Shown here piece after piece: positions 1 to 64,000 of a stretch of 64,000 bases of DNA (within the stretch, counting starts at the first letter, position 1; the number at the start of each line of letters is the position of its first letter). The position numbers and the translations under genes are program-made. Location of the stretch: contig CAWJHG010000005.1 of NCBI GenBank assembly GCA_963842585.1, positions 285,652 to 349,651 on the forward strand. Direction: 5' to 3'. This DNA comes from Candidatus Acidiferrales bacterium. GTDB taxonomy: Bacteria > Acidobacteriota > Terriglobia > Acidiferrales > UBA7541. The notes under the pieces are model-generated. The model ran no database searches. It worked only from the letters and a program-made list of their open reading frames with translations, and had not been told where the DNA came from.

Positions 1-162
1 GGCGCACAGGCGGGAATTCCCACCGGAAAGACGATTCGCAGCGGGCAGACGGTTTGGGGCACTCCGGCGCGGCCGCTCGCCAAGTTCAAGGAGGCCTACG
101 TGTGGTTCGCGCGGCTGCCGGAACTCGGCGAGAGAATCAAGAAGCTCGAAGAGAAGGGCTAG
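1..162 (+). CDS. 3' end of a CDS entering from upstream; C-terminus resembles UDP-3-O-acylglucosamine N-acyltransferase (LpxD)
   Basis: Frame 1 is open from base 1 to TAG at 160-162 (GAQAGIPTGKTIRSGQTVWGTPARPLAKFKEAYVWFARLPELGERIKKLEEKG*). The tail pattern is LpxD-like. Only 53 aa are visible. Confidence 0.4.
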   Translation, partial: GAQAGIPTGKTIRSGQTVWGTPARPLAKFKEAYVWFARLPELGERIKKLEEKG

Positions 163-186
163 AAGCAGAGCAAGCGGAGGGTCCAA

Positions 187-882
187 GTGCCTGAGGGAAT
201 GCCGACGACACCAGAGAAAGAACGCGACCGGTGGAGGCTGATCGTGGTGGGCGGCCATACCCGCAGCATCGGGAAGACCCAACTGGTGTGCGACGTGATG
301 CGTGCCTTTCCCCGGACCGAATGGATCGCTGGAAAAATCACCCAGTATGGCCACGGAGTGTGCGCACAGAACGGGGAGAACTGTGATTGCGCTCCGACCG
401 AGCATGTCTGCGCGCTCGATTGGGAAAAGCAGTCGGAGACGGGCACCGATAGCGCGCGCTTTCTCGCCGCCGGGGCCAAGCGATCGTTCTGGCTGCGGAC
501 CAAACAGGGTTATCTGGCGGAGGGCCTGCCGCTCCTCAGGCAAGCACTCGGCGAGATCGTCGAGCGACCGAGCACGGCGTTGATCGTGGAAAGCAATTCG
601 CTGCTGCAATTCGTCAAGCCGTCTCTTTACTTTGCGGTGATCGATCCGTCAAAGGACGACTTCAAGGAATCGGCGCAACTGGCGCTCGATCGCGCGCATG
701 CCCTGGTACTGCGCGGGGAAACCGGAGGCGATGCTTCGCCTGCGCCGTTGTGGATGAAGCTGCCGGCCCAATTGATGAAGGAAAAACCATCGGTCTTGCA
801 ACGGGAAGGGCAAGCCCTGCCCGAACCGTTATGGGCGCTGGTGCATCGAATCCTCGAGGGGCCGCCGGGTGCCTTGCTCTAA
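187..882 (+). CDS. hypothetical protein with degenerate P-loop, MobB-like
   Basis: 231-aa ORF with GTG start 5 nt after GGAGGG. IVVGGHTRSIGKTQLV is a Walker-A-like motif. ...ITQYGHG...GTDSARFLAAGA recalls MobB-type P-loop proteins. Product assignment is weak. Confidence 0.5.
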   Translation: MPEGMPTTPEKERDRWRLIVVGGHTRSIGKTQLVCDVMRAFPRTEWIAGKITQYGHGVCAQNGENCDCAPTEHVCALDWEKQSETGTDSARFLAAGAKRSFWLRTKQGYLAEGLPLLRQALGEIVERPSTALIVESNSLLQFVKPSLYFAVIDPSKDDFKESAQLALDRAHALVLRGETGGDASPAPLWMKLPAQLMKEKPSVLQREGQALPEPLWALVHRILEGPPGALL

Positions 883-925
883 CCAATGGTGACAACGGCC
901 CGTTGCCGATTCGGCATCTTAATCG

Positions 926-954
926 TTGACCCGACTTCCGGGTGCGGCGATAAT
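926..954 (+). promoter_or_regulatory. candidate sigma70-type promoter upstream of shc
   Basis: TTGACC (926-931), a 17-nt spacer, then GATAAT (949-954), about 145 nt upstream of the shc ATG. It is followed by the hairpin GTACCC-CTGC-GGGTAC (about 967-982). Confidence 0.35.
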
Positions 955-1098
955 GAAAGAGTACTGGGGGTACCCCTGCGGGTACGGGTCGGCTTGGACG
1001 GAAGTATAAGGCAACAGGCAAGTTAGCTAGAGCATTCCCGACCCGCTTGGCGGGTGTGATCACGCAGGGTTTCAGCAGCAGATTCTGGGGGAGTACGG

Positions 1099-3141
1099 AT
1101 GGCGTCGTTCGCACGAGTAGGAGAGCAACTTCCGGTCGCGCCAGCGCCCGCCCCATGGCGCCAGGAGAACTGGGCCGAGCGGGTCGAAACGGCCGTCAAG
1201 AACGGCGCGGAGTACCTGCTTTCGATTCAGTCCGAAGAGGGGTATTGGCACGGTGAACTCGAAGCCGATACCACGCTTGAATCGGATTACATTTACTACC
1301 TCTATGTTCTCGGCAAGGCCGAGCCGGACCGCATCGTCAAACTTGCCAATTATGTGCGCCGGAAACAGATGGAAGATGGCGGCTGGCCGATCTATCCCGG
1401 TGGACCATCCGAACTGAATGCAACGACCAAAGCCTACTTCGCCCTCAAATTGGCGGGTGATTCCGCGGACGCGCCGCACATGGTCAAAGCGCGGGAAATC
1501 GTGCACCGGCTTGGCGGGCTCGAACAGACCAACTCCTACGTGAGGTTCTATCTGGCGCTGGTTGGAGCCGTCGGCTGGGAACTGGTGCCCGCCATTCCGC
1601 CGGAGTTGATGCTCCTGCCGAACTGGTTCTATTTCAACATTTACGAGATGTCCTCCTGGACGCGCGGAATCGTGATCCCCATGGCCATTCTCTCCTCGTT
1701 ACGGCCGGACTTTCGCCTGCCCGAGCACGCCCGAGTCGACGAACTGTTCAAGGATTCCTCGCAAAAAGCTGCAGCGTTCCATTGGAGCAAGCAGTTCCTG
1801 TCCTGGAAGAATGTTTTCCTGGCCGTCGATCGCGGGCTGAAACTGTATGAGAAGCTGCCGTGGAAACCGCTCCGGCAGAAGGCCATCCGCGAAGCGAAGC
1901 AATGGATGGTCGAACATCTGGAGCGGACCGAGGGACTGGCCGCCATCTATCCCTCGATGATGAATTCCATCTTTGCGTTGATCGCCCTCGGTCACGGGCC
2001 GGATGACCCGCTGACGTCACGCGAAATCAAGGAGTTTTCCAGGTTCGAAATCGAAGAAGGCGACACTATTCGCCTGCAACCGTGTGTTTCACCGGTGTGG
2101 GATACCTGCATTGCCATGGTGGCGCTCGAAGAAGCGGGATTGCCGGCCGACGACCCTGCGCTCGTCAAGGCCGCGGACTGGCTGTTGTCAAAGCAGATCT
2201 TGGGCGGAGGCGACTGGCAGATCAAGAACAAGGATGCGGAACCGGGCGGCTGGGCGTTTGAATTCCGGAACGATTTTTACCCGGACGTGGATGACACCGC
2301 TTTCGTGCTCATGGCGCTCGAGCGGGTGAAATTCCCGGACGAGAAACGCATGGAAGGCGCGATGCGCCGGGGCCTGCAATGGCTGCTCAGCATGCAGAAC
2401 CGCGACGGAGGATGGGGAGCGTTCGACCGCGACAATGACCGGCAACTGCTGTGCAACATTCCGTTCGCAGATCATAACGCGATGATCGATCCATCGACGG
2501 CGGACGTGACGGCGCGGGTTCTTGAGTGTCTTGGCCGATTCGGCTGGCCCGCAAAGCACCCGGTGGTTCAGAAAGCCGTGGGCTTCCTGACCAAGGATCA
2601 GAGCAAGGATGGATCCTGGTTCGGACGCTGGGGCGTGAATTACGTTTATGGCACGAGCGGCGTGTTGCGCGCGCTCGAGACGGTTTCGATGACCGCGCAG
2701 GATTATTGCCTGCGTGCGGTCAACTGGCTGCGCCAGGTGCAGAAGGCCGACGGAAGCTTTGGCGAATCGCTGAACAGTTATGAAGTGGTATCGAGCAAGG
2801 GGCAGGGGAACAGTACGCCTTCGCAAACAGCGTGGGGTCTGATCGGACTGCTGGCCGGCGCCAACCCCGATGATCCGGCGATTGCCCGCGCGGCGGCGTA
2901 CCTGGTCACCCAGCAGCACGCCAATGGATCCTGGAGCGAGGAAGATTTTACGGGCACCGGCTTCCCGGGCGTGTTTTACCTGAAGTATCACCTGTATAAG
3001 AATTCCTTCCCGGTCTATGCGCTGGCGCGCTACCGGAATCAAGGACAGCGGGCCGGCGATTACTGCGCCGTAAAGTTTAATCCGAGCGACTTTCGCCTGC
3101 GCAGCGGCTTGTACACTGCACGCGAACGGCGCGTTTCCTAA
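1099..3141 (+). CDS. shc: squalene-hopene cyclase
   Basis: 680 aa. Catalytic DxDDTA motif (DFYPDVDDTAFVLMAL) and repeated QW motifs (e.g. LLSMQNRDGGWGAF, LRQVQKADGSFGES). RBS GGGGAG precedes the ATG. Confidence 0.95.
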   Translation: MASFARVGEQLPVAPAPAPWRQENWAERVETAVKNGAEYLLSIQSEEGYWHGELEADTTLESDYIYYLYVLGKAEPDRIVKLANYVRRKQMEDGGWPIYPGGPSELNATTKAYFALKLAGDSADAPHMVKAREIVHRLGGLEQTNSYVRFYLALVGAVGWELVPAIPPELMLLPNWFYFNIYEMSSWTRGIVIPMAILSSLRPDFRLPEHARVDELFKDSSQKAAAFHWSKQFLSWKNVFLAVDRGLKLYEKLPWKPLRQKAIREAKQWMVEHLERTEGLAAIYPSMMNSIFALIALGHGPDDPLTSREIKEFSRFEIEEGDTIRLQPCVSPVWDTCIAMVALEEAGLPADDPALVKAADWLLSKQILGGGDWQIKNKDAEPGGWAFEFRNDFYPDVDDTAFVLMALERVKFPDEKRMEGAMRRGLQWLLSMQNRDGGWGAFDRDNDRQLLCNIPFADHNAMIDPSTADVTARVLECLGRFGWPAKHPVVQKAVGFLTKDQSKDGSWFGRWGVNYVYGTSGVLRALETVSMTAQDYCLRAVNWLRQVQKADGSFGESLNSYEVVSSKGQGNSTPSQTAWGLIGLLAGANPDDPAIARAAAYLVTQQHANGSWSEEDFTGTGFPGVFYLKYHLYKNSFPVYALARYRNQGQRAGDYCAVKFNPSDFRLRSGLYTARERRVS

Positions 3142-3149
3142 GTATCCCG

Positions 3150-4184
3150 ATGCGGTACCCTTTCGGGCTGGTTTTCGATTCCACAAAACATCTTCTGGCG
3201 GGAAAACTGCGCGGCGAGCGCAGGTTTCCGGTGATTCTCTCGCTCGACCCGCTGGGCGGCCCGTCCGGTCCTGGAGCGAACGGCACTGGGGAGGGATCCG
3301 CAACAGAGCGGACCATGCTGACCGTCGAACAATGCCTGGCAGCGATCGAAGAGTGCCCCACGCCGGTGGTTACCCTGGGCGGTCCGGAGCCGCTCGAATA
3401 TCCGGAAATTGCGGCGCTGACCCGGGCGATCCTGGATCGCGGCCACCACCTGTTCCTCTCTACCGACGGAACCCGGATCCGGCGCTGGCTGCACATGATT
3501 CCTCCGTACACGAATTTCTTCTGGAACGTGAAACTGGACGGAACCGAGTCCGTGCATGACGGGCGCTCCGGCCGTCCCGGACTTTTCATCGAAGCTTGGG
3601 ACGGCATCAAGGCGGCCAAGAACGCCGGTTTTTTTGTGGTGGTGACCAGCACGATCTATCCGGACACGGACATCAACGACCTGGTCGCTCTCTATGAAAA
3701 ACTGCACGCGCTGCACGTGGATGGATACCTACTGTCGCCCCACTATCCCGAGCAGAAATTATGCCGGGACGGCAGCGCAAGGTTTCATGAGAAGATGCAT
3801 CAAAGATTCCGCGAGGCGAGCGACCGGCTGGCCGATTACAATCTGATGCTCTCTCCGGTTTACCTCGAGTATCTGCGCGGCGAGCGCGAACTGGACTGCA
3901 GCGCCTGGGCCGGGCCGGTGTACGGGCCCGCGGGATGGTCGGGTCCGTGCTCCCAGCTGCATATCAACCACGCGAAAAGCTATAAAGCGCTGCTCGAGCA
4001 GACGGTTTGGGAAAACTACGGCCGGGGTCTGAATCCGCGCTGCGAGAATTGCCAGTGCCACGCGGGTTATGAAACGGCGGCGCTGCTCGGCATGAACCCC
4101 AAGGCCGGCGACATCTGGAAAATGCTCGCCTGGCAGCTCGGCGGCAGCCTGGGCGAGAAGAAGGAAGGGAAACACCCTCGATGA
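3150..4184 (+). CDS. HpnH-like protein (adenosylhopane-synthase family) lacking the radical-SAM CxxxCxxC motif
   Basis: 344 aa, collinear with HpnH: KLRGERRFPVIL.L.PL, LTVEQCLAAIEECPTPVV, FFWNVKLDG...HD, GYLLSPHY, C-terminal RCENCQCHAGYE. The segment where HpnH has FRCNLACxGCGKI reads GGPSGPGANGTGEGSATER. There is no TGC/TGT in any frame there. Confidence 0.85.
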   Translation: MRYPFGLVFDSTKHLLAGKLRGERRFPVILSLDPLGGPSGPGANGTGEGSATERTMLTVEQCLAAIEECPTPVVTLGGPEPLEYPEIAALTRAILDRGHHLFLSTDGTRIRRWLHMIPPYTNFFWNVKLDGTESVHDGRSGRPGLFIEAWDGIKAAKNAGFFVVVTSTIYPDTDINDLVALYEKLHALHVDGYLLSPHYPEQKLCRDGSARFHEKMHQRFREASDRLADYNLMLSPVYLEYLRGERELDCSAWAGPVYGPAGWSGPCSQLHINHAKSYKALLEQTVWENYGRGLNPRCENCQCHAGYETAALLGMNPKAGDIWKMLAWQLGGSLGEKKEGKHPR

Positions 4185-5197
4185 CAACACTGGTCACGGG
4201 TGCGGCGGGATTTCTCGGGAGCCACGTGGCGCGCCAACTGGTCGCGCGAGGGGAGAGCGTCCGCGTGCTGATGCGGCCATCGAGCAATAACCGCGCGATC
4301 AGTGATTTGCCGCTCGAATATGTGACCGGAGACCTGCGGGATCTGGCGTCGCTCGCTCGGGCCATGATCGGCATGAAGCGGGTGTTTCACGTCGCAGCAG
4401 ATTACCGTTTGTGGGCCAAGAATCCGCAGGATATCTACGATTCGAATGTGGGTGGAACCCGGAATCTGCTGGCGGCAGCCAAGCAGGCGGGAATCGGGCA
4501 GCTGGTCTATACCAGCACTGTTGCGACCATTGCCGTCGACCGGCCGGAACTTCCAAATGAATCCACCCGGACCACACTCGAAGAGATGATCGGTCATTAC
4601 AAACGATCGAAGTGGATGGCAGAACAGGAAGTGTTGAAGGCGGCCGCGGAAGGATTTCCCGCCATTGTGGCGATGCCGACGACTCCTGTGGGCCCGTGGG
4701 ACTGGAAACCCACGCCGACCGGGAAGATCATCCTGGATTTTCTGAACGGAAAGATGCCGGGGTACGTGGAGACGGGATTGAATTTTGTCGGTGTGGAAGA
4801 GTGTGCTGCCGGACACCTGCTGGTTGCAGAGCGGGGAAAAACGGGGGAGCGGTATTTGCTCGGGGCGGAGAATCTGACGCTCAAGGGTCTGCTGGACGTG
4901 CTGGCCGGGATTACCGGCCTGCCGGCGCCCCGGATGAAAATCCCGCACGGCCTGGCATTGGGTGTAGCGTATGTGGAGAGCGCGTTGTCGCGGATGCTCG
5001 GGAAGGAACCACAGATTCCGGTCGAAGGCGTGAAGATCGCCGAGCACAAGATGTTTGTGGATGCGTCGCGGGCGGTGCGGGAGTTGGGATTTCAGCCCGG
5101 ATCGGTGACCGCGGCGCTCGAACGTGCGGTCGGCTGGTACAGGGCGAACGGGTATGTTTCCCGACGGCGGGCGAAGCGGATGAAGCTCGCGGCGTGA
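4181..5197 (+). CDS. hpnA: hopanoid-associated NAD-dependent sugar epimerase/dehydratase family protein
   Basis: 338 aa. N-terminal Rossmann motif TGAAGFLGSHV and YxxxK (HYKRSK). ATGA overlap with the upstream gene. Position inside the hopanoid operon. Confidence 0.85.
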   Translation: MTTLVTGAAGFLGSHVARQLVARGESVRVLMRPSSNNRAISDLPLEYVTGDLRDLASLARAMIGMKRVFHVAADYRLWAKNPQDIYDSNVGGTRNLLAAAKQAGIGQLVYTSTVATIAVDRPELPNESTRTTLEEMIGHYKRSKWMAEQEVLKAAAEGFPAIVAMPTTPVGPWDWKPTPTGKIILDFLNGKMPGYVETGLNFVGVEECAAGHLLVAERGKTGERYLLGAENLTLKGLLDVLAGITGLPAPRMKIPHGLALGVAYVESALSRMLGKEPQIPVEGVKIAEHKMFVDASRAVRELGFQPGSVTAALERAVGWYRANGYVSRRRAKRMKLAA

Positions 5198-5220
5198 GCG
5201 GAGAGGCAATCAGGGGAAGC

Positions 5221-5997
5221 ATGAGAGTGCTGGTCACCTTTGCGGTACAAGCGGAGTTTGCGTCGTGGCGCAAACTTCGCCCGTTTCGCGCGAGAACATG
5301 GAATCCGTCGCCAGCACGCGGAGCAGTCCAGGTCCAGGAAGCGGAAATCGGGGCTCACACGGTCTGCATTTACCTGACCGGTATGGGCAGCAAGGGTCTC
5401 GGCGTTCCGGTCGGAATGGATGCGAAAGCGATCGGGGTTGACCTGGTTCTTTCTTCGGGGCTGGCGGGATCACTCAATCCGAAGTATGGGCCGCTGACCG
5501 TTGTTGCGCCGCGGCACGTCGGAACGATGGGAGATTCGCCGGGACTGACTGTCTCGAAGAGTCTGCTCGAACTTGCCGGCAAGCAGGGGGCCACGGTCGT
5601 TGACGGACTGCTCAGTTCCGACCGAATCATCGATACCGCGGAGGAGAAAAAACGACTTTCTCCCTTTGCGGATATTGTGGACATGGAGTCCTTTCATGTG
5701 GTTCGCGAGTTTGTAAACCAGCAAACTCCCGTCGTCGTGATCCGGGCCATCAGTGATGGCAGTGAGGAAGAGTTGCCGGTAGATTTTGAAAAATGCCTTT
5801 CCGCCGAAGGATCCATCAAGGTGGTTCCTCTCCTAAAGGACCTGGCCAGGCGGCCCGGCAAAATTCCTGCCCTGATCCGGTTCGGCAAGCAAAGCAGGGA
5901 AGCGGCGGAGAAACTGACAGGATTTCTGGACGAGTATATTCAGTCGCTCCGGGTGGAAGTGCTGAACGACCGGGTGATGGAGGCCGTGAACGAATGA
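5221..5997 (+). CDS. hpnG: hopanoid-associated nucleosidase/phosphorylase (PNP_UDP_1 family)
   Basis: In-frame ATG at 5221 after AGGGGA. The longer track ORF from 4612 overlaps hpnA. Motifs SSGLAGSL, VDMES and IRAISDG are typical of MTA/SAH-nucleosidase-like HpnG. Operon context supports the call. Confidence 0.7.
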   Translation: MRVLVTFAVQAEFASWRKLRPFRARTWNPSPARGAVQVQEAEIGAHTVCIYLTGMGSKGLGVPVGMDAKAIGVDLVLSSGLAGSLNPKYGPLTVVAPRHVGTMGDSPGLTVSKSLLELAGKQGATVVDGLLSSDRIIDTAEEKKRLSPFADIVDMESFHVVREFVNQQTPVVVIRAISDGSEEELPVDFEKCLSAEGSIKVVPLLKDLARRPGKIPALIRFGKQSREAAEKLTGFLDEYIQSLRVEVLNDRVMEAVNE

Positions 5998-7100
5998 GCG
6001 GAACGGGGACGATGGTCGAGGGGCAGAGGACAGGGGGCGCGCTACCGAGGAAGATGCGGGCGGGGGTGTATCGCGATAAAGGGGTGGTGCGGGTGGAAGA
6101 GGTGCCGGTGCCGGAAGTGGGCGATCGGGAAGTGCTGATCAAGGTGGCAGCCTGCGGGATTTGCGGGACGGACATCAAGAAGATCTACCAGCGTTACGTC
6201 GAGCCGCCGCAGATTTTGGGGCATGAGCTGGCCGGGACCGTCGTGGCCACCGGCAAGGGCGTCACCCGGTGGAAGCTGGGTGACCGGGTCATGAGCTTCC
6301 ACCATATTCCGTGCGGCGATTGTTTCTTCTGCAAGAACCGGCTGTTCTCCCAGTGCCCGCAGTACAAGAACACCGGTCTGACCGGAGGATTCACGCCGAA
6401 TGGGGGCGGATTTGCCGAGTACGTAAAGGCCATGCCATGGGTCGCCGAGCGCGGGATTGTCGCGTTGCCCGACACTGTGGGTTTTGAGGAAGCCACGTTT
6501 ATTGAACCGATCAACACCATCGTGAAGGCCGTCCAAAAAGCCCGGGTGGCGGCGGGGGAGACGGTGCTGGTGGTGGGGTGCGGCCCCATCGGATTGCAAT
6601 TGTTGATGGTTACCAAAACGGTGGGTGCGCGCATCTATACCAGTGACCCTATGGCCACCCGGCGTAGGAAGAGTCTGGAGTTGGGAGCGGTAGAGTCATT
6701 TGACCCCATAAGTGGTAAGCTACTGGAAGAAGTACGCACGCGGACGGGGGGTCGTGGGGCAGATGCGGTCTTGGTGGCGGTGGCGCATCCGGCAGTCGTA
6801 GCGGAAGCGTTGGCGGCGGCCAGGCCCGGCGGTAGAGTTCTTCTTTTTGCTGCAAACGACCCAGTGACAAAAATAGAGTTTCCAGCGGCTGCAGTAGGCA
6901 TTGACGAGAAGGAGATCCTGGGCAGCTACAGTGCGGCCGTGGACATCCAAGAAAGTGCGGCAGCACTGGTGCTAGAGAAGAAACTGCCGGTGATGGAGAT
7001 TGTCACGCACCGGTTTCCATTGGCTAGAATCCAAGAAGGGTTGGACCTGGCAGCCAGGCCCACCGAGGAATCGCTGAAGATCCTGATTACGCACGAATGA
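5994..7100 (+). CDS. zinc-dependent medium-chain dehydrogenase/reductase (sorbitol/threonine dehydrogenase-like), copy 1
   Basis: CGICGTD and GHELAGTVVATGKGV (catalytic Zn), CGDCFFCKNRLFSQC (structural Zn), GCGPIGL (NAD). The ATG overlaps the hpnG stop (ATGA 5994-5997). The start could also be 6012 or 6054. Confidence 0.85.
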   Translation: MSGTGTMVEGQRTGGALPRKMRAGVYRDKGVVRVEEVPVPEVGDREVLIKVAACGICGTDIKKIYQRYVEPPQILGHELAGTVVATGKGVTRWKLGDRVMSFHHIPCGDCFFCKNRLFSQCPQYKNTGLTGGFTPNGGGFAEYVKAMPWVAERGIVALPDTVGFEEATFIEPINTIVKAVQKARVAAGETVLVVGCGPIGLQLLMVTKTVGARIYTSDPMATRRRKSLELGAVESFDPISGKLLEEVRTRTGGRGADAVLVAVAHPAVVAEALAAARPGGRVLLFAANDPVTKIEFPAAAVGIDEKEILGSYSAAVDIQESAAALVLEKKLPVMEIVTHRFPLARIQEGLDLAARPTEESLKILITHE

Positions 7101-8212
7101 AAGCAGCGTCCACAAAAAAGACGGAACTAGGGCTGGAAGAAGTGCTGGTTCCAGCCAAGATAGTCGTGCCGTCGAAAATGACCGCGGCCGTGCTCTACGG
7201 CAGCGAAGATCTCCGGATCGAGAAAATTGAAGTACCCGCTCTGGCCGCCGATGAAGTCTTGCTGCGCGTGCGACTGGCGCTGACCGACGGGACCGACCTG
7301 AAGGTCTGGAAGCGCGGTTACCACGCCAAGATGATTCAGCCACCGGCGGTATTCGGGCACGAGGTGGTTGGCGAAATCGTGGCCATGGGAAAGCGAGTGG
7401 ATTCGAGATGGCGACTGGGCACGCGGGTCATTGCGGCGAATTCCGCTCCCTGCTTCCGCTGCTACCATTGCCGTCGCGGACAAGAGAATCTCTGCGACGA
7501 CCTGCTCTTTAACAATGGCGCCTACGCGGAGTACATGCGGATTCCCGGGCGCATTGTCCGCGAGAACATGCTTGAAGTTCCGTATTCGGTCGACGACCAC
7601 AGCGCGGCCTTTGTGGAGCCGCTGGCCTGCGTCATGCGCGGCATTCATGAGATGGACGTGCGCATGGGCGATACCACGGCAGTGATTGGCTGCGGACCGA
7701 TCGGGTTGAAATACGTGCGCATGCTGTCGCGCCGGGGAGTGCGCGTGATCGCCCTCGCGAGACGCGAGGGGCCGTTGTCGGTAGCGCGGAAACTGGGCGC
7801 AGCCGTAACCATCAACGTCACCGAAGTTCCGGACGTGGTGGCGGCGGTCCGAGAACTGACGGAAGAACGACGCGGACCGGACTCGGTCGTAGAAGCCGCA
7901 GGGAATCCGGCGACCTGGGAGCAGGCGCTGAAGATGGTCTGTCGAGGCGGCGTGGTGAATTTCTTCAGTGGGCTGCCGACCGGGACGCGAGTCGAAATCG
8001 AACCGGCCGCCATTCATTACTCCGAGATCAAGATGATTTCGCCCTTTCACCACACCCCGCGGTTTATCCGTGAAGCGCTCGAGGCAGTCCGGCGCGGTGA
8101 CGTTTCCGCCGAGGAATTTGTCACCGAAGAGATTCGATTGGAAGATTTGCCACAAGCCTTTGAGCGGATGAAGGCACGCAGCGGAGAGATCAAGCTGGCC
8201 GTGCGGCCGTGA
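7097..8212 (+). CDS. zinc-dependent medium-chain dehydrogenase/reductase, copy 2
   Basis: GHEVVGEIVAMGKRV, CFRCYHCRRGQENLC and GCGPIGL. ATGA overlap with the preceding dehydrogenase (7097-7100). Confidence 0.85.
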   Translation: MKAASTKKTELGLEEVLVPAKIVVPSKMTAAVLYGSEDLRIEKIEVPALAADEVLLRVRLALTDGTDLKVWKRGYHAKMIQPPAVFGHEVVGEIVAMGKRVDSRWRLGTRVIAANSAPCFRCYHCRRGQENLCDDLLFNNGAYAEYMRIPGRIVRENMLEVPYSVDDHSAAFVEPLACVMRGIHEMDVRMGDTTAVIGCGPIGLKYVRMLSRRGVRVIALARREGPLSVARKLGAAVTINVTEVPDVVAAVRELTEERRGPDSVVEAAGNPATWEQALKMVCRGGVVNFFSGLPTGTRVEIEPAAIHYSEIKMISPFHHTPRFIREALEAVRRGDVSAEEFVTEEIRLEDLPQAFERMKARSGEIKLAVRP

Positions 8213-8302
8213 CGGCGTGATTTTGGACTTGTGACAGGTGAACCCCGGACCTTCAACCGGCTCCGTCCATTTTAATCCGATGCGTGAGAGAGCGAATTAC
8301 TG

Positions 8303-10249
8303 ATGCTGCGTCCCGGCGAGCTGTCGCTGATGGAGAAATTGCCTCGAAACGGCTGTAGCCCGCAGGCCGCCGAGCAGTACACCCGCTGGCTGGCAACCCA
8401 TCACTACGAAAATTTCAACGTGGTTTCCTGGCTGTTGCCAAAGGATCTGCACCAGCATTTTTACAACGTGTATTCCTATTGCCGGTGGGCGGATGATCTG
8501 GGCGATGAAATCCCGGGGAAGGATCGCGCGCTCGAGTTGCTGGCCTGGTGGGAGACGGAGTTGGACGCCTGCTATGAAGGCCGGCCTTCGCATCCTGTGT
8601 TTGTGGCACTCCGGGAGACGGTGGTGGCCAAGGACGTGCCGAAGCAGCCGTTTGCTGATTTGCTGAAGGCTTTCCGGCAGGACCAGACGGTAGGCCGCTA
8701 CCCGACCTGGGACGCGGTCCTCGATTATTGTGTGTATTCGGCCAATCCCGTAGGCAGGTTGGTCTTGTATCTCTGCGGTTACCGGGATGAGCGGCGGCAG
8801 CGGCTTTCTGACCACACCTGCACGGCCCTGCAACTGGCGAACTTCTGGCAAGACGTTTCGCGGGACCTCGAAAAGGGAAGGATCTACATCCCGCTCGATC
8901 GAGCGGCGGCGCACGGGCTCTCCGAGCAGGACCTGGTCGGGAAGATCTTCGACCAGCGGTACGTTTCGCTGATGAAGGAACTTATCGACTCCACCCGCGG
9001 GCTTTTTCGCCAGGGCATGCCGCTGGCAAAGATGGTGGAGGGAAGGCTGAGCGTCGACCTCGCGATGTTCAGCCGGGGCGGAATGGCCGTTCTCGATGCG
9101 ATTGAGGAGCTCGGCTACGACACCCTGCACGAGCGCCCGGCGGTCGGCAAGGCCAAACAGGTCCGCTTGCTCGGCAGGACCCTGGTTGGACATGTGTTTT
9201 CGGGCGCACCAACGCCGATCAATGAGGCCGTTCGGCACGCTCCGGATGCACCTGGCGAACCAGGCGCGATGGTCAGCGTGGCGGCCTCCTATGAGGAATG
9301 CCACCGGGTGGCCCGGGAGTCGCATAGCAATTTCTATCCCGCTTTTTTTCTGCTTCCGAAGCCCAAACGTGACGGGATTGTGGCCCTCTATGCCTTCATG
9401 CGTTACATCGACGACGTGTCCGATGAGGGCGATGACCTGGCCAGCAAACAACACGGTCTCGCGAAGTGGCGCGCGGCACTGGACCAGGCGATCAATGGGC
9501 AGGATCAGGTGGTGGTGGGTTCGGCGGCCATCGCTTCGCCTTCCCTGAACCTGGACGGTGCAGCGGAGGTTCTGCCCGCGCTGGTCGACACGATTGAGCG
9601 TTACAAGATGCCGCCCCGTTATCTCCACGACCTGATTTCCGGCGCCGAGATGGATCTGACCCTTCAGACTTACCCGTCCTTTGAGCGCCTGAAGGAATAC
9701 TGTTACCGCGTGGCCGGAACGGTGGGGCTGACGTGCACACATATTTTCGGGTTTCGCGATTCGAAGGCACTGGAGCTTGCGGAAAAACTGGGGCTGGCCT
9801 TCCAGTTGACCAATATCATTCGCGACGTGCACGAGGATTTTCGGATCGGCCGCGTCTACCTGCCGGAAGAGGATCTGGCCCACTATCGCGTCACCAGGGA
9901 GGACTTGGGGCGCGAGGAGGCCAGTCTGGGTGTGCGCGAGCTGCTGCGGTTTGAAGCCGATCGCGCCTGGAGACTGTACGAGGAAGGCAGCAAGCTTCTG
10001 GGGCTCGTCGAAGAGGACAGCCGGGGGACGCTGTGGCTGCTGGTGCATACCTACAGCGCGCTGCTCGCGCGCATTGAAAGTGTAAATTTCGCCGTTTTCG
10101 GGGCGCGGGTCCGGCTGACGAAGGCGGAAAAACTGAAGTTGATTGCCAAGGCGCGGTTCGGGCGCCACACGGAAGAGAATATCCTTGCAAAACGTGATCG
10201 TGATCGGCGGCGGGCTGGCGGGGCTGTCGGCGGGCGTCGCGCTGGCTGA
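8303..10249 (+). CDS. hpnC/hpnD: fused squalene-synthase-like protein: HpnC-like N-terminal domain plus HpnD-like C-terminal domain
   Basis: 648-aa uninterrupted ORF with two SQS/PSY domains. Domain 1 has YSYCRWADDLGDE and NFWQDVSRDLEKGRIYIP. Domain 2 has YAFMRYIDDVSDEG and NIIRDVHEDFRIGRVYLP. The linker around 9180-9290 has no in-frame stop. Confidence 0.85.
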   Translation: MLRPGELSLMEKLPRNGCSPQAAEQYTRWLATHHYENFNVVSWLLPKDLHQHFYNVYSYCRWADDLGDEIPGKDRALELLAWWETELDACYEGRPSHPVFVALRETVVAKDVPKQPFADLLKAFRQDQTVGRYPTWDAVLDYCVYSANPVGRLVLYLCGYRDERRQRLSDHTCTALQLANFWQDVSRDLEKGRIYIPLDRAAAHGLSEQDLVGKIFDQRYVSLMKELIDSTRGLFRQGMPLAKMVEGRLSVDLAMFSRGGMAVLDAIEELGYDTLHERPAVGKAKQVRLLGRTLVGHVFSGAPTPINEAVRHAPDAPGEPGAMVSVAASYEECHRVARESHSNFYPAFFLLPKPKRDGIVALYAFMRYIDDVSDEGDDLASKQHGLAKWRAALDQAINGQDQVVVGSAAIASPSLNLDGAAEVLPALVDTIERYKMPPRYLHDLISGAEMDLTLQTYPSFERLKEYCYRVAGTVGLTCTHIFGFRDSKALELAEKLGLAFQLTNIIRDVHEDFRIGRVYLPEEDLAHYRVTREDLGREEASLGVRELLRFEADRAWRLYEEGSKLLGLVEEDSRGTLWLLVHTYSALLARIESVNFAVFGARVRLTKAEKLKLIAKARFGRHTEENILAKRDRDRRRAGGAVGGRRAG

Positions 10250-11597
10250 AGCCGGCTGGCGTGTGCGCCTGTTCGAGCAGCGGCCCTTTCTCGGCGGCCG
10301 GGCAACGTCGTACGTGTTGCCGGACGGCGAGCATGTGGACAACTGCCAGCACGTGACGCTCGGGTGCTGCACGAACCTCGAAGATTTTTACCGGCGCGTC
10401 GGAGCACAGGAGAAGATCCGATACTTCGATCGGCTCCTGTTTCAGGACCCCCAAGGCCGCACTGGAATCATGCAGGCCGGCCTGCTGCCGGCCCCGCTGC
10501 ACATGACCGGATCGTTTCTTTCCTTTGCACCGCTCGCGCTGGCCGACAAGAGGTGCATCGCGAGCGCGCTTCTGGATATTTTACGGGGCCGGGGGCACAC
10601 TGCAGATCTGGATACGCCCGGCGGGATTTCCATGCTCGCGTGGCTCAGGAAGCGCAAGCAGACGCCCCGGGCGATTGAGCGGTTTTGGCGCGTGGTGCTG
10701 GTCAGTGCGCTCGACGAAGAGCTGGAGCAGACCGACGCGCGGTTTGGCGTGGATGTGTTCTGGAAGGGGTTTCTCTCAAACCGAACCGGCTACCGCATGG
10801 GTGTGCCGGCCGTGCCGCTCGCCGAACTGTACGACGGTTGCAAGGCAGAGATCGAACGAAGGGGCGGGGAGGTGAATTTGCGTTTGCCGGTGCGGGCGAT
10901 TCACTTCTCGAACGGCGCGGTAGACAGTCTGGAGTTTGATGGCGGACGGCGGGAATCGGCGGAAGCCTATGTGTTCGCGATGCCGCACCAAGCGCTTGCG
11001 GAGTTGCTGCCCGAAGAGATCCAGAAGAGGGAGCCAGCGCTCGCGCATCTCGGGAAGATCCGCGTTTCGCCCATTACCGGTGTGCACTTCTGGTTCGACC
11101 GGGAGGTGATGAAAGAGCCGTTTGTCACACTGCTCGAGACGACCACCCAGTGGATTTTTAATAAAACGGAACTGTATGGCGCGAACAAGAGCGGGGGCAA
11201 CGAAAAGGGGCAATATCTGCAATTGGTGATCAGCGCATCCTATGACCTGTTGCAGAAGCCGCGGCAGGAGATCATCGATCTTTGCCTGGCAGAACTGCGT
11301 CAGGCTCTGCCCCGGATGCGGGAAGCAAGATTGCTCAAAGCCACGGTGATCAAGGAGGCGGCGGCCACATTTTCACCGCAACCGGGAGTGGACCGCTGGC
11401 GTCCAACACAGCAGACCGGTATTGCGAGGATGTTCCTTGCAGGCGATTGGACCCAAACCGGTTGGCCGGCGACGATGGAAGGTGCGGTTCGAAGCGGGTA
11501 TCTGGCCGCCGAGGCGGTGTTACGGGTGGCGGGAACGGCTCGGACGATTTTGCGGCCGGATCTGCCGCCGGATGGTTGGGTCGGGATGTTTGCCTAG
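10185..11597 (+). CDS. hpnE: squalene-associated FAD-dependent desaturase/amine-oxidase family protein
   Basis: Dinucleotide-binding motif VIVIGGGLAGLSAG...FEQRPFLGGRA. The C-terminus FLAGDW...GWPATMEGAVRSG is typical of amine-oxidase/HpnE. The track ORF starts at TTG 10143. TTG 10185 or GTG 10194 (after GGAAGAG) is more likely. The gene overlaps the 3' end of hpnC/D. Confidence 0.85.
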   Translation: MQNVIVIGGGLAGLSAGVALAEAGWRVRLFEQRPFLGGRATSYVLPDGEHVDNCQHVTLGCCTNLEDFYRRVGAQEKIRYFDRLLFQDPQGRTGIMQAGLLPAPLHMTGSFLSFAPLALADKRCIASALLDILRGRGHTADLDTPGGISMLAWLRKRKQTPRAIERFWRVVLVSALDEELEQTDARFGVDVFWKGFLSNRTGYRMGVPAVPLAELYDGCKAEIERRGGEVNLRLPVRAIHFSNGAVDSLEFDGGRRESAEAYVFAMPHQALAELLPEEIQKREPALAHLGKIRVSPITGVHFWFDREVMKEPFVTLLETTTQWIFNKTELYGANKSGGNEKGQYLQLVISASYDLLQKPRQEIIDLCLAELRQALPRMREARLLKATVIKEAAATFSPQPGVDRWRPTQQTGIARMFLAGDWTQTGWPATMEGAVRSGYLAAEAVLRVAGTARTILRPDLPPDGWVGMFA

Positions 11598-11625
11598 GGC
11601 GCCGGTAGACCGGGTCAAGAGCGGC

Positions 11626-11925
11626 TCAAGAGAGAGCGCAGGACAGGATCTGGCGTTCGCGAACGAACAGACCCTCGTTCGAACGATCGGTTTCGTCGTA
11701 AGCCTCACGGTTGGCGGACAGGAAGTTCTGATAAGAGATCTCGGAATCCCAGAAGTCCAGGGTGAAGTAGATGTGAGAGCGGGAGGGATCGGGGTGAAGT
11801 CGGGTACCCCGGAAGTGAGGATCGCGCTGGAAGAGCTGTACCCAGGTACCATTGCTCCCATAGGCACTTTCAAAGCGTTCTTCATATCCTGGCTTGACTT
11901 CGAACTCCCATAGGATTACAAACAT
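11626..11925 (-). CDS. small ABM/dimeric alpha-beta-barrel-like protein (hypothetical)
   Basis: The internal ATG gives MFVILWEFEVKPGYEERFESAYG...WVQLF..., which looks like antibiotic-biosynthesis-monooxygenase-fold proteins. The longer ORF start at 12024 is less likely. Confidence 0.5.
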   Translation of the reverse strand: MFVILWEFEVKPGYEERFESAYGSNGTWVQLFQRDPHFRGTRLHPDPSRSHIYFTLDFWDSEISYQNFLSANREAYDETDRSNEGLFVRERQILSCALS

Positions 11926-12104
11926 AGAGGTCCCATCTTCTGCTCTCGCCAAGCAGCATTCCAGGATAACTTCAAAGGGGAAGACTGGTGTGCTGGGCGG
12001 TTGTAGCGTTCCGATTGGATACATCTCGGGAATAGACTCGTATCAAACCAGTCGTGTAACAAGTTGAAGTGGCAGTCCGTTGCGACTGACGGACGGAGGC
12101 GTTT

Positions 12105-12590
12105 GTGGATCGCAAGTACGGTCACCGCGGCTATCGTGATGCCGAAAAGCAGGACAAACACGAAAAGAAGGACCGGGAGCGTAAGCCCCCGCAAGGCGGC
12201 CCGCGAGGGGCAACCGATCACCTCGGACCGCGCACGCCAAGGATGGTGGGCACGGTAACTCGGGCGCGCTGCTCGAACTGTGGGGCCGTGCTGGTGGCGG
12301 GGTTTGATCCCGGCGGAAAATGCCCGAAATGCAATTTCGAGTTGCATTGCTGCAAGCAGTGCCGCTACTTCGATAGCGGCGCACAATTTGAATGCACCCA
12401 GTCCATTCCGGCGCGCGTATCGCCGAAGGACACCAAGAACGAGTGCACCTTTTACGAGTTCCGGACCACGGTCGAGAAGGATACGGCTCCTACCTCGTAT
12501 ATGCAACCGGCGCAGGTACCTGTCGAAGCACCCGGGCCGGCACGCCCGCTGGACGCCCGGCAGGCATTCGAGAATCTCTTCAAGAAATAA
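12105..12590 (+). CDS. cysteine-rich (zinc-ribbon-like) hypothetical protein with basic N-terminus
   Basis: 161 aa with GTG start. Cysteine pattern CSNC...CPKC...CCKQC...C...C. Lys/Arg/Asp-rich N-terminal tail. Confidence 0.55.
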   Translation: MDRKYGHRGYRDAEKQDKHEKKDRERKPPQGGPRGATDHLGPRTPRMVGTVTRARCSNCGAVLVAGFDPGGKCPKCNFELHCCKQCRYFDSGAQFECTQSIPARVSPKDTKNECTFYEFRTTVEKDTAPTSYMQPAQVPVEAPGPARPLDARQAFENLFKK

Positions 12591-12596
12591 ATTCCT

Positions 12597-13550
12597 TCAT
12601 TGTTTTGTCAGCGGGGAACCCATCGGGAAAAGTGTGGGTGCTTCCGCCATTTCACTGGCGATCTCCTCCAATTGGGGATAGTGCCGGCGAAGCGGCTCAG
12701 GAACCTTCACCTTGGTGCCTTTTAGGATGTGCAGCAGTTGCAGGGCGTTGACGACGGCCTTGCCCTGGTAGTGATTGTTGGTGATCACGAAGGTATCCCG
12801 GGTGTGCGCCTGGATCGAACGAATCCGGGCCACCCAGGGATCGAGTTCCTCCGTAGCATACAGGTAGTTGTAACGCTCGTGCGGGGGAATGGAGGGGTTG
12901 TCGCTGAACCAGGTGTCGTAGCGGCGCCCGTGCAGGCGCACGTATCCGATCGGGGAAGTTGCTTCCGCAGAGGGCTGCAAAGAATGGCCGATGATAGGCT
13001 GGTCGATGTTGCAGAAACCCGCGTGGTGCTCCCCGAGCATTGCGAGCGTTTCCGGCCGTTGCCAGGAGGAGTGGCGCAACTCAACAACCAGAGGATAGTC
13101 GGCAAAACGGATCAACACGGTTGTGAGGTAAGCGACCGTCTCAGGCGTGCAATGGAAGGAGAAAGGGAACTGCAGGAGGACCGCGCCGAGTTTGCTGGCA
13201 TCGCGGAGGACGTCCAGTCCGGCACGGACGGCGCGTTCATCGTCCTTGCTGGCAACCGGATCATGCGTGAACTTCTGCCAGAGCTTCGCGGTGAACAGGA
13301 AAGAAGGATTGCCGGCGACACGCTTGACCCAGAGAGCGGCATGGTCCGGTCGCAGTGGCTGATAAAAGGAAGTGTTGATCTCGATGGTGTCGAAGAAAGT
13401 CGCCAGATATTCGGCCTCATGGAACCCCTTCGAACGACGGGGGGGATAGACGTAACCAGCCCAATCGCTGTAGGACCAGCCCGCCGGTCCGATGCGAACA
13501 CGGCCCTCGGCAGGCGAATTGGGAGTGACAGACTTCTTCATGAGGCGCAC
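12597..13550 (-). CDS. DUF72 (YecE-like) family protein
   Basis: IGPAGWSYSDWAGYVYP...FFDTIEINTSFY...LLQFPFSF...VELRHSSW is the characteristic DUF72 pattern. The start may be the ATG at 13541. Confidence 0.85.
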   Translation of the reverse strand: MRLMKKSVTPNSPAEGRVRIGPAGWSYSDWAGYVYPPRRSKGFHEAEYLATFFDTIEINTSFYQPLRPDHAALWVKRVAGNPSFLFTAKLWQKFTHDPVASKDDERAVRAGLDVLRDASKLGAVLLQFPFSFHCTPETVAYLTTVLIRFADYPLVVELRHSSWQRPETLAMLGEHHAGFCNIDQPIIGHSLQPSAEATSPIGYVRLHGRRYDTWFSDNPSIPPHERYNYLYATEELDPWVARIRSIQAHTRDTFVITNNHYQGKAVVNALQLLHILKGTKVKVPEPLRRHYPQLEEIASEMAEAPTLFPMGSPLTKQ

Positions 13551-13728
13551 CGCCCGGCAAGTCGGGAACCGGCAGTGAAGCTAGCCTAAGGAGTTCGCAA
13601 GGGACTGTCAACGCGGGGTGGGATTGCGCGGCGCAGGACGGAGTGCTAGGCTCAAATTGTCATGCGGTGCAGAAAATCGACTGCGTCGCGTTCCTGCCTC
13701 AATACGCCTCAATCCTACAGGTGCAACC

Positions 13729-14067
13729 ATGAACGTTTCAATCAGCTACCGACACGTGGAGTCACAAGAAGCTGTGGCCATGGAAGTAACACGTCGTTTG
13801 GATAAGTTGGGACGATTGCTCAAGAGTTATCAGCCGGACCTGGTTCAGATTAAAGGAGTTTTTTCGAAGAACCAGAGAACCGACGAGCAGTCCCTGGCAT
13901 TGACCCTCTCTTTGCCAACCGCGACACTGCGCGCTACCGGAAATGGGAAAAACGTGCTAGCTGGCTGCAAAGAGGCTTTCAGTGAGATTGAGCTGCAAAT
14001 CAAGAAACACATGTCCTTGCTGCGGCGCGAACACGAATGGAAGCGCAAGCGACCCGTGCGCGCCTAG
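13729..14067 (+). CDS. hpf: ribosome hibernation promoting factor / sigma-54 modulation protein family (short form)
   Basis: The ATG at 13729 gives MNVSISYRHVESQEAVAMEVTRRLDKLGRLL...IKGVFSKN..., which is typical of RaiA/HPF. The upstream part of the track ORF (from 13618) is not HPF-like. Confidence 0.7.
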   Translation: MNVSISYRHVESQEAVAMEVTRRLDKLGRLLKSYQPDLVQIKGVFSKNQRTDEQSLALTLSLPTATLRATGNGKNVLAGCKEAFSEIELQIKKHMSLLRREHEWKRKRPVRA

Positions 14068-14443
14068 TTGCGCTCGAAAACGGAGCCTGAAGGTCGCTAC
14101 CGGTGACGCCGGGAGAGCCGGCTTGCTCGATTGATCTCGCTTGCCGTCCGGCCGCGGGACCGATTTCCGCCGACCATGCGGGCCCGCTCTCGGGAAGCTG
14201 CTGTTTCGAGCGGTGCAACCGATCGGATCGAGCGTGGCGCGAGGGGCAGGCGAACCAGCCCCGTTTCTGTTTCCGGAAGGAAGCGCACGCGCTTCCGTCC
14301 CCCCGGCCGAACTTCTACGACGGCGGCAAACCGAGAGAGGCCTCGAGGTTTATGGCGCGTCCAGAATGGACGTCCAAAATCCAGACAATTGTCCATTTCG
14401 ATTGAGCCAACCGTTTGCCAGTGTCCGCTAACCACATTGTTTC

Positions 14444-17032
14444 GTGAGAGTTAAGAAATATCCCCACGGCAATCACTTTGGCAGGGAGTTTGCCTGTTCT
14501 GACTCCGACGAACCGCTTTTGTCGAAAAGTATTGCTTCGCTAAATTTCTGCATTGTGGAGGCTGGATTGGGGAAAGTCAGCACGCATTCGCGCACCGACG
14601 ACGTTTCTCTCTCGGCAACGCTCGGGGAGGAAGTGGATCATAGCCTTCGTTATTTGATCGGGAAAAACCCTGATCGCGCCCTTCCGCAGGATCTTTTTAA
14701 GGCCATGGCTTTCGCACTGCGCCCACGGCTGCTCGCCGGGATGGAGCAGACCGAAAAGCGATACCAGGCCGCGCATTCCAAGCGCATGTACTACCTCTCG
14801 GCGGAATTCCTGATCGGCCAGTCTCTGAAGAATAATCTGTTCAACCTTCGACTGACCCAGGCGGCAATGGATGTCTGCCAGTCCTTCGGTTTTCAGCTGG
14901 CGGAGGTTTTTCAAAGCGAACCCGACGCCAGTCTCGGAAACGGCGGTTTGGGGCGCCTGGCGGCTTGTTTCCTCGAATCGCTCGCCAGTATGGACCTTCC
15001 AGGCTATGGCTACGGGATCAATTACGAGTTCGGGCTGTTCAAGCAGGAAATCCAAAGCGGCAATCAGCAGGAGCGGCCGGATCAATGGCTGCGCGACCCT
15101 TCCCCATGGGAAATTGCTCACGTGGACGAGGCCTGCGTTGTTCCTCTCTACGGCCGCATTGAACACTCCGAGGGCCACGACGGCCGCTACAACCCGATGT
15201 GGGTTGACTGGAGCTTTGTTCTCGGTGTTCCCCATGACATCCCGATCGTCGGGTACCGCGGCCACACGGTGAATAAGCTCCGTTTGTTCTCCGCCCGCGC
15301 TTCAGACGAATTCGACATGCAGGTATTCAATGCCGGGGACTATGTACGGGCAGTCGAAGCGAAAATACAATCGGAAACCATCTCGAAGGTCCTGTATCCA
15401 AACGATTCCTACCCATCCGGCAAGGAGCTCCGGCTGGTCCAGGAATACTTCATGGTGGCCTGCGCGCTGCGCGACATCCTCGGCCAGTTCAGTCGCCAGT
15501 CCTTGGACCTTTCCCTGCTTCCGAAAAAGGTTGCCCTCCAGCTGAACGACACCCATCCGGCGCTCGCGATTGCCGAACTGATGCGTCTCCTGGTGGATGA
15601 ACATTCCTTGCCATGGGAGCGGGCCTGGGACATCACGAGGAAGGTCTGCTCGTTCACCAACCATACGCTCATGCCCGAGGCTCTGGAGAAATGGCCGGTC
15701 GATCTGCTGCAGAAAACACTGCCGCGCCATCTGCAGATCCTCTTCGAGATTAATCACCGGTTTCTTCAAGAAGTGGAGTGTCGGTTTCCTGGCGATGATG
15801 CGAGGAAATCGCGCCTGTCCCTGATCGAGGAGTCCGGTCCACGCCAGGTCCGCATGGCGCATCTGGCCATCGCAGGAAGTCACACCGTGAATGGAGTTGC
15901 CAGACTTCATTCCGAGCTCGTGAAGTCAGATCTGGTGCCGGACTTTTATGCCCTATGGCCAGAGCGTTTCACTAATGTGACCAACGGGGTCACCCATCGG
16001 CGCTGGCTGGCCTGCGGCAATCCTGCCCTGGCGTCCTTTATCACCCGATATGTGGGTTCCGGATGGGAGACCGATTTCCGCCGGGTACGTGAACTTCATG
16101 CGCATGCTTCAGAACCGGAAGCGCAGCGCGATTTTCTGGCCATCAAGCAGGACTGCAAAATGCACCTGGCGAACCTGATCTTGAAAGAGACCCAGATTCT
16201 GGTGGATCCCGAGTCCATGTTCGATGTTCATGTGAAACGCATTCATGAGTACAAGCGCCAACTCTTGAACATTCTCCGCGTGATCCATACCTACAGGGGC
16301 ATCGTTGAGGAAGGCAAGATGCCGCGCGTTCGACGCACCGTCATTTTCGGCGGCAAAGCCGCCCCCGGCTACCACCTGGCCAAACGAATCATCAAGTTAA
16401 TCCACAATGTCGCCACGGTCGTGAACGACGATCCTGCCGTCAAAGGCATGCTGCGGGTCGTCTTCCTTCCGAATTACCGCGTAACGCTGGCAGAAACGAT
16501 CATCCCCGCCGCGGACCTGAGCGAGCAGATCTCGACAGCCGGTACGGAGGCTTCCGGCACCAGTAACATGAAATTCGCGATGAATGGGGCGCTGACCATC
16601 GGCACTCTGGACGGCGCCAATATTGAAATCCGCGAACGGGTTGGGGAAGAGAATTTCTATCTTTTCGGCCTCGATGCGGCGCAGGTGTCTGACCGGCGCA
16701 ATCACCATAATCCGCGGCATCTCTACGAGACCGATCCACTCATCCGGGGGGTCATGGACTATTTGCTCGAGGAGCGATTCTCCGAAGACGAACCCGGAAT
16801 CTTCGATCCGGTCTGTGCCACGCTGCTTGATCATGGCGACCACTACCTTCATTTCGCGGATTTTCACTCCTATCTTGACGCCCAGGAACGTGCGGAGACC
16901 GATTATCTGAATCGCCCGCTCTGGGCGCAGAAGGCGCTCTTCAATATCGCCAATTCCGCGGAATTCTCGAGCGACCACACCATTGGCCAATATGCCAGGC
17001 GAATCTGGCACATCGTCCCCGCACATGAGTGA
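14444..17032 (+). CDS. glgP: glycogen/maltodextrin phosphorylase
   Basis: GT35 hallmarks: GNGGLGRLAACFLES, and the PLP-lysine region EASGTSNMKFAMNGALTIGTLDGANIE. The start is uncertain: GTG 14444, or TTG 14567 after GGAGG. Confidence 0.95.
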   Translation: MRVKKYPHGNHFGREFACSDSDEPLLSKSIASLNFCIVEAGLGKVSTHSRTDDVSLSATLGEEVDHSLRYLIGKNPDRALPQDLFKAMAFALRPRLLAGMEQTEKRYQAAHSKRMYYLSAEFLIGQSLKNNLFNLRLTQAAMDVCQSFGFQLAEVFQSEPDASLGNGGLGRLAACFLESLASMDLPGYGYGINYEFGLFKQEIQSGNQQERPDQWLRDPSPWEIAHVDEACVVPLYGRIEHSEGHDGRYNPMWVDWSFVLGVPHDIPIVGYRGHTVNKLRLFSARASDEFDMQVFNAGDYVRAVEAKIQSETISKVLYPNDSYPSGKELRLVQEYFMVACALRDILGQFSRQSLDLSLLPKKVALQLNDTHPALAIAELMRLLVDEHSLPWERAWDITRKVCSFTNHTLMPEALEKWPVDLLQKTLPRHLQILFEINHRFLQEVECRFPGDDARKSRLSLIEESGPRQVRMAHLAIAGSHTVNGVARLHSELVKSDLVPDFYALWPERFTNVTNGVTHRRWLACGNPALASFITRYVGSGWETDFRRVRELHAHASEPEAQRDFLAIKQDCKMHLANLILKETQILVDPESMFDVHVKRIHEYKRQLLNILRVIHTYRGIVEEGKMPRVRRTVIFGGKAAPGYHLAKRIIKLIHNVATVVNDDPAVKGMLRVVFLPNYRVTLAETIIPAADLSEQISTAGTEASGTSNMKFAMNGALTIGTLDGANIEIRERVGEENFYLFGLDAAQVSDRRNHHNPRHLYETDPLIRGVMDYLLEERFSEDEPGIFDPVCATLLDHGDHYLHFADFHSYLDAQERAETDYLNRPLWAQKALFNIANSAEFSSDHTIGQYARRIWHIVPAHE

Positions 17033-19179
17033 AAGGTAAATCATTGAACCCCTCAGCCCCAATGAGCACTCCGTCTGCGGCCTTGTCCCTGATCTCCGAT
17101 TCTTTCCGAATCCATCCCGGTAGCCCGCTCCCGTTGGGGTCGATGGTGCAGCGCGGGGGAGTGCATTTTGCCGTCGTCTCCGAGAGTGCCACATCGGCCA
17201 CCCTGGTGCTTTTCCATCCGGACGAGGACGAACCGGCGATGGAATTCCCTCTGGATCCGGTCCTTAACCGAACCGGAAATATCTGGCATGCCTTCCTTGA
17301 AGGGCTCGACCCGGGGATTGATTACGGATTTCGGTTTGATCGGTTTCCGAACGAAGCTCCCCAGCGCTTTCGATTTGATCACCGGCGGGTGCTGATCGAT
17401 CCTTATGCCCTGGCGACCAGTCGAAACTGGCGATGGGGAAGGAAGTCGGGAAAGCGCTCGCTGCGTTCCGTCGTCGTCGATAACACCTTCGACTGGGGCC
17501 TGGACCGCGCACTCAACATTCCGCTGGCGAACTCCGTAATCTACGAGGTACATGTCCGCGCTTTCACCCGGCATTGCTCATCGCGCGTCGCTCACCCCGG
17601 TACGTTTGCGGGATTGGCAGAAAAAATTCCATATCTCAAGGAACTGGGAGTCACGGCGGTCGAGCTCATGCCGGTCTGCGAATTCGATGAATCGGAAACC
17701 GACCGGCTGGACCCGCGAACGGGAGAGCCACTCCTCAATCTATGGGGTTATCATCCGCTCTCTTTTTTTGCACCGAACGCCGCCTATTCCGTGGAGGCGA
17801 CCGGACGCAAGGCCATTCACGAACTGAAAGAGATGATCAGGTCTTTCCATGCGGCGGGAATGGAAGTCATTCTCGATGTGGTTTTCAACCATACCGGAGA
17901 AGGGAACCTCAATGGCCCGACGGTCAATTTTCGGGGCATCGACAATCCGACGTACTACATGCTGCAGTCCGGTTCCGGGTCCTATCTTGATTTCACCGGG
18001 TGCGGAAACACGCTGAACTGCTCCCACTCGGTGGTTCGCGAGATGGTCCTCGATGTGCTCAAGCATTGGGTTGCCGAATACCATGTTGATGGATTTCGTT
18101 TTGATCTGGCCTCTGCCCTGGGCCGCGGCCCGAATGGGGAAGTGCTCTCGAACCCGCCGATTCTCGAGCGCATCGTTTCCGATCCCTGCCTCGCTGACGT
18201 CAAACTGATTGCCGAGGCTTGGGACGCGGGCGGACTGTATCAGGTCGGAAATTTCCCGGCATACGGAAGGTGGGCGGAGTGGAACGGAAAGTATCGCGAT
18301 GATGTCCGGCGATTTGTAAAGGGCGATCCCGGCATGGTTCCCCGCCTGGCCGCACGTTTGATGGGCAGCCCTGATCTCTATCAAAACACCGCAAGACAGC
18401 CGTTCCACAGCATCAATTTCGTGACCTGCCATGACGGCTTCACACTCGCTGACCTGGTGTCTTATCAGGAGAAACACAACGAATCGAACGGCGAATCGAA
18501 TCGGGACGGTTGTTCGGATAACCACAGCTGGAACTGCGGGGTGGAAGGTCCGACGGAGGACCCCGCTGTCGACAAACTCCGCGGCCGGCAGATCCGCAAC
18601 ATGGCGGCGCTCTTGCTGCTGTCTCACGGGGTTCCTATGCTCTTGTATGGCGATGAGGTCGGGCGATCGCAAGAAGGGAACAACAACGCTTACTGCCAGG
18701 ACAACGAGTTGACCTGGATGGACTGGGCCTGGGATGAAAAGCAGCAAGACCTTTTCCGCTTCTTCAAGAACCTGATCGCCTTCCGGCGTAAGCACCCGGT
18801 CTTGCGCAGCGAGCAGTTCGGCTCCAATTCGTCGAAACGCCAGCTCAACATGGATTGGCATGGAACCCATCTTTATCAGGCTGACTTTGCTCCCGACTCC
18901 CATTCGCTGGCCCTTCATCTGTACTGGTCGGGCTCACTCTCTCTTGCCGACCATGTCTTCCTGATCGCCAACTCCTTCTGGGGAGAGCTGAGTTTCGAAT
19001 TGCCAAAGATTGACGGATTTGTATGGTCGCGTTTTCTCGATACCGGCCTCGAACCGCCGAACGAGATTTGCGCCCCCGGACAGGAGCTGGCCATTGAAAG
19101 TCAGGTTTCATACTCTGCCGGGCCCCGTTCCGTTGTCGTGCTGATCGGCAATCCGTCGATGAAAGAAAACGGACCATGA
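17029..19179 (+). CDS. glgX: glycogen debranching enzyme (isoamylase-type, GH13)
   Basis: DGFRFDLAS, AEAWD and FVTCHDGFTLADL are GH13 catalytic regions. The N-terminal CBM48-like region is GVHFAVVSESATSATLVLF. GTG 17029 overlaps the glgP stop. An alternative ATG lies at 17062. Confidence 0.9.
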   Translation: MKGKSLNPSAPMSTPSAALSLISDSFRIHPGSPLPLGSMVQRGGVHFAVVSESATSATLVLFHPDEDEPAMEFPLDPVLNRTGNIWHAFLEGLDPGIDYGFRFDRFPNEAPQRFRFDHRRVLIDPYALATSRNWRWGRKSGKRSLRSVVVDNTFDWGLDRALNIPLANSVIYEVHVRAFTRHCSSRVAHPGTFAGLAEKIPYLKELGVTAVELMPVCEFDESETDRLDPRTGEPLLNLWGYHPLSFFAPNAAYSVEATGRKAIHELKEMIRSFHAAGMEVILDVVFNHTGEGNLNGPTVNFRGIDNPTYYMLQSGSGSYLDFTGCGNTLNCSHSVVREMVLDVLKHWVAEYHVDGFRFDLASALGRGPNGEVLSNPPILERIVSDPCLADVKLIAEAWDAGGLYQVGNFPAYGRWAEWNGKYRDDVRRFVKGDPGMVPRLAARLMGSPDLYQNTARQPFHSINFVTCHDGFTLADLVSYQEKHNESNGESNRDGCSDNHSWNCGVEGPTEDPAVDKLRGRQIRNMAALLLLSHGVPMLLYGDEVGRSQEGNNNAYCQDNELTWMDWAWDEKQQDLFRFFKNLIAFRRKHPVLRSEQFGSNSSKRQLNMDWHGTHLYQADFAPDSHSLALHLYWSGSLSLADHVFLIANSFWGELSFELPKIDGFVWSRFLDTGLEPPNEICAPGQELAIESQVSYSAGPRSVVVLIGNPSMKENGP

Positions 19180-20492
19180 AAATACTCCAGACTCCCCACG
19201 CATACGACGCCCAGGCAAAGCTGCTGCAAAGCAGCGAACCGGAGGCGGATGTTGCCTCCCTGTCGCCTAGAGAAACTCCGAAGCCGGAAATCCTTGTCGT
19301 GGATGACAGTCCGGTGCAGCGTGCCCTGCTCGGTCAACTGCTGCGATCCTGCGGACACCCTGTTGTTGAAGCGATCAACGGTGTTGAAGCGCTGAAGCTC
19401 ATCGGGGAGCGAAGAATTCGGATTGTATTTACAGACTGGGTCATGCCGGAAATGACCGGTATCGAACTCATCGAGCGGATCCGCGACGGAAATCTGGGAT
19501 TCTATGTATACGTCATACTCTGCAGCAGCAAGAATTCAAAGACCGACGTCATCGCAGGCATCCGCAAGGGCGCGGACGATTTTCTGACCAAACCTGCGAT
19601 TCCCGAGGAACTGCTGGCCCGACTTCATGCGGGAGAACGGGTCATCGAACTGCAGAACCGGATTGCCAAAGAGGAGGATAAAGTCGCCCAGGCCTATGCC
19701 TCACTTTCGAAAGCGCACAACAAATTGCGATCCGATCTTGATGCCGCCGCGGAGCTGCAGCTCAGCCTGCTCCCCCATCCTGCACTTCTGGACCAAGTTC
19801 AGTTCGACTGGGTGTTCCGGCCTACCAACGAGGTCGCCGGCGACATCTTTAACGTCTTTCCTCTCGACCCGCAGCACATCGGGTTCTATCAACTGGACGT
19901 CTCCGGACACGGAGTCCCCGCTGCGATGCTTTCCTTTTATTTGAGCAAAATCCTTCAGGGCGCTCCGGTGCGCGACTCTTTCTTGAAACGTGCGCTCCGG
20001 GAAGAGCCGTTTTACAAGATCGTGCCGCCGAACGAAGTCGTGAGTGAGCTGAACCGGAAGTTTCAGAACGACGGCGACATGTTTTTCACCATGATTTACG
20101 GGATCCTGAACACCAAGTCGGGGAAGCTCCAATTCACCCAAGCGGGCCATCCGAACCCGATTCTTTCGCGCGCGGATGGTTCGACCGTGCTGATCGGTGG
20201 CACGGGCTTTCCGGTCGGCGCGCTGCCGAACGTGGAATTCGATCTGGTCGAAGAGCAGTTAAATCCCGGGGACCGGCTGATCATTTATTCCGACGGAATC
20301 ACCGAGTGCCGGAATGAGCGCAAGGAACAGTTCGGTTCGGAACGCATGAGGGAATGCGTCGAGAACACTGCGAACCAGCAACTGGAAGAGTTTGTCCGGG
20401 CATTTGTGGGCAAACTGGTCGACTGGCGGGGTCGCGACGAATTTGACGATGATATCTCGTTACTGGCCATGGGGTATACGGCTGCAGGGTGA
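19176..20492 (+). CDS. response-regulator receiver domain fused to PP2C/SpoIIE-family serine phosphatase
   Basis: REC domain: ILVVDDSP...FTDWVMPEMTG...FLTKP. SpoIIE domain: VAGDIFNVFPL...QLDVSGHGVPAAMLS...YSDGITE. The ATG overlaps the glgX stop (ATGA 19176-19179). Confidence 0.9.
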   Translation: MKILQTPHAYDAQAKLLQSSEPEADVASLSPRETPKPEILVVDDSPVQRALLGQLLRSCGHPVVEAINGVEALKLIGERRIRIVFTDWVMPEMTGIELIERIRDGNLGFYVYVILCSSKNSKTDVIAGIRKGADDFLTKPAIPEELLARLHAGERVIELQNRIAKEEDKVAQAYASLSKAHNKLRSDLDAAAELQLSLLPHPALLDQVQFDWVFRPTNEVAGDIFNVFPLDPQHIGFYQLDVSGHGVPAAMLSFYLSKILQGAPVRDSFLKRALREEPFYKIVPPNEVVSELNRKFQNDGDMFFTMIYGILNTKSGKLQFTQAGHPNPILSRADGSTVLIGGTGFPVGALPNVEFDLVEEQLNPGDRLIIYSDGITECRNERKEQFGSERMRECVENTANQQLEEFVRAFVGKLVDWRGRDEFDDDISLLAMGYTAAG

Positions 20493-20565
20493 ACTGCGAA
20501 GGACGGTCGTATTGACCGCCGCATGAAGGGGACCGCTCGATAAGAATCGTCTTGAGGAGAAAGTT

Positions 20566-20901
20566 ATGAAAATTCGGACCGAATCAAAAGGCCGCTACCT
20601 CGTGGTAACCATTCTCGAGGAACGCCTGGGAGCAGATCGGGCATTGAGCTTCAAAGAGTCCATGAGCAAACTCATGGATCAAGGCCACAGCGCTTTTGTG
20701 TTCGATCTTACCGCGGTGAGCTTTATCGACAGTTCGGGACTGGGGGCAATCCTCGCGACGGCAAAGCGCCTGGGACGAAGTGGTGAAATCCTCGTCGCCG
20801 GAGCCTCGGAAACCGTGAGCACCATGTTCAAACTCACCCGCATGGATCGGATTTTCCCCCTGTTTCCCACGGTGGAAGAAGCCCTCTCGGCCCGGGTGTG
20901 A
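20566..20901 (+). CDS. STAS-domain anti-sigma-factor antagonist (SpoIIAA/RsbV-like)
   Basis: 111 aa. Conserved phosphorylatable-serine motif FIDSSGLGAIL. RBS GAGGAG precedes the ATG. Confidence 0.85.
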   Translation: MKIRTESKGRYLVVTILEERLGADRALSFKESMSKLMDQGHSAFVFDLTAVSFIDSSGLGAILATAKRLGRSGEILVAGASETVSTMFKLTRMDRIFPLFPTVEEALSARV

Positions 20902-20921
20902 GAGAAGTACCTGGCGGAAGA

Positions 20922-21380
20922 ATGAATTTGCCCCGAATGACCGTTGTGGTGGAGAGCCGGCTGGAAAGCGTGGTCCTGGCCTCCCTGCTGCTAAAGGTAT
21001 TTTGCGAGCGGGTCGGGGCTTCACAGGAAGAAAGCCGGCAGATCGAACTGTGCGCCGTCGAAGCCCTGAACAATGCTGTCATCCATGCCTATCAGCTTCA
21101 GCCCGGACATCCGGTCGAGCTGCACGCCTCAGGAAGTGGCTTCGAAATCATCCTCGAAATCCGTGATTGCGGAGTCACCATGCCCTCGTCGGAACTGAAG
21201 CGCAGCCGAATGGATCTCGAGGGCACCGAGTCTGAGGACATGGAGAACATCTCTGAGAACGGTCGAGGTCTGGCCATCATAAAATCCGTCATGGATTCGC
21301 TCGACTACAGCACGCTCGACGGAACCAATCGGCTTCTGATGACCAAACGGGTGAGCCAGCCGGTCGGGGAAGAAAAGTGA
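20922..21380 (+). CDS. anti-sigma regulatory factor, serine-protein kinase (RsbW/SpoIIAB-like HATPase)
   Basis: N-box EALNNAVIHA and G-box ENGRGLAIIKSVMD. ATG 20922 follows GGAAG. An alternative GTG at 20898 overlaps the STAS stop. Confidence 0.8.
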   Translation: MNLPRMTVVVESRLESVVLASLLLKVFCERVGASQEESRQIELCAVEALNNAVIHAYQLQPGHPVELHASGSGFEIILEIRDCGVTMPSSELKRSRMDLEGTESEDMENISENGRGLAIIKSVMDSLDYSTLDGTNRLLMTKRVSQPVGEEK

Positions 21381-22192
21381 CCTCTTCCGCTCCCTCTCTG
21401 GACCGAAGGTCCGATCGTGCCCTCTCGCCCGTCCGAGCGAAGGGCTTCAGTCTCGCCGACCTGCACATGCATACCACGGCAAGTGACGGCACCATGTCGC
21501 CGCAGGCGGTTGTCAACGCAGTGCTCCTTTCGCAAATCACTTTGCCGGAGCCGTTCGTGCGCGTGATTGCCATCACCGATCACGACACCATCGCCGGAGC
21601 GATCACGGCGCACCACTATCTGGCCACCTACCATGAAGATGCCGAGCTTGAGATCATCATCGGAGCGGAAATCAGTTCCGCCGATGGCCACATCCTCGCG
21701 TTGAATATTCGGAGGGATATCCCGGCTGACCGGCCGGCGGCGGAAACGATCGCTGCGATCCATGACGCTGGCGGGATCGCCATCGCCGCCCATCCTTATG
21801 CATACATTCCGTTCCTGAAAGGCCTGAAAGGGATCAAGGGGCTGATCGTCGACCCGCTGGTCGGTAACAGCCTGGACGCGATTGAGATTTGCAACGCCAA
21901 TCCGACAGAACTCGTGAATAACCATTTCACACGTTGGATCAATCGCAGGAACCTGCGACGCCCGGAAGTCGGCGGAAGCGACTCGCATTTCCATTCCGCG
22001 ATCGGACGGGCCGGCACCCTTTTCCCGGGTGTCACTGCCGAAGACCTTCTCTTGTCCATCCAGAACGGAACTGCCCGTGCCGTGGGCTCCGTTTATGGTC
22101 TCTCTGCAATCTTTGAGTACGCACGGGATCGGCTCGCCTGGAAGAGATTCTGCTCGGAAGACTCCATAAAAAGGACTTTCCACGACTGGTGA
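21377..22192 (+). CDS. PHP-domain metal-dependent phosphoesterase
   Basis: ADLHMHTTASDG...ITDHDTIAG...AHPY...GGSDSH are PHP motifs. The GTG start overlaps the stop of the kinase gene. Confidence 0.8.
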   Translation: MTSSAPSLDRRSDRALSPVRAKGFSLADLHMHTTASDGTMSPQAVVNAVLLSQITLPEPFVRVIAITDHDTIAGAITAHHYLATYHEDAELEIIIGAEISSADGHILALNIRRDIPADRPAAETIAAIHDAGGIAIAAHPYAYIPFLKGLKGIKGLIVDPLVGNSLDAIEICNANPTELVNNHFTRWINRRNLRRPEVGGSDSHFHSAIGRAGTLFPGVTAEDLLLSIQNGTARAVGSVYGLSAIFEYARDRLAWKRFCSEDSIKRTFHDW

Positions 22193-22344
22193 GCTCTTGG
22201 GTTACGGGCTCAGGTCAAGCTCCCGGAGGTCGACGGTACGACCGCGCGACAACCCCATGTCCTCCGTATTCGTCAGCTCCCAACAACGGATCCCCCGGAC
22301 GGTTCGCTCTCGTGTATAGTTCTTCCTCGAGCGGGAGGCCTTCG

Positions 22345-22968
22345 ATGAAAAATAATCGGTTTGATCCGAGAGTCGACGCCTATATCGAAAAGGCTGCTCC
22401 TTTTGCACGGCCCGTTCTGATCCATCTGCGGAAGCTGATGCATCAAGCCTGTCCGACGCTGACAGAGTCCATAAAGTGGCGGATGCCATTTTTTCTAGAG
22501 CAGGGAATCGTCCTGGCCAACATGGCGGCATTCAAACAGCATTGCAGTTTCGGTTTCTGGGGCCCCGAGATGAAGACGGTGCTGGCGGAGGACGGACTCG
22601 ATTCCGGAAACGCCAGGGGCTCGCTTGACCGGATCACGGATCTCGGCAGTCTGCCCTCCGATAAAACTCTTTTGGCGCATATGCGCCTGGCGGCCGAGCT
22701 GGTTGATAGCGGCCAGCGCACCAAATCAATCGATCGGTCTTCAAAAAAGCGCCGGCCGGTGACACCGATTCCGAGAGAGCTGGCCGCAGGGTTGAGCGGG
22801 AATCAGATCGCACTCAAGACATTCGAGAAGTTTAGTGCCAGCAGTCGCGGTGAATATGCGGAATGGATCTCCGAAGCCAAGCGCGCTCGGACCAAGAAGC
22901 AACGAGTCGAACAAGCCGTGGAATGGATTGCTCAAGGGAAGACCCGCTATTGGAAGTACCAGCGGTGA
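22345..22968 (+). CDS. DUF1801 (YdhG-like) plus YdeI/OmpD-associated domain protein
   Basis: ATG 22345 follows GGGAGG. VDAYIEKAAPFARPVLIHLRKLMH...ESIKWRMPFF is DUF1801-like. The C-terminus YAEWISEAKRARTKKQRVEQAVEWI is YdeI-like. Confidence 0.7.
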   Translation: MKNNRFDPRVDAYIEKAAPFARPVLIHLRKLMHQACPTLTESIKWRMPFFLEQGIVLANMAAFKQHCSFGFWGPEMKTVLAEDGLDSGNARGSLDRITDLGSLPSDKTLLAHMRLAAELVDSGQRTKSIDRSSKKRRPVTPIPRELAAGLSGNQIALKTFEKFSASSRGEYAEWISEAKRARTKKQRVEQAVEWIAQGKTRYWKYQR

Positions 22969-23171
22969 GTCGAAAAGCGAAGCGCTATCCCCGCGCCGGA
23001 GGGGGAGTTCCCTCTGGGAGGAATGGGAATTGAACACACCTCGCCGTACTCGAGATTGGGCGCCCTTTGATCCTTCGTTAGTCCCGACTTCGGCATCCGC
23101 CAGACCGCACCCGCCGTCACCCGAGCAGCCACGGCGGAGACGAACGGGCCGGGATTGATCTCCTGTCACCC

Positions 23172-25946
23172 CTAATGAACCGTTTCGTGAACGGGCTTGC
23201 CATCCAAATCGAGCACTACGACTGGACCGAGATGAAGCTCCCGTAGGCCCGACTCGATGGTCCTTCGGTCGCCCACGACCAAGAGCGCTGCCTTGTTGGG
23301 ATCGGCGTAACGCGCGACGGCAGCTCTCACTGCGGCGAGCGCAGTCCGCTGCACTCCTTCGGACTCGCCTCCCAGAGCAGACAGGGGAAGATGCCAGCTC
23401 CAGAGCAGCCCCATTTGCGAGACAACTCCCCCGGTTGTCTCGAGTGTAGAGGCGGATTGCTGCAGGTCGGCTTTTTTGGCGGTTCTCATCTCGAGCTCGG
23501 AGATAGGCTGGTCCTGGAGCAGACGCAACTGCCTGACCAGTTCAACGACCGACTCTTTTGTTTTGTCCGTCTCGACAGCTCCCGTAGCTGTCCAGGCCCC
23601 ATAGAAAGACAGAACGCCCATGGTGGTATGGAATCCGTATGTGTAGCCCTTTTTCTCGCGTAGCGTGCCGCTGAGCCGCGAGTCCCACATGGCCCCCCAC
23701 ACATTGTTTGCGATCGAAATCGCAAAGCGATCTGGGGAATTTGCACCTACCGACGGGAGGATTTGTGTGAGCACCGTTTGCGGGGCGTTGGGGTGATCAA
23801 TCAGGTAGATGCGCCCTCCGCCCGCATCATTCGGGGGCGGAATCTCCGGCAACACCGGTGCCGTGCCGGACCAGGAGCCGAGATAGTCCTGAGCTAAGGA
23901 AAGGGCTCGCTCCAAGGAGATGTTGCCGGCAAAAAAGAGGGCGGAATCGTCCGGTTTCCAATACGTGGCATAAAACGCGCGCAAATCCTCGCGCTGTATG
24001 TTTTGCAACCCAGTAGACAGCGCGACAGGGCGGCCATACGGGTGGTTGCGACCGAAAACAAGGGACGGGGCCACATTTTCAGCGATGGCACTGGCATCTG
24101 TTTTCGCGTCCGCGAGAGAGTCTTGAAACTGCCCCCTATTGGTGTCGAAGCTGTACTGCTTGAACGCCGGATGCAGGATCACATCCGCAAAGACGGCAAA
24201 CGCCGGCTCCACATTCTCCGACAACACTTCAAAGCCGAGACCGGCCGCTTCTCTACTCACGCTGGACTCGATGGTGGATCCGCCGGCGGATTCCATGCCG
24301 TCCCGGACTTGGGTACCACTGCGAGTGGACGTTCCGTTGACCATGGTCGCGACGGTCAACATGGCCAGACCTTCCTTGTCCTGGGGATCGCGCATGGTGC
24401 CTGCTCGGGTAGTCAGGAGGACCGAAAGCTTCGGAATACCCCCGCGCTGGACGACAAAGACTTCAAGCCCATTAGGCAATCTGGCCGATTCGACCCTTGG
24501 CGCACGCAGGGGAGGGTCCTCGTGGATCTGCGGTACCACGGACCGATCGAGGGTAGACGCGTTCTCCTGCTGAGCCAAATCCGGATGAATGCGCACAACC
24601 ACGCGTTGCTTGCAGTCGAGGTATTGGCGCACGGAGGAAGCAACCTCCTCAGGGGTCGTCGCTTGCTTCTGCCTCCAGCTCACCGCGTAATAGGCAGGAT
24701 CCGCTGCGAGGGTATTCCCTCGATTGAGCGTTTCCGCGACGGACTGCAGAGTATCGAACTGCGAAAGCTCCGCAAACTCCACCCGACGTTTGGTCTGCTC
24801 GAGCTCATCAGGGCCGGGCCCATCCTTTGCAAGGACTGCAATCTCGGCGTCCACTTTCTGTTCGATCTCACCAAGCGATGCTCCTGGGCGCGCGCTGACC
24901 ATGACGGTGAAGACTGAGGAATCTTCCTGTGCCGTCACATCCACCGAAGTGTCGGAGCAGAGCGGCTTCTCTGCGTAGACCAGAGCTGCCTTCAACCGCC
25001 GGTTGAGAAGGCGTGCCGCCAGTTCGAGCCGGCTGTTCTCGGACGATCGATAGGGTGGGGTAATCCAGGCTAGATAGGTGCGCTCTTCCGCCACATGAGC
25101 CTGGGCTTCGATCACCTTCTCGCTGTCGAGATGCGGGACCCAACTTGCCGGACGCGCGATTGCAAGAGCCGGAGGAATGGGCCCGAAATATTTTTCAACC
25201 CACTTCTTCGTCAGCGGAACGTCGAAATCACCTACGATCGCCAGGGAAAGATTGTTTGGCGCGTAGAACGTCGAGAAGAACTCCTTTACTTCTAGAAGGG
25301 TGGCCGCGCGAACATGATCGTGGCTTCCTAATACGGAATGCGCGTAGGGATACCCGGCGGGGTAGAGATTCTCGGCGAGCAGAATCCCGCTCAGACCATA
25401 GGGCTGGTTTTCCACTCGCTCGCGTCGCTCGTTTTCAACTACAGCCTTCTGGTTGTCGAGCCTCTCCTGGCTGAGCGCCTCTGAAAGCGTTGCTAGGCGG
25501 TCCGATTCGAGCCAAAGAGCGTATTCGAGACTGCCGGTCGGAACGGTCTCAAAAAAGTCGGTCAAGTCCTGGGTCGTGTATGCATTCGTGACGCCGCCTG
25601 CGGCTTCGATAAGCGTGGCATAGTGCCCCTTTGCATTCTTGGACCCCTCAAACATCATGTGCTCGAACAAGTGGGCGAACCCGCTGCGGTCAGGGGGTTC
25701 ATTCTTCGAACCCACATGATAGGCGAGGTTCACATGGACCTTGGGAATACGTGGATCGGGGACGAGGATCACCTGCAAACCGTTTTGCAGAACATACTTC
25801 TCGTAGTTGATGCGAGGATCAGGCACGGAGTGGGTGGCCGCGGAAACTGCCGGCGCCTGCGTCTGCCGAGTGATCGATGCTGCCCGAAAATTGCCGGTCA
25901 AGAACGCCAGACAGAACAGTGCTATCCAGCGCCTTCTAGCTTTCAC
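23172..25946 (-). CDS. secreted two-unit M16-family (pitrilysin/insulinase-like) zinc peptidase
   Basis: Inverted zinc motif HLFEHMMFEGSKN, plus a second inactive-type M16 half. The likely GTG start at 25946 (after GGGAG) gives the signal peptide KARRRWIALFCLAFL. The track ORF extends to TTG 26036. Confidence 0.9.
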   Translation of the reverse strand: MKARRRWIALFCLAFLTGNFRAASITRQTQAPAVSAATHSVPDPRINYEKYVLQNGLQVILVPDPRIPKVHVNLAYHVGSKNEPPDRSGFAHLFEHMMFEGSKNAKGHYATLIEAAGGVTNAYTTQDLTDFFETVPTGSLEYALWLESDRLATLSEALSQERLDNQKAVVENERRERVENQPYGLSGILLAENLYPAGYPYAHSVLGSHDHVRAATLLEVKEFFSTFYAPNNLSLAIVGDFDVPLTKKWVEKYFGPIPPALAIARPASWVPHLDSEKVIEAQAHVAEERTYLAWITPPYRSSENSRLELAARLLNRRLKAALVYAEKPLCSDTSVDVTAQEDSSVFTVMVSARPGASLGEIEQKVDAEIAVLAKDGPGPDELEQTKRRVEFAELSQFDTLQSVAETLNRGNTLAADPAYYAVSWRQKQATTPEEVASSVRQYLDCKQRVVVRIHPDLAQQENASTLDRSVVPQIHEDPPLRAPRVESARLPNGLEVFVVQRGGIPKLSVLLTTRAGTMRDPQDKEGLAMLTVATMVNGTSTRSGTQVRDGMESAGGSTIESSVSREAAGLGFEVLSENVEPAFAVFADVILHPAFKQYSFDTNRGQFQDSLADAKTDASAIAENVAPSLVFGRNHPYGRPVALSTGLQNIQREDLRAFYATYWKPDDSALFFAGNISLERALSLAQDYLGSWSGTAPVLPEIPPPNDAGGGRIYLIDHPNAPQTVLTQILPSVGANSPDRFAISIANNVWGAMWDSRLSGTLREKKGYTYGFHTTMGVLSFYGAWTATGAVETDKTKESVVELVRQLRLLQDQPISELEMRTAKKADLQQSASTLETTGGVVSQMGLLWSWHLPLSALGGESEGVQRTALAAVRAAVARYADPNKAALLVVGDRRTIESGLRELHLGPVVVLDLDGKPVHETVH

Positions 25947-26171
25947 GCCGTAACTCCCGCCGGTCGACTTATGCCGCTGCTTGCGCTCGGGATACTCATC
26001 ATGTTGAAACTTTCTTGGTCCGCTGGTTGTGGTCAATCAGGTTCATTCCAGCCTTGCGGGATTGGCTCGGCAGATTATCATTCAGCGCCGCAATTTGCAC
26101 ACGGAACCTGCGCCCAGTCCCGCCCCGTCAGACAGGTGATTGCCATTACCCACTCAGGATGTTGAGGGGCC

Positions 26172-26564
26172 TCAGGCTTGTTCTGCGACCACACCACGGG
26201 GTGTCAAAACAGCCAGAAGAGCTGCCACGATAATGAGTGCAGGAACGTCCCCCAAAAGGTGGCCGTGTTCGGCAGGGGCATTGAACGCTTGTACGGCCAT
26301 TATGCCCGCATGAACAAGACTCGACCAAACGGTGAACCAGATCAAGCTCCGGTGTTGCAGCGGGTTTCGAGAAGCAAGGAGCAGAAACACGCCAAGAGTC
26401 GCATAGACGCCGAGGATCATTTGTTCGTACTCGGGTTGGTTCGGCTGCCACCGCCAACCCGAAGGCCACCAGGCCATCATGAGAGGATATACCCCGAAAA
26501 CAAAAATCAGACCAACGAGGATCAAGGCTAGTCGGAGATAGCGTAGTCGCGTCGCAACGTTCAT
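26172..26564 (-). CDS. small integral membrane protein (hypothetical)
   Basis: 130 aa with four predicted hydrophobic helices (LALILVGLIFVFGVYPLMMAWW, ILGVYATLGVFLLLA, WFTVWSSLVHAGIMAV, VPALIIVAALLAVL). GGAGG lies upstream of the ATG. Confidence 0.6.
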   Translation of the reverse strand: MNVATRLRYLRLALILVGLIFVFGVYPLMMAWWPSGWRWQPNQPEYEQMILGVYATLGVFLLLASRNPLQHRSLIWFTVWSSLVHAGIMAVQAFNAPAEHGHLLGDVPALIIVAALLAVLTPRGVVAEQA

Positions 26565-26938
26565 CTATCACCTCCGCATATTGTTGTTGATGCCTAATCG
26601 GGCCTGAGCCGGGATGCTATCGTTTGCGTTGAAACAGGTCAACCTCAGATTTGTCGCCCGACCGGAAAAGTCGAGCACCGGCCAGGCACGGCTGGTTCCA
26701 ATAAATGAGGCATGTGCCGCTTTTTTATTACAAATTCAGAATTTCCTGAATGTTCGAGACGCGCGGTTCAGTCTGGCCTGCTTACTGGCCATGTTCAATC
26801 TTGGGTCACCCGGATTTGCATCGGTAATTCCTGGCGACTCCCCCCTGCTCTGGGCTGCAGTGGTGATCCAGTCACTTTGTGCGCGCGCCTAGGGGGAGCT
26901 CAACGCCTCGAAGCAGGTAGCCGCCTCCTCTTGACGCA

Positions 26939-27898
26939 CTACGGAATCACGACCAGCCTGCGGGCCTGTACGTTGCGTTCCCAGGCACCCTCGATCTCAG
27001 AGAGCGGAACCCGCTCGGTCTCGATGCGCAGTGTGCCGCTCGCTGCATCGTTCATCACCTGTTGGAACGCCTCGGTAAGCACGTCCCAAGGCGGAATCCC
27101 CGCTGTTCCCCGAATCGTCAGCGCTGTGCTCCGCAACACGGCTGCGGGCAGCGTGATTGTCGGTCCCGCGCTCTCGCCCACCTCCACCAGTCGCGTCTCC
27201 GATCCCGCAACCGCAAATTCAGAGTTGGTAATGGCCGACAGCAGGGCCTCCGTCGGATGGCCCCACAAGTAGTCGATGATCACATCGAACCCTTTCCTGC
27301 CTGTCTCGCGACGGAAGGCTTCGATCAACTCTTGATCCGGCTGGTCCAGCGGAATCGTCGCGTCCGCGCCAAGTTCGTGAAGGCTGCCGAGCACCTGTGC
27401 GTTCCGTCCCGCTGCTACAACACGCCCGGCGCCTAGAATTTTGGCGATTTGCACTGCTAGCTTGCCCGTAACTCCGGTCGCGCCAAGGATCAGCACGGTT
27501 TCTCCCGAGGCCAGCTTCGCGCTGTGCTTCAGCGAAAGCCACGCCGACACACCAGGATTGGGAATGGCCGCGGCCGTGTCGTCATCGACATTCTCGGGAA
27601 CCGAAAAACATTGCGCTCGGCGCACCACAGTGCGCTCTGCCATTGCTCCGTACGGTCGTCGTGGCCCACCAAAGAACACCCGGGTTCCGTCCTCGAGGCG
27701 TCCTACGCCATCCGCGCCGCAAACGACAGGAAATTCGCGGGGGCTGGCATAGTGCCTTCCGCTCGCCAACTGTTTGTCCACAGGCTTCAAGGCAGCCGCG
27801 CAGACATGCAGGAGTACCTCGTCTGAGCCCGGAGTCGGTTCTGGAAATTCCTCGAAGCGCGGCGGCTTTCCCGGCACGTGCAGCACGGCGGCATGCAT
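26939..27898 (-). CDS. NAD(P)H:quinone-oxidoreductase-like MDR family protein
   Basis: 319 aa. GroES-like N-terminus (MHAAVLHVPGKPPRFEEFPEP...VLLHVCAAAL). Rossmann motif ILGATGVTGKLAVQIAKILGA. It lacks the structural-Zn Cys cluster. Confidence 0.85.
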   Translation of the reverse strand: MHAAVLHVPGKPPRFEEFPEPTPGSDEVLLHVCAAALKPVDKQLASGRHYASPREFPVVCGADGVGRLEDGTRVFFGGPRRPYGAMAERTVVRRAQCFSVPENVDDDTAAAIPNPGVSAWLSLKHSAKLASGETVLILGATGVTGKLAVQIAKILGAGRVVAAGRNAQVLGSLHELGADATIPLDQPDQELIEAFRRETGRKGFDVIIDYLWGHPTEALLSAITNSEFAVAGSETRLVEVGESAGPTITLPAAVLRSTALTIRGTAGIPPWDVLTEAFQQVMNDAASGTLRIETERVPLSEIEGAWERNVQARRLVVIP

Positions 27899-28191
27899 TT
27901 GTCACCTCCATGGGGAAGTTCAAACCGGTTCCTGGGTGATGAATGAAACCGGGTCGATGGTGACAAATGTCCTTCGCGGAGGCAATACCCATCGCGTTCA
28001 TGGAACCCAGCTCCCACATATGAAGTCGGACAAGTGGAGACAGGGTCTTCGAGGTTACCTTGGATATTATTCCCGAGTGACGGGCTGACGCGCCGTTATC
28101 CGAGATCAAAAGGCTCGTTGGGACATTCTGGCTTGCCAGGTTCTGGTTTGGCTATCCGCAAAGACGGGCACGAGCCCCGCATGATATCCGG

Positions 28192-28596
28192 TTACGCTTC
28201 ATCTCTGACTATCTTCCCGGATGTGGTCTCACTCGGATAGTTGAAGAAGATCTGATTGCCGTCGGGGTCATCGACCACCAAGAGCCGGTAGCCCCACGAA
28301 CCTTCCTGGACCGAAACACCCTTGGCCTCGAATTCCGCACGCAGTGCGTCCAACGCGGCGACCTGCGCAACCGGCTCGACGTTCAAGGAAATAAAGATCA
28401 GCCCCTTGCCAATCTTCTCTGGCCACGTGTCGGCCAGGAGAATCGCGCAGCCCTGCCTCTCAACCTGTGCAACGCGCGCCCTGCCGTCCTTCTCGTAGCG
28501 CCAGGGACTCGTGAAGCCGAGTCGGTGAACGTAAAAACGGAGCGAGGCGTCAACGTCGGTCACATGCAGGACGGGGCGCGCGAACCATTCTGTCAT
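28192..28596 (-). CDS. glyoxalase/bleomycin-resistance (VOC) family protein
   Basis: The internal ATG gives MTEWFARPVLHVTDVDASLRFYVHRLGF...VVDDPDGNQIFF, a typical VOC-fold signature. Confidence 0.8.
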   Translation of the reverse strand: MTEWFARPVLHVTDVDASLRFYVHRLGFTSPWRYEKDGRARVAQVERQGCAILLADTWPEKIGKGLIFISLNVEPVAQVAALDALRAEFEAKGVSVQEGSWGYRLLVVDDPDGNQIFFNYPSETTSGKIVRDEA

Positions 28597-29011
28597 CGCT
28601 GATCTATCCTCGAACGAAGACGACCTCTTCCTGCTCGCTGCGCCTTGCATTGTACGGCTATTGTGGACGTTATCAGAAGCAGTGAGCACGATTCTTTTTG
28701 AGTTTCATTCGTCAGGACCAGTGGATGCAACTGGCAGCGATTTCTCATTGTATGCTTTCGTGGTGCGGACTCGGACCAGCCAGAAAATACATCTTTTCAC
28801 CCCTGCCAAAGGCGGATTCACGAGGACACTCTGCCACAGAACGGCGGCCGGTAGACTCAACTGACGGGACCTGCCGGCAGTGTCCGACCCGGAATCCACA
28901 TCGGCGATTTAAGCGCTTACCCGTTCGTGGACCGCTTTGCCTGAACTGTGCGAGTATTGACGCCGCTGTGCCGAGGAAAACCGTACCCGATAGCTTAGAA
29001 ATGGACGCATT

Positions 29012-29566
29012 ATGAAAGCACATCGAAAAATCATCGTGTACATTGCAACAAGCGCGGATGGGTACATCGCCAGGCCAAACGGTGATGTCGAATGGCTGAA
29101 CCGTAGGCCTAGCAAATTCGATTACGGGATGACCTCCTTCTACCGGACGATCGACACCATCCTGTGGGGCCGAAAAACCTACGACTGGGTTCTCTCCTAT
29201 CACAAGAAGAAACCCCAGAAAGAGGAGATGTTCGACAGCAAGGTCAGCAATTACGTCTTCTCAAGGAAGCCGCCGAAACGGGCAGCACCCGGGGTCGAGT
29301 TCGTATCGGAGCCGGTAAAAGCATTCGCACAGCGGCTTCGAGCGATGCCAGGAAAACACATTTGGATGATGGGTGGGGGTGAACTGATTGCCTCGTTTCT
29401 CGACGCTGGCGAGATTGACGAGTTCAATATTCACGTCATCCCCAACCTCATCGGTGAGGGAATTCCGTTAATGGCGCCTCGCCATCGGGACATCGTACTT
29501 CGCTTGCTTTCAACCAGGAAGTACCCGGACGGCGTCGTCGAGGTGCGCTATGAGGTCCCACGGTGA
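29012..29566 (+). CDS. dihydrofolate-reductase-family protein (RibD C-terminal domain)
   Basis: KIIVYIATSADGYIARPNGDVEWL...ILWGRKTY...WMMGGGELIASFL is typical of the RibD_C/DHFR-like family. Confidence 0.85.
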   Translation: MKAHRKIIVYIATSADGYIARPNGDVEWLNRRPSKFDYGMTSFYRTIDTILWGRKTYDWVLSYHKKKPQKEEMFDSKVSNYVFSRKPPKRAAPGVEFVSEPVKAFAQRLRAMPGKHIWMMGGGELIASFLDAGEIDEFNIHVIPNLIGEGIPLMAPRHRDIVLRLLSTRKYPDGVVEVRYEVPR

Positions 29567-30246
29567 GCAAAGTTCACTACTGGTTGTGCGACCGGGCATT
29601 CTGAGGCAATCAAGTACCGGTTGACCGGCTTTCCGCTGACTTTTCTGAAGCGATCCTCCATAGTTTCGAATTGGAGCGATGCGGATTGGAGCCCATCAGC
29701 GCTGTGCTCCAATCTAAGGGCAGATTTGTCGATTGTGAGGTGCGCCACACCGTAATGAAAAAAAGTCGTCCGAAGGGAAAATCAACGCAGCCAGATGCCT
29801 GAGGAGGCCATTCCAGAGCCGCTTACGCTCGACTCCATGAAGTGTAGATACCCACATTTGCGAATTCCGCGTTTCCCAAAATCCGGTTCCGCCTCACCTA
29901 GAGCATGAGCCGCAAAGCCATTCTGAATTTACAATCGCACAGACCGTAATCGTATTGGATGCGTTGATTTATCGGATCGAGCGGTATATGTTCGTCGCCG
30001 CGCACTGGAGCGATCTCCGTTCTGAGAAGTGCAAATCTGCGTTTAAGCACTCGAAAATCACGCCTGCTCTCACCGTGTCCGACTATTGTTTTCCCCGCAA
30101 ACCCAATTTTTCTAGGGAGGGTCTGCGGTTGGAGTGTCCCTCTTGCAAAGAACCTTCCATATTTCATCGGGAGCAACTTACGTACCGAGCAGCATAACGC
30201 AGAGGCAGAAATCCTTGACCGATTACTTCTTCTTCGGTGATTCAAG

Positions 30247-30801
30247 TCAGCCCTTCGAAGAGCACACTGTGATTGATATCAGCATTCTGACCCAGCGTGC
30301 GGGTCGCTTTTCGTGTGGGGCAATGAGACGGAATGGACCTTGTTTGGCTGGGATCGGACTGTCGTCCATGGTGTCGGCCACAATAATGTCGGAATCAAGA
30401 ATCCCGGAATCTAACTCCGCTAGGGAAAACACTACGCGATAACCATCTTCTGCCTCAGCGATGACATAGGTAGCCAGAGACTGGCCATGAAGCTGTTCGC
30501 CTTGGGGCACACCGGCACGTTTCAGCAACTCTGCGAGCAACACCCCTTCATAGGTTGCGGATGTCTTCTCATGCGAATTCGTCACGGTAAGCGTTTTCCG
30601 CGGCATGCGCTTGAGGTCAGCGACTGTCAATACCAGAGGGGTTGAGACTGCACCAGTGATGCGGAGCGTGGGTGCAGGCCCGGTCGAAGTTGTGGGTGGC
30701 GTTGAGGGCGTTTGTGCACGGGAGCTCGCCGGGGCCAGGAGAATCACGGGCAGGAAGAATGCGATGCATGGCCGGAAAACATGGTGGAAGTTGCGATACA
30801 C
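30247..30801 (-). CDS. secreted small molybdopterin-oxidoreductase-domain-like protein
   Basis: Signal peptide (FFLPVILLAPASSRAQ). The segment GAVSTPLVLTVADLKRMP...YEGVLLAELLKRAGV...DGYRVVFSLAELD...GPFRLIAP resembles the Mo-co binding-domain family. It neighbours a Mop gene. Confidence 0.6.
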   Translation of the reverse strand: MYRNFHHVFRPCIAFFLPVILLAPASSRAQTPSTPPTTSTGPAPTLRITGAVSTPLVLTVADLKRMPRKTLTVTNSHEKTSATYEGVLLAELLKRAGVPQGEQLHGQSLATYVIAEAEDGYRVVFSLAELDSGILDSDIIVADTMDDSPIPAKQGPFRLIAPHEKRPARWVRMLISITVCSSKG

Positions 30802-30839
30802 GGGAAGATGCGTTCCTTCAGATTGCTGTGTAAAGAAGC

Positions 30840-31046
30840 TTATCGCTTGTCGAGCATTACTTCGGTGGATTTGATCACGGCAGAAACCGTGTCCCCCACC
30901 TTTAGTTTCATTTCCTCTGCGCTGCGCTTGGTAATCACGCTCTCGATAACATTCTTGCCGACCTTTATCACCACGTGGGCCATAACGCCGCCGAATTGGA
31001 TTTCAGTCACTTTTCCTTCAAGCCGATTGCGAGCTGATAATGTCAT
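30840..31046 (-). CDS. molybdenum-pterin-binding / TOBE-domain protein (Mop)
   Basis: 68 aa. MTLSARNRLEGKVTEIQFGGVMAHVVIKVG...VISVITKRSAEEMKLKVGDTVSAVIKSTEVML is the classic single-TOBE Mop pattern. Confidence 0.75.
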   Translation of the reverse strand: MTLSARNRLEGKVTEIQFGGVMAHVVIKVGKNVIESVITKRSAEEMKLKVGDTVSAVIKSTEVMLDKR

Positions 31047-31199
31047 GCGGGTGAGGATACTCTGAGTCGCACGTAGAGTCCAGAAGCTTGAGGGTTGAGT
31101 TCTGTCAAATCGGCCCCGTCCGGAAATCATATTAATTAAGGTTCAGAAAGGAGTGGGCACATGGGGCCGAGACGGGTATTCTGCGCAACATTTTCTGCC

Positions 31200-31592
31200 T
31201 CAGTGAAGAAACCAGCCAGCTGCGACTGCAACCATAGTCAATTTCAGCAACCATCCGGCAGTGTAGGACACCACGAAAACGCGATGCAGTTTCATGAACG
31301 CAGCATTGGTGAGAATCAGCGGTAAAGGGCAGAGCAACCACACCGCGAGGCCCAGTTTGACGGCGCCCTCCACCGAGTGAAGACCCAGCCGAGCGATGAC
31401 GTAGGTAAACACTCCGCAAGTCAGAAAAGGCAGGGGACTGGTCAGAGCAATTGCTCGTCTTTCTGCTCCCTCGCGCCAGATTTCAGGATACGTGTAACGC
31501 CGGTGGAGCCAATCACCTGCAAAGAACCAGTCGGTCAGCGAAGATGCAATACCAGTGCCGATGGTGACGGCGATGAATCTCGTCCAGTTCAT
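31200..31592 (-). CDS. small membrane protein (DUF1761-like)
   Basis: ATG 31592 is preceded by GGAGG. The product has four hydrophobic segments. The longer track ORF start (31739) lacks support. Confidence 0.55.
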   Translation of the reverse strand: MNWTRFIAVTIGTGIASSLTDWFFAGDWLHRRYTYPEIWREGAERRAIALTSPLPFLTCGVFTYVIARLGLHSVEGAVKLGLAVWLLCPLPLILTNAAFMKLHRVFVVSYTAGWLLKLTMVAVAAGWFLH

Positions 31593-31775
31593 GACGTCCT
31601 CCCAGGTGCAGACGCATTCTACTTTGGACACGACCTGCGCGCCTCGACAAAAGCGAGAGGGATCACTTCCGCGTTCCTCGTTGCCCCGTTCCGATCTCCA
31701 AGGAATCCAGGCGGACTGCATCCGCCGTTTGGCCACCATTCGCCAGCAAATCTACTTGTTGTTAGACTTCCAGCA

Positions 31776-32831
31776 ATGCTACTTCGCTCCAAGCGGATGA
31801 AGTTCGATAATTCCGTTGGCCCATTTCGCCGCGCACTGCGGTATGCCTTTTATGATTGGGCCCGCGAATTGCCTCGTTCGAAACGCATCTTCCTGTACGT
31901 CGCCATTATTCTTGAGGGATATTCGTTCTATTACGCACTGACGTGGGCGTTTAAGTTGCCCACCTGGTTGTCGCCCTATTTCCTAATCCTGCCGAGATCG
32001 CCAGCGGCCATTGTGCTGGTGATCCTGCTTTATTTTGCCGGCCGCTTACTCCAGAATGGCTTGCTAGCTTCGGAATTTGTTCGCAAGACACAGCTGGAGA
32101 CGGATCAAATTGCTGCACGACAGATCCAGCAGACACGCCAGCCGGGCGAGCTGGAAGATTTGCCTGGCTACGAGTTGGAGGCGTTTTACCAGCCTTTACG
32201 CGAAGTGGGTGGCGACTACTTTGACGTCATAGATCTTCCAGGGGGCCGGACGCTCTTCGCATTGGCGGATGTGTCGGGGAAGGGAATGCCGGCGGCTCTG
32301 CTCGCCGCAAACATACAGGCTCTGGTGAGGAGCATTGCCAGTGTCGAATCGAATCCACTGGCGTTGGCCCAGCAGATCAACGTGCACCTGAGCCGATACT
32401 CCCCGATTGATCGCTTTGCCACTGCTGTTTTCCTTGTACTCAGTCGCGATTCGGGAGAATTGACTTATGTGAATGCCGGTCACAATGCCCCGATCTTCTC
32501 TTCTTCTGGATCCGCGACATTTCTGGAAGCTACCGGTATGCCTCTCGGACTCTTTCCAGATGCACAATACTCCGCATGTACAACGGTGATCAGCAAAGGT
32601 AGTACTCTCCTGATATTCAGTGATGGATTGACCGACTCGATTCCGGGAGAGCATCCCGAAAATCGCTTGCGTGATGCTTTCGCCGGCGACGCCGGACAAA
32701 CCATGGCGAACCTCAGATCACTCATGGATCCGAAATTCAAAGAGGATGATGTCACCATATTGCTGGTAAGACGAATGGCGGGTTCGCCCACCGCCCCCCT
32801 GCTTGGAGAAGACAGGAACGGAACGGGGTAG
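31776..32831 (+). CDS. membrane-anchored PP2C/SpoIIE-family protein phosphatase
   Basis: Two N-terminal TM segments, then EVGGDYFDVIDL...ALADVSGKGMPAALLAA...FSDGLTD. The start is ATG 31776 or 31797. The upstream part of the track ORF overlaps the minus-strand membrane gene. Confidence 0.8.
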   Translation: MLLRSKRMKFDNSVGPFRRALRYAFYDWARELPRSKRIFLYVAIILEGYSFYYALTWAFKLPTWLSPYFLILPRSPAAIVLVILLYFAGRLLQNGLLASEFVRKTQLETDQIAARQIQQTRQPGELEDLPGYELEAFYQPLREVGGDYFDVIDLPGGRTLFALADVSGKGMPAALLAANIQALVRSIASVESNPLALAQQINVHLSRYSPIDRFATAVFLVLSRDSGELTYVNAGHNAPIFSSSGSATFLEATGMPLGLFPDAQYSACTTVISKGSTLLIFSDGLTDSIPGEHPENRLRDAFAGDAGQTMANLRSLMDPKFKEDDVTILLVRRMAGSPTAPLLGEDRNGTG

Positions 32832-32998
32832 GTGCGGTTGCGGCTCACTCCTGGTCTGCTGATCGGAATTCATCGCAAAAGTTCTAGTCACGATGTTGCT
32901 GGCGTATTACTTGCCAAGAACCGTAGTTTCGGTTCCCGGGGAATTAGGACTTAGGAATCCGGAATGACCTCCCCCGGATTCAGGTTCAAAATCACCAT

Positions 32999-33865
32999 AT
33001 GGCCAAGGCAGCCGCGAAAACTGGAGTCATGCCGATGGCGCTTGTGGCGGTCGAGCAATACTTTCCAAAAGCACAGCGCGTCATCGACGATGGCTTGGCT
33101 GTTCGACTGTTGCCACTCGGAGTCAGGATATTTCTTCTCTTCTTACGGCCTCGCTGGATGAGAAATTGGATCATCCGCTTGAGCGAAAAGAGCAACCCCG
33201 GCATCTGGGGCGGCTTGTTGTGCAGGAAGCGTTACATCGACGAGAAGCTCCTTGCCTCTCAGGGTGAGATTCAGGCTGTCGTGAACCTGGGCGCTGGATT
33301 TGACACACGACCCTATCGCCTTCCGGCCCTCGCTAGCCTGCCCGTCTGGGAGGTCGACCAGCACGAAAATGTACGGGCGAAGGAGCAGCGACTGCAGAAA
33401 GCGTTTGGAACGATCCCCGCGAACGTCAAGCTCGTCCGGGCCGATTTCAACCGCGACGACCTTGGCTCCATACTGGCCGCCCAGGGATACTCCGTGACCA
33501 AACAGACATTCTTCGTGTGGGAAGGGGTGACGCAATACTTAACAGAACCAGGCGTCCGAGCGACCTTCGATTGGCTCGCCAAGGCTGCACCGGGCAGCCG
33601 CCTGGCATTCACCTACGTCCGCAAGAGCTTTTTGGTCGGCGAGTCCTCATTCGGTTGGGAGAGTGGCTACAAGCGGTTTGTCGCGAGCAAGATCTGGCTA
33701 TTCGGGATGGAGCCCGAAGATTGCCACAGTTTCCTCAAGGATTACGGCTGGCAGATCGTTGAAGACGTCGGCTATCGCGAGCTGGCGGAGAGGTATATTG
33801 TCCCGACCGGTCGCCGGCTCAATTCCACACCCGTGGAACGGATGGTCTATGCGGAGAAGGTCTGA
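32999..33865 (+). CDS. class I SAM-dependent methyltransferase (leucine carboxyl methyltransferase-like family)
   Basis: VVNLGAGFDTRPYRL...VRADF...FFVWEGVTQYL is the signature of the LCM / TIGR00027-type O-methyltransferases. Confidence 0.85.
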   Translation: MAKAAAKTGVMPMALVAVEQYFPKAQRVIDDGLAVRLLPLGVRIFLLFLRPRWMRNWIIRLSEKSNPGIWGGLLCRKRYIDEKLLASQGEIQAVVNLGAGFDTRPYRLPALASLPVWEVDQHENVRAKEQRLQKAFGTIPANVKLVRADFNRDDLGSILAAQGYSVTKQTFFVWEGVTQYLTEPGVRATFDWLAKAAPGSRLAFTYVRKSFLVGESSFGWESGYKRFVASKIWLFGMEPEDCHSFLKDYGWQIVEDVGYRELAERYIVPTGRRLNSTPVERMVYAEKV

Positions 33866-33999
33866 TTCCAAAGCCCGACTGAACCAGTGCGTCGCTCGGG
33901 GGCACAATTAACCACACCATGCTGATGTCTGCACGGTCCTAGAATTCCTGATTCACTGGCACGGGAACGCTCTCAAATGGCGGCGTCGTCGGATGAGCT

Positions 34000-35160
34000 C
34001 TAGAGATTGCGTTGGCGTTCCATGTTCCGTAGCATGTCGTACATGGCGGTGTCCATCTCCTGGTGAGGCTCAGATCGTGTGTTGCAAATCGCCGCCGAGC
34101 ATGAGCCATCTGAGTTACGGATCATGAGGGCCGTCGAGCCCGGCAGACTGCCGCTGTGCCACCAACTGCCGGCGCCATCATCAGCGACCATCCACCCGCG
34201 AGCGTAACGAGCATCGCCCTGCGGATAGGCCGGGGCCGGAGTGGTCATTGCGCGGATCGTTTCCGGTTTAAGAAGCGCAGGAATACCGGGCGCTCCGGCG
34301 ACATGGTCGAGGAACTGCACAAGTTGGGTAGAGGAAGCGATCCACCCGCCACTCGAATCCATGCGATTGACGTTGATCTTGTAGGGATCTTCCGAGTATT
34401 GGCCAATGTAGACCACCTCGTCCGAAGCCCGCCGCCGCTCACCATTGCCGGCGATCTGCATCGTGGTGATTCCACAGGGAACGAGAATATTTCCTCGCAC
34501 GTAGTCCTCATAAGACTGGCCGGTCACCTGTTCGATGATCCTTCCGAGCAGGCAGTAGCCGAAGTTCGAGTAGGCCCATTGGGTTCCAGGCTGGCTTGTC
34601 AATGGCTTATTGTCGATCGTCGAGGAGATCAGCTTTGATTGGTCCCAGCCGTTGTCATGGAACATGGGATCGTTGTCGTCAGCTGCCCATCCGCCGATGG
34701 TGTGGGTAAGAAGGTGATCCACGGTAATGTCCGGGACGTACGTTTTGTAGGGAGGCTTACCATACTTCGTGCTGAGTATTCCCACGGAGCCAAAGACACG
34801 GTCCGAAAGATTCAGCTTGCCGGCTTCGATCAACGAGAAGATCGTGACGGCCGTAATCACTTTCGAAAGGTCGGCGATGCGGAACAGGCTGGTCTCCTGC
34901 GCCTGCGTCATGTGCTGACGATCGGCCATGCCGCCTGCATGGTCAAAGACGAAACGTCCGTTCTTCGAGAGAGCAATCGACATGGCGGGTACGCGATACT
35001 GCCGCTGGAACGGCTCCGTGTATTGCAACATCCCGCCACGTTGTTGATGCGGCCGGCCGAGTGAATGCGCGAGCGCATTTAGTGCTGGCGTGCCAACAGC
35101 CGTAAAAGCAACTGCTCGGGAGAGGTTGGTCAAAACGGTTCTTCGAGTGTAAGTCTGCAT
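34000..35160 (-). CDS. serine hydrolase, beta-lactamase (class C-related) family
   Basis: Tat/Sec-like signal (RRTVLTNLSRAVAFTAVGTPALNALA). SxxK motif (FRIADLSKVITAV). YSNFGY (Y-x-N). The C-terminus has GGWIAS / GSLPGS. Confidence 0.85.
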   Translation of the reverse strand: MQTYTRRTVLTNLSRAVAFTAVGTPALNALAHSLGRPHQQRGGMLQYTEPFQRQYRVPAMSIALSKNGRFVFDHAGGMADRQHMTQAQETSLFRIADLSKVITAVTIFSLIEAGKLNLSDRVFGSVGILSTKYGKPPYKTYVPDITVDHLLTHTIGGWAADDNDPMFHDNGWDQSKLISSTIDNKPLTSQPGTQWAYSNFGYCLLGRIIEQVTGQSYEDYVRGNILVPCGITTMQIAGNGERRRASDEVVYIGQYSEDPYKINVNRMDSSGGWIASSTQLVQFLDHVAGAPGIPALLKPETIRAMTTPAPAYPQGDARYARGWMVADDGAGSWWHSGSLPGSTALMIRNSDGSCSAAICNTRSEPHQEMDTAMYDMLRNMERQRNL

Positions 35161-35192
35161 TGGGAAATGACTCAGTGTTCGACGATGGATGG

Positions 35193-35600
35193 TTACTGCG
35201 TGCGCTGCCCTTGAAACGATCCGGTGCCGCCACGATCGTGGAATGTGCCGTTGAAGGTGCTGCCTTGTACAACACCGTTCACTCTTGGCCCATCAACTCT
35301 TCCCCGAAAGACCAGCACCTCCCGCGTCTTGGTGCGCACCACGAGATGCTGCCCGTTGATCGTGCCTTCCACTCCGCCGGATTGGTTGGGGCCCTTAAAG
35401 TGGCCCTTAATGTTGGTGCCATCCTGCTCGAGATCAAGATACTTCGAAGATGTACTCCCGTTGGGATCATTGCAGTAGAGGGTCCATTTGCCGGCAACAG
35501 TTGCCGGAGGCATCTCCGCCGGGGGTTGCTGCGACCATACCGCTTGATAATAAATTGTTAGTAGCAATAAACAGAGGAAACAGTAGCTCAATTTCTTCAT
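35193..35600 (-). CDS. secreted hypothetical protein
   Basis: 135 aa with a clear signal peptide (MKKLSYCFLCLLLLTIYYQAVWS). Gly/Thr-rich beta-type sequence. No recognisable family. Confidence 0.6.
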   Translation of the reverse strand: MKKLSYCFLCLLLLTIYYQAVWSQQPPAEMPPATVAGKWTLYCNDPNGSTSSKYLDLEQDGTNIKGHFKGPNQSGGVEGTINGQHLVVRTKTREVLVFRGRVDGPRVNGVVQGSTFNGTFHDRGGTGSFQGQRTQ

Positions 35601-36399
35601 TTCAGGTCCTCAAAGCTTTACGGCATTTACCGTACAACGCATCCTCTACAACCGCACATGAGATTACCCGGGGAACCACCCAAGTTCCATCGCGAAAACT
35701 ACAAAGCTGCCGTGTGGTTCCACATGATTTCATTCACTTAACCTGCTCGGCATCACATAGCCACTCACATTACTCTGACGCTAGAAGAATTATCGCGACT
35801 GTATTCAGAAGTCCAGCTGAACTTTAAGAACCCCTTGCCTGGCAGCCGTAATCTTAAGATCGAGATGCTGGCAGATGGTCGCAACAGGGTTGACCGTCCT
35901 TCTGCGACAGTAGACTCGCTCCGCCTACCGCTCACTGGTTGGCAGAAAGTCGCAGTGGACTATTACCACGAGGTGAATCAGAACGGAGCGGCGCCCGCAC
36001 CCATTGTGGCCATGCAAACTATGGTCGGGAATCGACTTCCCGTAGAACTTTCCAGTCGCCCTGACTTTTCGGACGCCACCCTGCAGGACGGCAAGCCCAT
36101 CATTCGCGACCCAAATCCCAGTAACGGTAACTAGAAATGCGGGGGCTAGTGTGGTTGCCCCAATTATTCGACACTATAGCGGATCTTCCTCGTTCGGCAG
36201 AAAATGACAGAGTAGAACGTAAACGGGGCATTGGTCCCCGCGCTAGTCAGACTCGGCCTTTCGTAAGCGACCGCCCAGCGACAAGGAGCACCTACTCGCC
36301 TGATTCCTTTTGAAACGGGCTACCGCATAAGAATTTTGCAATCCTCTTCGTCGAGAATTGTTGAGGCTAACTGCTCCCACGTTTGGATCCAACCTCCAG

Positions 36400-37010
36400 A
36401 ACGGGGCCCACAGATCGCTCTCTAAAGGCCCATGTGACTCAGACTTGCCGGCTGTATGGCTTTCGACTTTGCAGTCGACCGGGCTAGCGGATGTACTGGA
36501 TAACCTGGATGATAGACGAGAATTCGAGCTGGCGATCAATACTGGTCTTCGAAAGGGCAATCAGTACAGCCTGACATGGGACATGATAGACTTTAAAGGT
36601 CGGGAGTTGAACCTTCCGCGGACAAGAATGAAGAACCCATACACGTCCCGTTAAATGAAACTGCGGTTGCGGCCCTGAGGGTTGTGCTCGACCGGGGCGA
36701 CGGGAAAGGGCGTGTGTTTTAAGCGGAGAGGACGGGTGAGCCGCTTGAAAACGGGCGGCATTGATACGACCATGCGAGATCAAGAATTTCGATGGCACGC
36801 CCCGAGCCATACATTTACGAGCCGGTTGCGAATGGAGGCCGCTCCGCTAGAGGGTATCGCTGGCTTGCTGGGGGACTAGGGTTTGACGATAGCACGGTGG
36901 TAAGTGCTTCTCGGTCCGAATATGCGGCACGCAACAGTGTCACGGATTGAACCCAGTGCCACCGACGAAAAAAGTCGGGAGCGACCACTTCACAGGTTGT
37001 TATGCAGTAA
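36400..37010 (+). pseudogene. frameshifted/truncated tyrosine-recombinase (phage integrase family) remnant
   Basis: Integrase catalytic-domain pieces are spread over three frames: ...ELAINTGLRKGNQYSLTWDMIDFKGRELNLPRT, NEEPIHVPLNETAVAALRVVLDRGDGKGRVF, FRWHAPSHTFTSRL and GIAGLLG. They are interrupted by stops and shifts. The remnant ends 8 nt before tRNA-Lys. Confidence 0.65.
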
Positions 37011-37017
37011 AGAGTTT

Positions 37018-37092
37018 AGGGGCGTAGCTCAGTGGTAGAGCAGCGGCCTTTTAAGCCGAAGGTCGTGGGTTCGATCCCCACCGCCCCTACCA
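37018..37092 (+). tRNA. tRNA-Lys (anticodon UUU), CCA encoded
   Basis: Manual cloverleaf. Acceptor AGGGGCG/CGCCCCT, D arm GCTC-AGTGGTA-GAGC, anticodon loop C-T-TTT-A-A, T arm GTGGG-TTCGATC-CCCAC, discriminator A plus CCA. Confidence 0.95.
37070..37092 (+). repeat. att core copy 1 (3' 23 nt of tRNA-Lys) = attL
   Basis: TTCGATCCCCACCGCCCCTACCA. Exact copies occur at 54996-55018 and 56635-56657. Confidence 0.9.
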
Positions 37093-37445
37093 TCCATCTC
37101 ATTAACTTCAAAGGACTTTCGAAAAGCGCGAGGCAGCAAAAGGCAGCAATAACATAAGATTGCGCTGGTGTACGGATATTCCAGAGCGTAACGGGTGGCA
37201 CTCCAGCGCATTCTCCAAGACTCGAATATTATTAAAGCCTAAGGCCTCCATGCGCTGACCGCGGATGACACGCCGGTATCAGAAGCGGTCGCTCGTCTCG
37301 AATCCTCAACGCGTGGGTTCTGCTCCAATCAACGCCGAGATCGTCGACTGGTGCTATACCCCACTTGGACGATAACCCAACTCCACAGGAGTTAGGGAGC
37401 TTCCGGGTTGGCCAATGTTCTCATTCGTGGTGTCTAATCAAGTAA

Positions 37446-37934
37446 ATGACAAATAGGGGTTCTCGAAGTCGGGTGCGGCACGCCATAATTTACTCGTCAG
37501 CGTTCTTGTTGCTAGTTGTCGTGATTGCTTTCTTAATCGCGGGAATCAACGATGTTCGCCGGGCGAGGCATCTGCGTGACGACATATGCAAGCTGGAACT
37601 TGGAAAATCCACGTTCGCAGACGTGAGCGCAATTTTTCCAAAATATCAGGGTTTCGTGCTCTCGCATGACGACATTTCATCAGCGTGCTCACCGGAGGGT
37701 TGTGACTATCTGCTAATAGTTGAGAACCCAATTTCAAGGCTAATTTCCATATTGCCAAGAACGGCTTTGTGCGCAAAGGTGCAAATATCTGAAAACACCT
37801 TAAGAACAAGGTCAATCCACATCTTCGAGTCGAACGGACAACTTTATCGAGAAGCGTTTGTACAGCAATCATTAAACTCACATTTCAGCGAGGACGTGCA
37901 CGTCATCACGCGTTCAAAGATGCCAGCTGTTTAA
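37446..37934 (+). CDS. hypothetical membrane-anchored protein
   Basis: 162 aa with one N-terminal TM helix (AIIYSSAFLLLVVVIAFLIAGI). No recognisable family. Confidence 0.5.
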   Translation: MTNRGSRSRVRHAIIYSSAFLLLVVVIAFLIAGINDVRRARHLRDDICKLELGKSTFADVSAIFPKYQGFVLSHDDISSACSPEGCDYLLIVENPISRLISILPRTALCAKVQISENTLRTRSIHIFESNGQLYREAFVQQSLNSHFSEDVHVITRSKMPAV

Positions 37935-37996
37935 TGCTTCCGGGTATCTGCGCTGAACCAGATGACATGCTGCCCTTCCTTGCGAAAAAGTCGTCG

Positions 37997-38060
37997 GATT
38001 GACCCACTTTGCTGGAAGAGCGGGTACTGGGAAGAACCTTTCCGATTTCCGAACTTACGG
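37997..38060 (+). repeat. long-form junction element (copy in first island intergenic gap)
   Basis: GATTGACCC...GTACTGGGAAGAACCTTTCCGATTTCCGAACTTACGG aligns with 44734-44809 (GATTAACGC...GTACTAGCCGGAACCTTTCCGATTTTCC...ACTTACGA). Confidence 0.6.
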
Positions 38061-38135
38061 GGAGTTGAGAGCATTTCGCCAAAACGACGCGTTTGACCCA
38101 CAACGCACATCGATGCTCGCTCACCGGCGGACAGA

Positions 38136-39257
38136 TTATTTCTTCGGTGGTTCGTATAGATCTTTGAGATCGGCGAACTCGAACATTTTGGCTTCAACAA
38201 ATTTGTCTGTGGCGTTCCCGCTATAGGTTTTTCCACCAACCAATTCCAGTTTCTTCACAGGAGCGCCGGGCTTGAGGTCCAAGTCGTCCAATCGCACCCA
38301 GAAAGTTGCCGGAGTCATCGCAGAGTCAAACAGCACAACGTGGTTTGTGCTATCGCTTATGGTTCGCCAAATGGTGGATGAGACCCACGGCTGATCGTCA
38401 AGAGAATATCCCAGCGGAGTGCCGACACTGCGCATCAGCGATAACACGGACATCGCCGCCTGGTACTGAAACTTCTGCTCCGGCGACCCGCTGATGTACT
38501 TCGGGGAAACCTCGGTCGGGATTGCGTCAAGCAGGAAACTCGCTCGAACGAAGCGATCCGCAGCGCGTGAAGTGCCTGGCAGAGATTTCGACAGACCACC
38601 GGCGTCCTTCCAGTACTCCATGATGGCCAATTGCTGATCGTACGTGGGAGAGTTCGTCAGCACTTTGTACTGTTTGCCGTGGTGAATGACGAGCTTGCCA
38701 TTGATGTACTCGAAGACGGCCGAGTCGCCAGAGGAATCCGAAATGGCCAGGTGCATGTTTGCGGGACGGCCAGTGGCCAGTATCACGGTTTGCACGCGGA
38801 ACTCCTCCTTGCGGAGGTCATTAACGGCGTCGGCAACGGTCGCATGGTTGTCCAGAACATACTGCGCCCAGGTGCTCATCGAGATGACTTTGGCGCCTTC
38901 AACCGGCTTGCCGTAATCCGATTCGACAAGGGCGAGCATGTTGACGACCAGCCCAGCCTCGTTCATCCCCTCCGAGGTGCCGATATCGTAACCCGTTACG
39001 ATGACGCTGCCATATTTCGATACCCAGGAGATCGTATTGGGACCACCCCTGCCGTCGCGCTTCATGCCACGCGGCAGCGCCCACATGTTTGAGCGCAAGT
39101 CCTCGCCCCAGTCCATCGATCGGCCAACGATTACAGTGCCGTCCTTCGCCACGAACAGTACACGGGTACAGGCCGCTGCCGAAAGCGCGGCGATGGAGAG
39201 GGCCAACACAACAATCAGGCCGACCGCAATAGCGCGAAAAGAATGACTGGTTCGCAT
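38136..39257 (-). CDS. secreted choloylglycine hydrolase / linear amide C-N hydrolase (Ntn) family protein
   Basis: A signal peptide ends in ...LSAAA, followed by the nucleophile Cys (CTRVLFVAKDGTVIVGRSMDW). This is a typical PVA/BSH-family N-terminus. Confidence 0.85.
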   Translation of the reverse strand: MRTSHSFRAIAVGLIVVLALSIAALSAAACTRVLFVAKDGTVIVGRSMDWGEDLRSNMWALPRGMKRDGRGGPNTISWVSKYGSVIVTGYDIGTSEGMNEAGLVVNMLALVESDYGKPVEGAKVISMSTWAQYVLDNHATVADAVNDLRKEEFRVQTVILATGRPANMHLAISDSSGDSAVFEYINGKLVIHHGKQYKVLTNSPTYDQQLAIMEYWKDAGGLSKSLPGTSRAADRFVRASFLLDAIPTEVSPKYISGSPEQKFQYQAAMSVLSLMRSVGTPLGYSLDDQPWVSSTIWRTISDSTNHVVLFDSAMTPATFWVRLDDLDLKPGAPVKKLELVGGKTYSGNATDKFVEAKMFEFADLKDLYEPPKK

Positions 39258-39433
39258 AGCTCTCCTCCAAACAAATTACTCTAGAATTTCAAAGCCCGGC
39301 CAACCTTGTTCGATACGGCTCTTCGCCGCCGTTCGATTGGGACTTGTAGCAAATAGCAGGAAACTCTGCTGCTCACTTTTATACAGTTTCAATGCGGCGC
39401 GGCTCTGTGCTTGCGGTTACCAACTTAGCGGCT

Positions 39434-39467
39434 GAAAGTAAAAGCCCCGGACTCGAAAGTCCGGGGC
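39434..39467 (-). terminator. rho-independent-type terminator (orphan, minus strand)
   Basis: Perfect 10-bp stem GCCCCGGACT / AGTCCGGGGC with a 4-nt loop (39444-39467). On the minus strand it is followed by TTTTACTTTC. No annotated minus-strand CDS ends nearby. Confidence 0.5.
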
Positions 39468-40092
39468 CAGTCTTTGAAGGCAGTCTCATTCCCCAATTTT
39501 TTCCGCCCGAAAAAAACGGTTGTGATAAGCCAGCAAACTCGAATGATTTGATGATGTCAGTGTGCGCTGCCGATTTAGCGTAGATGCACGTTACTACCAT
39601 AAAACCTGCATGGCAACTGGCAAAACTACTAGTTCAGGCATGGTAGGTTACCGGAACTCGCTTCCATTCAAATTCTTCGCAATTATTTTCCTGCTGGTGT
39701 AATCAAGTCTCCTTATTGAAATAAGGTCAGTTCTTTGTGCCGCATATCACCAGTGCACGAATCGCTTGGAGGTTATGCTCCGAATCGGCCATCGCACCCC
39801 CAGCTCCTTCCATGAGAAGGCCGGTCGGTGTCAAGGCACACGTTCACTTTCTTTATCTTTCTTGTTTTCCTAACCAGTCCTCACCAGCCAAGCCGCCTCT
39901 GTTGCCATCCTTCCATCCGCACTCTTTGGTGAGCGATATTCGCTCGGTGCTAGGTGGGTGTTCTCGTTCAGTAGGTGCTGCTACCTGGTAATCGTCCTCT
40001 CGTCCCACTTTTTCGGTGGGAGTCGGGCGCAGGACCTAGTCGCAGTCACCTGACTTGGCGGTTTGAGCTCGGCTGTTTCGGATCGAAACTCT

Positions 40093-41193
40093 CTAGGCCA
40101 CTGCCCGCATCGCTTTTTGGCTATTGCGCAGTGGTTCGTATACCTCTCCGCTTACCCACAACCGATGTAGCAGTACCGCCAACTTTCGCGCCACGGCTAC
40201 CACCGCTCGTTTCTTGGCGTTTTTTCCTCCTCGCTCCGCAAGCTTCAGTCCCCATCGCCGCAGATCACTGTCTTCTCCAAACGGTCCCAGAATGTAATGC
40301 GCGCCTTGCACCATCATCGTTCGCAGATACCGGTCTCCTGACTTGCTGATGCCTTTCTGCGGTTTGCTCTCTCCGGAGTCTCTTCGGCCAGGTTTTAACC
40401 CGAGAAAACAGCCGACCTCACGACTTTTCAGGAATCGATACGGATCTTCGATCGTCAGGACATAGGTCAGAGCGATCTGCGTTCCCACACCCTTCACCTG
40501 CTGGAGCAAGGACACTTCCGGGTATACTTCCTTGGCGATTTTCTCCATCCGTTGGTCATATTCCTGGATGCGCTGGTTCAGCGATTCGATTTCTGTAAGC
40601 AACGGGTCAAGAACATCACGCAACTCTGCACTCAACCCAGCGCTCAGCTCCCGGCTCACCTGCTGCGTGCCACACTTGGGTAGCCGTTCACCAAAGGGCT
40701 TCACCAACCCACGGGCTGCGTTGACCAAGGCCGTTCGCGCACTCACCAGTTCCGCTCGCGCTCGGATCACCGTCAGATGAATTTGTGCCTTTGCACTGCG
40801 ATGCTGCACTGGCCCCAACAACTCGGGATCGAACCGCGCCAGTCGTGCCAAGGTTCGCGCATCGTGCCGATCATCTTTTCGATTGCTCTTGGTGATCAAT
40901 TGCACTTTTTGCGCGTGCGCCACGATCACTTCGTGCCCCAACTCTGTTAACAGCCGGCTTACCCATGATGAGTGCGTTCCTGTCTCCATGGCGACGAGAC
41001 TTCGCGGTATTTTTCCAAAGGTCTGCCTCATCGCTTCCGGTGTAGTCGATACTTTCTGCTCCAGAATGATTTTGCCTGCTTCATCTAAAACACAATAGAA
41101 CGACCAACGATCTCCTATATCTATCCCGATCGTTAGCTTTTGCTCCTTCAAAATTTCATTACTAAATGCTTGCATGGTGCTAATCTTCTTCAT
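40093..41193 (-). CDS. IS110-family (DEDD) transposase, copy 1
   Basis: LTIGIDIGDRWSFYCVLDE...METGTHSSWV... N-terminal RuvC-like DEDD domain. C-terminal Transposase_20-like region (VKGVGTQIALTYV). ATG 41193 is preceded by AAGGAG. Confidence 0.9.
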   Translation of the reverse strand: MKKISTMQAFSNEILKEQKLTIGIDIGDRWSFYCVLDEAGKIILEQKVSTTPEAMRQTFGKIPRSLVAMETGTHSSWVSRLLTELGHEVIVAHAQKVQLITKSNRKDDRHDARTLARLARFDPELLGPVQHRSAKAQIHLTVIRARAELVSARTALVNAARGLVKPFGERLPKCGTQQVSRELSAGLSAELRDVLDPLLTEIESLNQRIQEYDQRMEKIAKEVYPEVSLLQQVKGVGTQIALTYVLTIEDPYRFLKSREVGCFLGLKPGRRDSGESKPQKGISKSGDRYLRTMMVQGAHYILGPFGEDSDLRRWGLKLAERGGKNAKKRAVVAVARKLAVLLHRLWVSGEVYEPLRNSQKAMRAVA

Positions 41194-41526
41194 CGCCGGT
41201 CTCCTTTTTTGTGCCTCGAGCACGTCGAACATCGGGAGCTTATCGCATCCCGCTGGAGACCGGCCTTCTCATCCCATCTGTCCTTTAGGGCCGCAGCGGC
41301 CCGCGAAACCTCATGAAAATCACTTCGAGGTAAGATCGAAACGCCAAGAGCGGCGAGGTCGAGTTTATCAGTGGAGAGTTCGAGGCCGTCCATCTGTCTG
41401 ATCCGGAGCGTGCGTGTTTGAGCGAATAATTGGGCGTCGCTGTTTTCCTTAGGGGAACCACCGATAGCCCGTGACCCTGGTTAGAGTAGCTGCAGCACGC
41501 TCTCCACTCCTGGCTAGGAGGAGTCT

Positions 41527-42816
41527 ATGCCCTACAGAATCGCGGGAATCGATGTTCACAAGAGGGTGCTGGCGGTAGTTGTCTCCAACGTCGAAGTTGA
41601 AAGTGAGTACCAGTTTGAGCGGAGAATGTTTGGCGCCAACCCCGAACAATTGCGTTTGCTGGCTGCGTGGTTGGTCGAGCAAGAGGCTGAGGAAGTGGTT
41701 ATGGAATCAACGGCGCAATATTGGAAACCAGTGTGGGGAGCACTGGAAAGGTATTGGAAGCCGATCCGGGAGAAGCGGGAAGGAGCCAAGCGGAGGTCTG
41801 GAACGCTGCATCTTGCGCAGGCACAGTCCAATCGCGGACGGCGCGGGCGAAAAAAAGATTTCGTCGATGCTGAACGACTGGTGAAACGATTAGTAGCTCG
41901 AGAATTAACACTGAGCTTTGTGCCCGATCCGGAGCAGCGTCTATGGAGAGCGGTAACGCGCAAGAAGTACCAGTTGCGGCGCGACGTGGTGCGGTTAAAC
42001 AACCAATTGGAGTCACTTCTGGAAGAGACTCATATTAAATTTTCCAGCCTGGTCTCAGATCTGCTAGGCGTCAGTGCCAGGCGTATGTTGAGGGCGCTGG
42101 CTGACGGAGAAACCAATCCTGCAGCGCTTGCCGCTTTGGCTCATCAGAGATTACGCGCTACGCCGGAACAATTGTGTGATGCGCTCGGCGCGTGCGCGGA
42201 CCTCAAGCCCGTTTACCGACAGCTCCTGAAAATGACACTCGAACAATTGCAGTTCCTCGAACAGCAGATCAGTCAACTGGACCAGGAGCTAGCCACTTTG
42301 CTCCATCCGTACCACGATGCTGTCCAACGGCTAGCGGAGATTCCGGGGTTCGGAGTGGACTCAGCGCAGCAGATCATTGCCGAAGTTGGCCCTACCGCAG
42401 CGACGTTTCCCTCTGGGAAATGCCTCTCCTCATGGGTCGGTGCCTGCCCCGGCGACGAAGAGAGCGCTGGAGTGAACTACAGCCACCGATCTCCGAAGGG
42501 CAATCGCCACATGCGACGCTTGCTTAATCAGGCTGCCAACGCGGCCATAAAAGTCAAAGGAAGCATCTTCGAGATTGTCTATCGCCGTTGTGTCCCGCGC
42601 CTCGGACACAATCAAGCCATCGGGGTCATCGCCCATCGACAGTGCCGTCTGATCTGGTTGATCTTGCATCAAGCTACCCCTTACGAAGAACGGGGCCCGG
42701 CAGTCATCCAACAATCCAAATACAAGCGCACCTGGAGAATGATTCGCCAACTACGACAGCTGGGATATCAGATCGAATCGCCGAAACCTCAACCTAGCCA
42801 AGCACAGGCGCAGTGA
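41527..42816 (+). CDS. IS110-family (DEDD) transposase, copy 2
   Basis: YRIAGIDVHKRVLAVVV...MESTAQYWKPVW...IPGFGVDSAQQIIAEVG...HRSPKGNRHMRRLL. GGAGGAG lies upstream of the ATG. Confidence 0.9.
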   Translation: MPYRIAGIDVHKRVLAVVVSNVEVESEYQFERRMFGANPEQLRLLAAWLVEQEAEEVVMESTAQYWKPVWGALERYWKPIREKREGAKRRSGTLHLAQAQSNRGRRGRKKDFVDAERLVKRLVARELTLSFVPDPEQRLWRAVTRKKYQLRRDVVRLNNQLESLLEETHIKFSSLVSDLLGVSARRMLRALADGETNPAALAALAHQRLRATPEQLCDALGACADLKPVYRQLLKMTLEQLQFLEQQISQLDQELATLLHPYHDAVQRLAEIPGFGVDSAQQIIAEVGPTAATFPSGKCLSSWVGACPGDEESAGVNYSHRSPKGNRHMRRLLNQAANAAIKVKGSIFEIVYRRCVPRLGHNQAIGVIAHRQCRLIWLILHQATPYEERGPAVIQQSKYKRTWRMIRQLRQLGYQIESPKPQPSQAQAQ

Positions 42817-42840
42817 TTTTCGACCCTGGGAAACGTTAGT

Positions 42841-42910
42841 GTTTTATCGGAAGCGCGTTTTCGCGGAGCGGTGAACGCCAGCGAGGTACTCCGCGCGCGT
42901 TCGATAAAAC
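42841..42910 (+). repeat. about 70-nt compound hairpin immediately 3' of IS110 copy 2
   Basis: The arms GTTTTATCGGAAGCGCG / CGCGCGTTCGATAAAAC pair over 17 positions (15 Watson-Crick, one G-T wobble, one mismatch). There is an inner CGCGGAG/CTCCGCG pairing. The apex contains GGTGAACGCCAGCGAGGTACT, which is junction-motif-like. Confidence 0.65.
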
Positions 42911-43126
42911 CGTTTGAAGGTGGCCGCTGGCGTTTGCGGTGGATGCGGGCTAATGGCTGGAGTCGAGCTAACGGCTATGGGAATTGAATCTTTTTTCGTT
43001 TGCAGCTTATTGATTTTGCTTGGCTTAGGAAAATCAGAGAAAAGCGAATATCGAGGTTAAAAGCCTGACCGTGCGGCATAACGTGAGGAGCATAGCACGC
43101 GAAGCGTCCGCCGCGCCAGCGGCTAC

Positions 43127-43162
43127 GTTCAAACGCGGTAATCGGAAAGATGGATACTAGTC
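43127..43162 (+). repeat. junction-motif-like site
   Basis: TTCAAACGCGGTAATCGGAAAGATGGATACTAGTCC. Compare 45508 GCTTAACGCCAAATCGGAAAGGTTCGTCCTAGACC. Confidence 0.45.
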
Positions 43163-43175
43163 CTGGCGAACAAAC

Positions 43176-43445
43176 TTGATTTCGCGGATGGTCGTGTGCT
43201 TCTCTATTGACAACATGCATCCAGAACCAGAATGGTCTGTAAGGTCGAGGAAAAACGCCTGGGTTTTTGTCCGCGAGACGCTCCTCTATGGGATTGTCAT
43301 CTTTGCTCTTCTCGCTTCCATACGTTGGGTGTGGCATCTCAATTTTGCGACTAATCTCTTCGAGATTTGGGTGGTGAGCACAATTGTATTTGCCCCTTTG
43401 GTCAGTGTCGGAAAACACTTATTTATCGATGCTTTTAAGTGGTGA
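43176..43445 (+). CDS. possible small two-TM membrane protein
   Basis: ORF with two hydrophobic helices (LLYGIVIFALLASIRWVW, IWVVSTIVFAPLVSV). The likely start is ATG 43188 or 43215. An overlapping minus-strand ORF looks non-protein-like. Confidence 0.35.
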   Translation: MISRMVVCFSIDNMHPEPEWSVRSRKNAWVFVRETLLYGIVIFALLASIRWVWHLNFATNLFEIWVVSTIVFAPLVSVGKHLFIDAFKW

Positions 43446-43483
43446 AGACACTCGCCCGCCAGCCAAGTCCCGGCAGCCCAAAT

Positions 43484-43527
43484 CGGAAACTTAAAGTACT
43501 AGCCGGAACCTTTCCGATTTTCCAACT
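43484..43527 (+). repeat. 44-nt exact repeat, copy A (hairpin-forming part of long-form junction element)
   Basis: CGGAAACTTAAAGTACTAGCCGGAACCTTTCCGATTTTCCAACT is identical to 44752-44795. AAATCGGAAA / TTTCCGATTT form a 10-bp inverted repeat. Confidence 0.9.
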
Positions 43528-43652
43528 AATCATGACTTGAGCCGTGTTGTGATAAAAGTCCGACATCTCACCCCGACATTCCCATACCCATATCGACTAG
43601 AAGTTTTTAGCGTATAAATACTTTAGGACTCGGTTGCGAGAGGAGTGGCCAA

Positions 43653-44207
43653 ATGCGAATTGTTCGGGATGCTCTGATTTTATGGTTTGTGGTACTGCTT
43701 TTTGCTGTCGGCGTCTCGCCGCAAGACCAGCCAAAGGTTCCTTCGGCGAGCGAAATTCAGGAATTGCTTACTGAGGTGGAAACTGCGTGGCAGCAGTTTA
43801 GGCCGCTGTTCAATCAGCAACGGGAACTATTGGCAAAGAGCAGAAATACTGCTCCAGATGGTTATCTGCGAACCTATCCGCTGGACGCTGCTGTCCCGAT
43901 GATGAAATATCGTCCGCTAAGTTTTAATGGACCTGATGGATTCTTGTTGTTCCAATGGTTGTCCGACGCGAGTAGAACGGCTGCATTATGTGCGAATACT
44001 TCTTCCGCTCAAGCAAGAATACCTTCAGCAGCAAGCAAGAGTGACCTTGCGGATGATTTCAACCGTTTGGGGAAAGGCTGCTTGGACGCATCTACGTCAC
44101 TGTACAGCGTGAGTCAAAAAACTGCGGCTCTCTATCTAAGGTACCTCAATTCAGAACAGGAACGTCGCCAGAGTAGTGCCGGTGCAACCCAGAAACTCAA
44201 GTCTTGA
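43653..44207 (+). CDS. secreted hypothetical protein
   Basis: 184 aa. RBS GAGGAG. Signal peptide ALILWFVVLLFAVGVSPQ. No recognisable family. Confidence 0.6.
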   Translation: MRIVRDALILWFVVLLFAVGVSPQDQPKVPSASEIQELLTEVETAWQQFRPLFNQQRELLAKSRNTAPDGYLRTYPLDAAVPMMKYRPLSFNGPDGFLLFQWLSDASRTAALCANTSSAQARIPSAASKSDLADDFNRLGKGCLDASTSLYSVSQKTAALYLRYLNSEQERRQSSAGATQKLKS

Positions 44208-44222
44208 TTAACGCCGTTACCG
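44206..44222 (+). repeat. junction motif copy (overlaps stop codon of preceding ORF)
   Basis: GATTAACGCCGTTACCG. 16/17 identical to 47362-47378. GTACTAGG follows at 44232. Confidence 0.6.
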
Positions 44223-44254
44223 TCCATGTGGGTACTAGGTGGTACGCTGGATGT

Positions 44255-44722
44255 ATGGCACAAGAAAAGAGGTTCGCGGTCATTCAAGTTCCAGACTTGA
44301 ACTGGCCAACCGCACTGAAAATACCCTCCAAGAGGTTCCGTCTGTTCGTAGCCGCGAATATTACGGACGTAAGCACGCAGATGGTCTCCGACTTTGCCCT
44401 CGCCGCCCTAAATCAGGGCATGGTGTATTTCTGCTCGTGGGGTCCAGACTGCTCGAGGTTTCATGACATCGTCGATGAGGTTCTTGTGGAGGATGATATC
44501 GGCGAGCAGAAGTTCGCAGGTCCCAACAGCAGCGACACCATCATGACAACTTGGCACGCGAAAAACAGCCTGGAAGACGCCATCGACTTCTTCGCAACCT
44601 GCGCGTACCCAACTGACGGGTTCGCATCGGATAGCGACTTTCGCCTTGTGATTTGCGTTGCAAATCCGCAGTGGGCCGCTCAAGCAAACAAATCCCTCCA
44701 ATCCGCGCAGTTCTTCGTTTGA
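44255..44722 (+). CDS. hypothetical cytoplasmic protein
   Basis: The internal ATG gives MAQEKRFAVIQVPDLNWPTALKIP... (155 aa). No recognisable family. Confidence 0.6.
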   Translation: MAQEKRFAVIQVPDLNWPTALKIPSKRFRLFVAANITDVSTQMVSDFALAALNQGMVYFCSWGPDCSRFHDIVDEVLVEDDIGEQKFAGPNSSDTIMTTWHAKNSLEDAIDFFATCAYPTDGFASDSDFRLVICVANPQWAAQANKSLQSAQFFV

Positions 44723-44733
44723 CGCAAGATCCT

Positions 44734-44809
44734 GATTAACGCAGCTGAAACCGGAAACTTAAAGTACTAGCCGGAACCTTTCCGATTTTCCAACTTCCCA
44801 GGACTTACG
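44734..44809 (+). repeat. long-form junction element (contains 44-nt exact repeat copy B at 44752-44795)
   Basis: GATTAACGCAGCTGAAACCGGAAACTTAAAGTACTAGCCGGAACCTTTCCGATTTTCCAACTTCCCAGGACTTACGA. Confidence 0.85.
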
Positions 44810-44870
44810 AAGAGAAAAGCGGGTGTATTCTCGCCAAAAGGATTGAATCGCGAGTTGGGAGGAATCTCAC

Positions 44871-45443
44871 ATGTCTCAATGTAAGCGAGCCTTACTTTCT
44901 ATGTTTTGGATGGCAACCACAGCATGGGCATTGGCCCCGCATATAGTCGCCGTTGGCGCCGGGTCGCAAGGCGTTCATGCACCCGAAGCCAAAAATCATG
45001 CGCCGTATCCTGATAGCACGCAAGGTCTGAAACAAGAATTAAAAGACATGCGTGAGTTGGCGCGACTCGGTAAATCGGACGAACTCCGAGCCATGATAAC
45101 GGATTTGGAGATTCCAGATGCTCGGGCTTGGTATTTGGCAAATTTTGGGACGTCTGGGTTGGAGACAGCCCGTACGTACGAGGACAATCTCATAGCATCG
45201 GAGGAGCGGCTCAAGAATCAGATGACCGCGTTTGCTCGCGAGGATGGCTACTTTTCGGTAAAGAAGCAAGACGCCAAAAAGGTCTATCCAAGCCTCGTTA
45301 CAGCCCCTGAGGTATTTCTCGCAGCCTGGGGAAGCAGATCGGTCTACGGAGAGCACCCTGACCCGACGCCGTTTGGGTATTTCTTCTTCGTCGATGGAAA
45401 GTTCCGCTGGGACAGTACGTTTATGTGGGTAACCGTTGATTAG
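44871..45443 (+). CDS. secreted hypothetical protein
   Basis: 190 aa. RBS GGGAGG. Signal peptide LLSMFWMATTAWALAP. No recognisable family. Confidence 0.6.
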   Translation: MSQCKRALLSMFWMATTAWALAPHIVAVGAGSQGVHAPEAKNHAPYPDSTQGLKQELKDMRELARLGKSDELRAMITDLEIPDARAWYLANFGTSGLETARTYEDNLIASEERLKNQMTAFAREDGYFSVKKQDAKKVYPSLVTAPEVFLAAWGSRSVYGEHPDPTPFGYFFFVDGKFRWDSTFMWVTVD

Positions 45444-45507
45444 GCATCGTCAAAATAGACATTCAGAAATAAAGACAATCCGAAGACGCCTTTTACCCGC
45501 CAACTCT

Positions 45508-45541
45508 GCTTAACGCCAAATCGGAAAGGTTCGTCCTAGAC
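45508..45541 (+). repeat. junction motif copy at the convergence point of plus- and minus-strand ORFs
   Basis: GCTTAACGCCAAATCGGAAAGGTTCGTCCTAGAC. AAATCGGAAAGGTTC is the exact reverse complement of the GAACCTTTCCGATTT found in the long-form elements. Confidence 0.55.
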
Positions 45542-46015
45542 CTGATTCATCCGAGATTGTAGGAATTGCCGCACCGGTAGAGATGGAAAGTACTCGTAGA
45601 CTGGGCCGAGAACCAGCTTCCGAAGTCTACTCCCAATTGTTTGAGGCTCAACTTCCTGGAAGTCAAAGTACTCCGTTCCGGCCAGTTCCGGCGGCCACAG
45701 CACACGCGATTTCCACTCCGTCGAATTGTGAAGCTGCGTTTCGATGTTCGCCGCCCAGCGTTGCCGTAGGTCGTGCAAGACTTCCTCAATCCCATCCGAA
45801 TACAGGCTGGCCCTTGCCAAGCTCAACTTGTCAGTGTCAGCCTGTACAAACAGCAAGAAGTAATCGTCAGCCCAAGGCCCTTCGTTCGTTGTGTATTCTG
45901 CCACCATCAGAACTCCGTCCACCGCAACTTGCCAAAGTAATCGCTGCTCGAAATAGTATTCGATTGTCGATTTGTCGGAGCTGTACTTGAGTTGCGGCTT
46001 CGCCGTCTTATCCAT
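45536..46015 (-). CDS. hypothetical protein
   Basis: 159 aa with ATG start and protein-like composition. No recognisable family. Confidence 0.6.
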   Translation of the reverse strand: MDKTAKPQLKYSSDKSTIEYYFEQRLLWQVAVDGVLMVAEYTTNEGPWADDYFLLFVQADTDKLSLARASLYSDGIEEVLHDLRQRWAANIETQLHNSTEWKSRVLWPPELAGTEYFDFQEVEPQTIGSRLRKLVLGPVYEYFPSLPVRQFLQSRMNQV

Positions 46016-46053
46016 GTTGCAGAGAGTTTAGCAACTTAAGACAGCAAGGTCTC

Positions 46054-46070
46054 GGTAAACGCGCTTACCG
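46054..46070 (+). repeat. junction motif copy
   Basis: GGTAAACGCGCTTACCG (quasi-palindrome CGGTAA..TTACCG), in the gap between two minus-strand ORFs. Confidence 0.5.
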
Positions 46071-46107
46071 TACAAGTGGCAAGGCTCGCCGGAATCATCG
46101 CCCACAG

Positions 46108-46383
46108 CTAAACCGATTCGAGGAGTGCCTCGTGCCATTTTCCGGGTGCGTTTTTCAATTGGTAGAGGGCATCACCACCGTGATAGAAAGCGACACCTAC
46201 GACTGAATCTTGCGTACCCGCATACGCAATTTGCTCTACAGAAATAGGATGATGGAATTTCCAGGTTCGCCGAAAATCTTCCAACTTCGCTCTGTCACTT
46301 ATCCTTACTTCCGACCCAGCGGGGAATCTTTCGTGATATGGCGTTTCCTCTCTTTGCATGGCGTAAATTATAGCAATCCACAT
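46108..46383 (-). CDS. hypothetical small protein
   Basis: 91 aa. The start is ATG 46383 or 46359. No recognisable family. Confidence 0.5.
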   Translation of the reverse strand: MWIAIIYAMQREETPYHERFPAGSEVRISDRAKLEDFRRTWKFHHPISVEQIAYAGTQDSVVGVAFYHGGDALYQLKNAPGKWHEALLESV

Positions 46384-46387
46384 GCCT

Positions 46388-46407
46388 GATAAACGCTGCC
46401 GGTAAAG
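46388..46407 (+). repeat. junction motif copy
   Basis: GATAAACGCTGCCGGTAAAG, in an intergenic gap. Confidence 0.45.
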
Positions 46408-46435
46408 TTCAAGTTAGGGTCCGTCTGAGGCTTCT

Positions 46436-46678
46436 TTACTTGTTTCGGGACCTCATATCGCTTTTGACAGCCCAAATGATGACGATGATGATGTCGAACA
46501 GAATCCCTCTCGGGTGATAGTAGTCAAACCAACCATTTAGGGCCACTAGGACCGCGACGACGACCCAAAAGGACCAGGGATGCTCTGGCGGCCAGTCAAA
46601 TAAACTGATGTGACCGCTGCCTGCTCTTTTGTCGTCGGGAATGCTCAGAGGGTCACTCATCGGGCGAAATTCTAACAT
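46436..46678 (-). CDS. possible small membrane protein
   Basis: 80 aa with two hydrophobic segments (WSFWVVVAVLVALNGW, ILFDIIIVIIWAV). Confidence 0.45.
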   Translation of the reverse strand: MLEFRPMSDPLSIPDDKRAGSGHISLFDWPPEHPWSFWVVVAVLVALNGWFDYYHPRGILFDIIIVIIWAVKSDMRSRNK

Positions 46679-46710
46679 GTCGCAAGCGACGAGCGCCGTG
46701 AGTTACTCCT

Positions 46711-46727
46711 GGTAAACGCCGTAACCG
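46711..46727 (+). repeat. junction motif copy
   Basis: GGTAAACGCCGTAACCG. 14/17 identical to 44206-44222 in the same orientation. Confidence 0.5.
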
Positions 46728-46775
46728 CCCAAGTACGTATCAGAACCCCAGATTCAAATTACTTGCGTCCACGAA

Positions 46776-47336
46776 TTAAGATTCCGGCAAATGCTTGCGA
46801 ACGAGTTCACGAAGAGCGGTGACCTCCGCTTGGTCCGCCAGGCAGCGCTTCGGAATGACGCGAGCCCATGCTTTAGTCACATATAGCAGAAAGCAAGAAC
46901 GAGTTTCCTTGGCCTTTACGAACGCCGTCCAATTAAGCTCTCCGTTCCCGGTTGAATCTTCTATGAGCACACCAGAGTCAGAGAACTGATATCGGGTGGT
47001 TTGGACATTGCGTGGGTCAGCAAAAAATTTTCGCGCATTCAGCATTGGGCCGAGAAACACAAGGAAGAGCGGGATTACAAGAGCAAACAAGAGAGGTTTC
47101 GCCCCACGAAGGTTTTCTTGCCACTCAATTTCTGGATGCGGATTTATCAAAGCTAGGCAGTACAAGAAAACCATCAATACTCCGACGCCAACCCATATCC
47201 ACAAAAATACCCGCAGTTGTTGGGCAACTATATAAACGTTGGCCCAATAGACCTCGGACTGCGTGAGTTTGATTTCGGCGTTAATCGGAAGTTGGGAGGG
47301 CATGCGCCGCAGGATACCACACACGACGTTGTGCAA
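46776..47336 (-). CDS. YcxB-like membrane protein (hypothetical)
   Basis: Two central TM helices, then YQFSDSGVLIEDSTGNGELNWTAFVKAKETRSCFLLYVTKAWARVIPKR, as in YcxB-like domains. The start is TTG 47336 or ATG 47303. Confidence 0.55.
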   Translation of the reverse strand: MHNVVCGILRRMPSQLPINAEIKLTQSEVYWANVYIVAQQLRVFLWIWVGVGVLMVFLYCLALINPHPEIEWQENLRGAKPLLFALVIPLFLVFLGPMLNARKFFADPRNVQTTRYQFSDSGVLIEDSTGNGELNWTAFVKAKETRSCFLLYVTKAWARVIPKRCLADQAEVTALRELVRKHLPES

Positions 47337-47361
47337 TCTCGATAGGTCTCCAAGGGGTCAG

Positions 47362-47391
47362 TCTAGGTCCCGATTGACGCCGTTACCGGAC
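47362..47391 (+). repeat. junction motif copy followed by 16-nt perfect palindrome
   Basis: GATTGACGCCGTTACCG overlaps the palindrome CCGGACAGCTGTCCGG (47376-47391). Confidence 0.6.
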
Positions 47392-47494
47392 AGCTGTCCG
47401 GTTAGCCGGGTGCATTCGACAGGTCGATGCAACACCATCCGATATAAATCTGCATTGGGCTCTCCACACGCTTGCGTCCGTCACAATGATGGGT

Positions 47495-50149
47495 TCACGA
47501 TAAATCGGTCAGATTGCTCTCCTGTTCCTTCGCCTTGGGCGCAATCTTGCTACTAAGTTGCTTGATAGCATTTTCCAGCCGCTGGCGCCGCTCCCAGAAC
47601 TCGGCCCACAAATCACCTTTTACTTTCAGACGTTCGGGCATCGTTTTCATATTCAGCTTTTCGGGTGTCATGCCTGTCCGCAGCTCGCGGGGCAGCAGGG
47701 GGGTAGAAACAGGCGCCTTCGGAAACGCGCGGACCACGTAGGGTGCAACAAGTGGGCGACCTTGAGCGTTTTGTTGCACATCAATCAGCACCCGGCCAAC
47801 CGGGCGTCGCGCCACGATCCGCTCATTCGTAACTAGGCTCGCGTGTTCTGAGGTCACCAAGCGTGTCACGATCTCCGCGAAAGTGCGTAATTGATCGTAG
47901 GTATAGACAGGCTCAACCGGAAGATAAAGGTGTATTCCCGTTGCGCCCGAGGTTTTCACAAATACACTCAGTTTCAATTCCTCCAACTTTTCATACACCG
48001 CCTTGGCAATCTTCAGGACCACAGAGAACTCTGTTCCCTCAGAGGGATCCAGATCAAAAAAGAGGTAATCTGGATGCTTGAGGTCGTCGCAGCGGCTGCT
48101 CCAAGGATTATGGTCGATGCAGCCGAGCCCAGTCAGGTAGAGCAGAGAAGCCCGGTCATTCGCGATGGCATAGTGAATGTGTCCGCCCCTCGTTTCGGAA
48201 TCGATGGTCACAGTCTTGAACCAATCGGGAAGCCCCTCGCGCAAATCTTTTTGAAAAAACGCTTGGTCCTTAATGCCGTCTGGGTACCGCCGCAACACCA
48301 AAGGACGATCCTTCAAGAAGGGCAGAACATAGTTGGCTATCCTGTAGTAGTAGGCGAGCAGGTCACGTTTCGTGTAGCCCGATTCCGGGAAAAACACTTT
48401 GTTCAAATTGCCCAGCCGGAATCGCTTGCCGTCCAGTTCCAGGGTGACGTTATCCGCATGGCCTTTAAAGAGTTCCGTTTCAATCTGCGCCTCCGTACTT
48501 AAGATTTTCCCCACTGCGAATGGTGCATGTACCACGCTGGGAGGCTCCAATGTCGTTTCAGGCGCCGGAACTTCGCTTTTCCAGCGGCATTCTTCCGGCT
48601 TTGCCTCCTTTCGCAGCCCCAGGAATACGGGATGACGCAACCTATTTTCTTGCGTCCAGCCGCTGAAACTCGCGCGCGCGACCAGGCTAGGCATGACCCA
48701 GGTTCCTTTCGTGTTTGTTCCGGGAGCTATGTCGAAGGCGCATTTCTTTACCTCTAACTCTCTTAGCTTCGCGGCAATTTCCCTGTGAGTTTTGCCGTCG
48801 AATCCGCTGCCAACATGTCCGATGAAACGCAAGTTCTTTCCCTCGTACAGACCCAGTAGCAGCGAACCGAATGGGGCGCCCGGAGCACGAGGAGCCGTCC
48901 AGCCACCCACAACGGCATCGATGGTCTTCGATGTTTTCAACTTGAGCCAATTCGAGCTGCGTTCACTGACATACAGGCTATCGATTCTTTTCGCAACGAC
49001 GCCTTCCAGCCCGTTTAGCTTTGCCACTTGAAACAATTCTTTCCCTTTTTCCACCTGATGATCGGAATAACGAATTCTCTCGGAGGTGTGCAGGAATCGA
49101 TGGAGCAGCAGTTTACGTTCAAGTAGCGGCGCGGACCGAAGGTCGTATCCATCGCAATACAAAAGATCGAACGCGAAATAGACCACAGGAAACTCGGAAA
49201 GCAGCTTTTGCCCAGGATTGCGCACATGCATCCGATCTTGCAGTTTTCCGAAATCGCTTCGCCCCCGGCTATCCAGCACTACAATTTCTCCGTCGATCAC
49301 AGCTTGGCGTCCGCTGAACGCTCCTGGAAGACCGGCCAAGTCTGGATATTGCGAGGTGATGTCCGCGCCAGACCGCGCTTGCAACTTCAATTTGCCATCG
49401 TTGATTCGTGCGACTGCGCGCGCTCCATCCCACTTTATTTCAAAAAGCCAGTTGGGATCAGAGAAAGGCCGTCTCGAGACCGTGGCCAACATTGGTGCTA
49501 TCCGCGCGGGCATCGTGTTCTTCCGTGCCCCTAGTAATTCTGTGGGATGCAGCGGACTTGGACCGCGTTTCGGCGGGCCATCCATCTTGATTTCATCAAG
49601 GCCGCGTCCCGTCAGTACAGAGCCGCCGTGATCATCGATGTTCCATATTGGATCAACAGCGGCATCCTTGTGCTTGATCATCAGCCATTCATTGCCTTTC
49701 TCGCTGTTCTTCAATTTGACGATCACAAAGCTGCCGCGAAGCTTTACACCGTTTAGCGCAAATTTAATTTCGCCATGCTCCAATTGCTTTCCGGCGTCTA
49801 ACTTGCCCTCCACTTGAAATGTCCCGCGGTCCCAGACCATCACAGTACCTGCACCGTAACTGCCCTCGGGAATATTGCCCTCGAAATTGGCATACTCCAG
49901 AGGATGATCTTCGGTCTGAACCGCCAGGCGCTTGTCGTTCGGATTCAGAGAAGGGCCTTTCGGCACAGCCCACGATTTCAGCGTGCCCTGAATAGCCAAT
50001 CGAAAATCATAATGCAGGCGGCGCGCGGCGTGCTGCTGTACCACGAAAGTATTCTGAGCTTTGGGAGTACTTTCCGTCCCTGAAGGCTCGGGTGTGCGGT
50101 CGAATTGTCGCTTCCTTTTGTATTCTTCCAGTTTCGTAATCTTTACCAT
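47495..50149 (-). CDS. ligD: multidomain ATP-dependent DNA ligase LigD (phosphoesterase - ligase - polymerase order)
   Basis: 884 aa. N-terminal PE domain (FVVQQHAARRLHYDFRL). Ligase adenylation motif I (FEIKWDGARAV). C-terminal primase-polymerase domain (YYYRIANYVLPFLKDRPLVLRRYPDGI...FFDLDP...VKTSGATGIHLYLP). Confidence 0.95.
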   Translation of the reverse strand: MVKITKLEEYKRKRQFDRTPEPSGTESTPKAQNTFVVQQHAARRLHYDFRLAIQGTLKSWAVPKGPSLNPNDKRLAVQTEDHPLEYANFEGNIPEGSYGAGTVMVWDRGTFQVEGKLDAGKQLEHGEIKFALNGVKLRGSFVIVKLKNSEKGNEWLMIKHKDAAVDPIWNIDDHGGSVLTGRGLDEIKMDGPPKRGPSPLHPTELLGARKNTMPARIAPMLATVSRRPFSDPNWLFEIKWDGARAVARINDGKLKLQARSGADITSQYPDLAGLPGAFSGRQAVIDGEIVVLDSRGRSDFGKLQDRMHVRNPGQKLLSEFPVVYFAFDLLYCDGYDLRSAPLLERKLLLHRFLHTSERIRYSDHQVEKGKELFQVAKLNGLEGVVAKRIDSLYVSERSSNWLKLKTSKTIDAVVGGWTAPRAPGAPFGSLLLGLYEGKNLRFIGHVGSGFDGKTHREIAAKLRELEVKKCAFDIAPGTNTKGTWVMPSLVARASFSGWTQENRLRHPVFLGLRKEAKPEECRWKSEVPAPETTLEPPSVVHAPFAVGKILSTEAQIETELFKGHADNVTLELDGKRFRLGNLNKVFFPESGYTKRDLLAYYYRIANYVLPFLKDRPLVLRRYPDGIKDQAFFQKDLREGLPDWFKTVTIDSETRGGHIHYAIANDRASLLYLTGLGCIDHNPWSSRCDDLKHPDYLFFDLDPSEGTEFSVVLKIAKAVYEKLEELKLSVFVKTSGATGIHLYLPVEPVYTYDQLRTFAEIVTRLVTSEHASLVTNERIVARRPVGRVLIDVQQNAQGRPLVAPYVVRAFPKAPVSTPLLPRELRTGMTPEKLNMKTMPERLKVKGDLWAEFWERRQRLENAIKQLSSKIAPKAKEQESNLTDLS

Positions 50150-50296
50150 AGACGCATTCTATCTTAGGCATTCGACAAGGTTTCATGTGCCTTTTGGCAC
50201 GTTTTAGCTCGTTTTTTTGGCTTGCATCCGGCAAGGGTGATCGTTAACCTTAAATACTCGTTTGCGGCCAATTCCCCTTGTGGAAGGAGTCTCGCT

Positions 50297-51190
50297 ATGG
50301 CTACCACTGTCTGGAAGGGCCACCTGACCTTTGGGTTAATTTCCATTCCTATGCGTATGTTTGCCGCTGCCCGGGGCGAGCGAATCAGCTTTAATCAACT
50401 CCATAACGTTTGCCATTCGCGCCTCAAGCAACCGCTTTTCTGCCCCGTTTGCAATCGCAACGTGGAACGCTCCGAGATCGTGAAAGGTTACGAGTACGAT
50501 AAAGACCAATATGTCCTTTTTAGCGAAGAAGATCTCGACAAGATTGAACCTCCATCAGCGCGCGTGATGGAGATCATCGAATTCGTAAAGCTCGATGAGA
50601 TGGATCCGCTTTACTTGGATTCTTCTTATTACATCACCCCGGAAGATGCTGGTCTGAAGGCCTACACATTGCTGATGAAGGCCATGAAGGAAACTGGCTA
50701 TGGGGCAATCGCCAAGCTCTCTATGCACCAACGGGAACATATCGTCATTATCCGTCCAGGCGCCAAAACACTAACGCTGCACACCATGTTCTATTCCAAC
50801 GAAATTCGAGCCGCCGAGGAGATTCCCACGGACAAGATCGAAGTTAAAGATCAGGAAAAGAAACTTGCGGAGCAGCTTATTGAAAGCCTTGCAGTTCCTT
50901 TTCAACCAGATAAATACCGCGACGAATACACTGAAAATGTCCGCGCCATGATCGATGCCAAGCTCAAGGGCCAGCAAGTTATCGGGACTCCGCAGCCCCA
51001 ACTGGCACCCGTGATAGATTTGATGGAAGCCCTCAAGAAGAGCATCGCAGAACAGCATTCCCCGGCAATGACGGTGGCCTCTTCGACACAGACTGGTCCA
51101 GTCGCCGTGCCTTCAGGCAAGAAACCTCCTGCTCGAGCCGTGCAACCGGTGCCTGCAGCCCAAAAACGGGGTAAGAAAGCAGTCGGCTAA
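50297..51190 (+). CDS. ku: Ku DNA end-binding protein
   Basis: ATG 50297 follows GGAAGGAG. WKGHLTFGLISIPMRMFAA...IVKGYEYDKDQYVLFSEEDL...YYITPED is the canonical bacterial Ku core. The C-terminal tail is basic. Confidence 0.9.
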   Translation: MATTVWKGHLTFGLISIPMRMFAAARGERISFNQLHNVCHSRLKQPLFCPVCNRNVERSEIVKGYEYDKDQYVLFSEEDLDKIEPPSARVMEIIEFVKLDEMDPLYLDSSYYITPEDAGLKAYTLLMKAMKETGYGAIAKLSMHQREHIVIIRPGAKTLTLHTMFYSNEIRAAEEIPTDKIEVKDQEKKLAEQLIESLAVPFQPDKYRDEYTENVRAMIDAKLKGQQVIGTPQPQLAPVIDLMEALKKSIAEQHSPAMTVASSTQTGPVAVPSGKKPPARAVQPVPAAQKRGKKAVG

Positions 51191-51193
51191 TTC

Positions 51194-52072
51194 TTGATGG
51201 GTGCCACGGATAGATTCTCGCCCGATGACGTGCAACGCATCCTTGGTCTGACTCGAAAACAGTTAGGCTACTGGGCCCGCCTGCGCTTAGTCTCCCCCCG
51301 TACCGACCAGGACGTGCGCTATTATGACTTTCGCGATCTGATCGGTTTGCGGATGATTAAGCAGTTGACCGAAACTGGTGTATCTGCGGGCCGTTTACAG
51401 CGCGTGCTCTTTGCCCTCAACGAAAAACTTTCGCAGGTTAAAACCCCGCTTTGCGAACTTCGCATTCTTTCGGACGGCAAGGAAGTTCTCGTGGAGCACG
51501 GTTCCGGTAGGCTTGAGCCGCTCTCAGGTCAATTTGCATTGAATTTTGAAACGCGAGAGCTTGATGCAAGTGTTCGATTCATTGCTCAGCGCAGCGCTGA
51601 AGATTGGCTTGCAATGGCCCTATCTTACGAAGCCGACGTAAAAAACAAAGCCGAGGCGATCAACGCCTATGACCGCTGCGTGGATGTCGATCCCCACAAT
51701 GTCGCTGCGCTGCTGAACTGCGGAACCCTTTTCTATGAAGATGGAAATTTCGAGAAAGCCACAGAGTATTTTCAGCGGGCGCTTGCCGTCCAGCCGCAAG
51801 ATTACTTGGTGCACTTCAACCTTGGTAGTGTCCTTGAAGAAATGGGCGAACTCGAAGAATCGCGCCGGCACCTGCGTCAGGCTGTAATCCTCAATCCTTC
51901 CTATGGTGATGCCCACTATAATTTAGCGTTCGTATGCGAAAAACTTCGCGCATTTCGAGAAGCGCGCGAACACTGGCAGGCTTACCTCAAGCTCGATCCC
52001 ACAGACCCTTGGTCAGTCTACGCCCGCCAACGTATAGCTGCTGCACACGGGGCGATATCCGCGATCCGGTGA
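51194..52072 (+). CDS. MerR-type HTH domain fused to TPR repeats
   Basis: The N-terminus FSPDDVQRILGLTRKQLGYWARLRLV...YYDFRDLIGLRMI is MerR-like. The C-terminal TPR units include AINAYDRCVDVDPHNVAALLNCGTLFYEDGNFEKA and YNLAFV. The gene starts 4-7 nt after the ku stop. Confidence 0.75.
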   Translation: MMGATDRFSPDDVQRILGLTRKQLGYWARLRLVSPRTDQDVRYYDFRDLIGLRMIKQLTETGVSAGRLQRVLFALNEKLSQVKTPLCELRILSDGKEVLVEHGSGRLEPLSGQFALNFETRELDASVRFIAQRSAEDWLAMALSYEADVKNKAEAINAYDRCVDVDPHNVAALLNCGTLFYEDGNFEKATEYFQRALAVQPQDYLVHFNLGSVLEEMGELEESRRHLRQAVILNPSYGDAHYNLAFVCEKLRAFREAREHWQAYLKLDPTDPWSVYARQRIAAAHGAISAIR

Positions 52073-52197
52073 GGTGGCTGCTAGAGCTCCGTCTCCCTGG
52101 TTAGTGGCCTTCCGGCCACCTCCTGTCAATCCGCTCCAATACAAACGCAGCCTCAAGCGAGGCCATAAAGCTCGCTGATTCGGAATAAAACCATTCC

Positions 52198-52225
52198 GGT
52201 TAACGCGGAAACTCCGATACTTCAC
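52198..52225 (+). repeat. junction-motif-like site downstream of the NHEJ block
   Basis: GGTTAACGCGGAAACTCCGATACTTCAC. Compare GATTAACGCAGCTGAAACCGGAAACTT at 44734. Confidence 0.4.
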
Positions 52226-52962
52226 GGGGAATTCCCGGGCAAATCCCATCAGGTCCAGTGTGAGGCTTTTCGTTCTTCCCCCCTCAATATGGATGAGGGC
52301 AGTTCTCGTCACAGCTTCCCGTGAGCCGGCCAGAGACCCATCCCGGTCAGCCGTCTGGCACTCGCGCCCCGCTCTAGAAGGTTGTCAGGTTTGGGATTAA
52401 AAGCACAGGAATCCTCACTTATGAACATCGCCTCTGTTCATATCGATGCCCTCCTGTCCCTCGGCTACACGGAAGCTGAAGTCCGATTTTTTTACATCGT
52501 GGCCACGCATTCCGCCTACTTTGTAGCCGCCAATTCCTTGCTTTTACTGATGCTCACTGGGACGGCCGCACGACCACCTTCTGGAACAAACTGCAAAACA
52601 AAAACCATGCAGGTACCGAACGCTGTCCAAAGAGCGGAAAGGGCAGGGAATGGAAAGGGCACTCGGGTAGCGTTTCGAAGGATTGTATCGGGGATGGAAA
52701 AGCGGTCGTGTCAGTGAACTAGGCATCCGTTAGAAGGTTGGAACAATTGAAAGAAAACAAACCATCGGCTTCGCGACATTCTTACTGCGACGAATTGCTC
52801 CCGGTGAAGACTCCGCAAAGTTCGATTGAAGATTGTAAGAATTACGCTATTCACTTTTTGAAATTTAAAATTCTTCATACATCAAAGCCCTGAAGTCCTC
52901 TGAAGCCGGAAAGATACAAAGCCGAGGAAAGGAAAAGTGACCGTGGAAAAAAGGTTCAAATC

Positions 52963-53028
52963 GGGCGGGAGCGACCCCACTTTTTCGGCTTTCAGCCGCC
53001 CAAAAAGTTCGTGGGGTCGCTCCCGCCC
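52963..53028. repeat. 66-nt near-perfect extended hairpin / inverted repeat
   Basis: 18-nt perfect arms GGGCGGGAGCGACCCCAC (52963-52980) and GTGGGGTCGCTCCCGCCC (53011-53028). Inner pairing is ACTTTTT-CGGC / GCCG-(CCC)-AAAAAGT. It lies about 130 nt upstream of the RHH gene. Confidence 0.8.
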
Positions 53029-53158
53029 AGTTCGGAAGTGCCGGACGAACCTGACGTCGCGTCCTACATCGACGCACGGTAAGGTCGAGTACGACCTGAA
53101 TAAAGAGTTTGCATGCGCTCTTCCGTAAGTGGCGCATTGTCAAAAGGAGAAAATTAAA

Positions 53159-53413
53159 ATGCCAATTCTGAAGTCGTCGCCGAAGCAGCCTAAGAATGAG
53201 ACATTGCAACTTCGCATTGAGGGCGGCATGAAGCAGCGGCTCGCAAAGTATGCTGAGTTCATCGACTCGACCGAATCATACGTTGTAAGCGAGGCGCTAA
53301 AACTGATATTCCGCAAAGACGATGAATTTAGGGAGTGGCTTGAAAGGCAGGATGATAATACCGACTCGCAGCAATCCTTGAGCGCTCCCAATCTGTTTGA
53401 GGGAAAGAAGTAA
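53159..53413 (+). CDS. small ribbon-helix-helix-like (CopG-type) protein, hypothetical
   Basis: ATG 53159 follows AAGGAG. ETLQLRIEGGMKQRLAKYAEFIDSTESYVVSEALKLIF fits a beta-alpha-alpha RHH pattern. Confidence 0.5.
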   Translation: MPILKSSPKQPKNETLQLRIEGGMKQRLAKYAEFIDSTESYVVSEALKLIFRKDDEFREWLERQDDNTDSQQSLSAPNLFEGKK

Positions 53414-53712
53414 TGACTTCTAGCCCAACGGTAACAGGACATGCCGCTACTCGGGCGGCCACAGGCGAGAACGAGAGCAATTGCTCGGGATCTCCTGGAA
53501 TCGATGCTCCAGCCCGCATAAAGAACAGGATAGACGCGTTTGAAACGTTGATTGATAGCGTGGAAGCTGCGCGCCTCTTAGGCGACATACACGTCAAAAC
53601 TCTGCAACGGTACGCCCGGCGAGGAGAGCTGCCGGGCTACCGTGTCGGAGGTCATTGGTATTTCCGTGCTTCTGAGCTAGACGCGTGGCTGCGTTCTCGG
53701 ATAAATTCATGA
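53413..53712 (+). CDS. excisionase-family helix-turn-helix DNA-binding protein
   Basis: VEAARLLGDIHVKTLQRYARRGELPGYRVGGHWYFRASELDAWL is the excisionase/MerR-superfamily HTH signature. The start overlaps the preceding stop (TAATG). Confidence 0.75.
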   Translation: MTSSPTVTGHAATRAATGENESNCSGSPGIDAPARIKNRIDAFETLIDSVEAARLLGDIHVKTLQRYARRGELPGYRVGGHWYFRASELDAWLRSRINS

Positions 53713-53747
53713 TGCCATCCGTGCCGCTGACTAAGGAGGCAAAGTGA

Positions 53748-54887
53748 ATGTTTAAGCGGACACGGTATCAGTTCGGATGGATACGTAGGAAACCCCGCAA
53801 GCGAGGTCCTGAGGTTTGGGTTTGGACTTTCAGATCCAAATCACCAAACGGAGGGCGAAAGGAAAATTCGGTGATTGTGGGAACGGTATTGAAGTACCCA
53901 TCAAAATCCGAAGCGTGGAAAGCGACGGAGAGCCTGCGCCTTTCGATGAACAGTCCACATCTCGATGAAGAAATCATCTTCGGAGCAATAATCGATCGCT
54001 ACATACGAGAAGCGATTCCAAGGCGGAAAGTAACCCAGAGTCGGTACCAATCCTGGATCAATAATTACATTAGACCGCATTGGAAAAACGTACTTCTCGC
54101 GAAGATGAAGCCTTTGGTTGTCGAGCAGTGGATCGAAAGCCTGAGTCTTGCCCCGAAGAGCAAAGGGCATATTCGTAGCATGATGCATATTTTGTTCAAC
54201 TGGGCGATGCGGTGGGAATTGATTCCATTCCAAATCAACCCGATGAACCTTGTTCGTATCAAAGGTTCGTCCAAGCGCGAGCGAGAACCGCGAATTCTTA
54301 CTATCGAGGAATTTCGCCGATTTATCGACCACGTTGTAGAGCCTTGCAAGACTATGTGCATCGTGACAGCTTGCCTGGGACTGCGCGTGAGCGAGACGCT
54401 GGGATTAAAGTGGAGTGATTTCGATTGGAATGACTTGCGTGTAAGAATCCAGCGCTCTTGGGTCGCTGGGGTCGAAGACGAAGTGAAGACAATTTATTCA
54501 AAAAAGTGGATGCCTGTCGATCCAGTGCTTGCTGAACTGCTACAACAGCACAAGGCAAGAACAACTCCCGAGGCAAAGAATACTGATTGGGTCTTTGCAA
54601 ATCCGGAGAGTGGGAAACCGTATTGGCCAGGTCGCCTGCAGGAGCATCATCTGGTTCCGGCAGGAATGGCCGCCAAGATCGGGCGAGTTGGCTGGCATAC
54701 ATTTCGTCACTCGTATTCAACCTTACTGAGAGCGTTTGGTGTTGACGTGAAGGTGCAGCAGGAATTGCTCCGCCACGCCGACATTCGAACGACAATGAAC
54801 ATCTACACGCAGGCAGTTCCACAAGCAATGAGGGAAGCACACGGAAAAGTGGTTGAAATGTTGTTGCCTATTCGGAAGGCGGGATGA
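53748..54887 (+). CDS. tyrosine-type site-specific integrase
   Basis: RBS AAGGAGG. Catalytic region TACLGLRVSE (Arg I), HTFRHSYSTLL (H-x-x-R), LLRHADIRTTMNIYTQ (His/Tyr). The N-terminal SAM-like domain includes WIESL. Confidence 0.9.
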   Translation: MFKRTRYQFGWIRRKPRKRGPEVWVWTFRSKSPNGGRKENSVIVGTVLKYPSKSEAWKATESLRLSMNSPHLDEEIIFGAIIDRYIREAIPRRKVTQSRYQSWINNYIRPHWKNVLLAKMKPLVVEQWIESLSLAPKSKGHIRSMMHILFNWAMRWELIPFQINPMNLVRIKGSSKREREPRILTIEEFRRFIDHVVEPCKTMCIVTACLGLRVSETLGLKWSDFDWNDLRVRIQRSWVAGVEDEVKTIYSKKWMPVDPVLAELLQQHKARTTPEAKNTDWVFANPESGKPYWPGRLQEHHLVPAGMAAKIGRVGWHTFRHSYSTLLRAFGVDVKVQQELLRHADIRTTMNIYTQAVPQAMREAHGKVVEMLLPIRKAG

Positions 54888-54995
54888 AAACGAGGCAGCT
54901 TTGGGGCAGCATTAAGCGTTCCCTTGAGTGTTAAGTCCTTTCTTTTTGTTCCGTAGAATGTTTTGAAAGTTCTTGAGAACACTGGTAAAGCGGAA

Positions 54996-55018
54996 TTCGA
55001 TCCCCACCGCCCCTACCA
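54996..55018 (+). repeat. att core copy 2 (attR of the 18-kb island)
   Basis: TTCGATCCCCACCGCCCCTACCA, an exact copy of the tRNA-Lys 3' end. No tRNA body precedes it. Confidence 0.9.
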
Positions 55019-55238
55019 ATTGTCCTTTCCGCTAACGACCTTGCGATTTGGCCAGGAGGCAAGATGCAGCAACGGCGACGCCATCTTTCTCGCATCGGGA
55101 CACTATTTGATAATTCAAAAGGAAGCAATGAAACAACCTAATAACTGGCTTTACCTCGGGGAAACTTCGGCACATTGAGTATCGAGAGTTTTGTTGATTT
55201 CCCGTAAGAACGTTTACCACTTCCACTGCAGTTGCTGT

Positions 55239-55775
55239 CTAGGATGTAAAGATATCTAACCACAACTTCAGTGTAGTGTCCGTTCGCGGTACGTCGCCGA
55301 TAATATACGGCCGATATTCTTTCTCATATCGCTCGCGGAGCGCTTGCGGATCCAGATTTTGTGATCGGAACAAGTGCTCTGCATCGTTCACATCAACATC
55401 TCCGTTTCGGTCCAGTTTGGATAGTATGCAGTCATAAGGGTCCGGTACCAATAGCTTCAGGTGTTTGAACTGCCCCTTGGCCATCTCTAGCAAACGCGAT
55501 TCGTATTCTTCCGGCAGATTCGTCACGGTGACCTTGTGGAGGCATATTCCATATTTTTGATGAAGGCGCGAACCGTCTCCTGCTGCCTCAAGCAGGTTGA
55601 AGTGTGCAGGGACCGCGGCGTAGTAATCGACATCTCCCGTTGTACGAGCAAGACCATAAAAATAGACAAGAACGAAGCCCCCAATGCAATGAAGCTCAAG
55701 CGGCTCGTTTAGCGCCGCATCAATCTCTGCCAGGAATTCCTTCCAAGGTGAAGCCAGCGGTGTCTCAATTGACAT
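55239..55775 (-). CDS. nucleotidyltransferase-fold protein (AbiEii/DUF6036-like), putative toxin-type component
   Basis: 178 aa. HCIGGFVLVYFYGLARTTGDVDYY matches the G-x...D-x-D minimal NTase motif. The gene overlaps the upstream XRE gene by 11 nt. Confidence 0.6.
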   Translation of the reverse strand: MSIETPLASPWKEFLAEIDAALNEPLELHCIGGFVLVYFYGLARTTGDVDYYAAVPAHFNLLEAAGDGSRLHQKYGICLHKVTVTNLPEEYESRLLEMAKGQFKHLKLLVPDPYDCILSKLDRNGDVDVNDAEHLFRSQNLDPQALRERYEKEYRPYIIGDVPRTDTTLKLWLDIFTS

Positions 55776-56448
55776 ACTGATGGTGCTCTGGTCGCATGCG
55801 CGTCAGGAGATTCCAGTGCGCCGCGTCGGGGGTCCGGTTTGCTCTTAGCCATTCCCTCTCGGAATCGGTGCGAGGAGGCCGCGGGAGAAAATCTTCCTTT
55901 ACCAGGCGACTTTCTTCCAGCTTCTGTTCCAGTCGACTCAATTCAGAGAGTCGCAGGTGATTCCTGTTCTCAGCTACTCGCCTGGCCAAGGTAACAAGAA
56001 ATCCCAGCTTATTTTGGAGATTGAATCTCCGGGCATTCTCCACAAGCCACAAATCGGGCTTAGCGAACTTAAGAACAACCCACGGTAAAGCCGCCGCCAC
56101 ACGCGCGTCGAGACATTCCTGAGACAAGGCGGTGAGCAGGAATTCCGAAGGATTCTGCTTGTGGGTCTTCGTGGCCAGATACCTAAAGCCTGGATACTCC
56201 AAACGCGCAAGCATCTCAGTCAGCCGGTGGTCACTGACAGGCTCGGGAGTGAAGGCTTCAGGGGTGGGTAGTAGCTCCGGTGACAAGTCGTACACCGCAG
56301 TGGCCCGACGAACCAAGTCAGGCGTAAGGCGACGCTTTCCCCGCTCTAAGCAATTCAGGTGAGCCTGAGATATACCCAACCTGGCTGCAGCTTGGGTTTG
56401 ATTCCAGCCTTTGGCGAGTCGTGCAGATTTGAATCCGTGCGGTGTCAT
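55765..56448 (-). CDS. XRE-family helix-turn-helix regulator with extended C-terminal domain
   Basis: FKSARLAKGWNQTQAAARLGISQAHLNCLERGKRRL is a Cro/C1-type HTH. The remaining roughly 160-aa C-terminal domain is of unknown type. Confidence 0.75.
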   Translation of the reverse strand: MTPHGFKSARLAKGWNQTQAAARLGISQAHLNCLERGKRRLTPDLVRRATAVYDLSPELLPTPEAFTPEPVSDHRLTEMLARLEYPGFRYLATKTHKQNPSEFLLTALSQECLDARVAAALPWVVLKFAKPDLWLVENARRFNLQNKLGFLVTLARRVAENRNHLRLSELSRLEQKLEESRLVKEDFLPRPPRTDSEREWLRANRTPDAAHWNLLTRMRPEHHQYVN

Positions 56449-56457
56449 AACACCCAG

Positions 56458-56486
56458 TTTATAGCATATGTGCTATAAAATATCAA
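56458..56486 (-). promoter_or_regulatory. candidate promoter with overlapping palindromic operator for the XRE gene
   Basis: The minus strand reads TTGATA, a 17-nt spacer, then TATAAA, ending 9 nt before the ATG. The 22-nt palindrome TTTATAGCA-TATG-TGCTATAAA (56458-56479) overlaps the -10 and the spacer. Confidence 0.45.
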
Positions 56487-56634
56487 TTAGGAATTAAGCG
56501 ATATGCCGAGAGAGGCTGCTCTGTGCCCTGCCAGGCCTCGGAACCGAACTCGGAGAGGCAGCGGAATCAGCAATTGAAATTGGTAGCCGGCTGCAACGCC
56601 ATCGAATCGCGGGACTTAGAATTAGGGGGTCGTG

Positions 56635-56657
56635 TTCGATCCCCACCGCCCCTACCA
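56635..56657 (+). repeat. att core copy 3
   Basis: TTCGATCCCCACCGCCCCTACCA, exact. It is preceded by a diverged tRNA-Lys 3'-half-like sequence. Confidence 0.9.
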
Positions 56658-57096
56658 AATTCCTGATGATTCTACTGACCTTCGTTCACCGACTCTCGAA
56701 AAACGACCCACTAGAACCCCCTTTTTGGACCGAAATTGGACCGAACGCTTGCCAGTGACCTTTGTCTGGCTGGCAGCTGCGTAAGCCGAGCTATAAACAG
56801 AGCGTGAAGTCAGACTCAGTACATTTCGGAAGGAGATCCTTTAAGGCGAGATTTGGCACGGGAATGACGTCCGCAGTATTTTCGGTGTCCAGTGCCAGTC
56901 GAATGGAGATCGTTGTTCTGCGCCTCGCGTCTCTGGAGACACCGCGGATTCAGAAGAGTCTCCCGACCGCCTTTGGCGGCGTATCTGAACGTCCGCTGTT
57001 CTCGAGTGGAGATATTGCCGTCGGTCAAGGGACCGGTCAGACCCACAATGATCAGCGGATCAAAGCAGGTCGAACCGTCGACGTGCACTGCGCCGC

Positions 57097-59451
57097 TTAC
57101 CGAACTGCCGGAATGGAGGCCAAGGCCCCTCGGGCCTCCGGCAGACCGGTTAGCGATCCCTGCTGTTCTAGGGGTCCTAGGAACACGCCGTCGCTGTCGA
57201 TCTCAATCCAGTACAACTGCGTGCCACTGGCCTGATAGATGGACAGATCGAAAACGCGGGTTGCGCCGTCGATTGTGGCCGAAAGTGGATTTGGCGTCCT
57301 ATTCGATTTTGACATCGTATAGCGCCCAGGATTCGCCGAGTCCGCTAGCGGTGTACCCGTGAACGAGCCGGTCGTCGTGGTCACGCTCAAGCCCAAGGTT
57401 TCTAACGGATCGCTGACCAGACCGTTGGTCAGGCTCAATGCGCCGCCCGATGTCATGGTCCCCTGCGCGAGCATATCGAACTCCATGAAATCTAGGTTCG
57501 TGTTCGAGCTAAAGGCGTTGAAATTCTGCCATCCAACGGCATAGCTGCCGTTGAAGTCGGCAACTGCGGTGGTAGCGTCGGTTTGCGGTGTCACCACGCC
57601 GATGCCGCTGGCGAGGATCGGGTCCGTGTCAAGGAAAAGAGCCCCTCCCAGGCCGCTGCTGGTGTTATTGGGGTCGTTGATGTTGAGATTTGGGTCGACC
57701 ATGTAAATCTGCAGCGTCTGAACGTCGCCCAAGTTTTTGGATCCGATGGTGAAGTTGCCATACCCGTTGATACCGCTGATCTGGAGGGAATACGTGCCAG
57801 AGATCGCGGCATCGAGCGATTGGACGGCGTTATCCAGCTCGTTGTCGTCGGCCGTGCCCGAGAAGTTCGCAGGATCGGTGGTCGAGTTGCTGGTGGTGAA
57901 CAGACCCGCCGCCGCGTATTGCGTACTGAGTAAGTCGCCCGCCACGCCGAATACAGACGCGCCGAGCGAGGCATTGTTGAAGGTGGCCGTACCCTGGCCA
58001 AAGGCAGAGCCGACCATCGAATCGTCAGCGTCGACGTCAATGATCCGGAGGACTTCCGGACCTACCCTGTAAGAGGCAAAGGTGACCGCCGTGGCAGAAA
58101 CAGGATTGGTGAACCCGGTGACAACGGAGCGCCCGAACGTGTCAGGGGTTGATGTGGATATGCTGAAGGCCGTCCCCGTTGACACGGTTCCGGAGTCGTT
58201 GGCATCGACCGTGCCCTTAGCTCCACTGCCACCCATGGTAGTGTAAACACCGCCAAACGCGACCGAGTCATAGTTGGGATCCACACCGGACAGAGTGAAG
58301 GCAAAGCTGGCTCCGCTGCCGCTGTTCCCAGAGGTCTGCAAGTCCAGGCTTCCGCTAGAAGTTGCATTCCCGTCGTACTCGATGATGAGTGCGTGGTTGA
58401 CATTCACAAACTGAATGCCGAAAGTCTCTGTGGTGACTGCCGAGCCCGCATCCATGGTCAGACTGAGTGTTCCCTGGCCGGTGGAGACGTCAACCGTTAG
58501 CGTTCCGCCTCTGATTGGGTCGGGCGTGCCTTTCCCGGCTCCTGATGTACGGCCCAAGGCATCGTTATAGTCTTGTTCGCCGGTGACGACAGTGCCGTTC
58601 GCATCGATGCTCACGGCTCCGGCCACGGCGTAGTAGGCAGTGGTGGCCTCTTCCCCGCTCGCGTAGAAGACGTAGGTTGTCATGGGGGTCCCGACCGCAA
58701 TGTTCGTTAGATTGAAGGTGGCTGGCGTCAGCGTGCCTGACGAAGCGGTCACTGTGAAGCCGCCAGCCGTTGTGTTCGCGACAAGGTCGCTGGCAATGGC
58801 CTGACCGTTCGCACCGGTAGTTTGCATTTGTACGTTGTTGCCGGTACTCGTGAAGCTTCCGGTGGCGCCAGTCGTGCCCGTGTTAGCGGTGAACGTCACC
58901 TGAACACCCTGCACCGGGTTGCCGTCAGTATCGGTGACTGTTGCGGTGAGCGCTGGGTAAGTAGTACTTACCGTCACATCCTCAATGGCCGGCGTCGGAG
59001 TAATGGAGGTCGCCGGCCCGGCGTTGTCGGTCAGAGCGAATGTTGCTGGAGTGGCTGCCCCCGAGGTCGCGGCCGTTACGCTGTAAGAGCCAGCCGTCGT
59101 ACCGGCAGTAAAGGTTGACGACGTGGCTATGCCGTTCGCCCCAGTGGTTTGCTTTTCCCCGGCCGTCCCGTTGCTCATGAACGTACCGTCCGCCGTCGAT
59201 GGGGCCGTGAAAGTCACCGAAGCGCCGCCCAACGGCGAGCCGTTTGAAGTGACCAAAACCGAGAACGTGCCGAACGGGCTCCCTACCGGTTGTGGGGTGA
59301 CGTATCCGCCGGATTGTGCCGCGATCGCTATGGTCGGAGGCGGAGGCGGAGGCGTTGAGGAACCGCCGCAGCCAACAAGGAATACCGTGGTGCTAAAGGC
59401 TAGAATCGAAGCGACTGGGACGGCGATTTTTGAATGAAGTTTCCGATTCAT
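57097..59451 (-). CDS. large lipoprotein with tandem bacterial Ig-like (invasin/Big_1-type) domains
   Basis: Lipobox VFLVGC followed by a PPPPPP linker. Repeated units end ...SYSVTAATSGAATPATFALTDN and ...GGFTVTASSGTLTPATFNLTN. The C-terminal region is long and Thr/Gly/Ser-rich beta-type. Confidence 0.8.
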   Translation of the reverse strand: MNRKLHSKIAVPVASILAFSTTVFLVGCGGSSTPPPPPPTIAIAAQSGGYVTPQPVGSPFGTFSVLVTSNGSPLGGASVTFTAPSTADGTFMSNGTAGEKQTTGANGIATSSTFTAGTTAGSYSVTAATSGAATPATFALTDNAGPATSITPTPAIEDVTVSTTYPALTATVTDTDGNPVQGVQVTFTANTGTTGATGSFTSTGNNVQMQTTGANGQAIASDLVANTTAGGFTVTASSGTLTPATFNLTNIAVGTPMTTYVFYASGEEATTAYYAVAGAVSIDANGTVVTGEQDYNDALGRTSGAGKGTPDPIRGGTLTVDVSTGQGTLSLTMDAGSAVTTETFGIQFVNVNHALIIEYDGNATSSGSLDLQTSGNSGSGASFAFTLSGVDPNYDSVAFGGVYTTMGGSGAKGTVDANDSGTVSTGTAFSISTSTPDTFGRSVVTGFTNPVSATAVTFASYRVGPEVLRIIDVDADDSMVGSAFGQGTATFNNASLGASVFGVAGDLLSTQYAAAGLFTTSNSTTDPANFSGTADDNELDNAVQSLDAAISGTYSLQISGINGYGNFTIGSKNLGDVQTLQIYMVDPNLNINDPNNTSSGLGGALFLDTDPILASGIGVVTPQTDATTAVADFNGSYAVGWQNFNAFSSNTNLDFMEFDMLAQGTMTSGGALSLTNGLVSDPLETLGLSVTTTTGSFTGTPLADSANPGRYTMSKSNRTPNPLSATIDGATRVFDLSIYQASGTQLYWIEIDSDGVFLGPLEQQGSLTGLPEARGALASIPAVR

Positions 59452-59927
59452 AGCGACTCTTGTTTCTGCGCAGCCTGCTCGCTGGCGCGATCACGGGATT
59501 GTGGCGAATAGGGGATACCGTACTTGTTCCGGATCTGGTATACCTGGCCGCGTGCCTTGACCGTGCGGGTGACAAACACCTGTTTTTCCTTGAGATTCTT
59601 CATCACGCCGGTCACTTCAACCGCCTCGCCTTGGGCGACAGACAAAGCTCCCTTGCCTTGCAAACCCCATCTGCCCAAGCTCGCATCGATGGTGCCGGAT
59701 TGGGTTGCGAGTACTAGGTGCGCACCGGGAGTCATTCCGGCGGAGGGATGGTCGAGCACGCTGCTGACTGTGCCGTTAAGTGTGACTTCCTTCGTGATGT
59801 CGTAGTACGGATATGTTTGGTGCCCCGCTTGGGCAGACAGTGGTACTGCCAGGATCGCTGCCAGGCCGGCCAACAGTCCGGCGATCGCTATGCTGTGTGT
59901 GACGCGACTACTTGGACTACGCCTCAT
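59448..59927 (-). CDS. secreted hypothetical protein
   Basis: 159 aa. Signal peptide IAIAGLLAGLAAILAVPLSAQA. 4-nt overlap with the downstream lipoprotein gene. Confidence 0.6.
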   Translation of the reverse strand: MRRSPSSRVTHSIAIAGLLAGLAAILAVPLSAQAGHQTYPYYDITKEVTLNGTVSSVLDHPSAGMTPGAHLVLATQSGTIDASLGRWGLQGKGALSVAQGEAVEVTGVMKNLKEKQVFVTRTVKARGQVYQIRNKYGIPYSPQSRDRASEQAAQKQESL

Positions 59928-60047
59928 GGTTGCGCTCCTTGGGGATGGTTGGGGTCAATCTTGTGGGAACCGGGCCCCCCGTGCACCCACAGAGAAGAAC
60001 GAGAGCTGAAAGAAGTCATAAAGTGCTCGCCCAGTTTTTCATCTGAG

Positions 60048-60938
60048 TCACCGCCTGATAACCGATGTGTTATCTTTGCGAAACGCTCTCGGTAATTCGT
60101 TGATTTCTTTCGGCTGCGCGATTTGTGCGAATTCTTGTCCTCGACGCACACTCGTTGCCTCCGACTCACCGCTGGCATCGACGTCCTTCACCAAAGTGCC
60201 GCTGACAACCGTGTTCGCGTCCGTCTCAACGGCAATTATTTCCTTCCCGCAGTCCACAACCACGAAGCTGAAATTCAGGGGGGACTGGCCCTTCGGTGTT
60301 ATGGTGGCCGTGCCCTGGCAGTTGGCATCGACCGAGTAAGACCCTGTCACTTCTGCGAATGGTAGAAACGTGCCATCCTCGCTACCCGCCACTCGTCCGC
60401 GTATCACTCCTTCTCCAGAAGGGTTGATCGTTAACTTCAACTGACCGATGAATGCCACCGGTCCTGTGACGGGCGCGCCGGCGACGAAGACGCCGGTTGT
60501 TTCAAACCCAAAACTACCAACAACTGCGGCATTGGTGCAGGTCGGGGAGCCCTGCTTCACGGCGAATCCCTCCGAGAGAGCGTGAAGGGCCAGAAACCCT
60601 TTTGACGTAACTACAATGGAGAAGGGGCTCCCTCCCGAGGGTGTACCCGTGCCGGTGCAGTCCGAGGCGATTGTGTACGTTCCGGTGAGAGGCACGGTGA
60701 CAATCAGGCCGTCATGGGATGCTGTGGTCTCTCCAGTAAATGTGCCTGTGGTTGAGTCAAACGTGAGCTGGGTCACGGCGGCGCTGTCAGGGATGCCGTT
60801 GCTATCCGTGGTGCCGTGCTGAAACCCGTAGGTGCCACTCAGGGAGGCATTTGAACAGGTCGCTGCCCAAGCAGCGGAACTGAGCGCAAAGCTGGCAAGA
60901 ACAATCGTTAAAGCGATGTGAAACATTTTGGAAATCAT
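60048..60938 (-). CDS. secreted hypothetical protein with internal two-fold repeat
   Basis: Signal peptide ALTIVLASFALSSAAWA. Two similar modules (C.NA.L.GTYGF...GTYTIASDCTGTG...FSIVVTSKG and CTNAAVVGSFGFE...GSYSVDANCQGTA...FSFVVVDCG). Confidence 0.6.
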   Translation of the reverse strand: MISKMFHIALTIVLASFALSSAAWAATCSNASLSGTYGFQHGTTDSNGIPDSAAVTQLTFDSTTGTFTGETTASHDGLIVTVPLTGTYTIASDCTGTGTPSGGSPFSIVVTSKGFLALHALSEGFAVKQGSPTCTNAAVVGSFGFETTGVFVAGAPVTGPVAFIGQLKLTINPSGEGVIRGRVAGSEDGTFLPFAEVTGSYSVDANCQGTATITPKGQSPLNFSFVVVDCGKEIIAVETDANTVVSGTLVKDVDASGESEATSVRRGQEFAQIAQPKEINELPRAFRKDNTSVIRR

Positions 60939-61004
60939 GGTGCTCTCATCTTCTCTGTTTTTTTGCTTGCATTGGTCTATCTGGCCCGGGGCCCGTCATC
61001 CTAT

Positions 61005-62687
61005 TCACTGATACAACTCCGCGGACGCCAGACCGGCAAAAATACCGCCGCCCGAAACCAATACGCTCCCATTCGGGAGCAGCGTTGCGGCGTGTCCCGA
61101 GCGCCCAATCTCCATCCCACCGGTAATGCTGAAAGCACCAGTTGTCGGATCGTAGATCTCAGCGGTGGAATTTTCATCGCCGCCGCCTGCTACCAGCACC
61201 TTGCCGCTCGGTAACAGCGTCGCCGTGTGGTAAGTTCTGGCTTCGGACATCGATCCGGTAACTGAAAACGATCCAGCGGCTGGGTCGTAAACTTCCACTG
61301 TTGCCGTCGGTTGCAAATCACCTGAGCCCGTGGAGGTTGTGCCGCCAACGATTAGCACCTTGCCGTCGGGGAGAAGCGTTGCTGTATGTTGTTCGCGGGC
61401 CGTCGCCATTGCGCCGGTCATAGTGAAAGTGCCAGTGGCCGGGTCGTAGACTTCCGCCGTGGCAACCGGGGCTGATGTAGAGGTCAGAGCACCACCCACA
61501 ATGAGCACCTTTCCATTTTGCAGAAGCGTTGCGGTGTGCAGGAAGCGCCCCACGGCCATGCTTCCCGTTTGAGTGAAAGCGCCAGTGCTTGGATCATAAA
61601 GTTCTGCGCTTGCCAAGCCCGTTCCAGTTGGATCTTGATCGGCCCCTCCTACAATCAGTACTTTGCCATTTGCCAGCAGAGTCGCCGTATGGTCCCCGCG
61701 GGATGCGGTCATGTTGTCTGTCCCGCTGAATACACCAGTGGCCGAGTCGTAGAGATTTGCCTCGTTGGTTGAGCCGCTAATCCCTCCGTAGTCCCAAACA
61801 GAGTTTACAAAGCCCCCGGCGAGCAAAACCTTTCCGTTTGGCAATAGTGTCGCGGTGTGACCATATATCCCTGCGCCATCCTCTCCGACGATCTCCGCAA
61901 ACGTGCCCGTGCCAGGGTCGTAAACTTCTATCGAGGAGAGGCCCACGTAACCGGTTGCGTTGGTGTATGAGCTACTGTTTGAGCCATACGCCACGAGCAC
62001 CTTGTCATCCGGCAGCAAGGTGGCAGTGTGCAGGCCCCGTGCCTCGTTGAGACTCCCGGTAGGCGTAAATCTACTTGAAGAGGTCGTCACGGTAACGGTT
62101 GCACTCGCGGTGATCGCCGTTTCCTCGATACTGGTGGCGACGACATCATAGAAACCGGCAGCAGTCGGTGCGGTATAGAGTCCGGCGCTGTTTATTACCC
62201 CCCCAGCGCTCTGCTGAATTGTGAAATTTACAGCTGTATTGGTCAGCCCTGAGACAATTGCCGCGAACGTGCGCGTACCGCCAGGAGACAGTGTAACCGT
62301 CACAGGGGCAATCGTTATTTGGGGCATCGGAACAGTCACTACGGCTGCGCCAGAGGCGGCCGGATTGGCCTGGCTCGTTGCTATGATATGAAAGTTGCCA
62401 GCCCCATTCTGTGGAGGCGTGTAGAGGCCCGCACTGTCGATCGTGCCGCCAGAGCTTTCTTCCACGCTCCAAGTGACCACAGTGTTGGTCGTTCCCGTGA
62501 CCTTGGCCACAAAGGCTTGTGTCGCATCCCGTAACACCGTGACGGAATTGGGTGTGACTATGACACTTACGTTAGGCGGAGTCGGCGTGGAAGCAGACGA
62601 GCCCGAAGCAACTGAACCTCCGCCGCAGCCGCAAACTCCGATTACCGCGGCTACAGTCGACAACAAGCTCAGCACCCGCTTTTTCAT
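61005..62687 (-). CDS. lipoprotein with two Ig-like (Big_2-type) domains and a Kelch-type beta-propeller
   Basis: Lipobox IGVCGC. Two units ...VTWSVEES.GGTIDSAGLYTPP and ...VNFTIQQSAGGVINSAGLYTAP. The unit HTATLLPNGKVL(I/L)VGG recurs about 7 times. Confidence 0.8.
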   Translation of the reverse strand: MKKRVLSLLSTVAAVIGVCGCGGGSVASGSSASTPTPPNVSVIVTPNSVTVLRDATQAFVAKVTGTTNTVVTWSVEESSGGTIDSAGLYTPPQNGAGNFHIIATSQANPAASGAAVVTVPMPQITIAPVTVTLSPGGTRTFAAIVSGLTNTAVNFTIQQSAGGVINSAGLYTAPTAAGFYDVVATSIEETAITASATVTVTTSSSRFTPTGSLNEARGLHTATLLPDDKVLVAYGSNSSSYTNATGYVGLSSIEVYDPGTGTFAEIVGEDGAGIYGHTATLLPNGKVLLAGGFVNSVWDYGGISGSTNEANLYDSATGVFSGTDNMTASRGDHTATLLANGKVLIVGGADQDPTGTGLASAELYDPSTGAFTQTGSMAVGRFLHTATLLQNGKVLIVGGALTSTSAPVATAEVYDPATGTFTMTGAMATAREQHTATLLPDGKVLIVGGTTSTGSGDLQPTATVEVYDPAAGSFSVTGSMSEARTYHTATLLPSGKVLVAGGGDENSTAEIYDPTTGAFSITGGMEIGRSGHAATLLPNGSVLVSGGGIFAGLASAELYQ

Positions 62688-62846
62688 AGCTTCCTCTGAG
62701 GCTGGCGATTCCGTGCTGTGCCCCGCCTATTAGTAAAGGCGGAATGGAAGGGCAAACAGGCTCAAAAAAGTTGGGAATCTGAGAAAAACGTTCGCCGGGG
62801 CCTCAGCCGGGGCCTCAGTTGACTGGGCCGTACGGGAAAGGCTATC

Positions 62847-63470
62847 GTGGTCGGCAATCTGGGGGTGCGTGTGCAGCAAGTTCCGCCCCAATCATTACAT
62901 AAACTGCTAGCTGACTGGCGGGCGGGCGACCAGAAAGCCCTGGATGCCTTGGTGCCTCTGGTTTACGGCGAGCTCCATGGTTTGGCGCACCATTACCTGC
63001 GCGGAGAGCGTCCGAGCCACACGCTGCAAACCACTGCGCTGATCAATGAAGCCTTCCTTCGGCTTATGCGACAAGGCCCTTTTCAAACGCAAAACCGCGG
63101 ACAGTTCGTGGCCCTGGCCGCCAACCTGATGCGCCAGATTCTGGTCGACTACGCCAGAAGCCATCGCTCAGCAAAGCGTGGGAACGACTGCAAGGTCACC
63201 CTCCACGACGAACACGGCATCGTGATGAATGAAAGCATGGATGTGGTGGCGCTTGACGTTGCCCTCAAACTGCTCGCCAAGCGTGATGTGCAGCAGAGTC
63301 AGATCGTCGAACTCCGTTTCTTTGCTGGATTAACGGTGGAAGAAACTGCCGCCACTCTCGGTGTTTCCCCGGCAACCGTAAAGCGGGACTGGAGTATGGC
63401 CCGCGCCTGGCTGTCTCGAAAGATGAAACGAGGCGAGGGTGGAATCAAAGCAGGAGTGGGAAAAGATTAA
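62847..63470 (+). CDS. ECF-type RNA polymerase sigma factor (sigma-70 family)
   Basis: LLADWRAGDQKALDALVPLVYGELHGLAHHYLRGERPSHTLQTTALINEAFLRL (region 2). VELRFFAGLTVEETAATLGVSPATVKRDW (region 4 HTH). Confidence 0.85.
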   Translation: MVGNLGVRVQQVPPQSLHKLLADWRAGDQKALDALVPLVYGELHGLAHHYLRGERPSHTLQTTALINEAFLRLMRQGPFQTQNRGQFVALAANLMRQILVDYARSHRSAKRGNDCKVTLHDEHGIVMNESMDVVALDVALKLLAKRDVQQSQIVELRFFAGLTVEETAATLGVSPATVKRDWSMARAWLSRKMKRGEGGIKAGVGKD

Positions 63471-64000
63471 GGAGGTTTTCGGGGGCGCACTGGAACGCAA
63501 CGTCAGTGAGCGCGCTGCCTTTCTGGATCAAGCGTGCGGAGATGACCAGTCTCTGCGGCAAGAAGTAGAGTCGCTAATCAAGGCACACGAATCCAGCAGT
63601 GATCTGTCGCAATTCCCACTTCAGCCGGGACCGCCGGAAAACATCGAAGGCCGGTTCATCGGTTCGTATCAGCTTCTGAAGAAAATTGGCGAAGGCGGAA
63701 TGGGGCAAGTGTGGCTGGCTCAGCAGAGCGCGCCCCTGCAACGGAAGGTTGCACTCAAACTGGTCCGCTGGGGTATGTACGACGAGACGCTTCTCCATCG
63801 CTCCCGTGCCGAGCGGCAATCTCTCGCGGTCATGAACCACCCGGCGATCGCCAAGGTTTTCGACGCCGGAGCTACCTCCGAGGGCCAGCCGTACTTCGTG
63901 ATGGAGTATGTCGACGGCGTGCCCATTACCGACTACTGCAACCAGAAGAAATTAAATATCGCCGACCGGCTGGAGTTGTTGATCAAGGTGTGCGAAGGCG
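63439..64000 (+). CDS. serine/threonine protein kinase, 5' part (continues beyond window)
   Basis: The frame is open from GTG 63439 (after GAGGCGAGG) to the window end. N-terminal segment WEKIKEVFGGALE...RAAFLDQACGDDQSLRQEVESLI, then kinase subdomains I-II: IGEGGMGQVWLAEQ...VALKLV...PYFVMEYVDG. It overlaps the sigma gene's 3' end. Confidence 0.8.
   Translation, partial: MESKQEWEKIKEVFGGALERNVSERAAFLDQACGDDQSLRQEVESLIKAHESSSDLSQFPLQPGPPENIEGRFIGSYQLLKKIGEGGMGQVWLAQQSAPLQRKVALKLVRWGMYDETLLHRSRAERQSLAVMNHPAIAKVFDAGATSEGQPYFVMEYVDGVPITDYCNQKKLNIADRLELLIKVCEG

Follow-up and report, generated by a model that had tools for sequence, protein, structure and literature searches.

The hopanoid operon in the 64-kb stretch of DNA analysed here (the window) encodes a full-length ortholog of HpnH that lacks the radical-SAM CxxxCxxC motif. 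We call the gene hpnH* in the following, and the loss of the motif is real, ancient, clade-wide and took place in the original operon slot. In the explanation that we favour, to which we give a probability of roughly 60%, hpnH* would code for a pseudoenzyme that does not cleave SAM and whose role in the hopanoid operon is non-catalytic. Radical-SAM enzymes need a three-Cys [4Fe-4S] site for the reductive cleavage of SAM. HpnH itself is the adenosylhopane synthase (Bradley et al. 2010 and Sato et al. 2020, both as cited in PMC13459092). As its ortholog, hpnH* degenerated in place and without duplication, and the three Cys residues that hold the [4Fe-4S] cluster were lost in a lineage of uncultured soil Acidobacteria within Ca. 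Acidiferrales (= Acidoferrales) that includes Ca. Acidoferrum. With the SAM-binding cluster gone, the reductive cleavage of SAM, and with it the addition of the 5′-deoxyadenosyl radical to diploptene, should be impossible, as judged from radical-SAM enzymology. Purifying selection has nevertheless kept the gene intact in at least 52 species, with an N-terminal amphipathic helix, a partial TIM-barrel core and a four-Cys C-terminal domain retained and 34 clade-specific conserved residues gained. The protein, presumably co-translated with Shc and HpnA, would belong to the hopanoid machinery as a pseudoenzyme subunit or an adaptor and probably still binds hopene and/or partner proteins.

The hpnH* gene (3150..4184, plus strand, as are all features given below) codes for a protein of 344 aa. 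The HpnH profile TIGR03470 matches it with 237.3 bits, above the cutoff of 225.05, and residues 1–312 align to positions 1–316 of the 318 in the profile. The original prediction that the protein is collinear with HpnH along its whole length, including the Cys-containing C-terminal region, is thus borne out. Among the Pfam families, Radical_SAM (PF04055) gives 48.3 bits (gathering threshold 29.5) and DUF3463 (PF11946) gives 102 bits. The PF04055 match begins only at residue 55, corresponding to profile position 26, and the segment with the Cys motif is missing from it. At the cluster site, where canonical HpnH proteins read LMLEPLxxCNLxCxGCG[RK]IREY, hpnH* has LSLDPLGGPSGPGANGTGEGSATER. The remnant of the cluster-binding loop (residues 36–55, GGPSGPGANGTGEGSATERT; 3255..3314) aligns to the canonical HACNLTCTGCGRIREY. 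The motif had been reported missing at this site, and we find that it is absent from the entire protein, whose Cys residues are at positions 62, 69, 205, 250, 267, 298, 301 and 303. A recheck of the DNA also agrees with the earlier observation that TGC and TGT are missing from all frames of 3245–3310; the nearest such codon is an out-of-frame TGC at 3316. Judged from the sequence, we are confident that the canonical SAM-binding cluster cannot be accommodated in this protein.

The GGE motif, which we take to be the contact to the amino group of SAM in radical-SAM enzymes, is also degenerate and reads G78-P79-E80 (3381..3389). It had been described as a change from GGEP to GGPEP. The motif is indeed altered, but in the alignment of the clade, in which the consensus is ICGGEPL (the degenerate motif aligning to CGGEPL) and the window copy has LGGPEPL, the change is a substitution and not an insertion: Pro stands in place of the second Gly, and Gly in place of the Cys before it. 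Position 79 is an invariant Gly in canonical HpnH, but only 67% of the clade members have Gly there, while G78, E80 and P81 are invariant across the Cys-less clade. The C-terminal DUF3463 region (3897..4058) contains C250 and C267 and the stretch RC298ENC301QC303. C250, C267, C298 and C301 do not vary in either the Cys-less clade or canonical HpnH, and these four Cys residues are putative ligands at an auxiliary site for a metal or a cluster.

Whether Cys-less orthologs form a conserved clade had been raised as a question, and the answer is affirmative. The motif is absent in all of the 120 best database homologs (67–99% identity), and in a scan with one genome per species it is missing at 52 of 52 loci, nearly all of them from Ca. 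Acidoferrales or Ca. Acidoferrum and two of them on closed chromosomes (OY969563.1 and OY969770.1). The NCBI taxonomy treats Acidoferrales and Ca. Acidiferrales, of the class Terriglobia, as synonyms. In total, CxxxCxxC is absent in all 172 clade sequences examined. One of these, P0001, is a 99% identical protein encoded on an independent contig, and the Cys-less state is shared by independent short-read and long-read assemblies. A frameshift or an assembly error at 3240–3320 was considered as well and rejected, as no frame contains TGC or TGT there and the independent assemblies have the same state. With the closed chromosomes in agreement, the chance that an artefact in this segment hides an intact motif is practically negligible.

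An exhaustive search for representatives gave the clade representative at 558 bits and directly below it canonical HpnH with no more than 40% identity. The full-length canonical representatives from this search have CNLxCxGC. So do 80 of the 80 canonical loci examined (out of at least 152 confirmed matches), and so do, among the matches listed, all of the ca 200 acidobacterial and planctomycete loci sampled outside the Cys-less clade. In the Cys-less clade, the former cluster loop varies from 5 to 44 aa and is rich in G, A, S and N. The 159 unique loops contain no Cys in 27 cases, one in 70, two in 50 and three in 12; 31 of the 50 two-Cys loops have the CxxxC spacing, while the spacing Cx3Cx2C is found in none of the 159. 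This variable loop is a decaying remnant of the cluster site. The window hpnH* is a typical member of the clade, departing from the conserved residue in a single column out of the 148 that are conserved in the clade (other members have a median of 2 departures). An intact ORF of constant length is present in 50 of the 52 genomes. Frameshifted copies occur at loci L049 and L051, and at L049 the neighbouring genes are frameshifted too, which fits long-read assembly errors.

The gene order in the window is orf-shc-hpnH*-hpnA-hpnG-like-adh-adh-hpnCD(fusion)-hpnE, and hpnH* thus adjoins shc in a hopanoid cluster. The squalene-hopene cyclase gene shc (1099..3141) matches TIGR01507 with 785.7 bits as well as the Pfam families SQHop_cyclase_N and SQHop_cyclase_C. 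The hopanoid-associated sugar epimerase gene hpnA (4181..5197; TIGR03466, 440 bits) starts with a 4-nt overlap with the hpnH* stop. Then follow an hpnG-like gene for a phosphorylase or nucleosidase of the PNP/MTAN family (5221..5997, 258 aa; TIGR03468, 111.5 bits, below the cutoff of 187) and two genes for Zn-dependent alcohol dehydrogenases, both with the Pfam domains ADH_N and ADH_zinc_N. The start of the former dehydrogenase gene (5994..7100, 368 aa) is set by analogy with the gene calls at L330 and L333, and the latter (7097..8212) is 87–95% identical among the Cys-less loci. The operon continues with a fusion of hpnC and hpnD (8303..10249), coding for squalene synthase / presqualene diphosphate synthase, in which TIGR03464 covers residues 31–294 with 517 bits and TIGR03465 residues 337–618 with 418 bits, and with the hydroxysqualene dehydroxylase gene hpnE (10143..11597; TIGR03467, 460.7 bits), the start codon of which is uncertain.

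In other Acidobacteria the same slot in the same gene order is occupied by a canonical HpnH of 375–400 aa. The Cys-less and canonical loci also have upstream neighbours in common, namely an alpha/beta hydrolase, an ArnT-like glycosyltransferase and an LpxL-like acyltransferase. In a neighbour-joining tree of Shc, the Cys-less genomes form one clade nested among Acidobacteria with canonical HpnH, the successive sisters being L119, then L132, and then L100/L123. The Cys-less clade is monophyletic in the HpnH tree too, where it is subtended by the longest internal branch (0.206, compared to a median of 0.012). The shared operon slot and the nesting of Shc within canonical lineages establish hpnH* as an ortholog that degenerated in place, and synteny and the two trees together mean that the ancestral gene at this locus coded for a normal HpnH and that the motif was lost there. 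Since the Cys-less gene sits in the ancestral slot, no duplication is visible.

It was suggested originally that a canonical hpnH might exist elsewhere in the genome, and for this we find no support. No ORF of at least 150 aa in the 64-kb window contains CxxxCxxC, so there is no radical-SAM paralog there, and no canonical hpnH paralog lies within 10 kb of any of the 52 Cys-less loci. Beyond these neighbourhoods, we scanned for canonical copies with a planctomycete HpnH query, with an alignment of acidobacterial canonical HpnH, and with a 33-nt degenerate pattern for CGRIREYKSTI, the scans being tuned to acidobacterial and planctomycete motifs. The matches listed amounted to at least 152 confirmed ones (80 kept), at least 600 entries and at least 120 entries. 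Among the matches listed there are ca 200 acidobacterial canonical loci, and the 52 Cys-less genomes contribute none of these. With few exceptions, the canonical copies among the matches listed adjoin shc and/or hpnA, and where shc is present, its product has at most 77% identity to the Shc of the window. It is important to point out that the absence of a canonical copy from the Cys-less genomes is only statistical, that is, sampling evidence and not proof.

We now turn our attention to the selective regime. The ratio of HpnH to Shc amino-acid distances is 2.7 in the Cys-less clade, compared to 0.70 in canonical Acidobacteria, a shift of ca 4-fold, and HpnA and Adh2 have no such rate shift relative to Shc. 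Using the NG86 method on pairs with dS < 1.5, dN/dS of hpnH* over 363 pairs is 0.154 (range 0.07–0.25), and that of canonical hpnH is 0.108. The corresponding values in Cys-less and canonical genomes are 0.056 and 0.133 for shc, and 0.080 and 0.167 for hpnA. The value of 0.154 means that selection on hpnH* is weaker, yet clearly purifying. Of the 104 columns with a conservation of at least 95% in canonical HpnH, the clade retains 57 and has another conserved residue in 10, while 37 have become variable. The variable columns (canonical numbering) include the whole C38–Y51 segment, C79 and G81 of the GGE region, H130, Y203, Y270, D274 and H276. The clade has 164 columns of its own that are at least 90% conserved, 34 of them with residues that are rare in canonical HpnH, and Cys205 is a new, near-invariant and clade-specific residue. 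The gene hpnH* is thus maintained by selection and is not a pseudogene.

Lost conservation is significantly concentrated at barrel-top positions, i.e. at the C-terminal ends of the strands, if the cluster loop is counted (p=0.0005). Outside the cluster loop, there is no significant concentration at these positions (Fisher p=0.12), an observation that speaks against the pseudoenzyme reading.

An AF2 model made from the alignment of the clade (mean pLDDT 77, pTM 0.81) has six beta/alpha units and predicts a partial (beta/alpha)6 TIM barrel, with pLDDT above 90 for residues ca 57–200. The former cluster loop (residues 38–53) has pLDDT below 50 and is predicted to be disordered, and the Cys-bearing C-terminal loops are of low confidence as well. 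A sequence search of the PDB gave no HpnH structure, the sole match being BlsE at E=1e-4. The closest solved folds found with Foldseek are the SPASM/twitch radical-SAM enzymes BlsE, SuiB, SkfB, MoaA and anSME (E-values from 8e-10 to 1e-5; 12–18% identity), all of which, unlike hpnH*, keep the CX3CX2C cluster.

The genes downstream of hpnH* are still under constraint. The product of HpnH is the substrate on which HpnG acts (PMC13459092). We considered that the hpnG-like gene might be degenerating together with hpnH*, and this is ruled out by the profile scores, the catalytic motif and a dN/dS in line with that of the canonical lineages: the TIGR03468 score of 111.5 bits lies within the 102–126 bits of acidobacterial copies from canonical lineages, the ORF and the R.ISD motif with the catalytic Asp are intact at 53 of 53 Cys-less loci, and dN/dS is 0.120 in Cys-less compared to 0.135 in canonical genomes. 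There is no relaxation of hpnA or the adh genes in the Cys-less genomes either. Given this undiminished constraint, a simple loss of the side-chain pathway is a poor fit. Three readings of it remain, namely that these genes have roles independent of HpnH, that adenosylhopane comes from another enzyme, or that HpnH* has an unrecognised activity. The constraint is not expected without adenosylhopane, and this point, too, counts against the pseudoenzyme reading.

A more extreme form is found in related lineages. The representative search also returned HpnH-like proteins of 243–286 aa, in which the N-terminal helix and the barrel are kept and both the Cys triad and DUF3463 are absent. This truncated family has 685 database members at E ≤ 1e-5, some of them named Ca. 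Acidoferrum or Acidiferrales. In 3 of the 3 examples looked up, the truncated form occupies the hpnH slot of the same operon. The Shc encoded beside it has 77–80% identity to the Shc of the window and 80–84% to that of the canonical genome L119. The dN of the truncated form is ca 4 times that of Shc, and its dN/dS is ca 0.18–0.33. The truncated proteins (P0207, P0289, P0322 and P0370; ca 261–286 aa, about 265) are thus like hpnH* in their operon slot, in the N-terminal MRFPLxL helix, in the missing Cys triad and in a dN/dS below 1. They differ from it in having no four-Cys DUF3463 domain, in a barrel identity of only ca 36%, and in scores of 85–127 bits, which are below the HpnH cutoff. In a tree based on the barrel only, all degraded forms group together, a grouping that could be due to long-branch attraction. 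HpnH has thus undergone one or several degenerations in this group, and the operon persists even with the truncated form in the hpnH slot.

Several alternatives to the pseudoenzyme reading have to be weighed. In one of these, the extended-hopanoid pathway runs and another radical-SAM enzyme elsewhere in the genome, either a canonical HpnH that was acquired or duplicated or a non-orthologous enzyme, carries out the adenosylation, with HpnH* as a non-catalytic partner or regulator, similar to a prozyme. It would account for the undiminished constraint on the hpnG-like, hpnA and adh genes, which persist also in the genomes with the truncated form, and for the purifying selection on HpnH* itself. 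We consider it unlikely, although the least so among the alternatives, as the Cys-less gene sits in the ancestral slot with no visible duplication, the window has no ORF of at least 150 aa with CxxxCxxC, and the ca 200 acidobacterial canonical loci among the matches listed, nearly all beside shc and/or hpnA, include none from the 52 genomes. Another option is that the gene is a functionless relic, decaying after the synthesis of C35 hopanoids was lost. The accelerated evolution, the hypervariable loop, the truncated versions in related lineages and the frameshifted copies at L049 and L051 are all in line with this. A dN/dS of 0.15 over 363 pairs, the constant-length ORF in 50 of 52 genomes, the 164 conserved columns with clade-specific residues among them, and the frameshifted neighbours at L049 make it quite improbable, marginally more so than the option discussed next.

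Non-canonical Cys triads occur in some radical-SAM enzymes, such as ThiC, Dph2 and HmdB. It is conceivable that HpnH* makes adenosylhopane, or modifies the hopanoid in some other way, by means of a non-canonical cofactor arrangement, the candidates being a cluster on C62/C69/C205, the C-terminal four-Cys site, or a non-radical SAM chemistry. The purifying selection and the conserved barrel, the retained hpnG-like gene, and the presence of exactly three further clade-conserved Cys residues, with C205 being clade-specific, would fit such an enzyme. However, C62 and C69 cannot be regarded as compensatory, since canonical HpnH has them too, and C62 is absent in two clade members. Furthermore, the second Gly of GGE and many other active-site residues that are invariant in canonical HpnH are no longer conserved, the rate is ca 4 times faster, and related lineages keep the operon without the C-terminal domain and without these Cys residues. 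We judge an active enzyme of this kind to be improbable, and there is equally little to be said for the more specific version in which the C35 side-chain pathway operates, as the constraint on the hpnG-like, hpnA and adh genes hints, and HpnH*, alone or with a partner, forms the hopane–adenosyl bond without a CX3CX2C-bound cluster. Were it true, a reaction for which canonical radical-SAM chemistry is considered necessary would proceed by a non-radical route or with a cofactor architecture that is new. A further point against the pseudoenzyme reading is that a non-canonical site might, in principle, be formed by C62, C69 and the clade-specific C205. The original prediction named two possibilities, a catalytically dead pseudoenzyme or a different chemistry. 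The pseudoenzyme is the part that gains from the clade-wide loss of Cys, the loop of 5–44 aa, the unconserved second Gly of GGE, the ca 4-fold rate and the dN/dS of 0.15, and a frameshift or a pseudogene can be dismissed. Catalytic death combined with a scaffold or binding role is what we infer for hpnH*.

Compared to canonical HpnH (TIGR03470; radical SAM plus DUF3463), hpnH* is similar in its full-length collinearity, the slot beside shc, the N-terminal helix, the barrel, the four C-terminal Cys residues and a score above the cutoff. It differs in the missing CxxxCxxC, the degraded GGE, a score that is ca 190 bits lower, a C-terminus that is ca 40–50 aa shorter and a ca 4-fold relative rate. 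The mechanistic analogue of HpnH is the aminofutalosine synthase MqnE (PMC13459092), which serves as a reference for the ancestral chemistry, i.e. the addition of the 5′-dA radical to an olefin; hpnH* is without the cluster needed for this. The general concept already has a precedent in the NCBIfam family TIGR04347, named ‘pseudo-SAM/SPASM’ (Halobacteria), which likewise has a radical-SAM/SPASM-type fold without the Cys triad. The hpnH* product is not a member of it, scoring 25.3 bits against a cutoff of 525, and the parent family, the taxon and the genomic context are different. A literature search that covered Cys-less forms of HpnH, DUF3463 and the hopanoids of Acidoferrum gave no earlier description of such a protein.

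These results have consequences for the use of HpnH as a marker. TIGR03470 has been judged to be a highly reliable marker for C35 (extended) hopanoids (bioRxiv 10.1101/2025.07.29.667474). The other clade members tested score 247–276 bits, compared to 424–431 bits for canonical acidobacterial HpnH, so that with the window copy the range of 237–276 bits lies above the cutoff, and the NCBI and JGI annotations name the Cys-less proteins HpnH. Inferring C35 hopanoid capacity from the marker alone is therefore unsafe for the Cys-less lineage. If the Cys-less forms are inactive, predictions of bacteriohopanepolyols would be false positives for a clade that is seen across many soil metagenome assemblies, and this bears on the reading of soil hopanoid records. 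In addition, the canonical, the Cys-less full-length and the Cys-less truncated forms in one operon slot make up a graded series, a natural experiment on a second, non-catalytic role of HpnH. The constrained downstream genes pose the puzzle of what the source of adenosylhopane, if any, is in these organisms.

A minor observation concerns the conserved hypothetical ORF of 231 aa directly upstream of shc (187..882), for which there is no Pfam or NCBIfam match. A homolog is found at the same position at the Cys-less loci with 46–82% identity, and at some canonical loci with 48–55% identity.

Lineages of Ca. Acidoferrum/Acidiferrales that are related to this one have a shortened HpnH-derived gene, encoding ca 261–286 amino acids, at the position of hpnH in the same operon, as seen outside the window in the loci L330 (10001–10822), L333 (10001–10801) and L335 (10001–10786). 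These short proteins form a large family, with 685 hits, in which both the Cys triad and DUF3463, the C-terminal four-Cys domain of HpnH, are absent. The HpnH-like protein P0126 (315 amino acids) looks intermediate in form.

Two MAGs assembled from long reads, with the loci L049 (10001–11061) and L051 (10001–11054), have a frameshift that splits the Cys-less gene hpnH*. In L049, the adjoining genes are split as well, which points to an assembly error. In L051, the split is confined to hpnH*, and since no other gene is broken there, this copy may be a real pseudogene.

Eight of the Cys-less loci (L013, L014, L028, L029, L036, L041, L045 and L047) have the typical Acidoferrum synteny, yet they are filed under unrelated taxa, namely Verrucomicrobiia, Limnocylindrales, Baltobacteraceae, Methylomirabilota, Eisenbacteria, Dongiaceae and Eremiobacteraceae. 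Mis-binning of the contigs in the SMAG MAGs is the probable cause. L290, from a MAG labelled Ca. Acidoferrum sp. (SMAG_U12319), carries a canonical hpnH, and the adjoining shc shares only 63% identity with that of the window. The Ca. Acidoferrum genus label is therefore an unreliable guide to the Cys-less state.

We now turn our attention to the hpnG-like gene (window 5221–5997), which is hypervariable and occurs as discrete allele types in its homologs in both the Cys-less (L001–L052) and the canonical loci. These types are discordant with the species tree: between L005 and L011, Shc differs by 1%, whereas the HpnG-like protein differs by 62%, and the same discordance is seen between the canonical genomes L125 and L130. 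Inside one allele type, dN/dS is ca 0.12. This pattern suggests that the alleles are replaced through recombination.

The operon also contains a tandem pair of Zn-dependent alcohol dehydrogenases (window 5994–8212), highly conserved at 87–95% identity. It can be speculated that these two enzymes are candidates for the reduction of ribosylhopane to bacteriohopanetetrol, a step without an assigned enzyme. Further downstream, a single 648-aa ORF (window 8303–10249) represents a fusion of hpnC and hpnD, kept in most Cys-less and canonical acidobacterial loci and split in some long-read assemblies.

A conserved 231-aa ORF without a family match (window 187–882) is always located 5′ of shc in this group. 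Directly upstream of the operon, these Acidobacteria have lipid A-type genes, encoding an LpxL-like acyltransferase and an ArnT/PMT_2-like glycosyltransferase (L011 1–7700, L123 3400–7800, and the upstream regions of L330, L333 and L335). LpxD is also present upstream in the degraded-HpnH loci checked, and absent in L123, the one canonical locus checked.

Directly 3′ of the hopanoid cluster region, the window encodes glycogen phosphorylase, the GlgX debranching enzyme and a response-regulator/PP2C-type phosphatase (14444–20492). It also holds two divergently oriented IS110-family transposase genes (40093–41232 (−) and 41527–42816 (+)) and a LigD-Ku non-homologous end-joining pair (47495–50149 (−) and 50222–51190 (+)).

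Follow-up and report, generated by a model that had tools for sequence, protein, structure and literature searches.

A conserved pair of Zn-dependent polyol-type dehydrogenases in acidobacterial hopanoid operons, candidates for redox tailoring of the C35 side chain

Organization of the hopanoid operon

The window, by which we mean the whole 64,000-nucleotide stretch analyzed here from a Candidatus Acidiferrales bacterium, carries a run of hopanoid genes that includes two genes for Zn-dependent dehydrogenases, ADH1 and ADH2 (Table 1). The coordinates and profile matches bear out the head-to-tail order given in the original prediction, from shc through the HpnH-like gene, hpnA, the hpnG-like gene, ADH1, ADH2 and hpnCD to hpnE. 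The ATGA overlaps that it listed can be read directly in the sequence: they join the HpnH-like stop to the hpnA start (4181–4184), the hpnG stop to the ADH1 start (5994–5997) and the ADH1 stop to the ADH2 start (7097–7100). The ADH1 start at 5994 is further backed by 120 homologues whose length is 368 aa or very close to it. The gap of 90 nt between ADH2 and hpnCD was likewise confirmed, and a terminator scan found no terminator-like site in it. A promoter scan of the first 12.5 kb returned a sole sigma-70-like match, which lies upstream of shc.

Table 1. Genes and promoter-like element of the operon (positions in the window)
Feature	Position	Strand	Profile match or remark
Possible operon promoter, sigma-70-like, TTGACC-17-GATAAT	926..954	+	10/12 consensus positions; weak consensus evidence
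shc (squalene-hopene cyclase)	1099..3141	+	TIGR01507 786 bits, cut-off 431
Degenerate HpnH-like gene	3150..4184	+	TIGR03470 237 bits, cut-off 225
hpnA (hopanoid-associated SDR / "sugar epimerase")	4181..5197	+	TIGR03466 440 bits, cut-off 368
hpnG-like PNP/MTAN-family phosphorylase	5221..5997	+	TIGR03468 111 bits, cut-off 187
ADH1 (= "ug1"), Zn-dependent MDR, polyol-dehydrogenase type, 368 aa	5994..7100	+
ADH2 (= "ug2"), paralogous Zn-MDR, 371 aa	7097..8212	+
Fused hpnC-hpnD (hydroxysqualene synthase + presqualene diphosphate synthase)	8303..10249	+	TIGR03464 517 bits, TIGR03465 418 bits
hpnE (hydroxysqualene dehydroxylase)	10143..11597	+	TIGR03467 461 bits; start uncertain, overlaps hpnCD end

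Two of the upstream neighbors bear their labels with qualification. The HpnH-like gene passes the family cut-off but has lost all three radical-SAM cysteines of the CxxxCxxC iron-sulfur motif and reads LSTDG where the conserved cysteine motif is LCTNG; sister genomes have the canonical CNLTCTGC at the same operon position. The hpnG label is upheld by a family profile built from 58 upstream ORFs but not by the NCBIfam HpnG cut-off; this gene is fast-evolving, yet has kept the family profile.

The association of such dehydrogenases with hopanoid clusters was already published in 2017 by Sinninghe Damsté et al. (Front Microbiol 8:968, PMC5462960), who described ug1 and ug2 in acidobacterial clusters as genes whose "function [is] not established". 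Their ug1, a "Zn-dependent alcohol dehydrogenase (ca. 370 AA)" after hpnA-hpnG, corresponds to ADH1, and their ug2, a "Zn-binding alcohol dehydrogenase (ca. 350 AA)" before hpnC-hpnD-hpnE, to ADH2. The clusters in question include subdivision 2 genomes with fused hpnCD, for which that fusion was already known. The gene order in the window matches the cluster description and Table S1 of that study, and we see no structural difference between ug1/ug2 and the genes described here. What is new relative to that work is the strict pairing, the cofactor signatures, a Cys-to-Asp change in ADH2 and a non-hopanoid sister clade.

Family membership, metal sites and cofactor signatures

Both proteins combine the PF08240 (ADH_N) and PF00107 (ADH_zinc_N) domains (6.7e-28 and 5.5e-19 for ADH1; 1.2e-22 and 8.8e-19 for ADH2), and each contains GCGPIGL, a motif of the GxGxxG type; by this combination they belong to the Zn-dependent MDR superfamily. 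The motifs quoted in the original prediction (GHE, CGDCFFCKNRLFSQC, CFRCYHCRRGQENLC and GCGPIGL) are all present. The two are divergent paralogues, only 28% identical to each other.

The metal and cofactor sites of the pair are intact apart from one exchanged catalytic ligand in ADH2. The earlier claim of full Zn motifs in both enzymes holds for ADH1, whose catalytic ligands C57, H77, E78 and E171 are conserved in 85 of 85 orthologues, and for the structural Cys4 site (C107/C110/C113/C121 in ADH1, C119/C122/C125/C133 in ADH2), which is invariant across all orthologues. It does not hold for one catalytic position of ADH2, which keeps H88, E89 and E174 but has Asp64 in place of the Cys before GTD (ALTDGTD). 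This replacement is fixed in a clade comprising the window and 10 related loci, whereas the other 151 orthologues have Cys (ALTCGTD). Asp is itself capable of binding zinc. With respect to the dinucleotide, ADH1 has an invariant Asp218 of the NAD type, whereas ADH2 has no Asp after beta-2 and shows Arg-Arg instead, its orthologues having a small residue followed by K/R-R—an NADP-type signature. The second-best PDB match of ADH2 is an NADP(H)-dependent ketose reductase. These patterns are compatible with an NAD+/NADPH relay.

The nearest named relatives are threonine, sorbitol and xylitol dehydrogenases, ketose reductase, and galactitol-1-phosphate, idonate and scyllo-inosose dehydrogenases, every one of which works on sugars or polyols. 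The predicted likeness to sorbitol and threonine dehydrogenases is well founded, in that the threonine, sorbitol and inosose enzymes are the best named relatives. This polyol-dehydrogenase branch of the MDR superfamily (threonine, sorbitol and xylitol dehydrogenases, ketose reductase 1e3j, IolM) provides the best NCBIfam and PDB matches of both proteins (E-values 1e-34 to 1e-50) and shares with them the domains, the GxGxxG fold, the catalytic Cys/His/Glu(/Glu) site and the structural Cys4 lobe. ADH1 and ADH2 differ from it in falling far below every equivalog cut-off and in their low identity to solved structures, as well as in the clade-specific GxTxGFxPxGGG insert of ADH1 and the Asp that stands for the zinc-ligand Cys in ADH2 of the window's clade. 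Thus, neither is a member of the L-threonine 3-dehydrogenase family (TIGR00692; 171 bits for ADH1 and 149 for ADH2 against a cut-off of 458) or of the scyllo-inosose 3-dehydrogenase IolM family (NF041097; 164 and 147 bits against 450), to which they are relatives only. We know of no enzyme of this branch that has been reported as an obligate two-paralogue module.

Pairing, conservation and genomic context

Across genomes the two genes are strictly paired: ADH2 lies directly after ADH1 in every one of the 80 species-level genome loci, which span 45–86% identity and nearly all carry Acidobacteriota labels. The same order recurs in about 70 metagenome loci and holds in every metagenome locus that extends far enough, and the 4-nt hpnG/ADH1 and ADH1/ADH2 overlaps recur in sister genomes. 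With 80 of 80 loci and these recurring overlaps, the arrangement is far beyond chance, and the synteny with hopanoid genes sought by the original prediction is strong within Acidobacteriota. ADH1 and ADH2 form separate, mirrored clades. Both are under strong purifying selection and among the slowest-evolving genes of the operon, with a rate similar to that of shc (dN against locus L002 of 0.088 for ADH1, 0.071 for ADH2 and 0.078 for shc); ADH1 homologues in 120 clusters are 86–91% identical.

The most constant upstream neighbor of the pair is hpnA, found within 1.8 kb in 65 of 86 loci; hpnG is the immediately preceding gene in 58 of the 86. A squalene-synthase-family gene directly after ADH2 is commoner than hpnG directly before the pair, being present in 69 of 80 evaluable loci; both links occur together in 52 loci, and the synthase link occurs without hpnG directly upstream in 22. 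Seven loci have the compact arrangement ispH-hpnA-ADH1-ADH2-sqs-shc with neither hpnG nor hpnH within 10 kb, and two (L019, L088) are ADH1-ADH2-hpnC-hpnD-hpnE operons with shc, hpnA and hpnG not nearby. In four others (L028, L044, L045, L077) the supercluster is split, the pair going with hpnCDE and hpnG-hpnA-shc being encoded on the opposite strand. Conversely, in L008, L009, L010 and L012 the pair ends a shc-hpnH-hpnA-hpnG operon with no squalene-synthase gene after it, and in a metagenomic fragment (P0246) the HpnG C-terminus is fused in frame to an ADH1-type N-terminus. The pair is linked to hpnC/D at least as tightly as to hpnG.

Relatives also occur elsewhere. A sister clade of the pair, 46–50% identical, adjoins queF-II and proline dehydrogenase genes, and no hopanoid genes were found on the contig in the neighborhoods examined; contexts with queF-II, proline dehydrogenase and a WYL regulator hold the pair in at least 15 loci, and a further locus (L087) has it in another, unrelated non-hopanoid context. 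Single ADH1-like genes outside any hopanoid context are seen in cyanobacteria and Chthonomonadaceae, and one distant relative (P0137) is fused to a sugar-1-phosphate nucleotidyltransferase.

Candidate reactions and their significance

Bacteriohopanepolyols rank among the major membrane lipids of bacteria, and from them derive the geohopanes that serve widely as molecular fossils. In the synthesis of bacteriohopanetetrol (BHT) a core step, its formation from ribosylhopane, is still without a gene, and the premise of the original prediction in this regard is sound, as papers of November 2025 and August 2026 still say so. We tentatively favor, at somewhat less than even odds, a two-enzyme NAD/NADP redox module that acts on the ribose-derived side chain of C35 hopanoids. 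HpnG would strip adenine first, leaving the five-carbon, ribose-derived side chain open to NAD(P)(H)-dependent redox reactions by the pair; a polyol-type zinc dehydrogenase is chemically reasonable for such a chain. The NADP-type ADH2 would reduce a carbonyl, the leading candidate being the open-chain aldehyde of ribosylhopane to give BHT, and the NAD-type ADH1 would either catalyse a second step, the oxidation of a secondary carbinol in the polyol, or act as the partner subunit of a hetero-oligomer. In this proposal we infer the substrate, the directions of the reactions, the cofactor preferences and any physical interaction of ADH1 with ADH2. BHT formation would be the leading reaction for the pair, plausible though unproven.

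Several observations bear on this reading. Cell-free extracts of Methylobacterium organophilum carry out NADPH-dependent ribosylhopane reduction (Bodlenner et al. 2015, cited in PMC12583986), a cofactor that would fit an NADP-type MDR such as ADH2; this activity is without a gene and comes from an alphaproteobacterium, a member of a class in which no comparable candidate gene was seen near the hpn cluster. Cultured subdivision 1 and 3 Acidobacteria have ug2 and make tetrafunctionalised bacteriohopanepolyols (PMC5462960). A 2025 study found hpnA in Alphaproteobacteria only in genomes with hpnH, which ties the constant neighbor of the ADH pair to C35 hopanoids. Against the side-chain reading stands the window's own subclade, where the hpnH of the operon is without its iron-sulfur cysteines while ADH1 and ADH2 are still strongly conserved; the frequent synthase link, the loci with neither hpnG nor hpnH nearby and the non-hopanoid settings of the sister clade and of the single ADH1-like genes also tell against it. 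Against the BHT step in particular, the characterised relatives act on secondary alcohols or carbinols and ketones, not aldose aldehydes, a single reductase would suffice where two divergent paralogues with different cofactor signatures are strictly co-inherited, and Chloracidobacterium lacks ug2 (PMC5462960). Nor does the pair go consistently with hpnH and hpnG where BHT is made: besides the case of Chloracidobacterium, nothing obvious was noted beside alphaproteobacterial hpn clusters, and some loci have the pair but neither hpnG nor hpnH within 10 kb; this leaves room for a lineage-specific ribosylhopane reductase, which the pair may provide in Acidobacteriota. Within Acidobacteriota the linkage to hopanoid operons stands, whereas the specific assignment to ribosylhopane-to-BHT reduction goes further than guilt by association can carry it; the broader alternative in the original prediction, some other redox tailoring of the side chain, may hold.

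A different stage of the pathway, though unlikely, is the most serious competitor: the pair might work with HpnC, HpnD and HpnE at the squalene or C30 stage, for example on hydroxysqualene or on some isoprenoid alcohol or aldehyde related to it, or aid squalene synthesis in another way, rather than act on the C35 side chain. The squalene-synthase-family gene that so often follows ADH2 speaks for this, as do the pair's company with hpnCDE in the split superclusters, the stand-alone operons with hpnC-hpnD-hpnE and the compact clusters lacking hpnG and hpnH, and ug2 was loosely linked to squalene genes in PMC5462960. However, since HpnE uses FADH2, the HpnD/HpnC/HpnE route has no need of an NAD(P)-dependent alcohol dehydrogenase; the relatives of both proteins use polyols or sugars; and four operons have the pair with no synthase gene following. 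The authors of PMC5462960 themselves argued from the absence of ug2 in Chloracidobacterium that squalene synthesis can do without this gene. We consider it rather unlikely that the pair is a general redox module for soluble sugars, polyols or small alcohols that takes no direct part in hopanoid chemistry and simply came to be fixed in the terriglobial operon. The pairs in queF-II contexts and in L087, the unlinked single genes of cyanobacteria and Chthonomonadaceae and the nucleotidyltransferase fusion speak for such a module, but in about 150 loci, at identities falling from 86% to 45%, the pair has kept a translationally coupled place among hopanoid genes, as one would hardly expect of a passenger gene. 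Moreover, pairs linked to hopanoid genes and pairs linked to queF fall into separate subclades, which could differ in specificity.

BHT might also be made by HpnA or an unspecific cellular reductase, with ADH1 and ADH2 then epimerising or isomerising a secondary carbinol of the side chain, through NAD+-dependent oxidation followed by NADPH-dependent reduction, to give lineage-specific BHT isomers. HpnA, and not ug1/ug2, was indeed proposed for the reduction in PMC5462960; like the pair it is an NAD(P)-dependent oxidoreductase of the same operon and an earlier candidate for this step, but it is an extended SDR of an unrelated fold family and is widespread beyond Acidobacteriota, whereas hopanoid-linked ADH pairs carry almost only Acidobacteriota labels. 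The complementary NAD-type and NADP-type signatures and the secondary carbinols on which all characterised relatives work would suit such a relay, and the 34R, 34S and 22S stereoisomers exist, with no gene for them found in the literature examined. Yet hpnA is reportedly dispensable for BHT in Burkholderia (PMC5462960), the degradation method of that study destroys isomer information and hence yields none for Acidobacteria, and the 2025 study of Alphaproteobacteria, which include many BHT makers, reported 34R and 34S there without noting any obvious new candidate beside the hpn cluster. We regard this division of labor as improbable. A still bolder version, which we would count as a long shot, has ADH2 as the ribosylhopane reductase and ADH1 re-oxidising a secondary carbinol, so that the pair sets or inverts the stereochemistry of the side chain and leaves an acidobacterial BHT isomer signature in soils and peats; by analogy, such a relay could be likened to the polyol pathway or the myo-/scyllo-inositol couple.

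The distribution of the pair argues for at best a lineage-specific solution rather than a universal enzyme. If it were a dedicated reductase or side-chain epimerase, the pathway would be complete, heterologous BHT production would be enabled, and the producers of particular BHT isomers in soils and sediments could be told by a genetic marker. In the Acidobacteria, among the most abundant soil phyla, the pair is a reasonable candidate for this role.

Organization of the hopanoid operon

Our reading of the sequence and the ORF table confirmed the gene order and coordinates claimed by the original prediction, and likewise its ATGA overlaps, which begin at 4181, 5994 and 7097; ADH2 and the fused hpnC-hpnD gene are indeed 90 nt apart. 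The start of ADH1 at 5994 is preferred over an upstream ATG at 5793, as 120 homologs are exactly or nearly 368 aa long. As weak indicators of transcription, the first 12.5 kb contain a single promoter-like match, which is 5' of shc, and the scan revealed no terminator-like site in the ADH2–hpnCD gap. The genes 3' of hpnE are unrelated, and include those for an ABM-domain protein, a DUF72 protein and glycogen phosphorylase.

Genes of the hopanoid operon and other features of the window
Feature	Position	Strand	Remarks
ORF, 231 aa	187-882	+	no Pfam match; directly 5' of shc
shc	1099-3141	+	TIGR01507, 786 bits
HpnH-like	3150-4184	+	radical-SAM cysteines lost
hpnA	4181-5197	+	TIGR03466, 440 bits
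hpnG-like phosphorylase	5221-5997	+	score below NCBIfam HpnG cut-off
ADH1, 368 aa	5994-7100	+	MDR domains
ADH2, 371 aa	7097-8212	+	MDR domains
fused hpnC-hpnD	8303-10249	+	TIGR03464 and TIGR03465
hpnE	end 11597	+	TIGR03467
ABM-domain gene	11626-12024	-	small; convergent on the hpnE end
glycogen phosphorylase and debranching-enzyme pair	14444-19179		
SpoIIE/PP2C-type phosphatase	19176-20492	+	directly 3' of the preceding pair, 4-nt overlap
MDR-family gene	26939-27898	-	ADH_zinc_N only
region of lower G+C	~28000-56000		G+C 0.50-0.55
SpoIIE/PP2C-type phosphatase	31377-32831	+	

ADH1 and ADH2 are exactly the genes described in acidobacterial clusters as ug1, a "Zn-dependent alcohol dehydrogenase (ca. 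370 AA)" after hpnA-hpnG, and ug2, a "Zn-binding alcohol dehydrogenase (ca. 350 AA)" before hpnC-hpnD-hpnE, both with function "not established" (Sinninghe Damsté et al. 2017, PMC5462960). Hence, the arrangement is already described and the gene association is not new. The same study reported ug2 in all genomes of subdivisions 1 and 3 but not in Chloracidobacterium, found the hpnCD fusion to be typical of subdivision 2 Acidobacteria, and suggested hpnA for the conversion of ribosylhopane to bacteriohopanetetrol (BHT). Among the papers searched, none besides this one connects an alcohol dehydrogenase with hpnG.

The ORF 5' of shc is shared, at the same position and with 39-72% identity, by 12 loci of the Acidoferrales type (L001-L006, L011, L089, L091-L094); wherever these loci reach far enough, lpxD precedes it. 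It may be an additional gene associated with the operon. At the place equivalent to the ABM-domain gene, the sister loci L091, L092 and L094 have a gene of ~103-106 aa, with a weak or faint ABM match in L092 and L094. One of the two SpoIIE/PP2C-type phosphatases has a response-regulator receiver domain. The G+C content, ~0.60 in the hopanoid operon, is higher again beyond the low-G+C stretch, which may be a compositionally distinct region.

Pairing and genomic contexts of ADH1 and ADH2

We recovered 80 loci (45-86% identity) in a genome scan with one genome per species, nearly all of them from Terriglobia (Acidoferrales, Terriglobales and Bryobacterales). ADH1 is directly followed by ADH2 in every one of the 80, and a squalene-synthase-family gene lies 3' of ADH2 in 69 of 80 evaluable loci. 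On the upstream side, hpnG is directly 5' of ADH1 in 58 of 86 loci and hpnA is found within 1.8 kb in 65 of 86. In sister Acidoferrales genomes, all eight genes of the operon recur in the same order, 4-nt overlaps included, and HpnH is canonical; a metagenome scan added ~65 further hopanoid-cluster loci with unchanged gene order. Compared with the related locus L002 (on the complete chromosome OY969770.1), for which dS is saturated so that only relative dN is meaningful, ADH1 (dN 0.088) and ADH2 (0.071) evolve as slowly as shc (0.078), against 0.229 for the HpnH-like gene and 0.655 for hpnG. The pair is intact, strongly constrained, strictly paired and translationally coupled within the hopanoid operon over phylum-level divergence; the arrangement is real and much more than chance.

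The predicted synteny with hopanoid genes in other genomes stands within Acidobacteriota, though not as a link specific to hpnG and hpnH: linkage of the pair to hpnC/D is no looser than that to hpnG. Seven loci (L036, L040, L049, L057, L070, L072, L076) have a compact cluster of ispH, hpnA, ADH1, ADH2, a single HpnD-like synthase and shc, followed by the lysine-pathway genes asd, aspartokinase, dapB and dapA, with no hpnC, hpnE, hpnG or hpnH within 10 kb. Several Terriglobales loci retain the pair beside hpnCDE and have hpnG-hpnA-shc on the opposite strand, and in L019 and L088 an ADH1-ADH2-hpnC-hpnD-hpnE operon has no further hopanoid genes in its vicinity. Four loci have the pair at the end of a shc-hpnH-hpnA-hpnG operon with no synthase after it.

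A sister clade with the same pairing and 46-50% identity to the window proteins (L083, L085, L086, L095-L109) shows the order WYL-regulator, queF-II (preQ1 synthase), Thermus-type proline dehydrogenase, ADH1, ADH2, and no hopanoid genes were found on its contigs. In L083 and L086, genes for purine and pyrimidine nucleoside phosphorylases, cytidine deaminase and a nucleoside transporter lie a few kb away on the opposite strand. L087 has the pair in an unrelated context, and single ADH1-like genes with neither a partner nor hopanoid neighbors occur in one cyanobacterium and one Chthonomonadaceae genome.

Among candidate gene fusions, P0137 (602 aa) was rejected as Rosetta-stone evidence, being a sugar-1-phosphate nucleotidyltransferase joined to a distant ADH and unrelated to hopanoids. 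P0271 (586 aa) looks like a fusion of ADH1 to ADH2, but its assembly is riddled with frameshifts and splits shc, too, into three pieces; the N-terminal extensions of P0233, P0139 and P0160 are junk from miscalled starts. P0246 is the only plausible HpnG-ADH1 fusion; as a single fragment, it might equally reflect read-through or a sequencing error.

Erosion of hpnH and divergence of hpnG in the subclade of the window

The HpnH-like protein of the window has lost all three cysteines of the radical-SAM CxxxCxxC motif, with the canonical LEPLHACNLTCTGCGR replaced by LDPLGGPSGPGANGT, and the conserved cysteine of "LCTNG" is a serine. In the closely related L001-L006, the in-operon hpnH has likewise lost its cysteines, is eroded further, with 32-35% identity along only a portion of the protein, or is deleted (L004); L002 shows an altered CxxxCxxxxC spacing. 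L007 and L091-L094, equally close by ADH1 identity (~80%), keep the canonical HpnH CNLTCTGC. The dN/dS of the HpnH-like gene relative to L002 is ~0.16, at saturated dS; hence, the gene product may have been retained in a non-catalytic role.

The hpnG-like protein is only 40% identical to that of L002, versus ~85% for hpnA and the ADHs, and hpnG of this subclade averages 37.5% identity versus 58% in the other clades when ADH1 distance is matched. However, hpnG is fast-evolving in all clades, and the subclade copies match the family profile normally (229-268 bits) and keep the "RAISD" motif. Because hpnG still fits its profile and evolves rapidly everywhere, and a second hpnH may exist elsewhere in the genome, we rejected the decay of hpnH as proof that the pair is independent of ribosylhopane. 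The four close canonical HpnH proteins whose contexts we inspected are all in-operon copies from sister lineages.

Enzymatic features and candidate reactions

ADH1 and ADH2 are Zn-dependent medium-chain dehydrogenases (MDR), whose best named relatives are L-threonine 3-dehydrogenase, scyllo-inosose 3-dehydrogenase, galactitol-1-phosphate, idonate, sorbitol and xylitol dehydrogenases, and the NADP(H)-dependent ketose reductase 1e3j. All family scores are far below the curated cut-offs; thus, they are unassigned members of the polyol-dehydrogenase branch. The two share only 28% identity and form separate clades with mirrored topology, and ADH1 orthologs feature a distinctive "GxTxGFxPxGGG" insert. 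Elsewhere in the window, the third MDR-family gene has no ADH_N match, is quinone-oxidoreductase-like and is unlinked to the operon.

In MDR enzymes, a zinc-ligand cysteine immediately precedes G-T-D. This residue is C57 in ADH1; the equivalent position in ADH2 is Asp64 ("ALTDGTD"). Hence, while the motifs quoted in the original prediction are present in the two proteins, its attribution of a full catalytic Zn motif to ADH2 was not borne out. Asp64 is fixed in the window and 10 related loci (L001-L007, L091, L092, L094), as against "ALTCGTD" in 151 other ADH2 orthologs. As His88, Glu89, Glu174 and the four structural cysteines of ADH2 are invariant, the protein is not degenerate, and since the Cys-to-Asp change also occurs in sister genomes with a canonical HpnH, it is independent of hpnH decay. 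At the end of β-2, ADH1 has an Asp (Asp218) invariant in 85/85 orthologs, the classical NAD signature, whereas in ADH2 a small residue there precedes K/R-R, a signature of the NADP type. These residues suggest that ADH1 is NAD-dependent and ADH2 NADP-dependent; the closest solved structure to ADH2 (4ej6/4ejm) was deposited with NADP bound.

[quoted passage not shown] We tentatively favor, at somewhat short of even confidence, a role for the pair on the ribose-derived side chain after HpnG, because the enzyme family handles vicinal polyols, hpnA and hpnG are the most constant upstream neighbors of ADH1-ADH2, and hpnA tracks hpnH in Alphaproteobacteria (November 2025 study). Within this side-chain reading, the leading single reaction would be that from open-chain ribosylhopane to BHT, a reduction for which the NADP-type ADH2 is the more natural enzyme, but we consider it doubtful. 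Several points speak against this simple version: one reduction needs no two conserved paralogs; the substrates of all characterized relatives are secondary carbinols or ketones, not aldehydes; the November 2025 study saw no obvious new candidates in the vicinity of hpn clusters in Alphaproteobacteria; Chloracidobacterium lacks ug2; and the pair is linked to hpnC/D no less tightly than to hpnG. The BHT hypothesis of the original prediction survived the synteny test within Acidobacteriota, yet it is neither specific nor favored by distribution or enzyme-family chemistry. A speculative NAD+/NADPH relay of oxidation followed by reduction, by analogy with the polyol pathway or inositol epimerization, would account for the pairing better than a single reduction. 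Our literature search found neither a link of Acidobacteria to the BHT-34R or BHT-x isomers nor a case of BHT made heterologously in E. coli, from which the need for a dedicated reductase could be judged.

Gene order favors a role of the pair at the squalene or C30 stage, but we regard this as unlikely since, with HpnE using FADH2, there is no known chemical need for it there. Less probable still is that the two enzymes form a general polyol module merely resident in the operon: the sister clade outside hopanoid clusters speaks for this and the depth of conserved synteny against it.

If the organisms with eroded hpnH have no other copy, the strong selection on the pair would operate in the absence of ribosylhopane. 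The obligate pairing, the contrasting NAD-type and NADP-type signatures, the replacement of Cys by Asp in ADH2, the sister clade outside hopanoid clusters and the decaying hpnH of this subclade are new here and may guide experimental design, with the ADH pair offering a cheap and concrete candidate for a step that has long been missing from hopanoid biosynthesis.

Follow-up and report, generated by a model that had tools for sequence, protein, structure and literature searches.

Single genes between co-oriented imperfect palindromes in a tRNA-Lys island of an Acidobacteriota genome: a possible cassette array with attC-like junctions

Results

The window, which is the whole 64,000-nucleotide stretch of DNA analysed from a Candidatus Acidiferrales bacterium, contains an island integrated at a tRNA-Lys gene. 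In the array that makes up its cargo, single genes in either orientation lie between copies of one imperfect, asymmetric palindrome that all point the same way, here called junctions A to J. The features are as follows (L numbers are the loci used for comparison):

37018-37092, + strand: tRNA-Lys(UUU) (ARAGORN, Rfam); its 3' 24 nt form the island attL and recur at 54995-55018 and 56634-56657
37985-38070, + strand: junction A, degenerate left arm, then exact apex and right arm (GTACTGGGAAGAACCTTTCCGATTTCCGAACTTACGGGGAGTTGAG)
39805-41280, - strand: IS110a, an IS110-family element (ORF 40093-41232; Pfam, NCBIfam)
41527-42816, + strand: IS110b, a second IS110-family transposase gene, with homologues in L003, L007 and L039
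42832-43137, + strand: probable mobile-element end remnant, apparently of IS91 type; contains position 42870 and is not a junction element
43129-43181, + strand: junction J, 5'-truncated left arm, apex GATACTAG, shortened right end ...ACTTGA; aligned with the homologous element of L085
43176-43445, + strand: cassette gene orf89, small membrane-like orphan with a homologue in L085
43466-43541, + strand: junction B, inner left arm AAATCGGAAAC, apex GTACTAG, canonical right arm; lacks the TWAACGC box
43653-44207, + strand: cassette gene orf184, orphan; stop codon overlaps junction D
44197-44245, + strand: junction D, left arm and GTACTAG, then GTGGTACGCTGG
44246-44722, + strand: cassette gene DUF7684 (Pfam), deposited product 155 aa, 178 homologues
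44724-44810, + strand: junction C, canonical and complete (both arms and apex)
44871-45443, + strand: cassette gene orf190, with homology to parts of element-adjacent ORFs in L033 and L074
45503-45541, + strand: junction I, left arm ending in CCTAG, the stop codon of minus-strand orf159
45536-46015, - strand: cassette gene orf159
46043-46130, + strand: junction E, left arm and degenerate right arm (…AAACCGATTCGAGGAGTG), read by eye; right arm overlaps the orf91 3' end
46108-46383, - strand: cassette gene orf91
46381-46460, + strand: junction H, weak left arm and an inner stem (GTAAAG/CTTTAC); its right end, TCGGGACCT, overlaps the orf80 stop codon
46436-46678, - strand: cassette gene orf80
46702-46745, + strand: junction F, left arm, CCAAGTACGTATCAG subtype, common to L006:1333
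46776-47336, - strand: cassette gene with a YcxB domain (Pfam)
47363-47404, + strand: junction G, short-apex subtype (TTACCGGACAG/CTGTCCGGTTA), with a foreign inverted-repeat remnant cutting the right arm after GCCG
47405-47455, + strand: mobile-element end remnant, apparently of IS30 type (GGTGCATTCGACAGGTCGATGCAACACC)
47495-52072: ligD (-), ku (+) and a MerR-TPR gene (+) (Pfam), one large multi-gene unit
52190-52258, + strand: probable decayed junction element (TTCCGGTTAACGCGGAAAC ... CAAATCCCATCAGGTCC)
53413-54887, + strand: island integration module, excisionase-like HTH_17 gene and tyrosine integrase
54995-55018, + strand: attR, the tRNA-Lys 3'-end repeat closing the 17.9 kb island

An HMM of the left arm, trained only on copies outside the window and applied with a cutoff of 8 bits, found 11 copies at or above this cutoff in the window, vs. 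0.075 per window in 40 dinucleotide-preserving shuffles (best shuffle score 12.7). Nine of these copies, all in + orientation, fall within 43.1-52.2 kb: D (44195-44238, 28.5 bits), C (44720-44770, 22.7 bits), F (46704-46739, 22.2 bits), B (43476-43502, 17.8 bits), E (46042-46077, 14.8 bits, a copy absent from every seed alignment), J (43130-43160, 9.9 bits), I (45505-45534, 9.7 bits), G (47363-47395, 9.5 bits) and a borderline match at 52193-52212 (8.1 bits, E 0.16). Weak minus-strand copies were also seen, two outside the island (28887-28917 and 29849-29885) and one within the YcxB coding region (47271-47302). In scans of the window, AACCTTTCCGATTT had four exact occurrences, in the island only, and GRTWAACGC had seven matches, all within the island, with 1.7 expected.

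The original prediction of a recurring, co-oriented motif in almost every gap of the island is in essence real and was partly confirmed. A homologous element family does occupy nearly every gap of the cargo region and its gap copies are all on the + strand, but the short motif first noticed, while real, is only one arm (the left) of a larger palindrome. The overlap of one listed copy with the stop codon at 44205-44207 is correct; the copy at 42870 had no HMM match and its sequence is homologous to IS-associated DNA in L003 and L100. The remaining cases are mixed: at 37997 the left arm had no HMM match although an exact apex and right arm follow (38024-38069); the copy at 46388 is weak, with 4.2 bits in the independent model vs. 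16.8 bits when the model included it; in the copy given as 47362, GATTGACGCC begins at 47372; and that at 52198 is borderline. As for the GTACTAG boxes said to follow the motif, those at 38024, 43155, 43496, 44232 and 44764 are real and constitute the apex of the element, whereas that at 42886 is unconvincing. Because most of the window copies (D, I, F, J, G and H) are truncated, chimeric or decayed, this array is probably no longer fully active.

The element is 60-95 nt long, roughly 85 bases, with a modal length of 80-89 nt by pairing of left and right arms, and comprises a left arm (AAGTCCTGRTWAACGC-nn-WAAYCGG), a variable apex in which GTACTRG is often present, and a right arm (CCGRTTW-nn-CGACWWAYCRGGASTTG). 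A right-arm match was found 45-190 nt downstream of 91/235 left arms, as compared with 1 in the upstream control, and among 124 unique apex-plus-right-arm instances, 63 had a full left arm and 58 had none. Apex length ranges from about 2 to 60 nt, with both arms conserved; the subtypes with a short apex are G+C-rich stem-loops with 3-4 T behind them, and the hairpin subtype of junction G is also present in L012, L044, L086 and L136. Half of the complete copies tested formed an end-to-end hairpin with a z of -3 or below while the other half did not fold. No arm-to-arm covariation was detected in 55 canonical copies; in copies not picked by the search pattern it was weak (GTAA:TTAY vs. ATTA:other, p = 0.03). 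No Rfam family matched the element. Homology between copies breaks off at several positions rather than at a single fixed point: some breaks fall at the apex GTACTRG, others at the WAAYCGG box or at the outer ends. In L019 and L059, for instance, sequence identity is 99% on the right side of GTACTnGnnn, and the sequences on its left side are unrelated.

Exact-pattern scans of Acidobacteriota MAGs, soil metagenomes and viral contigs yielded 13 loci in the MAGs, at least 120 stretches in the soil metagenomes and none in the viral contigs; the element family and its cassette architecture are common in soil Acidobacteriota. Neighbouring copies were co-oriented in 79/82 and 104/113 pairs (92-96%), with a median spacing of 852 nt, and in L139 and L141 there is one called gene per unit, on either strand. 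The orientation of neighbouring genes relative to the element is random (64 vs. 60), and many loci have an isolated single copy. Loci L002-L134 were chosen for containing the element and only L135-L143 are unbiased; in loci picked without regard to the element, 21 left-arm matches fell inside arrays and none in the 31 kb of adjacent non-array, mostly core-gene sequence of the loci picked by DUF7684. The junction element occurs in arrays and not throughout core-gene regions, and is not the generic REP, uniformly spread over the genome, that was raised earlier as an alternative.

Seven distinct loci, picked solely by homology to the DUF7684 cassette gene, have only this gene in common with the window or with one another; strong elements directly flank it in six of the seven, with L138 retaining only a decayed trace. 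The layout of junction D is repeated upstream of the DUF7684 genes in L136, L137 and L143, and the GTGGTACGCTGG stretch is conserved along with the gene at other loci. Likewise, the orf89 cassette recurs with both junctions but different neighbours in L085 (3174-3449, 83% nucleotide identity), and one cassette, 97.6% identical, is present in two different arrays, L080 and L110. Single genes reappear, together with the elements on either side, in unrelated surroundings (seven sets of neighbours in the case of DUF7684), and unit-level variation among relatives is borne out.

The junctions are also a hot spot of IS insertion, with IS110, IS30, IS91 and IS630 elements as the invaders, and of rearrangement at the apex. 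IS110a is homologous to L006, L007 and L014, and its relatives lie inside junction elements of other genomes, with the IS end abutting ...TTAYCA^G; IS110 insertion occurs at a fixed position within the arms. The remnant at 42832-43137 abuts junction J at GGCTACGTTC|AAACGC and is 85% identical to L100 (9027-9332) and 73% to L003; its terminal hairpin abuts elements in L046, L056, L066 and L095, and Y2_Tnp genes are present in L056, L066 and L100. The end at 47405-47455 abuts elements in L008, L043, L050, L051, L113, L114 and L132, with an HTH_38+rve transposase in L043. Of the enzymes proposed as the array recombinase, the island tyrosine integrase targets tRNA-Lys and is not IntI (TIGR02249 74 bits vs. 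a cutoff of 265), and the IS110 elements parasitise the junctions and did not build them. No integron integrase was found in the window and no recombinase consistently linked to the arrays was found among the element loci; the tyrosine recombinases at these loci are those of tRNA-type islands or of units resembling IS91.

Discussion

We give about even credence to the reading that the cargo region (about 38.0-52.3 kb) forms an array of gene cassettes in which the elements are attC-like recombination sites. The original prediction of a recombination-built array with a non-canonical site is partly supported, in that the array is cassette-like and the junction is not a classical attC, but a dedicated site-specific recombinase as its builder did not gain the same support. 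We surmise that the junction elements serve as recombination sites analogous to attC and, because the apex varies so widely in length while both arms are conserved, that a hairpin or cruciform is probably the form in which they are recognised. A recombinase acting in trans, encoded outside this window, may insert and excise single-gene modules directionally, which would keep every junction in one orientation. The breakpoints lie at several positions, and homologous recombination between junction repeats stays a live alternative as the route of cassette exchange. In favour of the main reading are the matches to the independent model, the pairing of arms, the co-orientation and array confinement of the copies, the cassettes shared between unrelated settings, the copies that fold end to end, the weak covariation and the attC-like targeting by IS110 elements. 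Counting against it are the lack of a recombinase consistently linked to the arrays, the random orientation of neighbouring genes, the missing covariation in canonical copies, the tested copies that did not fold, the scattered breakpoints, the many loci with one isolated copy and the choice of L002-L134 for containing the element.

A selfish palindromic repeat of the REP/REPIN or MITE type, filling intergenic gaps of flexible regions, is unlikely in our estimate but deserves serious weight. Such a repeat would be mobilised in trans, e.g. by an HUH or RAYT-type transposase, with co-orientation stemming from strand-biased insertion and the cassette mosaic from ordinary or short-homology recombination between dispersed repeats. 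Conserved palindromic arms around a variable spacer, frequent half copies reminiscent of REP singlets, the many isolated single copies, targeting by several IS families (as REPs are), the multiple breakpoints and the weak or absent covariation are all consistent with it. However, the co-orientation of 92-96% of neighbours and the strict confinement to arrays, with absence from adjacent core intergenic regions, argue against it, as do the lack of visible target-site duplications, the lack of any case in which a bare element is present or absent between otherwise collinear sequences, and the lack of a Y1/RAYT gene in 862 element-near ORFs, as judged by clustering and reading of recurrent families only.

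It is highly improbable, in our view, that the elements are not recombination sites but travel with the genes as transcriptional punctuation, for example as bidirectional terminators, insulators or RNA-stability hairpins. Their position exactly at gene ends, on either gene strand, and the T-tailed stem-loops of the short-apex subtypes would suit this role, but a terminator scan gave 26 sites with none on junctions A-J and a single weak one, on the minus strand, across the doubtful copy at 52198, and Rfam offered no matching family. A purely transcriptional role also leaves unexplained the strict co-orientation regardless of gene strand, the roughly 45-nt conserved asymmetric arms and the cassette reshuffling. 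About as improbable is a true integron array or CALIN with very divergent attCs, served by an IntI from another part of the genome: Acidobacteria are known to have chromosomal integrons whose attCs are taxon-specific (PMC8352920), the likeness to attC arrays extends to site length, array layout and IS110-family targeting, and an RYYYAAC-like GATTAAC lies in the left arm just after stop codons, but the published Acidobacteria model (GCCUAAC ... GUUAGGC) pairs an invariant AAC and GUU at the hairpin base, whereas here AAC lies inside the stem opposite TTA or TAA, not GTT, the 3' GTTGA (often CTT or CCT) lies outside it, the window lacks IntI and gene orientation is unbiased.

Comparison with known systems

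Like the sites of attC arrays and CALINs, the junction elements are co-oriented imperfect palindromes, 60-95 nt long, in which the ends are conserved and the centre varies. In both, the sites overlap gene ends, each unit holds about one gene that is small and often an orphan, and the same cassette is found among different neighbours; the fixed-position IS110 insertion in the arms of the junction elements resembles the insertion of the IS1111-attC group into attC. The junction elements differ from attC in lacking the RYYYAAC/GTTRRRY R-box pair at the hairpin base, in a consensus unrelated to the Acidobacteria attC model beyond TAAC, in the common half sites broken at the apex and in having no single defined crossover point; the array differs from integrons in that its genes, unlike most integron cassettes, show no orientation bias and in the missing IntI. 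With REP, BIME and REPIN sequences they share a lineage-specific, extragenic, imperfectly palindromic nature, a doublet-hairpin organisation with a variable spacer, decayed singlets and preferential targeting by IS110 and other IS families, but REPs are dispersed or alternating, whereas the junction copies are strongly co-oriented, clustered in arrays and delimit mobile single-gene units; they also lack a GTAG-type 5' tetranucleotide, and no RAYT was seen in the element-near ORFs. The Xer-dependent pdif modules of Acinetobacter plasmids likewise place single genes or small sets between short recombination sites, occur in different contexts and do not encode their recombinase within the module, but the 28-bp pdif sites (11-6-11) have alternating orientations, and we know of no similarity between the junction element and the dif consensus. 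Although neisserial intergenic mosaic elements are non-coding repeats of 50-150 bp rather than genes, and they and their dRS3 repeats have no known relation to the junction elements in sequence or host lineage, they too form intergenic arrays of units bounded by short inverted repeats, and dRS3 is likewise a target for IS110-type (Piv-like) recombinases and integrating elements.

Results

Island and cargo

The G+C content of the window is ~58-61% on the flanks vs. 50-55% between ~36 and 56 kb, and the last 24 nt of the tRNA-Lys gene (37069-37092) are repeated at 54995-55018 and 56634-56657. These 3' repeats place the cassette array inside a 17.9-kb tRNA-Lys-integrated island at 37093-55018. 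The features named in the text are as follows.

37018-37092, tRNA-Lys(UUU) gene
39805-41280, minus strand, IS110a, an IS110-family element
41527-42816, plus strand, a second IS110-family transposase gene
43176-43445, plus strand, orf89 cassette gene, between junctions J and B
44246-44722, plus strand, DUF7684 cassette gene, between junctions D and C
53413-53712, excisionase-like HTH_17 gene at the right end of the island
53748-54887, tyrosine integrase at the right end of the island, adjoining the tRNA-Lys att repeat
55239-55775, minus strand, DUF6036 nucleotidyltransferase gene of the islet
55765-56448, minus strand, HTH gene of the islet

As cargo, the island carries an orphan gene, a CBAH hydrolase and two IS110-family genes, the two elements lying side by side (39805-42816), as well as eight small genes, ligD-ku-MerR/TPR and non-coding DNA. 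The small genes are divided four per strand (window tally about 4 plus-strand vs. 4-5 minus-strand). The one multi-gene unit of the window array, at 47495-52072, represents a complete NHEJ pair as island cargo (LigD, with phosphoesterase, ligase and primase-polymerase domains, and Ku) together with a MerR-TPR regulator. In a profile search of the 64-kb window, the sole integrase proved not to be IntI (TIGR02249 74 bits vs. a cutoff of 265). Upstream of the excisionase/integrase module lies a perfect 18-nt inverted repeat, 52963-53028 (GGGCGGGAGCGACCCCAC, 30 nt, GTGGGGTCGCTCCCGCCC). Directly after the 17.9-kb island there is a 1.6-kb tandem islet (55019-56657), bounded by the third tRNA-Lys 3' repeat, whose HTH and DUF6036 genes look like a toxin-antitoxin pair.

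Anatomy of the junction element

By aligning the intergenic gaps of the window and then 144 instances from public data, we defined the junction element that separates the cargo genes as an imperfect palindrome of 60-95 nt (modal class 80-89 nt), reading (A)AGT-CCYGRTWAACGC-nn-WAAYCGG, a variable apex often with GTACTRG, and CCGRTTW-nn-CGACWWAYCRGG-ASTTG. The recurring motif and the GTACTAG box of the original prediction are both real, but they are the left arm and the apex of this one larger element. Each arm is an imperfect reverse complement of the other, and the asymmetry between them is constant (left TWAACGC vs. right CGACWWAY). The apex may be as short as a 2-4-nt loop (AACCGGAC-nnnn-GTCCGGTT) or as long as ~60 nt. 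Of 235 left arms, 91 had a right-arm HMM match 45-190 nt downstream vs. 1 in the mirror-image control; among 124 unique apex-plus-right-arm instances, 63 had a full left arm and 58 had none. The copies in the window, lettered A to J, differ in the state of the right arm.

Right arms of the junction-element copies in the window
A, B, C: canonical right arm present
E, H, J and probably 52190-52258: right arm decayed
G: short-apex hairpin, with the right arm interrupted by a foreign inverted-repeat remnant
D, I, F: without a family right arm

Several elements are followed, 10-25 nt past the right end, by the short conserved motif (T)GTGATAWAA (window 43552-43562, L085 ~3580, L055, L086, L127 and L130; L-numbers denote loci from other genomes or metagenomes), at a spacing to the right-arm TTGA that does not suit sigma-70.

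Repeat finding in the window yielded a 22-nt family (44201, 46049, 46706 and 47367) and a 46-66-nt family (38024, 43473 and 44741). The four exact occurrences of AACCTTTCCGATTT are all confined to the island, as are the 7 of GRTWAACGC, vs. 1.7 expected. Since circularity was to be avoided, the left-arm HMM was seeded with 42 copies exclusively from other genomes and metagenomes and then run over the window, giving 11 matches of at least 8 bits vs. 0.075 per shuffled window (40 dinucleotide shuffles of the window; top shuffle score 12.7 bits). Nine of the 11 lie on the plus strand at 43.1-52.2 kb (D, C, F, B, E, J, I, G and 52193), bearing out the predicted recurrence of a co-oriented motif; beyond the island, the window (46 kb) contained just 2 weak left-arm matches. 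As to individual copies that had been proposed, those at 42870 and 37997 had no left-arm match, the sequence around 42870 being homologous to DNA adjoining insertion sequences in other loci, while 46388 was weak and 52198 borderline with this HMM, and the copy placed at 47362 is real, the position being a slip for 47372. A left-arm-like sequence on the minus strand (47271-47302; 13.4 bits, barely over the best shuffle score) lies within the 5' coding part of a YcxB gene, in opposite orientation to the array.

Distribution and array properties

A scan with a 21-base exact pattern covering the apex plus right arm identified 13 loci in GTDB species representatives, with at most 4 dispersed copies per genome, all in Acidobacteriota MAGs (Candidatus Acidoferrales, Acidoferrum, Terriglobales and group 2) save one 'Eisenbacteria' bin. 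Soil metagenomes contained the pattern in at least 120 stretches, viral contigs gave no match, and the public run ERR11571142 contains the organism of the window at 100% identity. Exact look-ups of proteins from the window matched no other organism. L009 (1-7289) and L011 (7289-1) share 7.3 kb at 99.99% identity, one element included; their MAGs (MFD01138.bin.1.51 and MFD04463.bin.1.172) are listed as different species representatives, and the sharing reflects either recent transfer or a binning/dereplication artefact.

Of the pairs of neighbouring elements within 3 kb, 79 of 82 are co-oriented when left arms alone are used and 104 of 113 when both arms are, at a median spacing of 852 nt. This spacing and the finding that each unit of L139 and L141 contains one called gene agree with the roughly one ORF per unit noted originally. 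The ORF to the left of the element was co-directional in 64 cases and opposite in 60, indicating that element orientation is independent of transcription, as in the window. L086, L060, L049, L044, L065 and L139 each have an array of five to eight units. The L065 array is preceded by an integrase and a CHC2 primase and is of the island type found in the window; the L141 array is surrounded by core genes and has no recombinase closer than 5 kb.

Movement of single units

Seven distinct loci were fetched solely by homology to the DUF7684 cassette protein, and in 6 of the 7, strong family elements stand directly on both sides of the gene, which is inverted relative to the elements in L141; L138 has a decayed element trace only. 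The DUF7684 unit, corresponding to window positions 44197-44759, is the sole DNA or protein common to the window island and these loci, or to the loci pairwise. The left arm matched 21 times in the arrays of these loci and 0 times in 31 kb of adjoining, mostly core-gene sequence, the array limits having been drawn after the matches were seen. Likewise, L085 contains orf89 and both its junctions (83% identity) amid unrelated neighbours, and L080 and L110, which are different arrays, have one cassette that is 97.6% identical. The unit-level variation that the original prediction proposed to look for in relatives is therefore present, with the DUF7684, orf89 and L080/L110 cassettes each among different neighbours. 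These findings refute both a generic genome-wide REP and fixed inheritance of the whole block.

A ~2.8-kb insert in L138 (4144-8393) contains the DUF7684 gene and separates two pseudouridine-synthase (S4+PseudoU_synth_2) genes, a layout that suggests integration with target duplication beside core genes. Outside the island, a RibD_C gene (29012-29566) is flanked by weak minus-strand element copies (28887-28917 and 29849-29885); its homologue in L005, 91% identical, has intact elements on both sides, and the CTAG in one apex is directly adjoined by an IS630-like gene.

Junctions as sites of insertion and rearrangement

In L006, L007, L037, L107 and L130, insertion sequences related to IS110a occupy a fixed position, ...TTAYCA^G, of one arm or the other (L014 also carries a relative); L020, L057 and L076 contain short 'ATC' insertions, possible excision footprints. 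Among the ends abutting elements, one is linked to an IS30-like (HTH_38+rve) transposase and one to IS91 (Y2_Tnp) genes, and an IS630-like gene is found at the CTAG of an apex; we infer that the ends belong to these IS families. The end GGTGCATTCGACAGGTCGATGCAACACC (window 47405-47455) recurs beside elements in many loci and forms a ~190-nt MITE-like pair of inverted ends inside the right arm in L040 (10780-10990). The IS30-like transposase is present in L043, L008 and L114.

Between L019 and L059, identity is 99% on the right of GTACTnGnnn, and on its left the two are unrelated. GTACTAG as a single crossover, considered from this pair and from D vs. L008, is contradicted by the L080/L110 cassette, where the break is at the WAAYCGG box, and hence no single crossover point can be claimed. 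The apex junction (GTACTnGnnn) in L040 cuts off an integrase ORF before HxxR and Y, with no resumption downstream; we rejected it as an att site and regard it as a rearrangement end point only. The divergence between L030 and L032 was also discarded as a junction event, being located inside a gene, away from the element.

Folding and transcription

Folding as ssDNA gave z <= -3 in 8 of 16 complete copies: 5 are end-to-end hairpins, with an outer stem of 8-10 bp, a 1-nt left bulge, a 2-nt right bulge and then an inner stem, and 3 fold an inner or partial hairpin only. The other 8 do not fold, some of them combining one left-arm subtype with a canonical right arm. Covariation between the arms (outer stem) was absent in 55 canonical copies, in which the arms vary independently. 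In 38 copies not selected by pattern, GTAA goes with TTAY, and ATTA with TAAY/AAAY, a modest association (p = 0.03), and neighbouring elements of L065 have fully compensated arms. RNAalifold found no consensus structure in 17 pattern-selected copies because flanks and chimeric arms spoil the alignment. These predictions make a folded junction site plausible.

Rfam at the gathering threshold matched the tRNA alone, and there was nothing relevant at E <= 1 across 37.9-47.6 kb. We dropped a reading of GGAACC-N16 as an ECF-type or sigma-70 promoter, as the downstream hexamers are unconserved and a promoter scan fell below shuffle expectation.

Discussion

The original prediction was largely correct in what it observed, and the cassette array with a non-canonical junction that it put forward is supported as regards architecture and the reshuffling of units; its mechanism is a matter of inference. 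We tentatively surmise that soil Acidobacteriota may harbor a gene-cassette system independent of the integron integrase, in which single genes would travel with a ~45-nt left arm, the folded asymmetric palindrome would be the recombination site, exchange would take place at or near the GTAC apex, and a trans-acting recombinase would build co-oriented arrays in chromosomes and in tRNA-integrated islands. Taken as a whole, this scheme is possible, with the balance tilted against it; for one step, a trans-acting recombinase that would work on a folded or cruciform junction site, we consider the chances about even.

The main rival, which we deem doubtful, is that the elements are REP/REPIN-like repeats, with the mosaicism of the cassettes driven by recombination. 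REP/REPIN sequences are high-copy extragenic palindromes dispersed over the chromosome, whereas copies of the element are clustered in arrays, with 0 left-arm matches in 31 kb of non-array sequence and 2 weak ones in the 46 kb of the window beyond the island; moreover, no RAYT (Y1 HUH transposase) was noticed among the recurrent ORF families near elements. A divergent integron attC is a minor alternative, which would have to accommodate an AAC that sits inside the stem opposite TTA/TAA and a 3' GTT that is inconsistent and unpaired. Transcriptional punctuation, also minor, is at odds with the terminator scan of the window, which gave no site on junction elements A-J.

To our knowledge, no well-understood system other than integrons stockpiles and shuffles single genes, and detecting integrons relies on IntI and canonical attC. 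If the cassette system that we propose is a second one, a large pool of mobile small genes, invisible at present to integron-finding tools, would exist in a soil phylum that ranks among the most abundant. The analysis yields a defined site model, many natural arrays and traceable cassettes (DUF7684 and orf89), which renders the question testable. As natural targets of IS110-family RNA-guided recombinases, the elements are of practical interest as well.

Literature searches returned no description of the junction element. It differs from a MITE in lacking a target-site duplication, as the 5-mers at its outer ends are not direct repeats (complementarity 2.51 observed vs. 2.54 for shuffled pairs). 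The pdif/Xer modules have 28-bp XerC-spacer-XerD sites in alternating orientation, whereas the element is 60-95 nt long and co-oriented.

The attC site is 57-141 nt long and imperfectly palindromic; its ends are conserved, its centre varies, and its asymmetry (extrahelical bases) is fixed. In its R'' (RYYYAAC) and R' (GTTRRRY) boxes, AAC pairs with GTT at the hairpin base. An integron has IntI (TIGR02249) beside the array or elsewhere in the genome, and its cassette ORFs are mostly co-directional with attC. Chromosomal integrons occur in Acidobacteria and are described by an attC model of their own, GCCUAAC-AacuC-GUUgAAGCg ... cGCUUAAc-UCGagC-GUUAGGC, in which invariant AAC (5-7) and GUU (100-102) are paired columns at the hairpin base (PMC8352920). 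Compared with the consensus and structure line of this model of Ghaly et al., our element shares TAAC only. In addition, its GATTAAC is positioned 5-9 nt inside the outer stem CCYGR/YCRGG, opposite TTA, TAA or AAA, and its 3' GTTGA is unpaired, with CTT, CCT or ACT in its place in roughly half the copies. Based on these sequence differences, the element is most probably not a member of the attC family. IntI was not found in the window, and the direction of the cassette ORFs is unbiased (64 vs. 60), unlike in an integron. The element is 60-95 nt long, with an apex of ~2 to 60 nt and a constant arm asymmetry, but just 8 of 16 copies fold with z <= -3 and covariation is weak. Yet in architecture its arrays are attC-like, with sites that are co-oriented (104 of 113 pairs) and about one ORF apart (median 852 nt).
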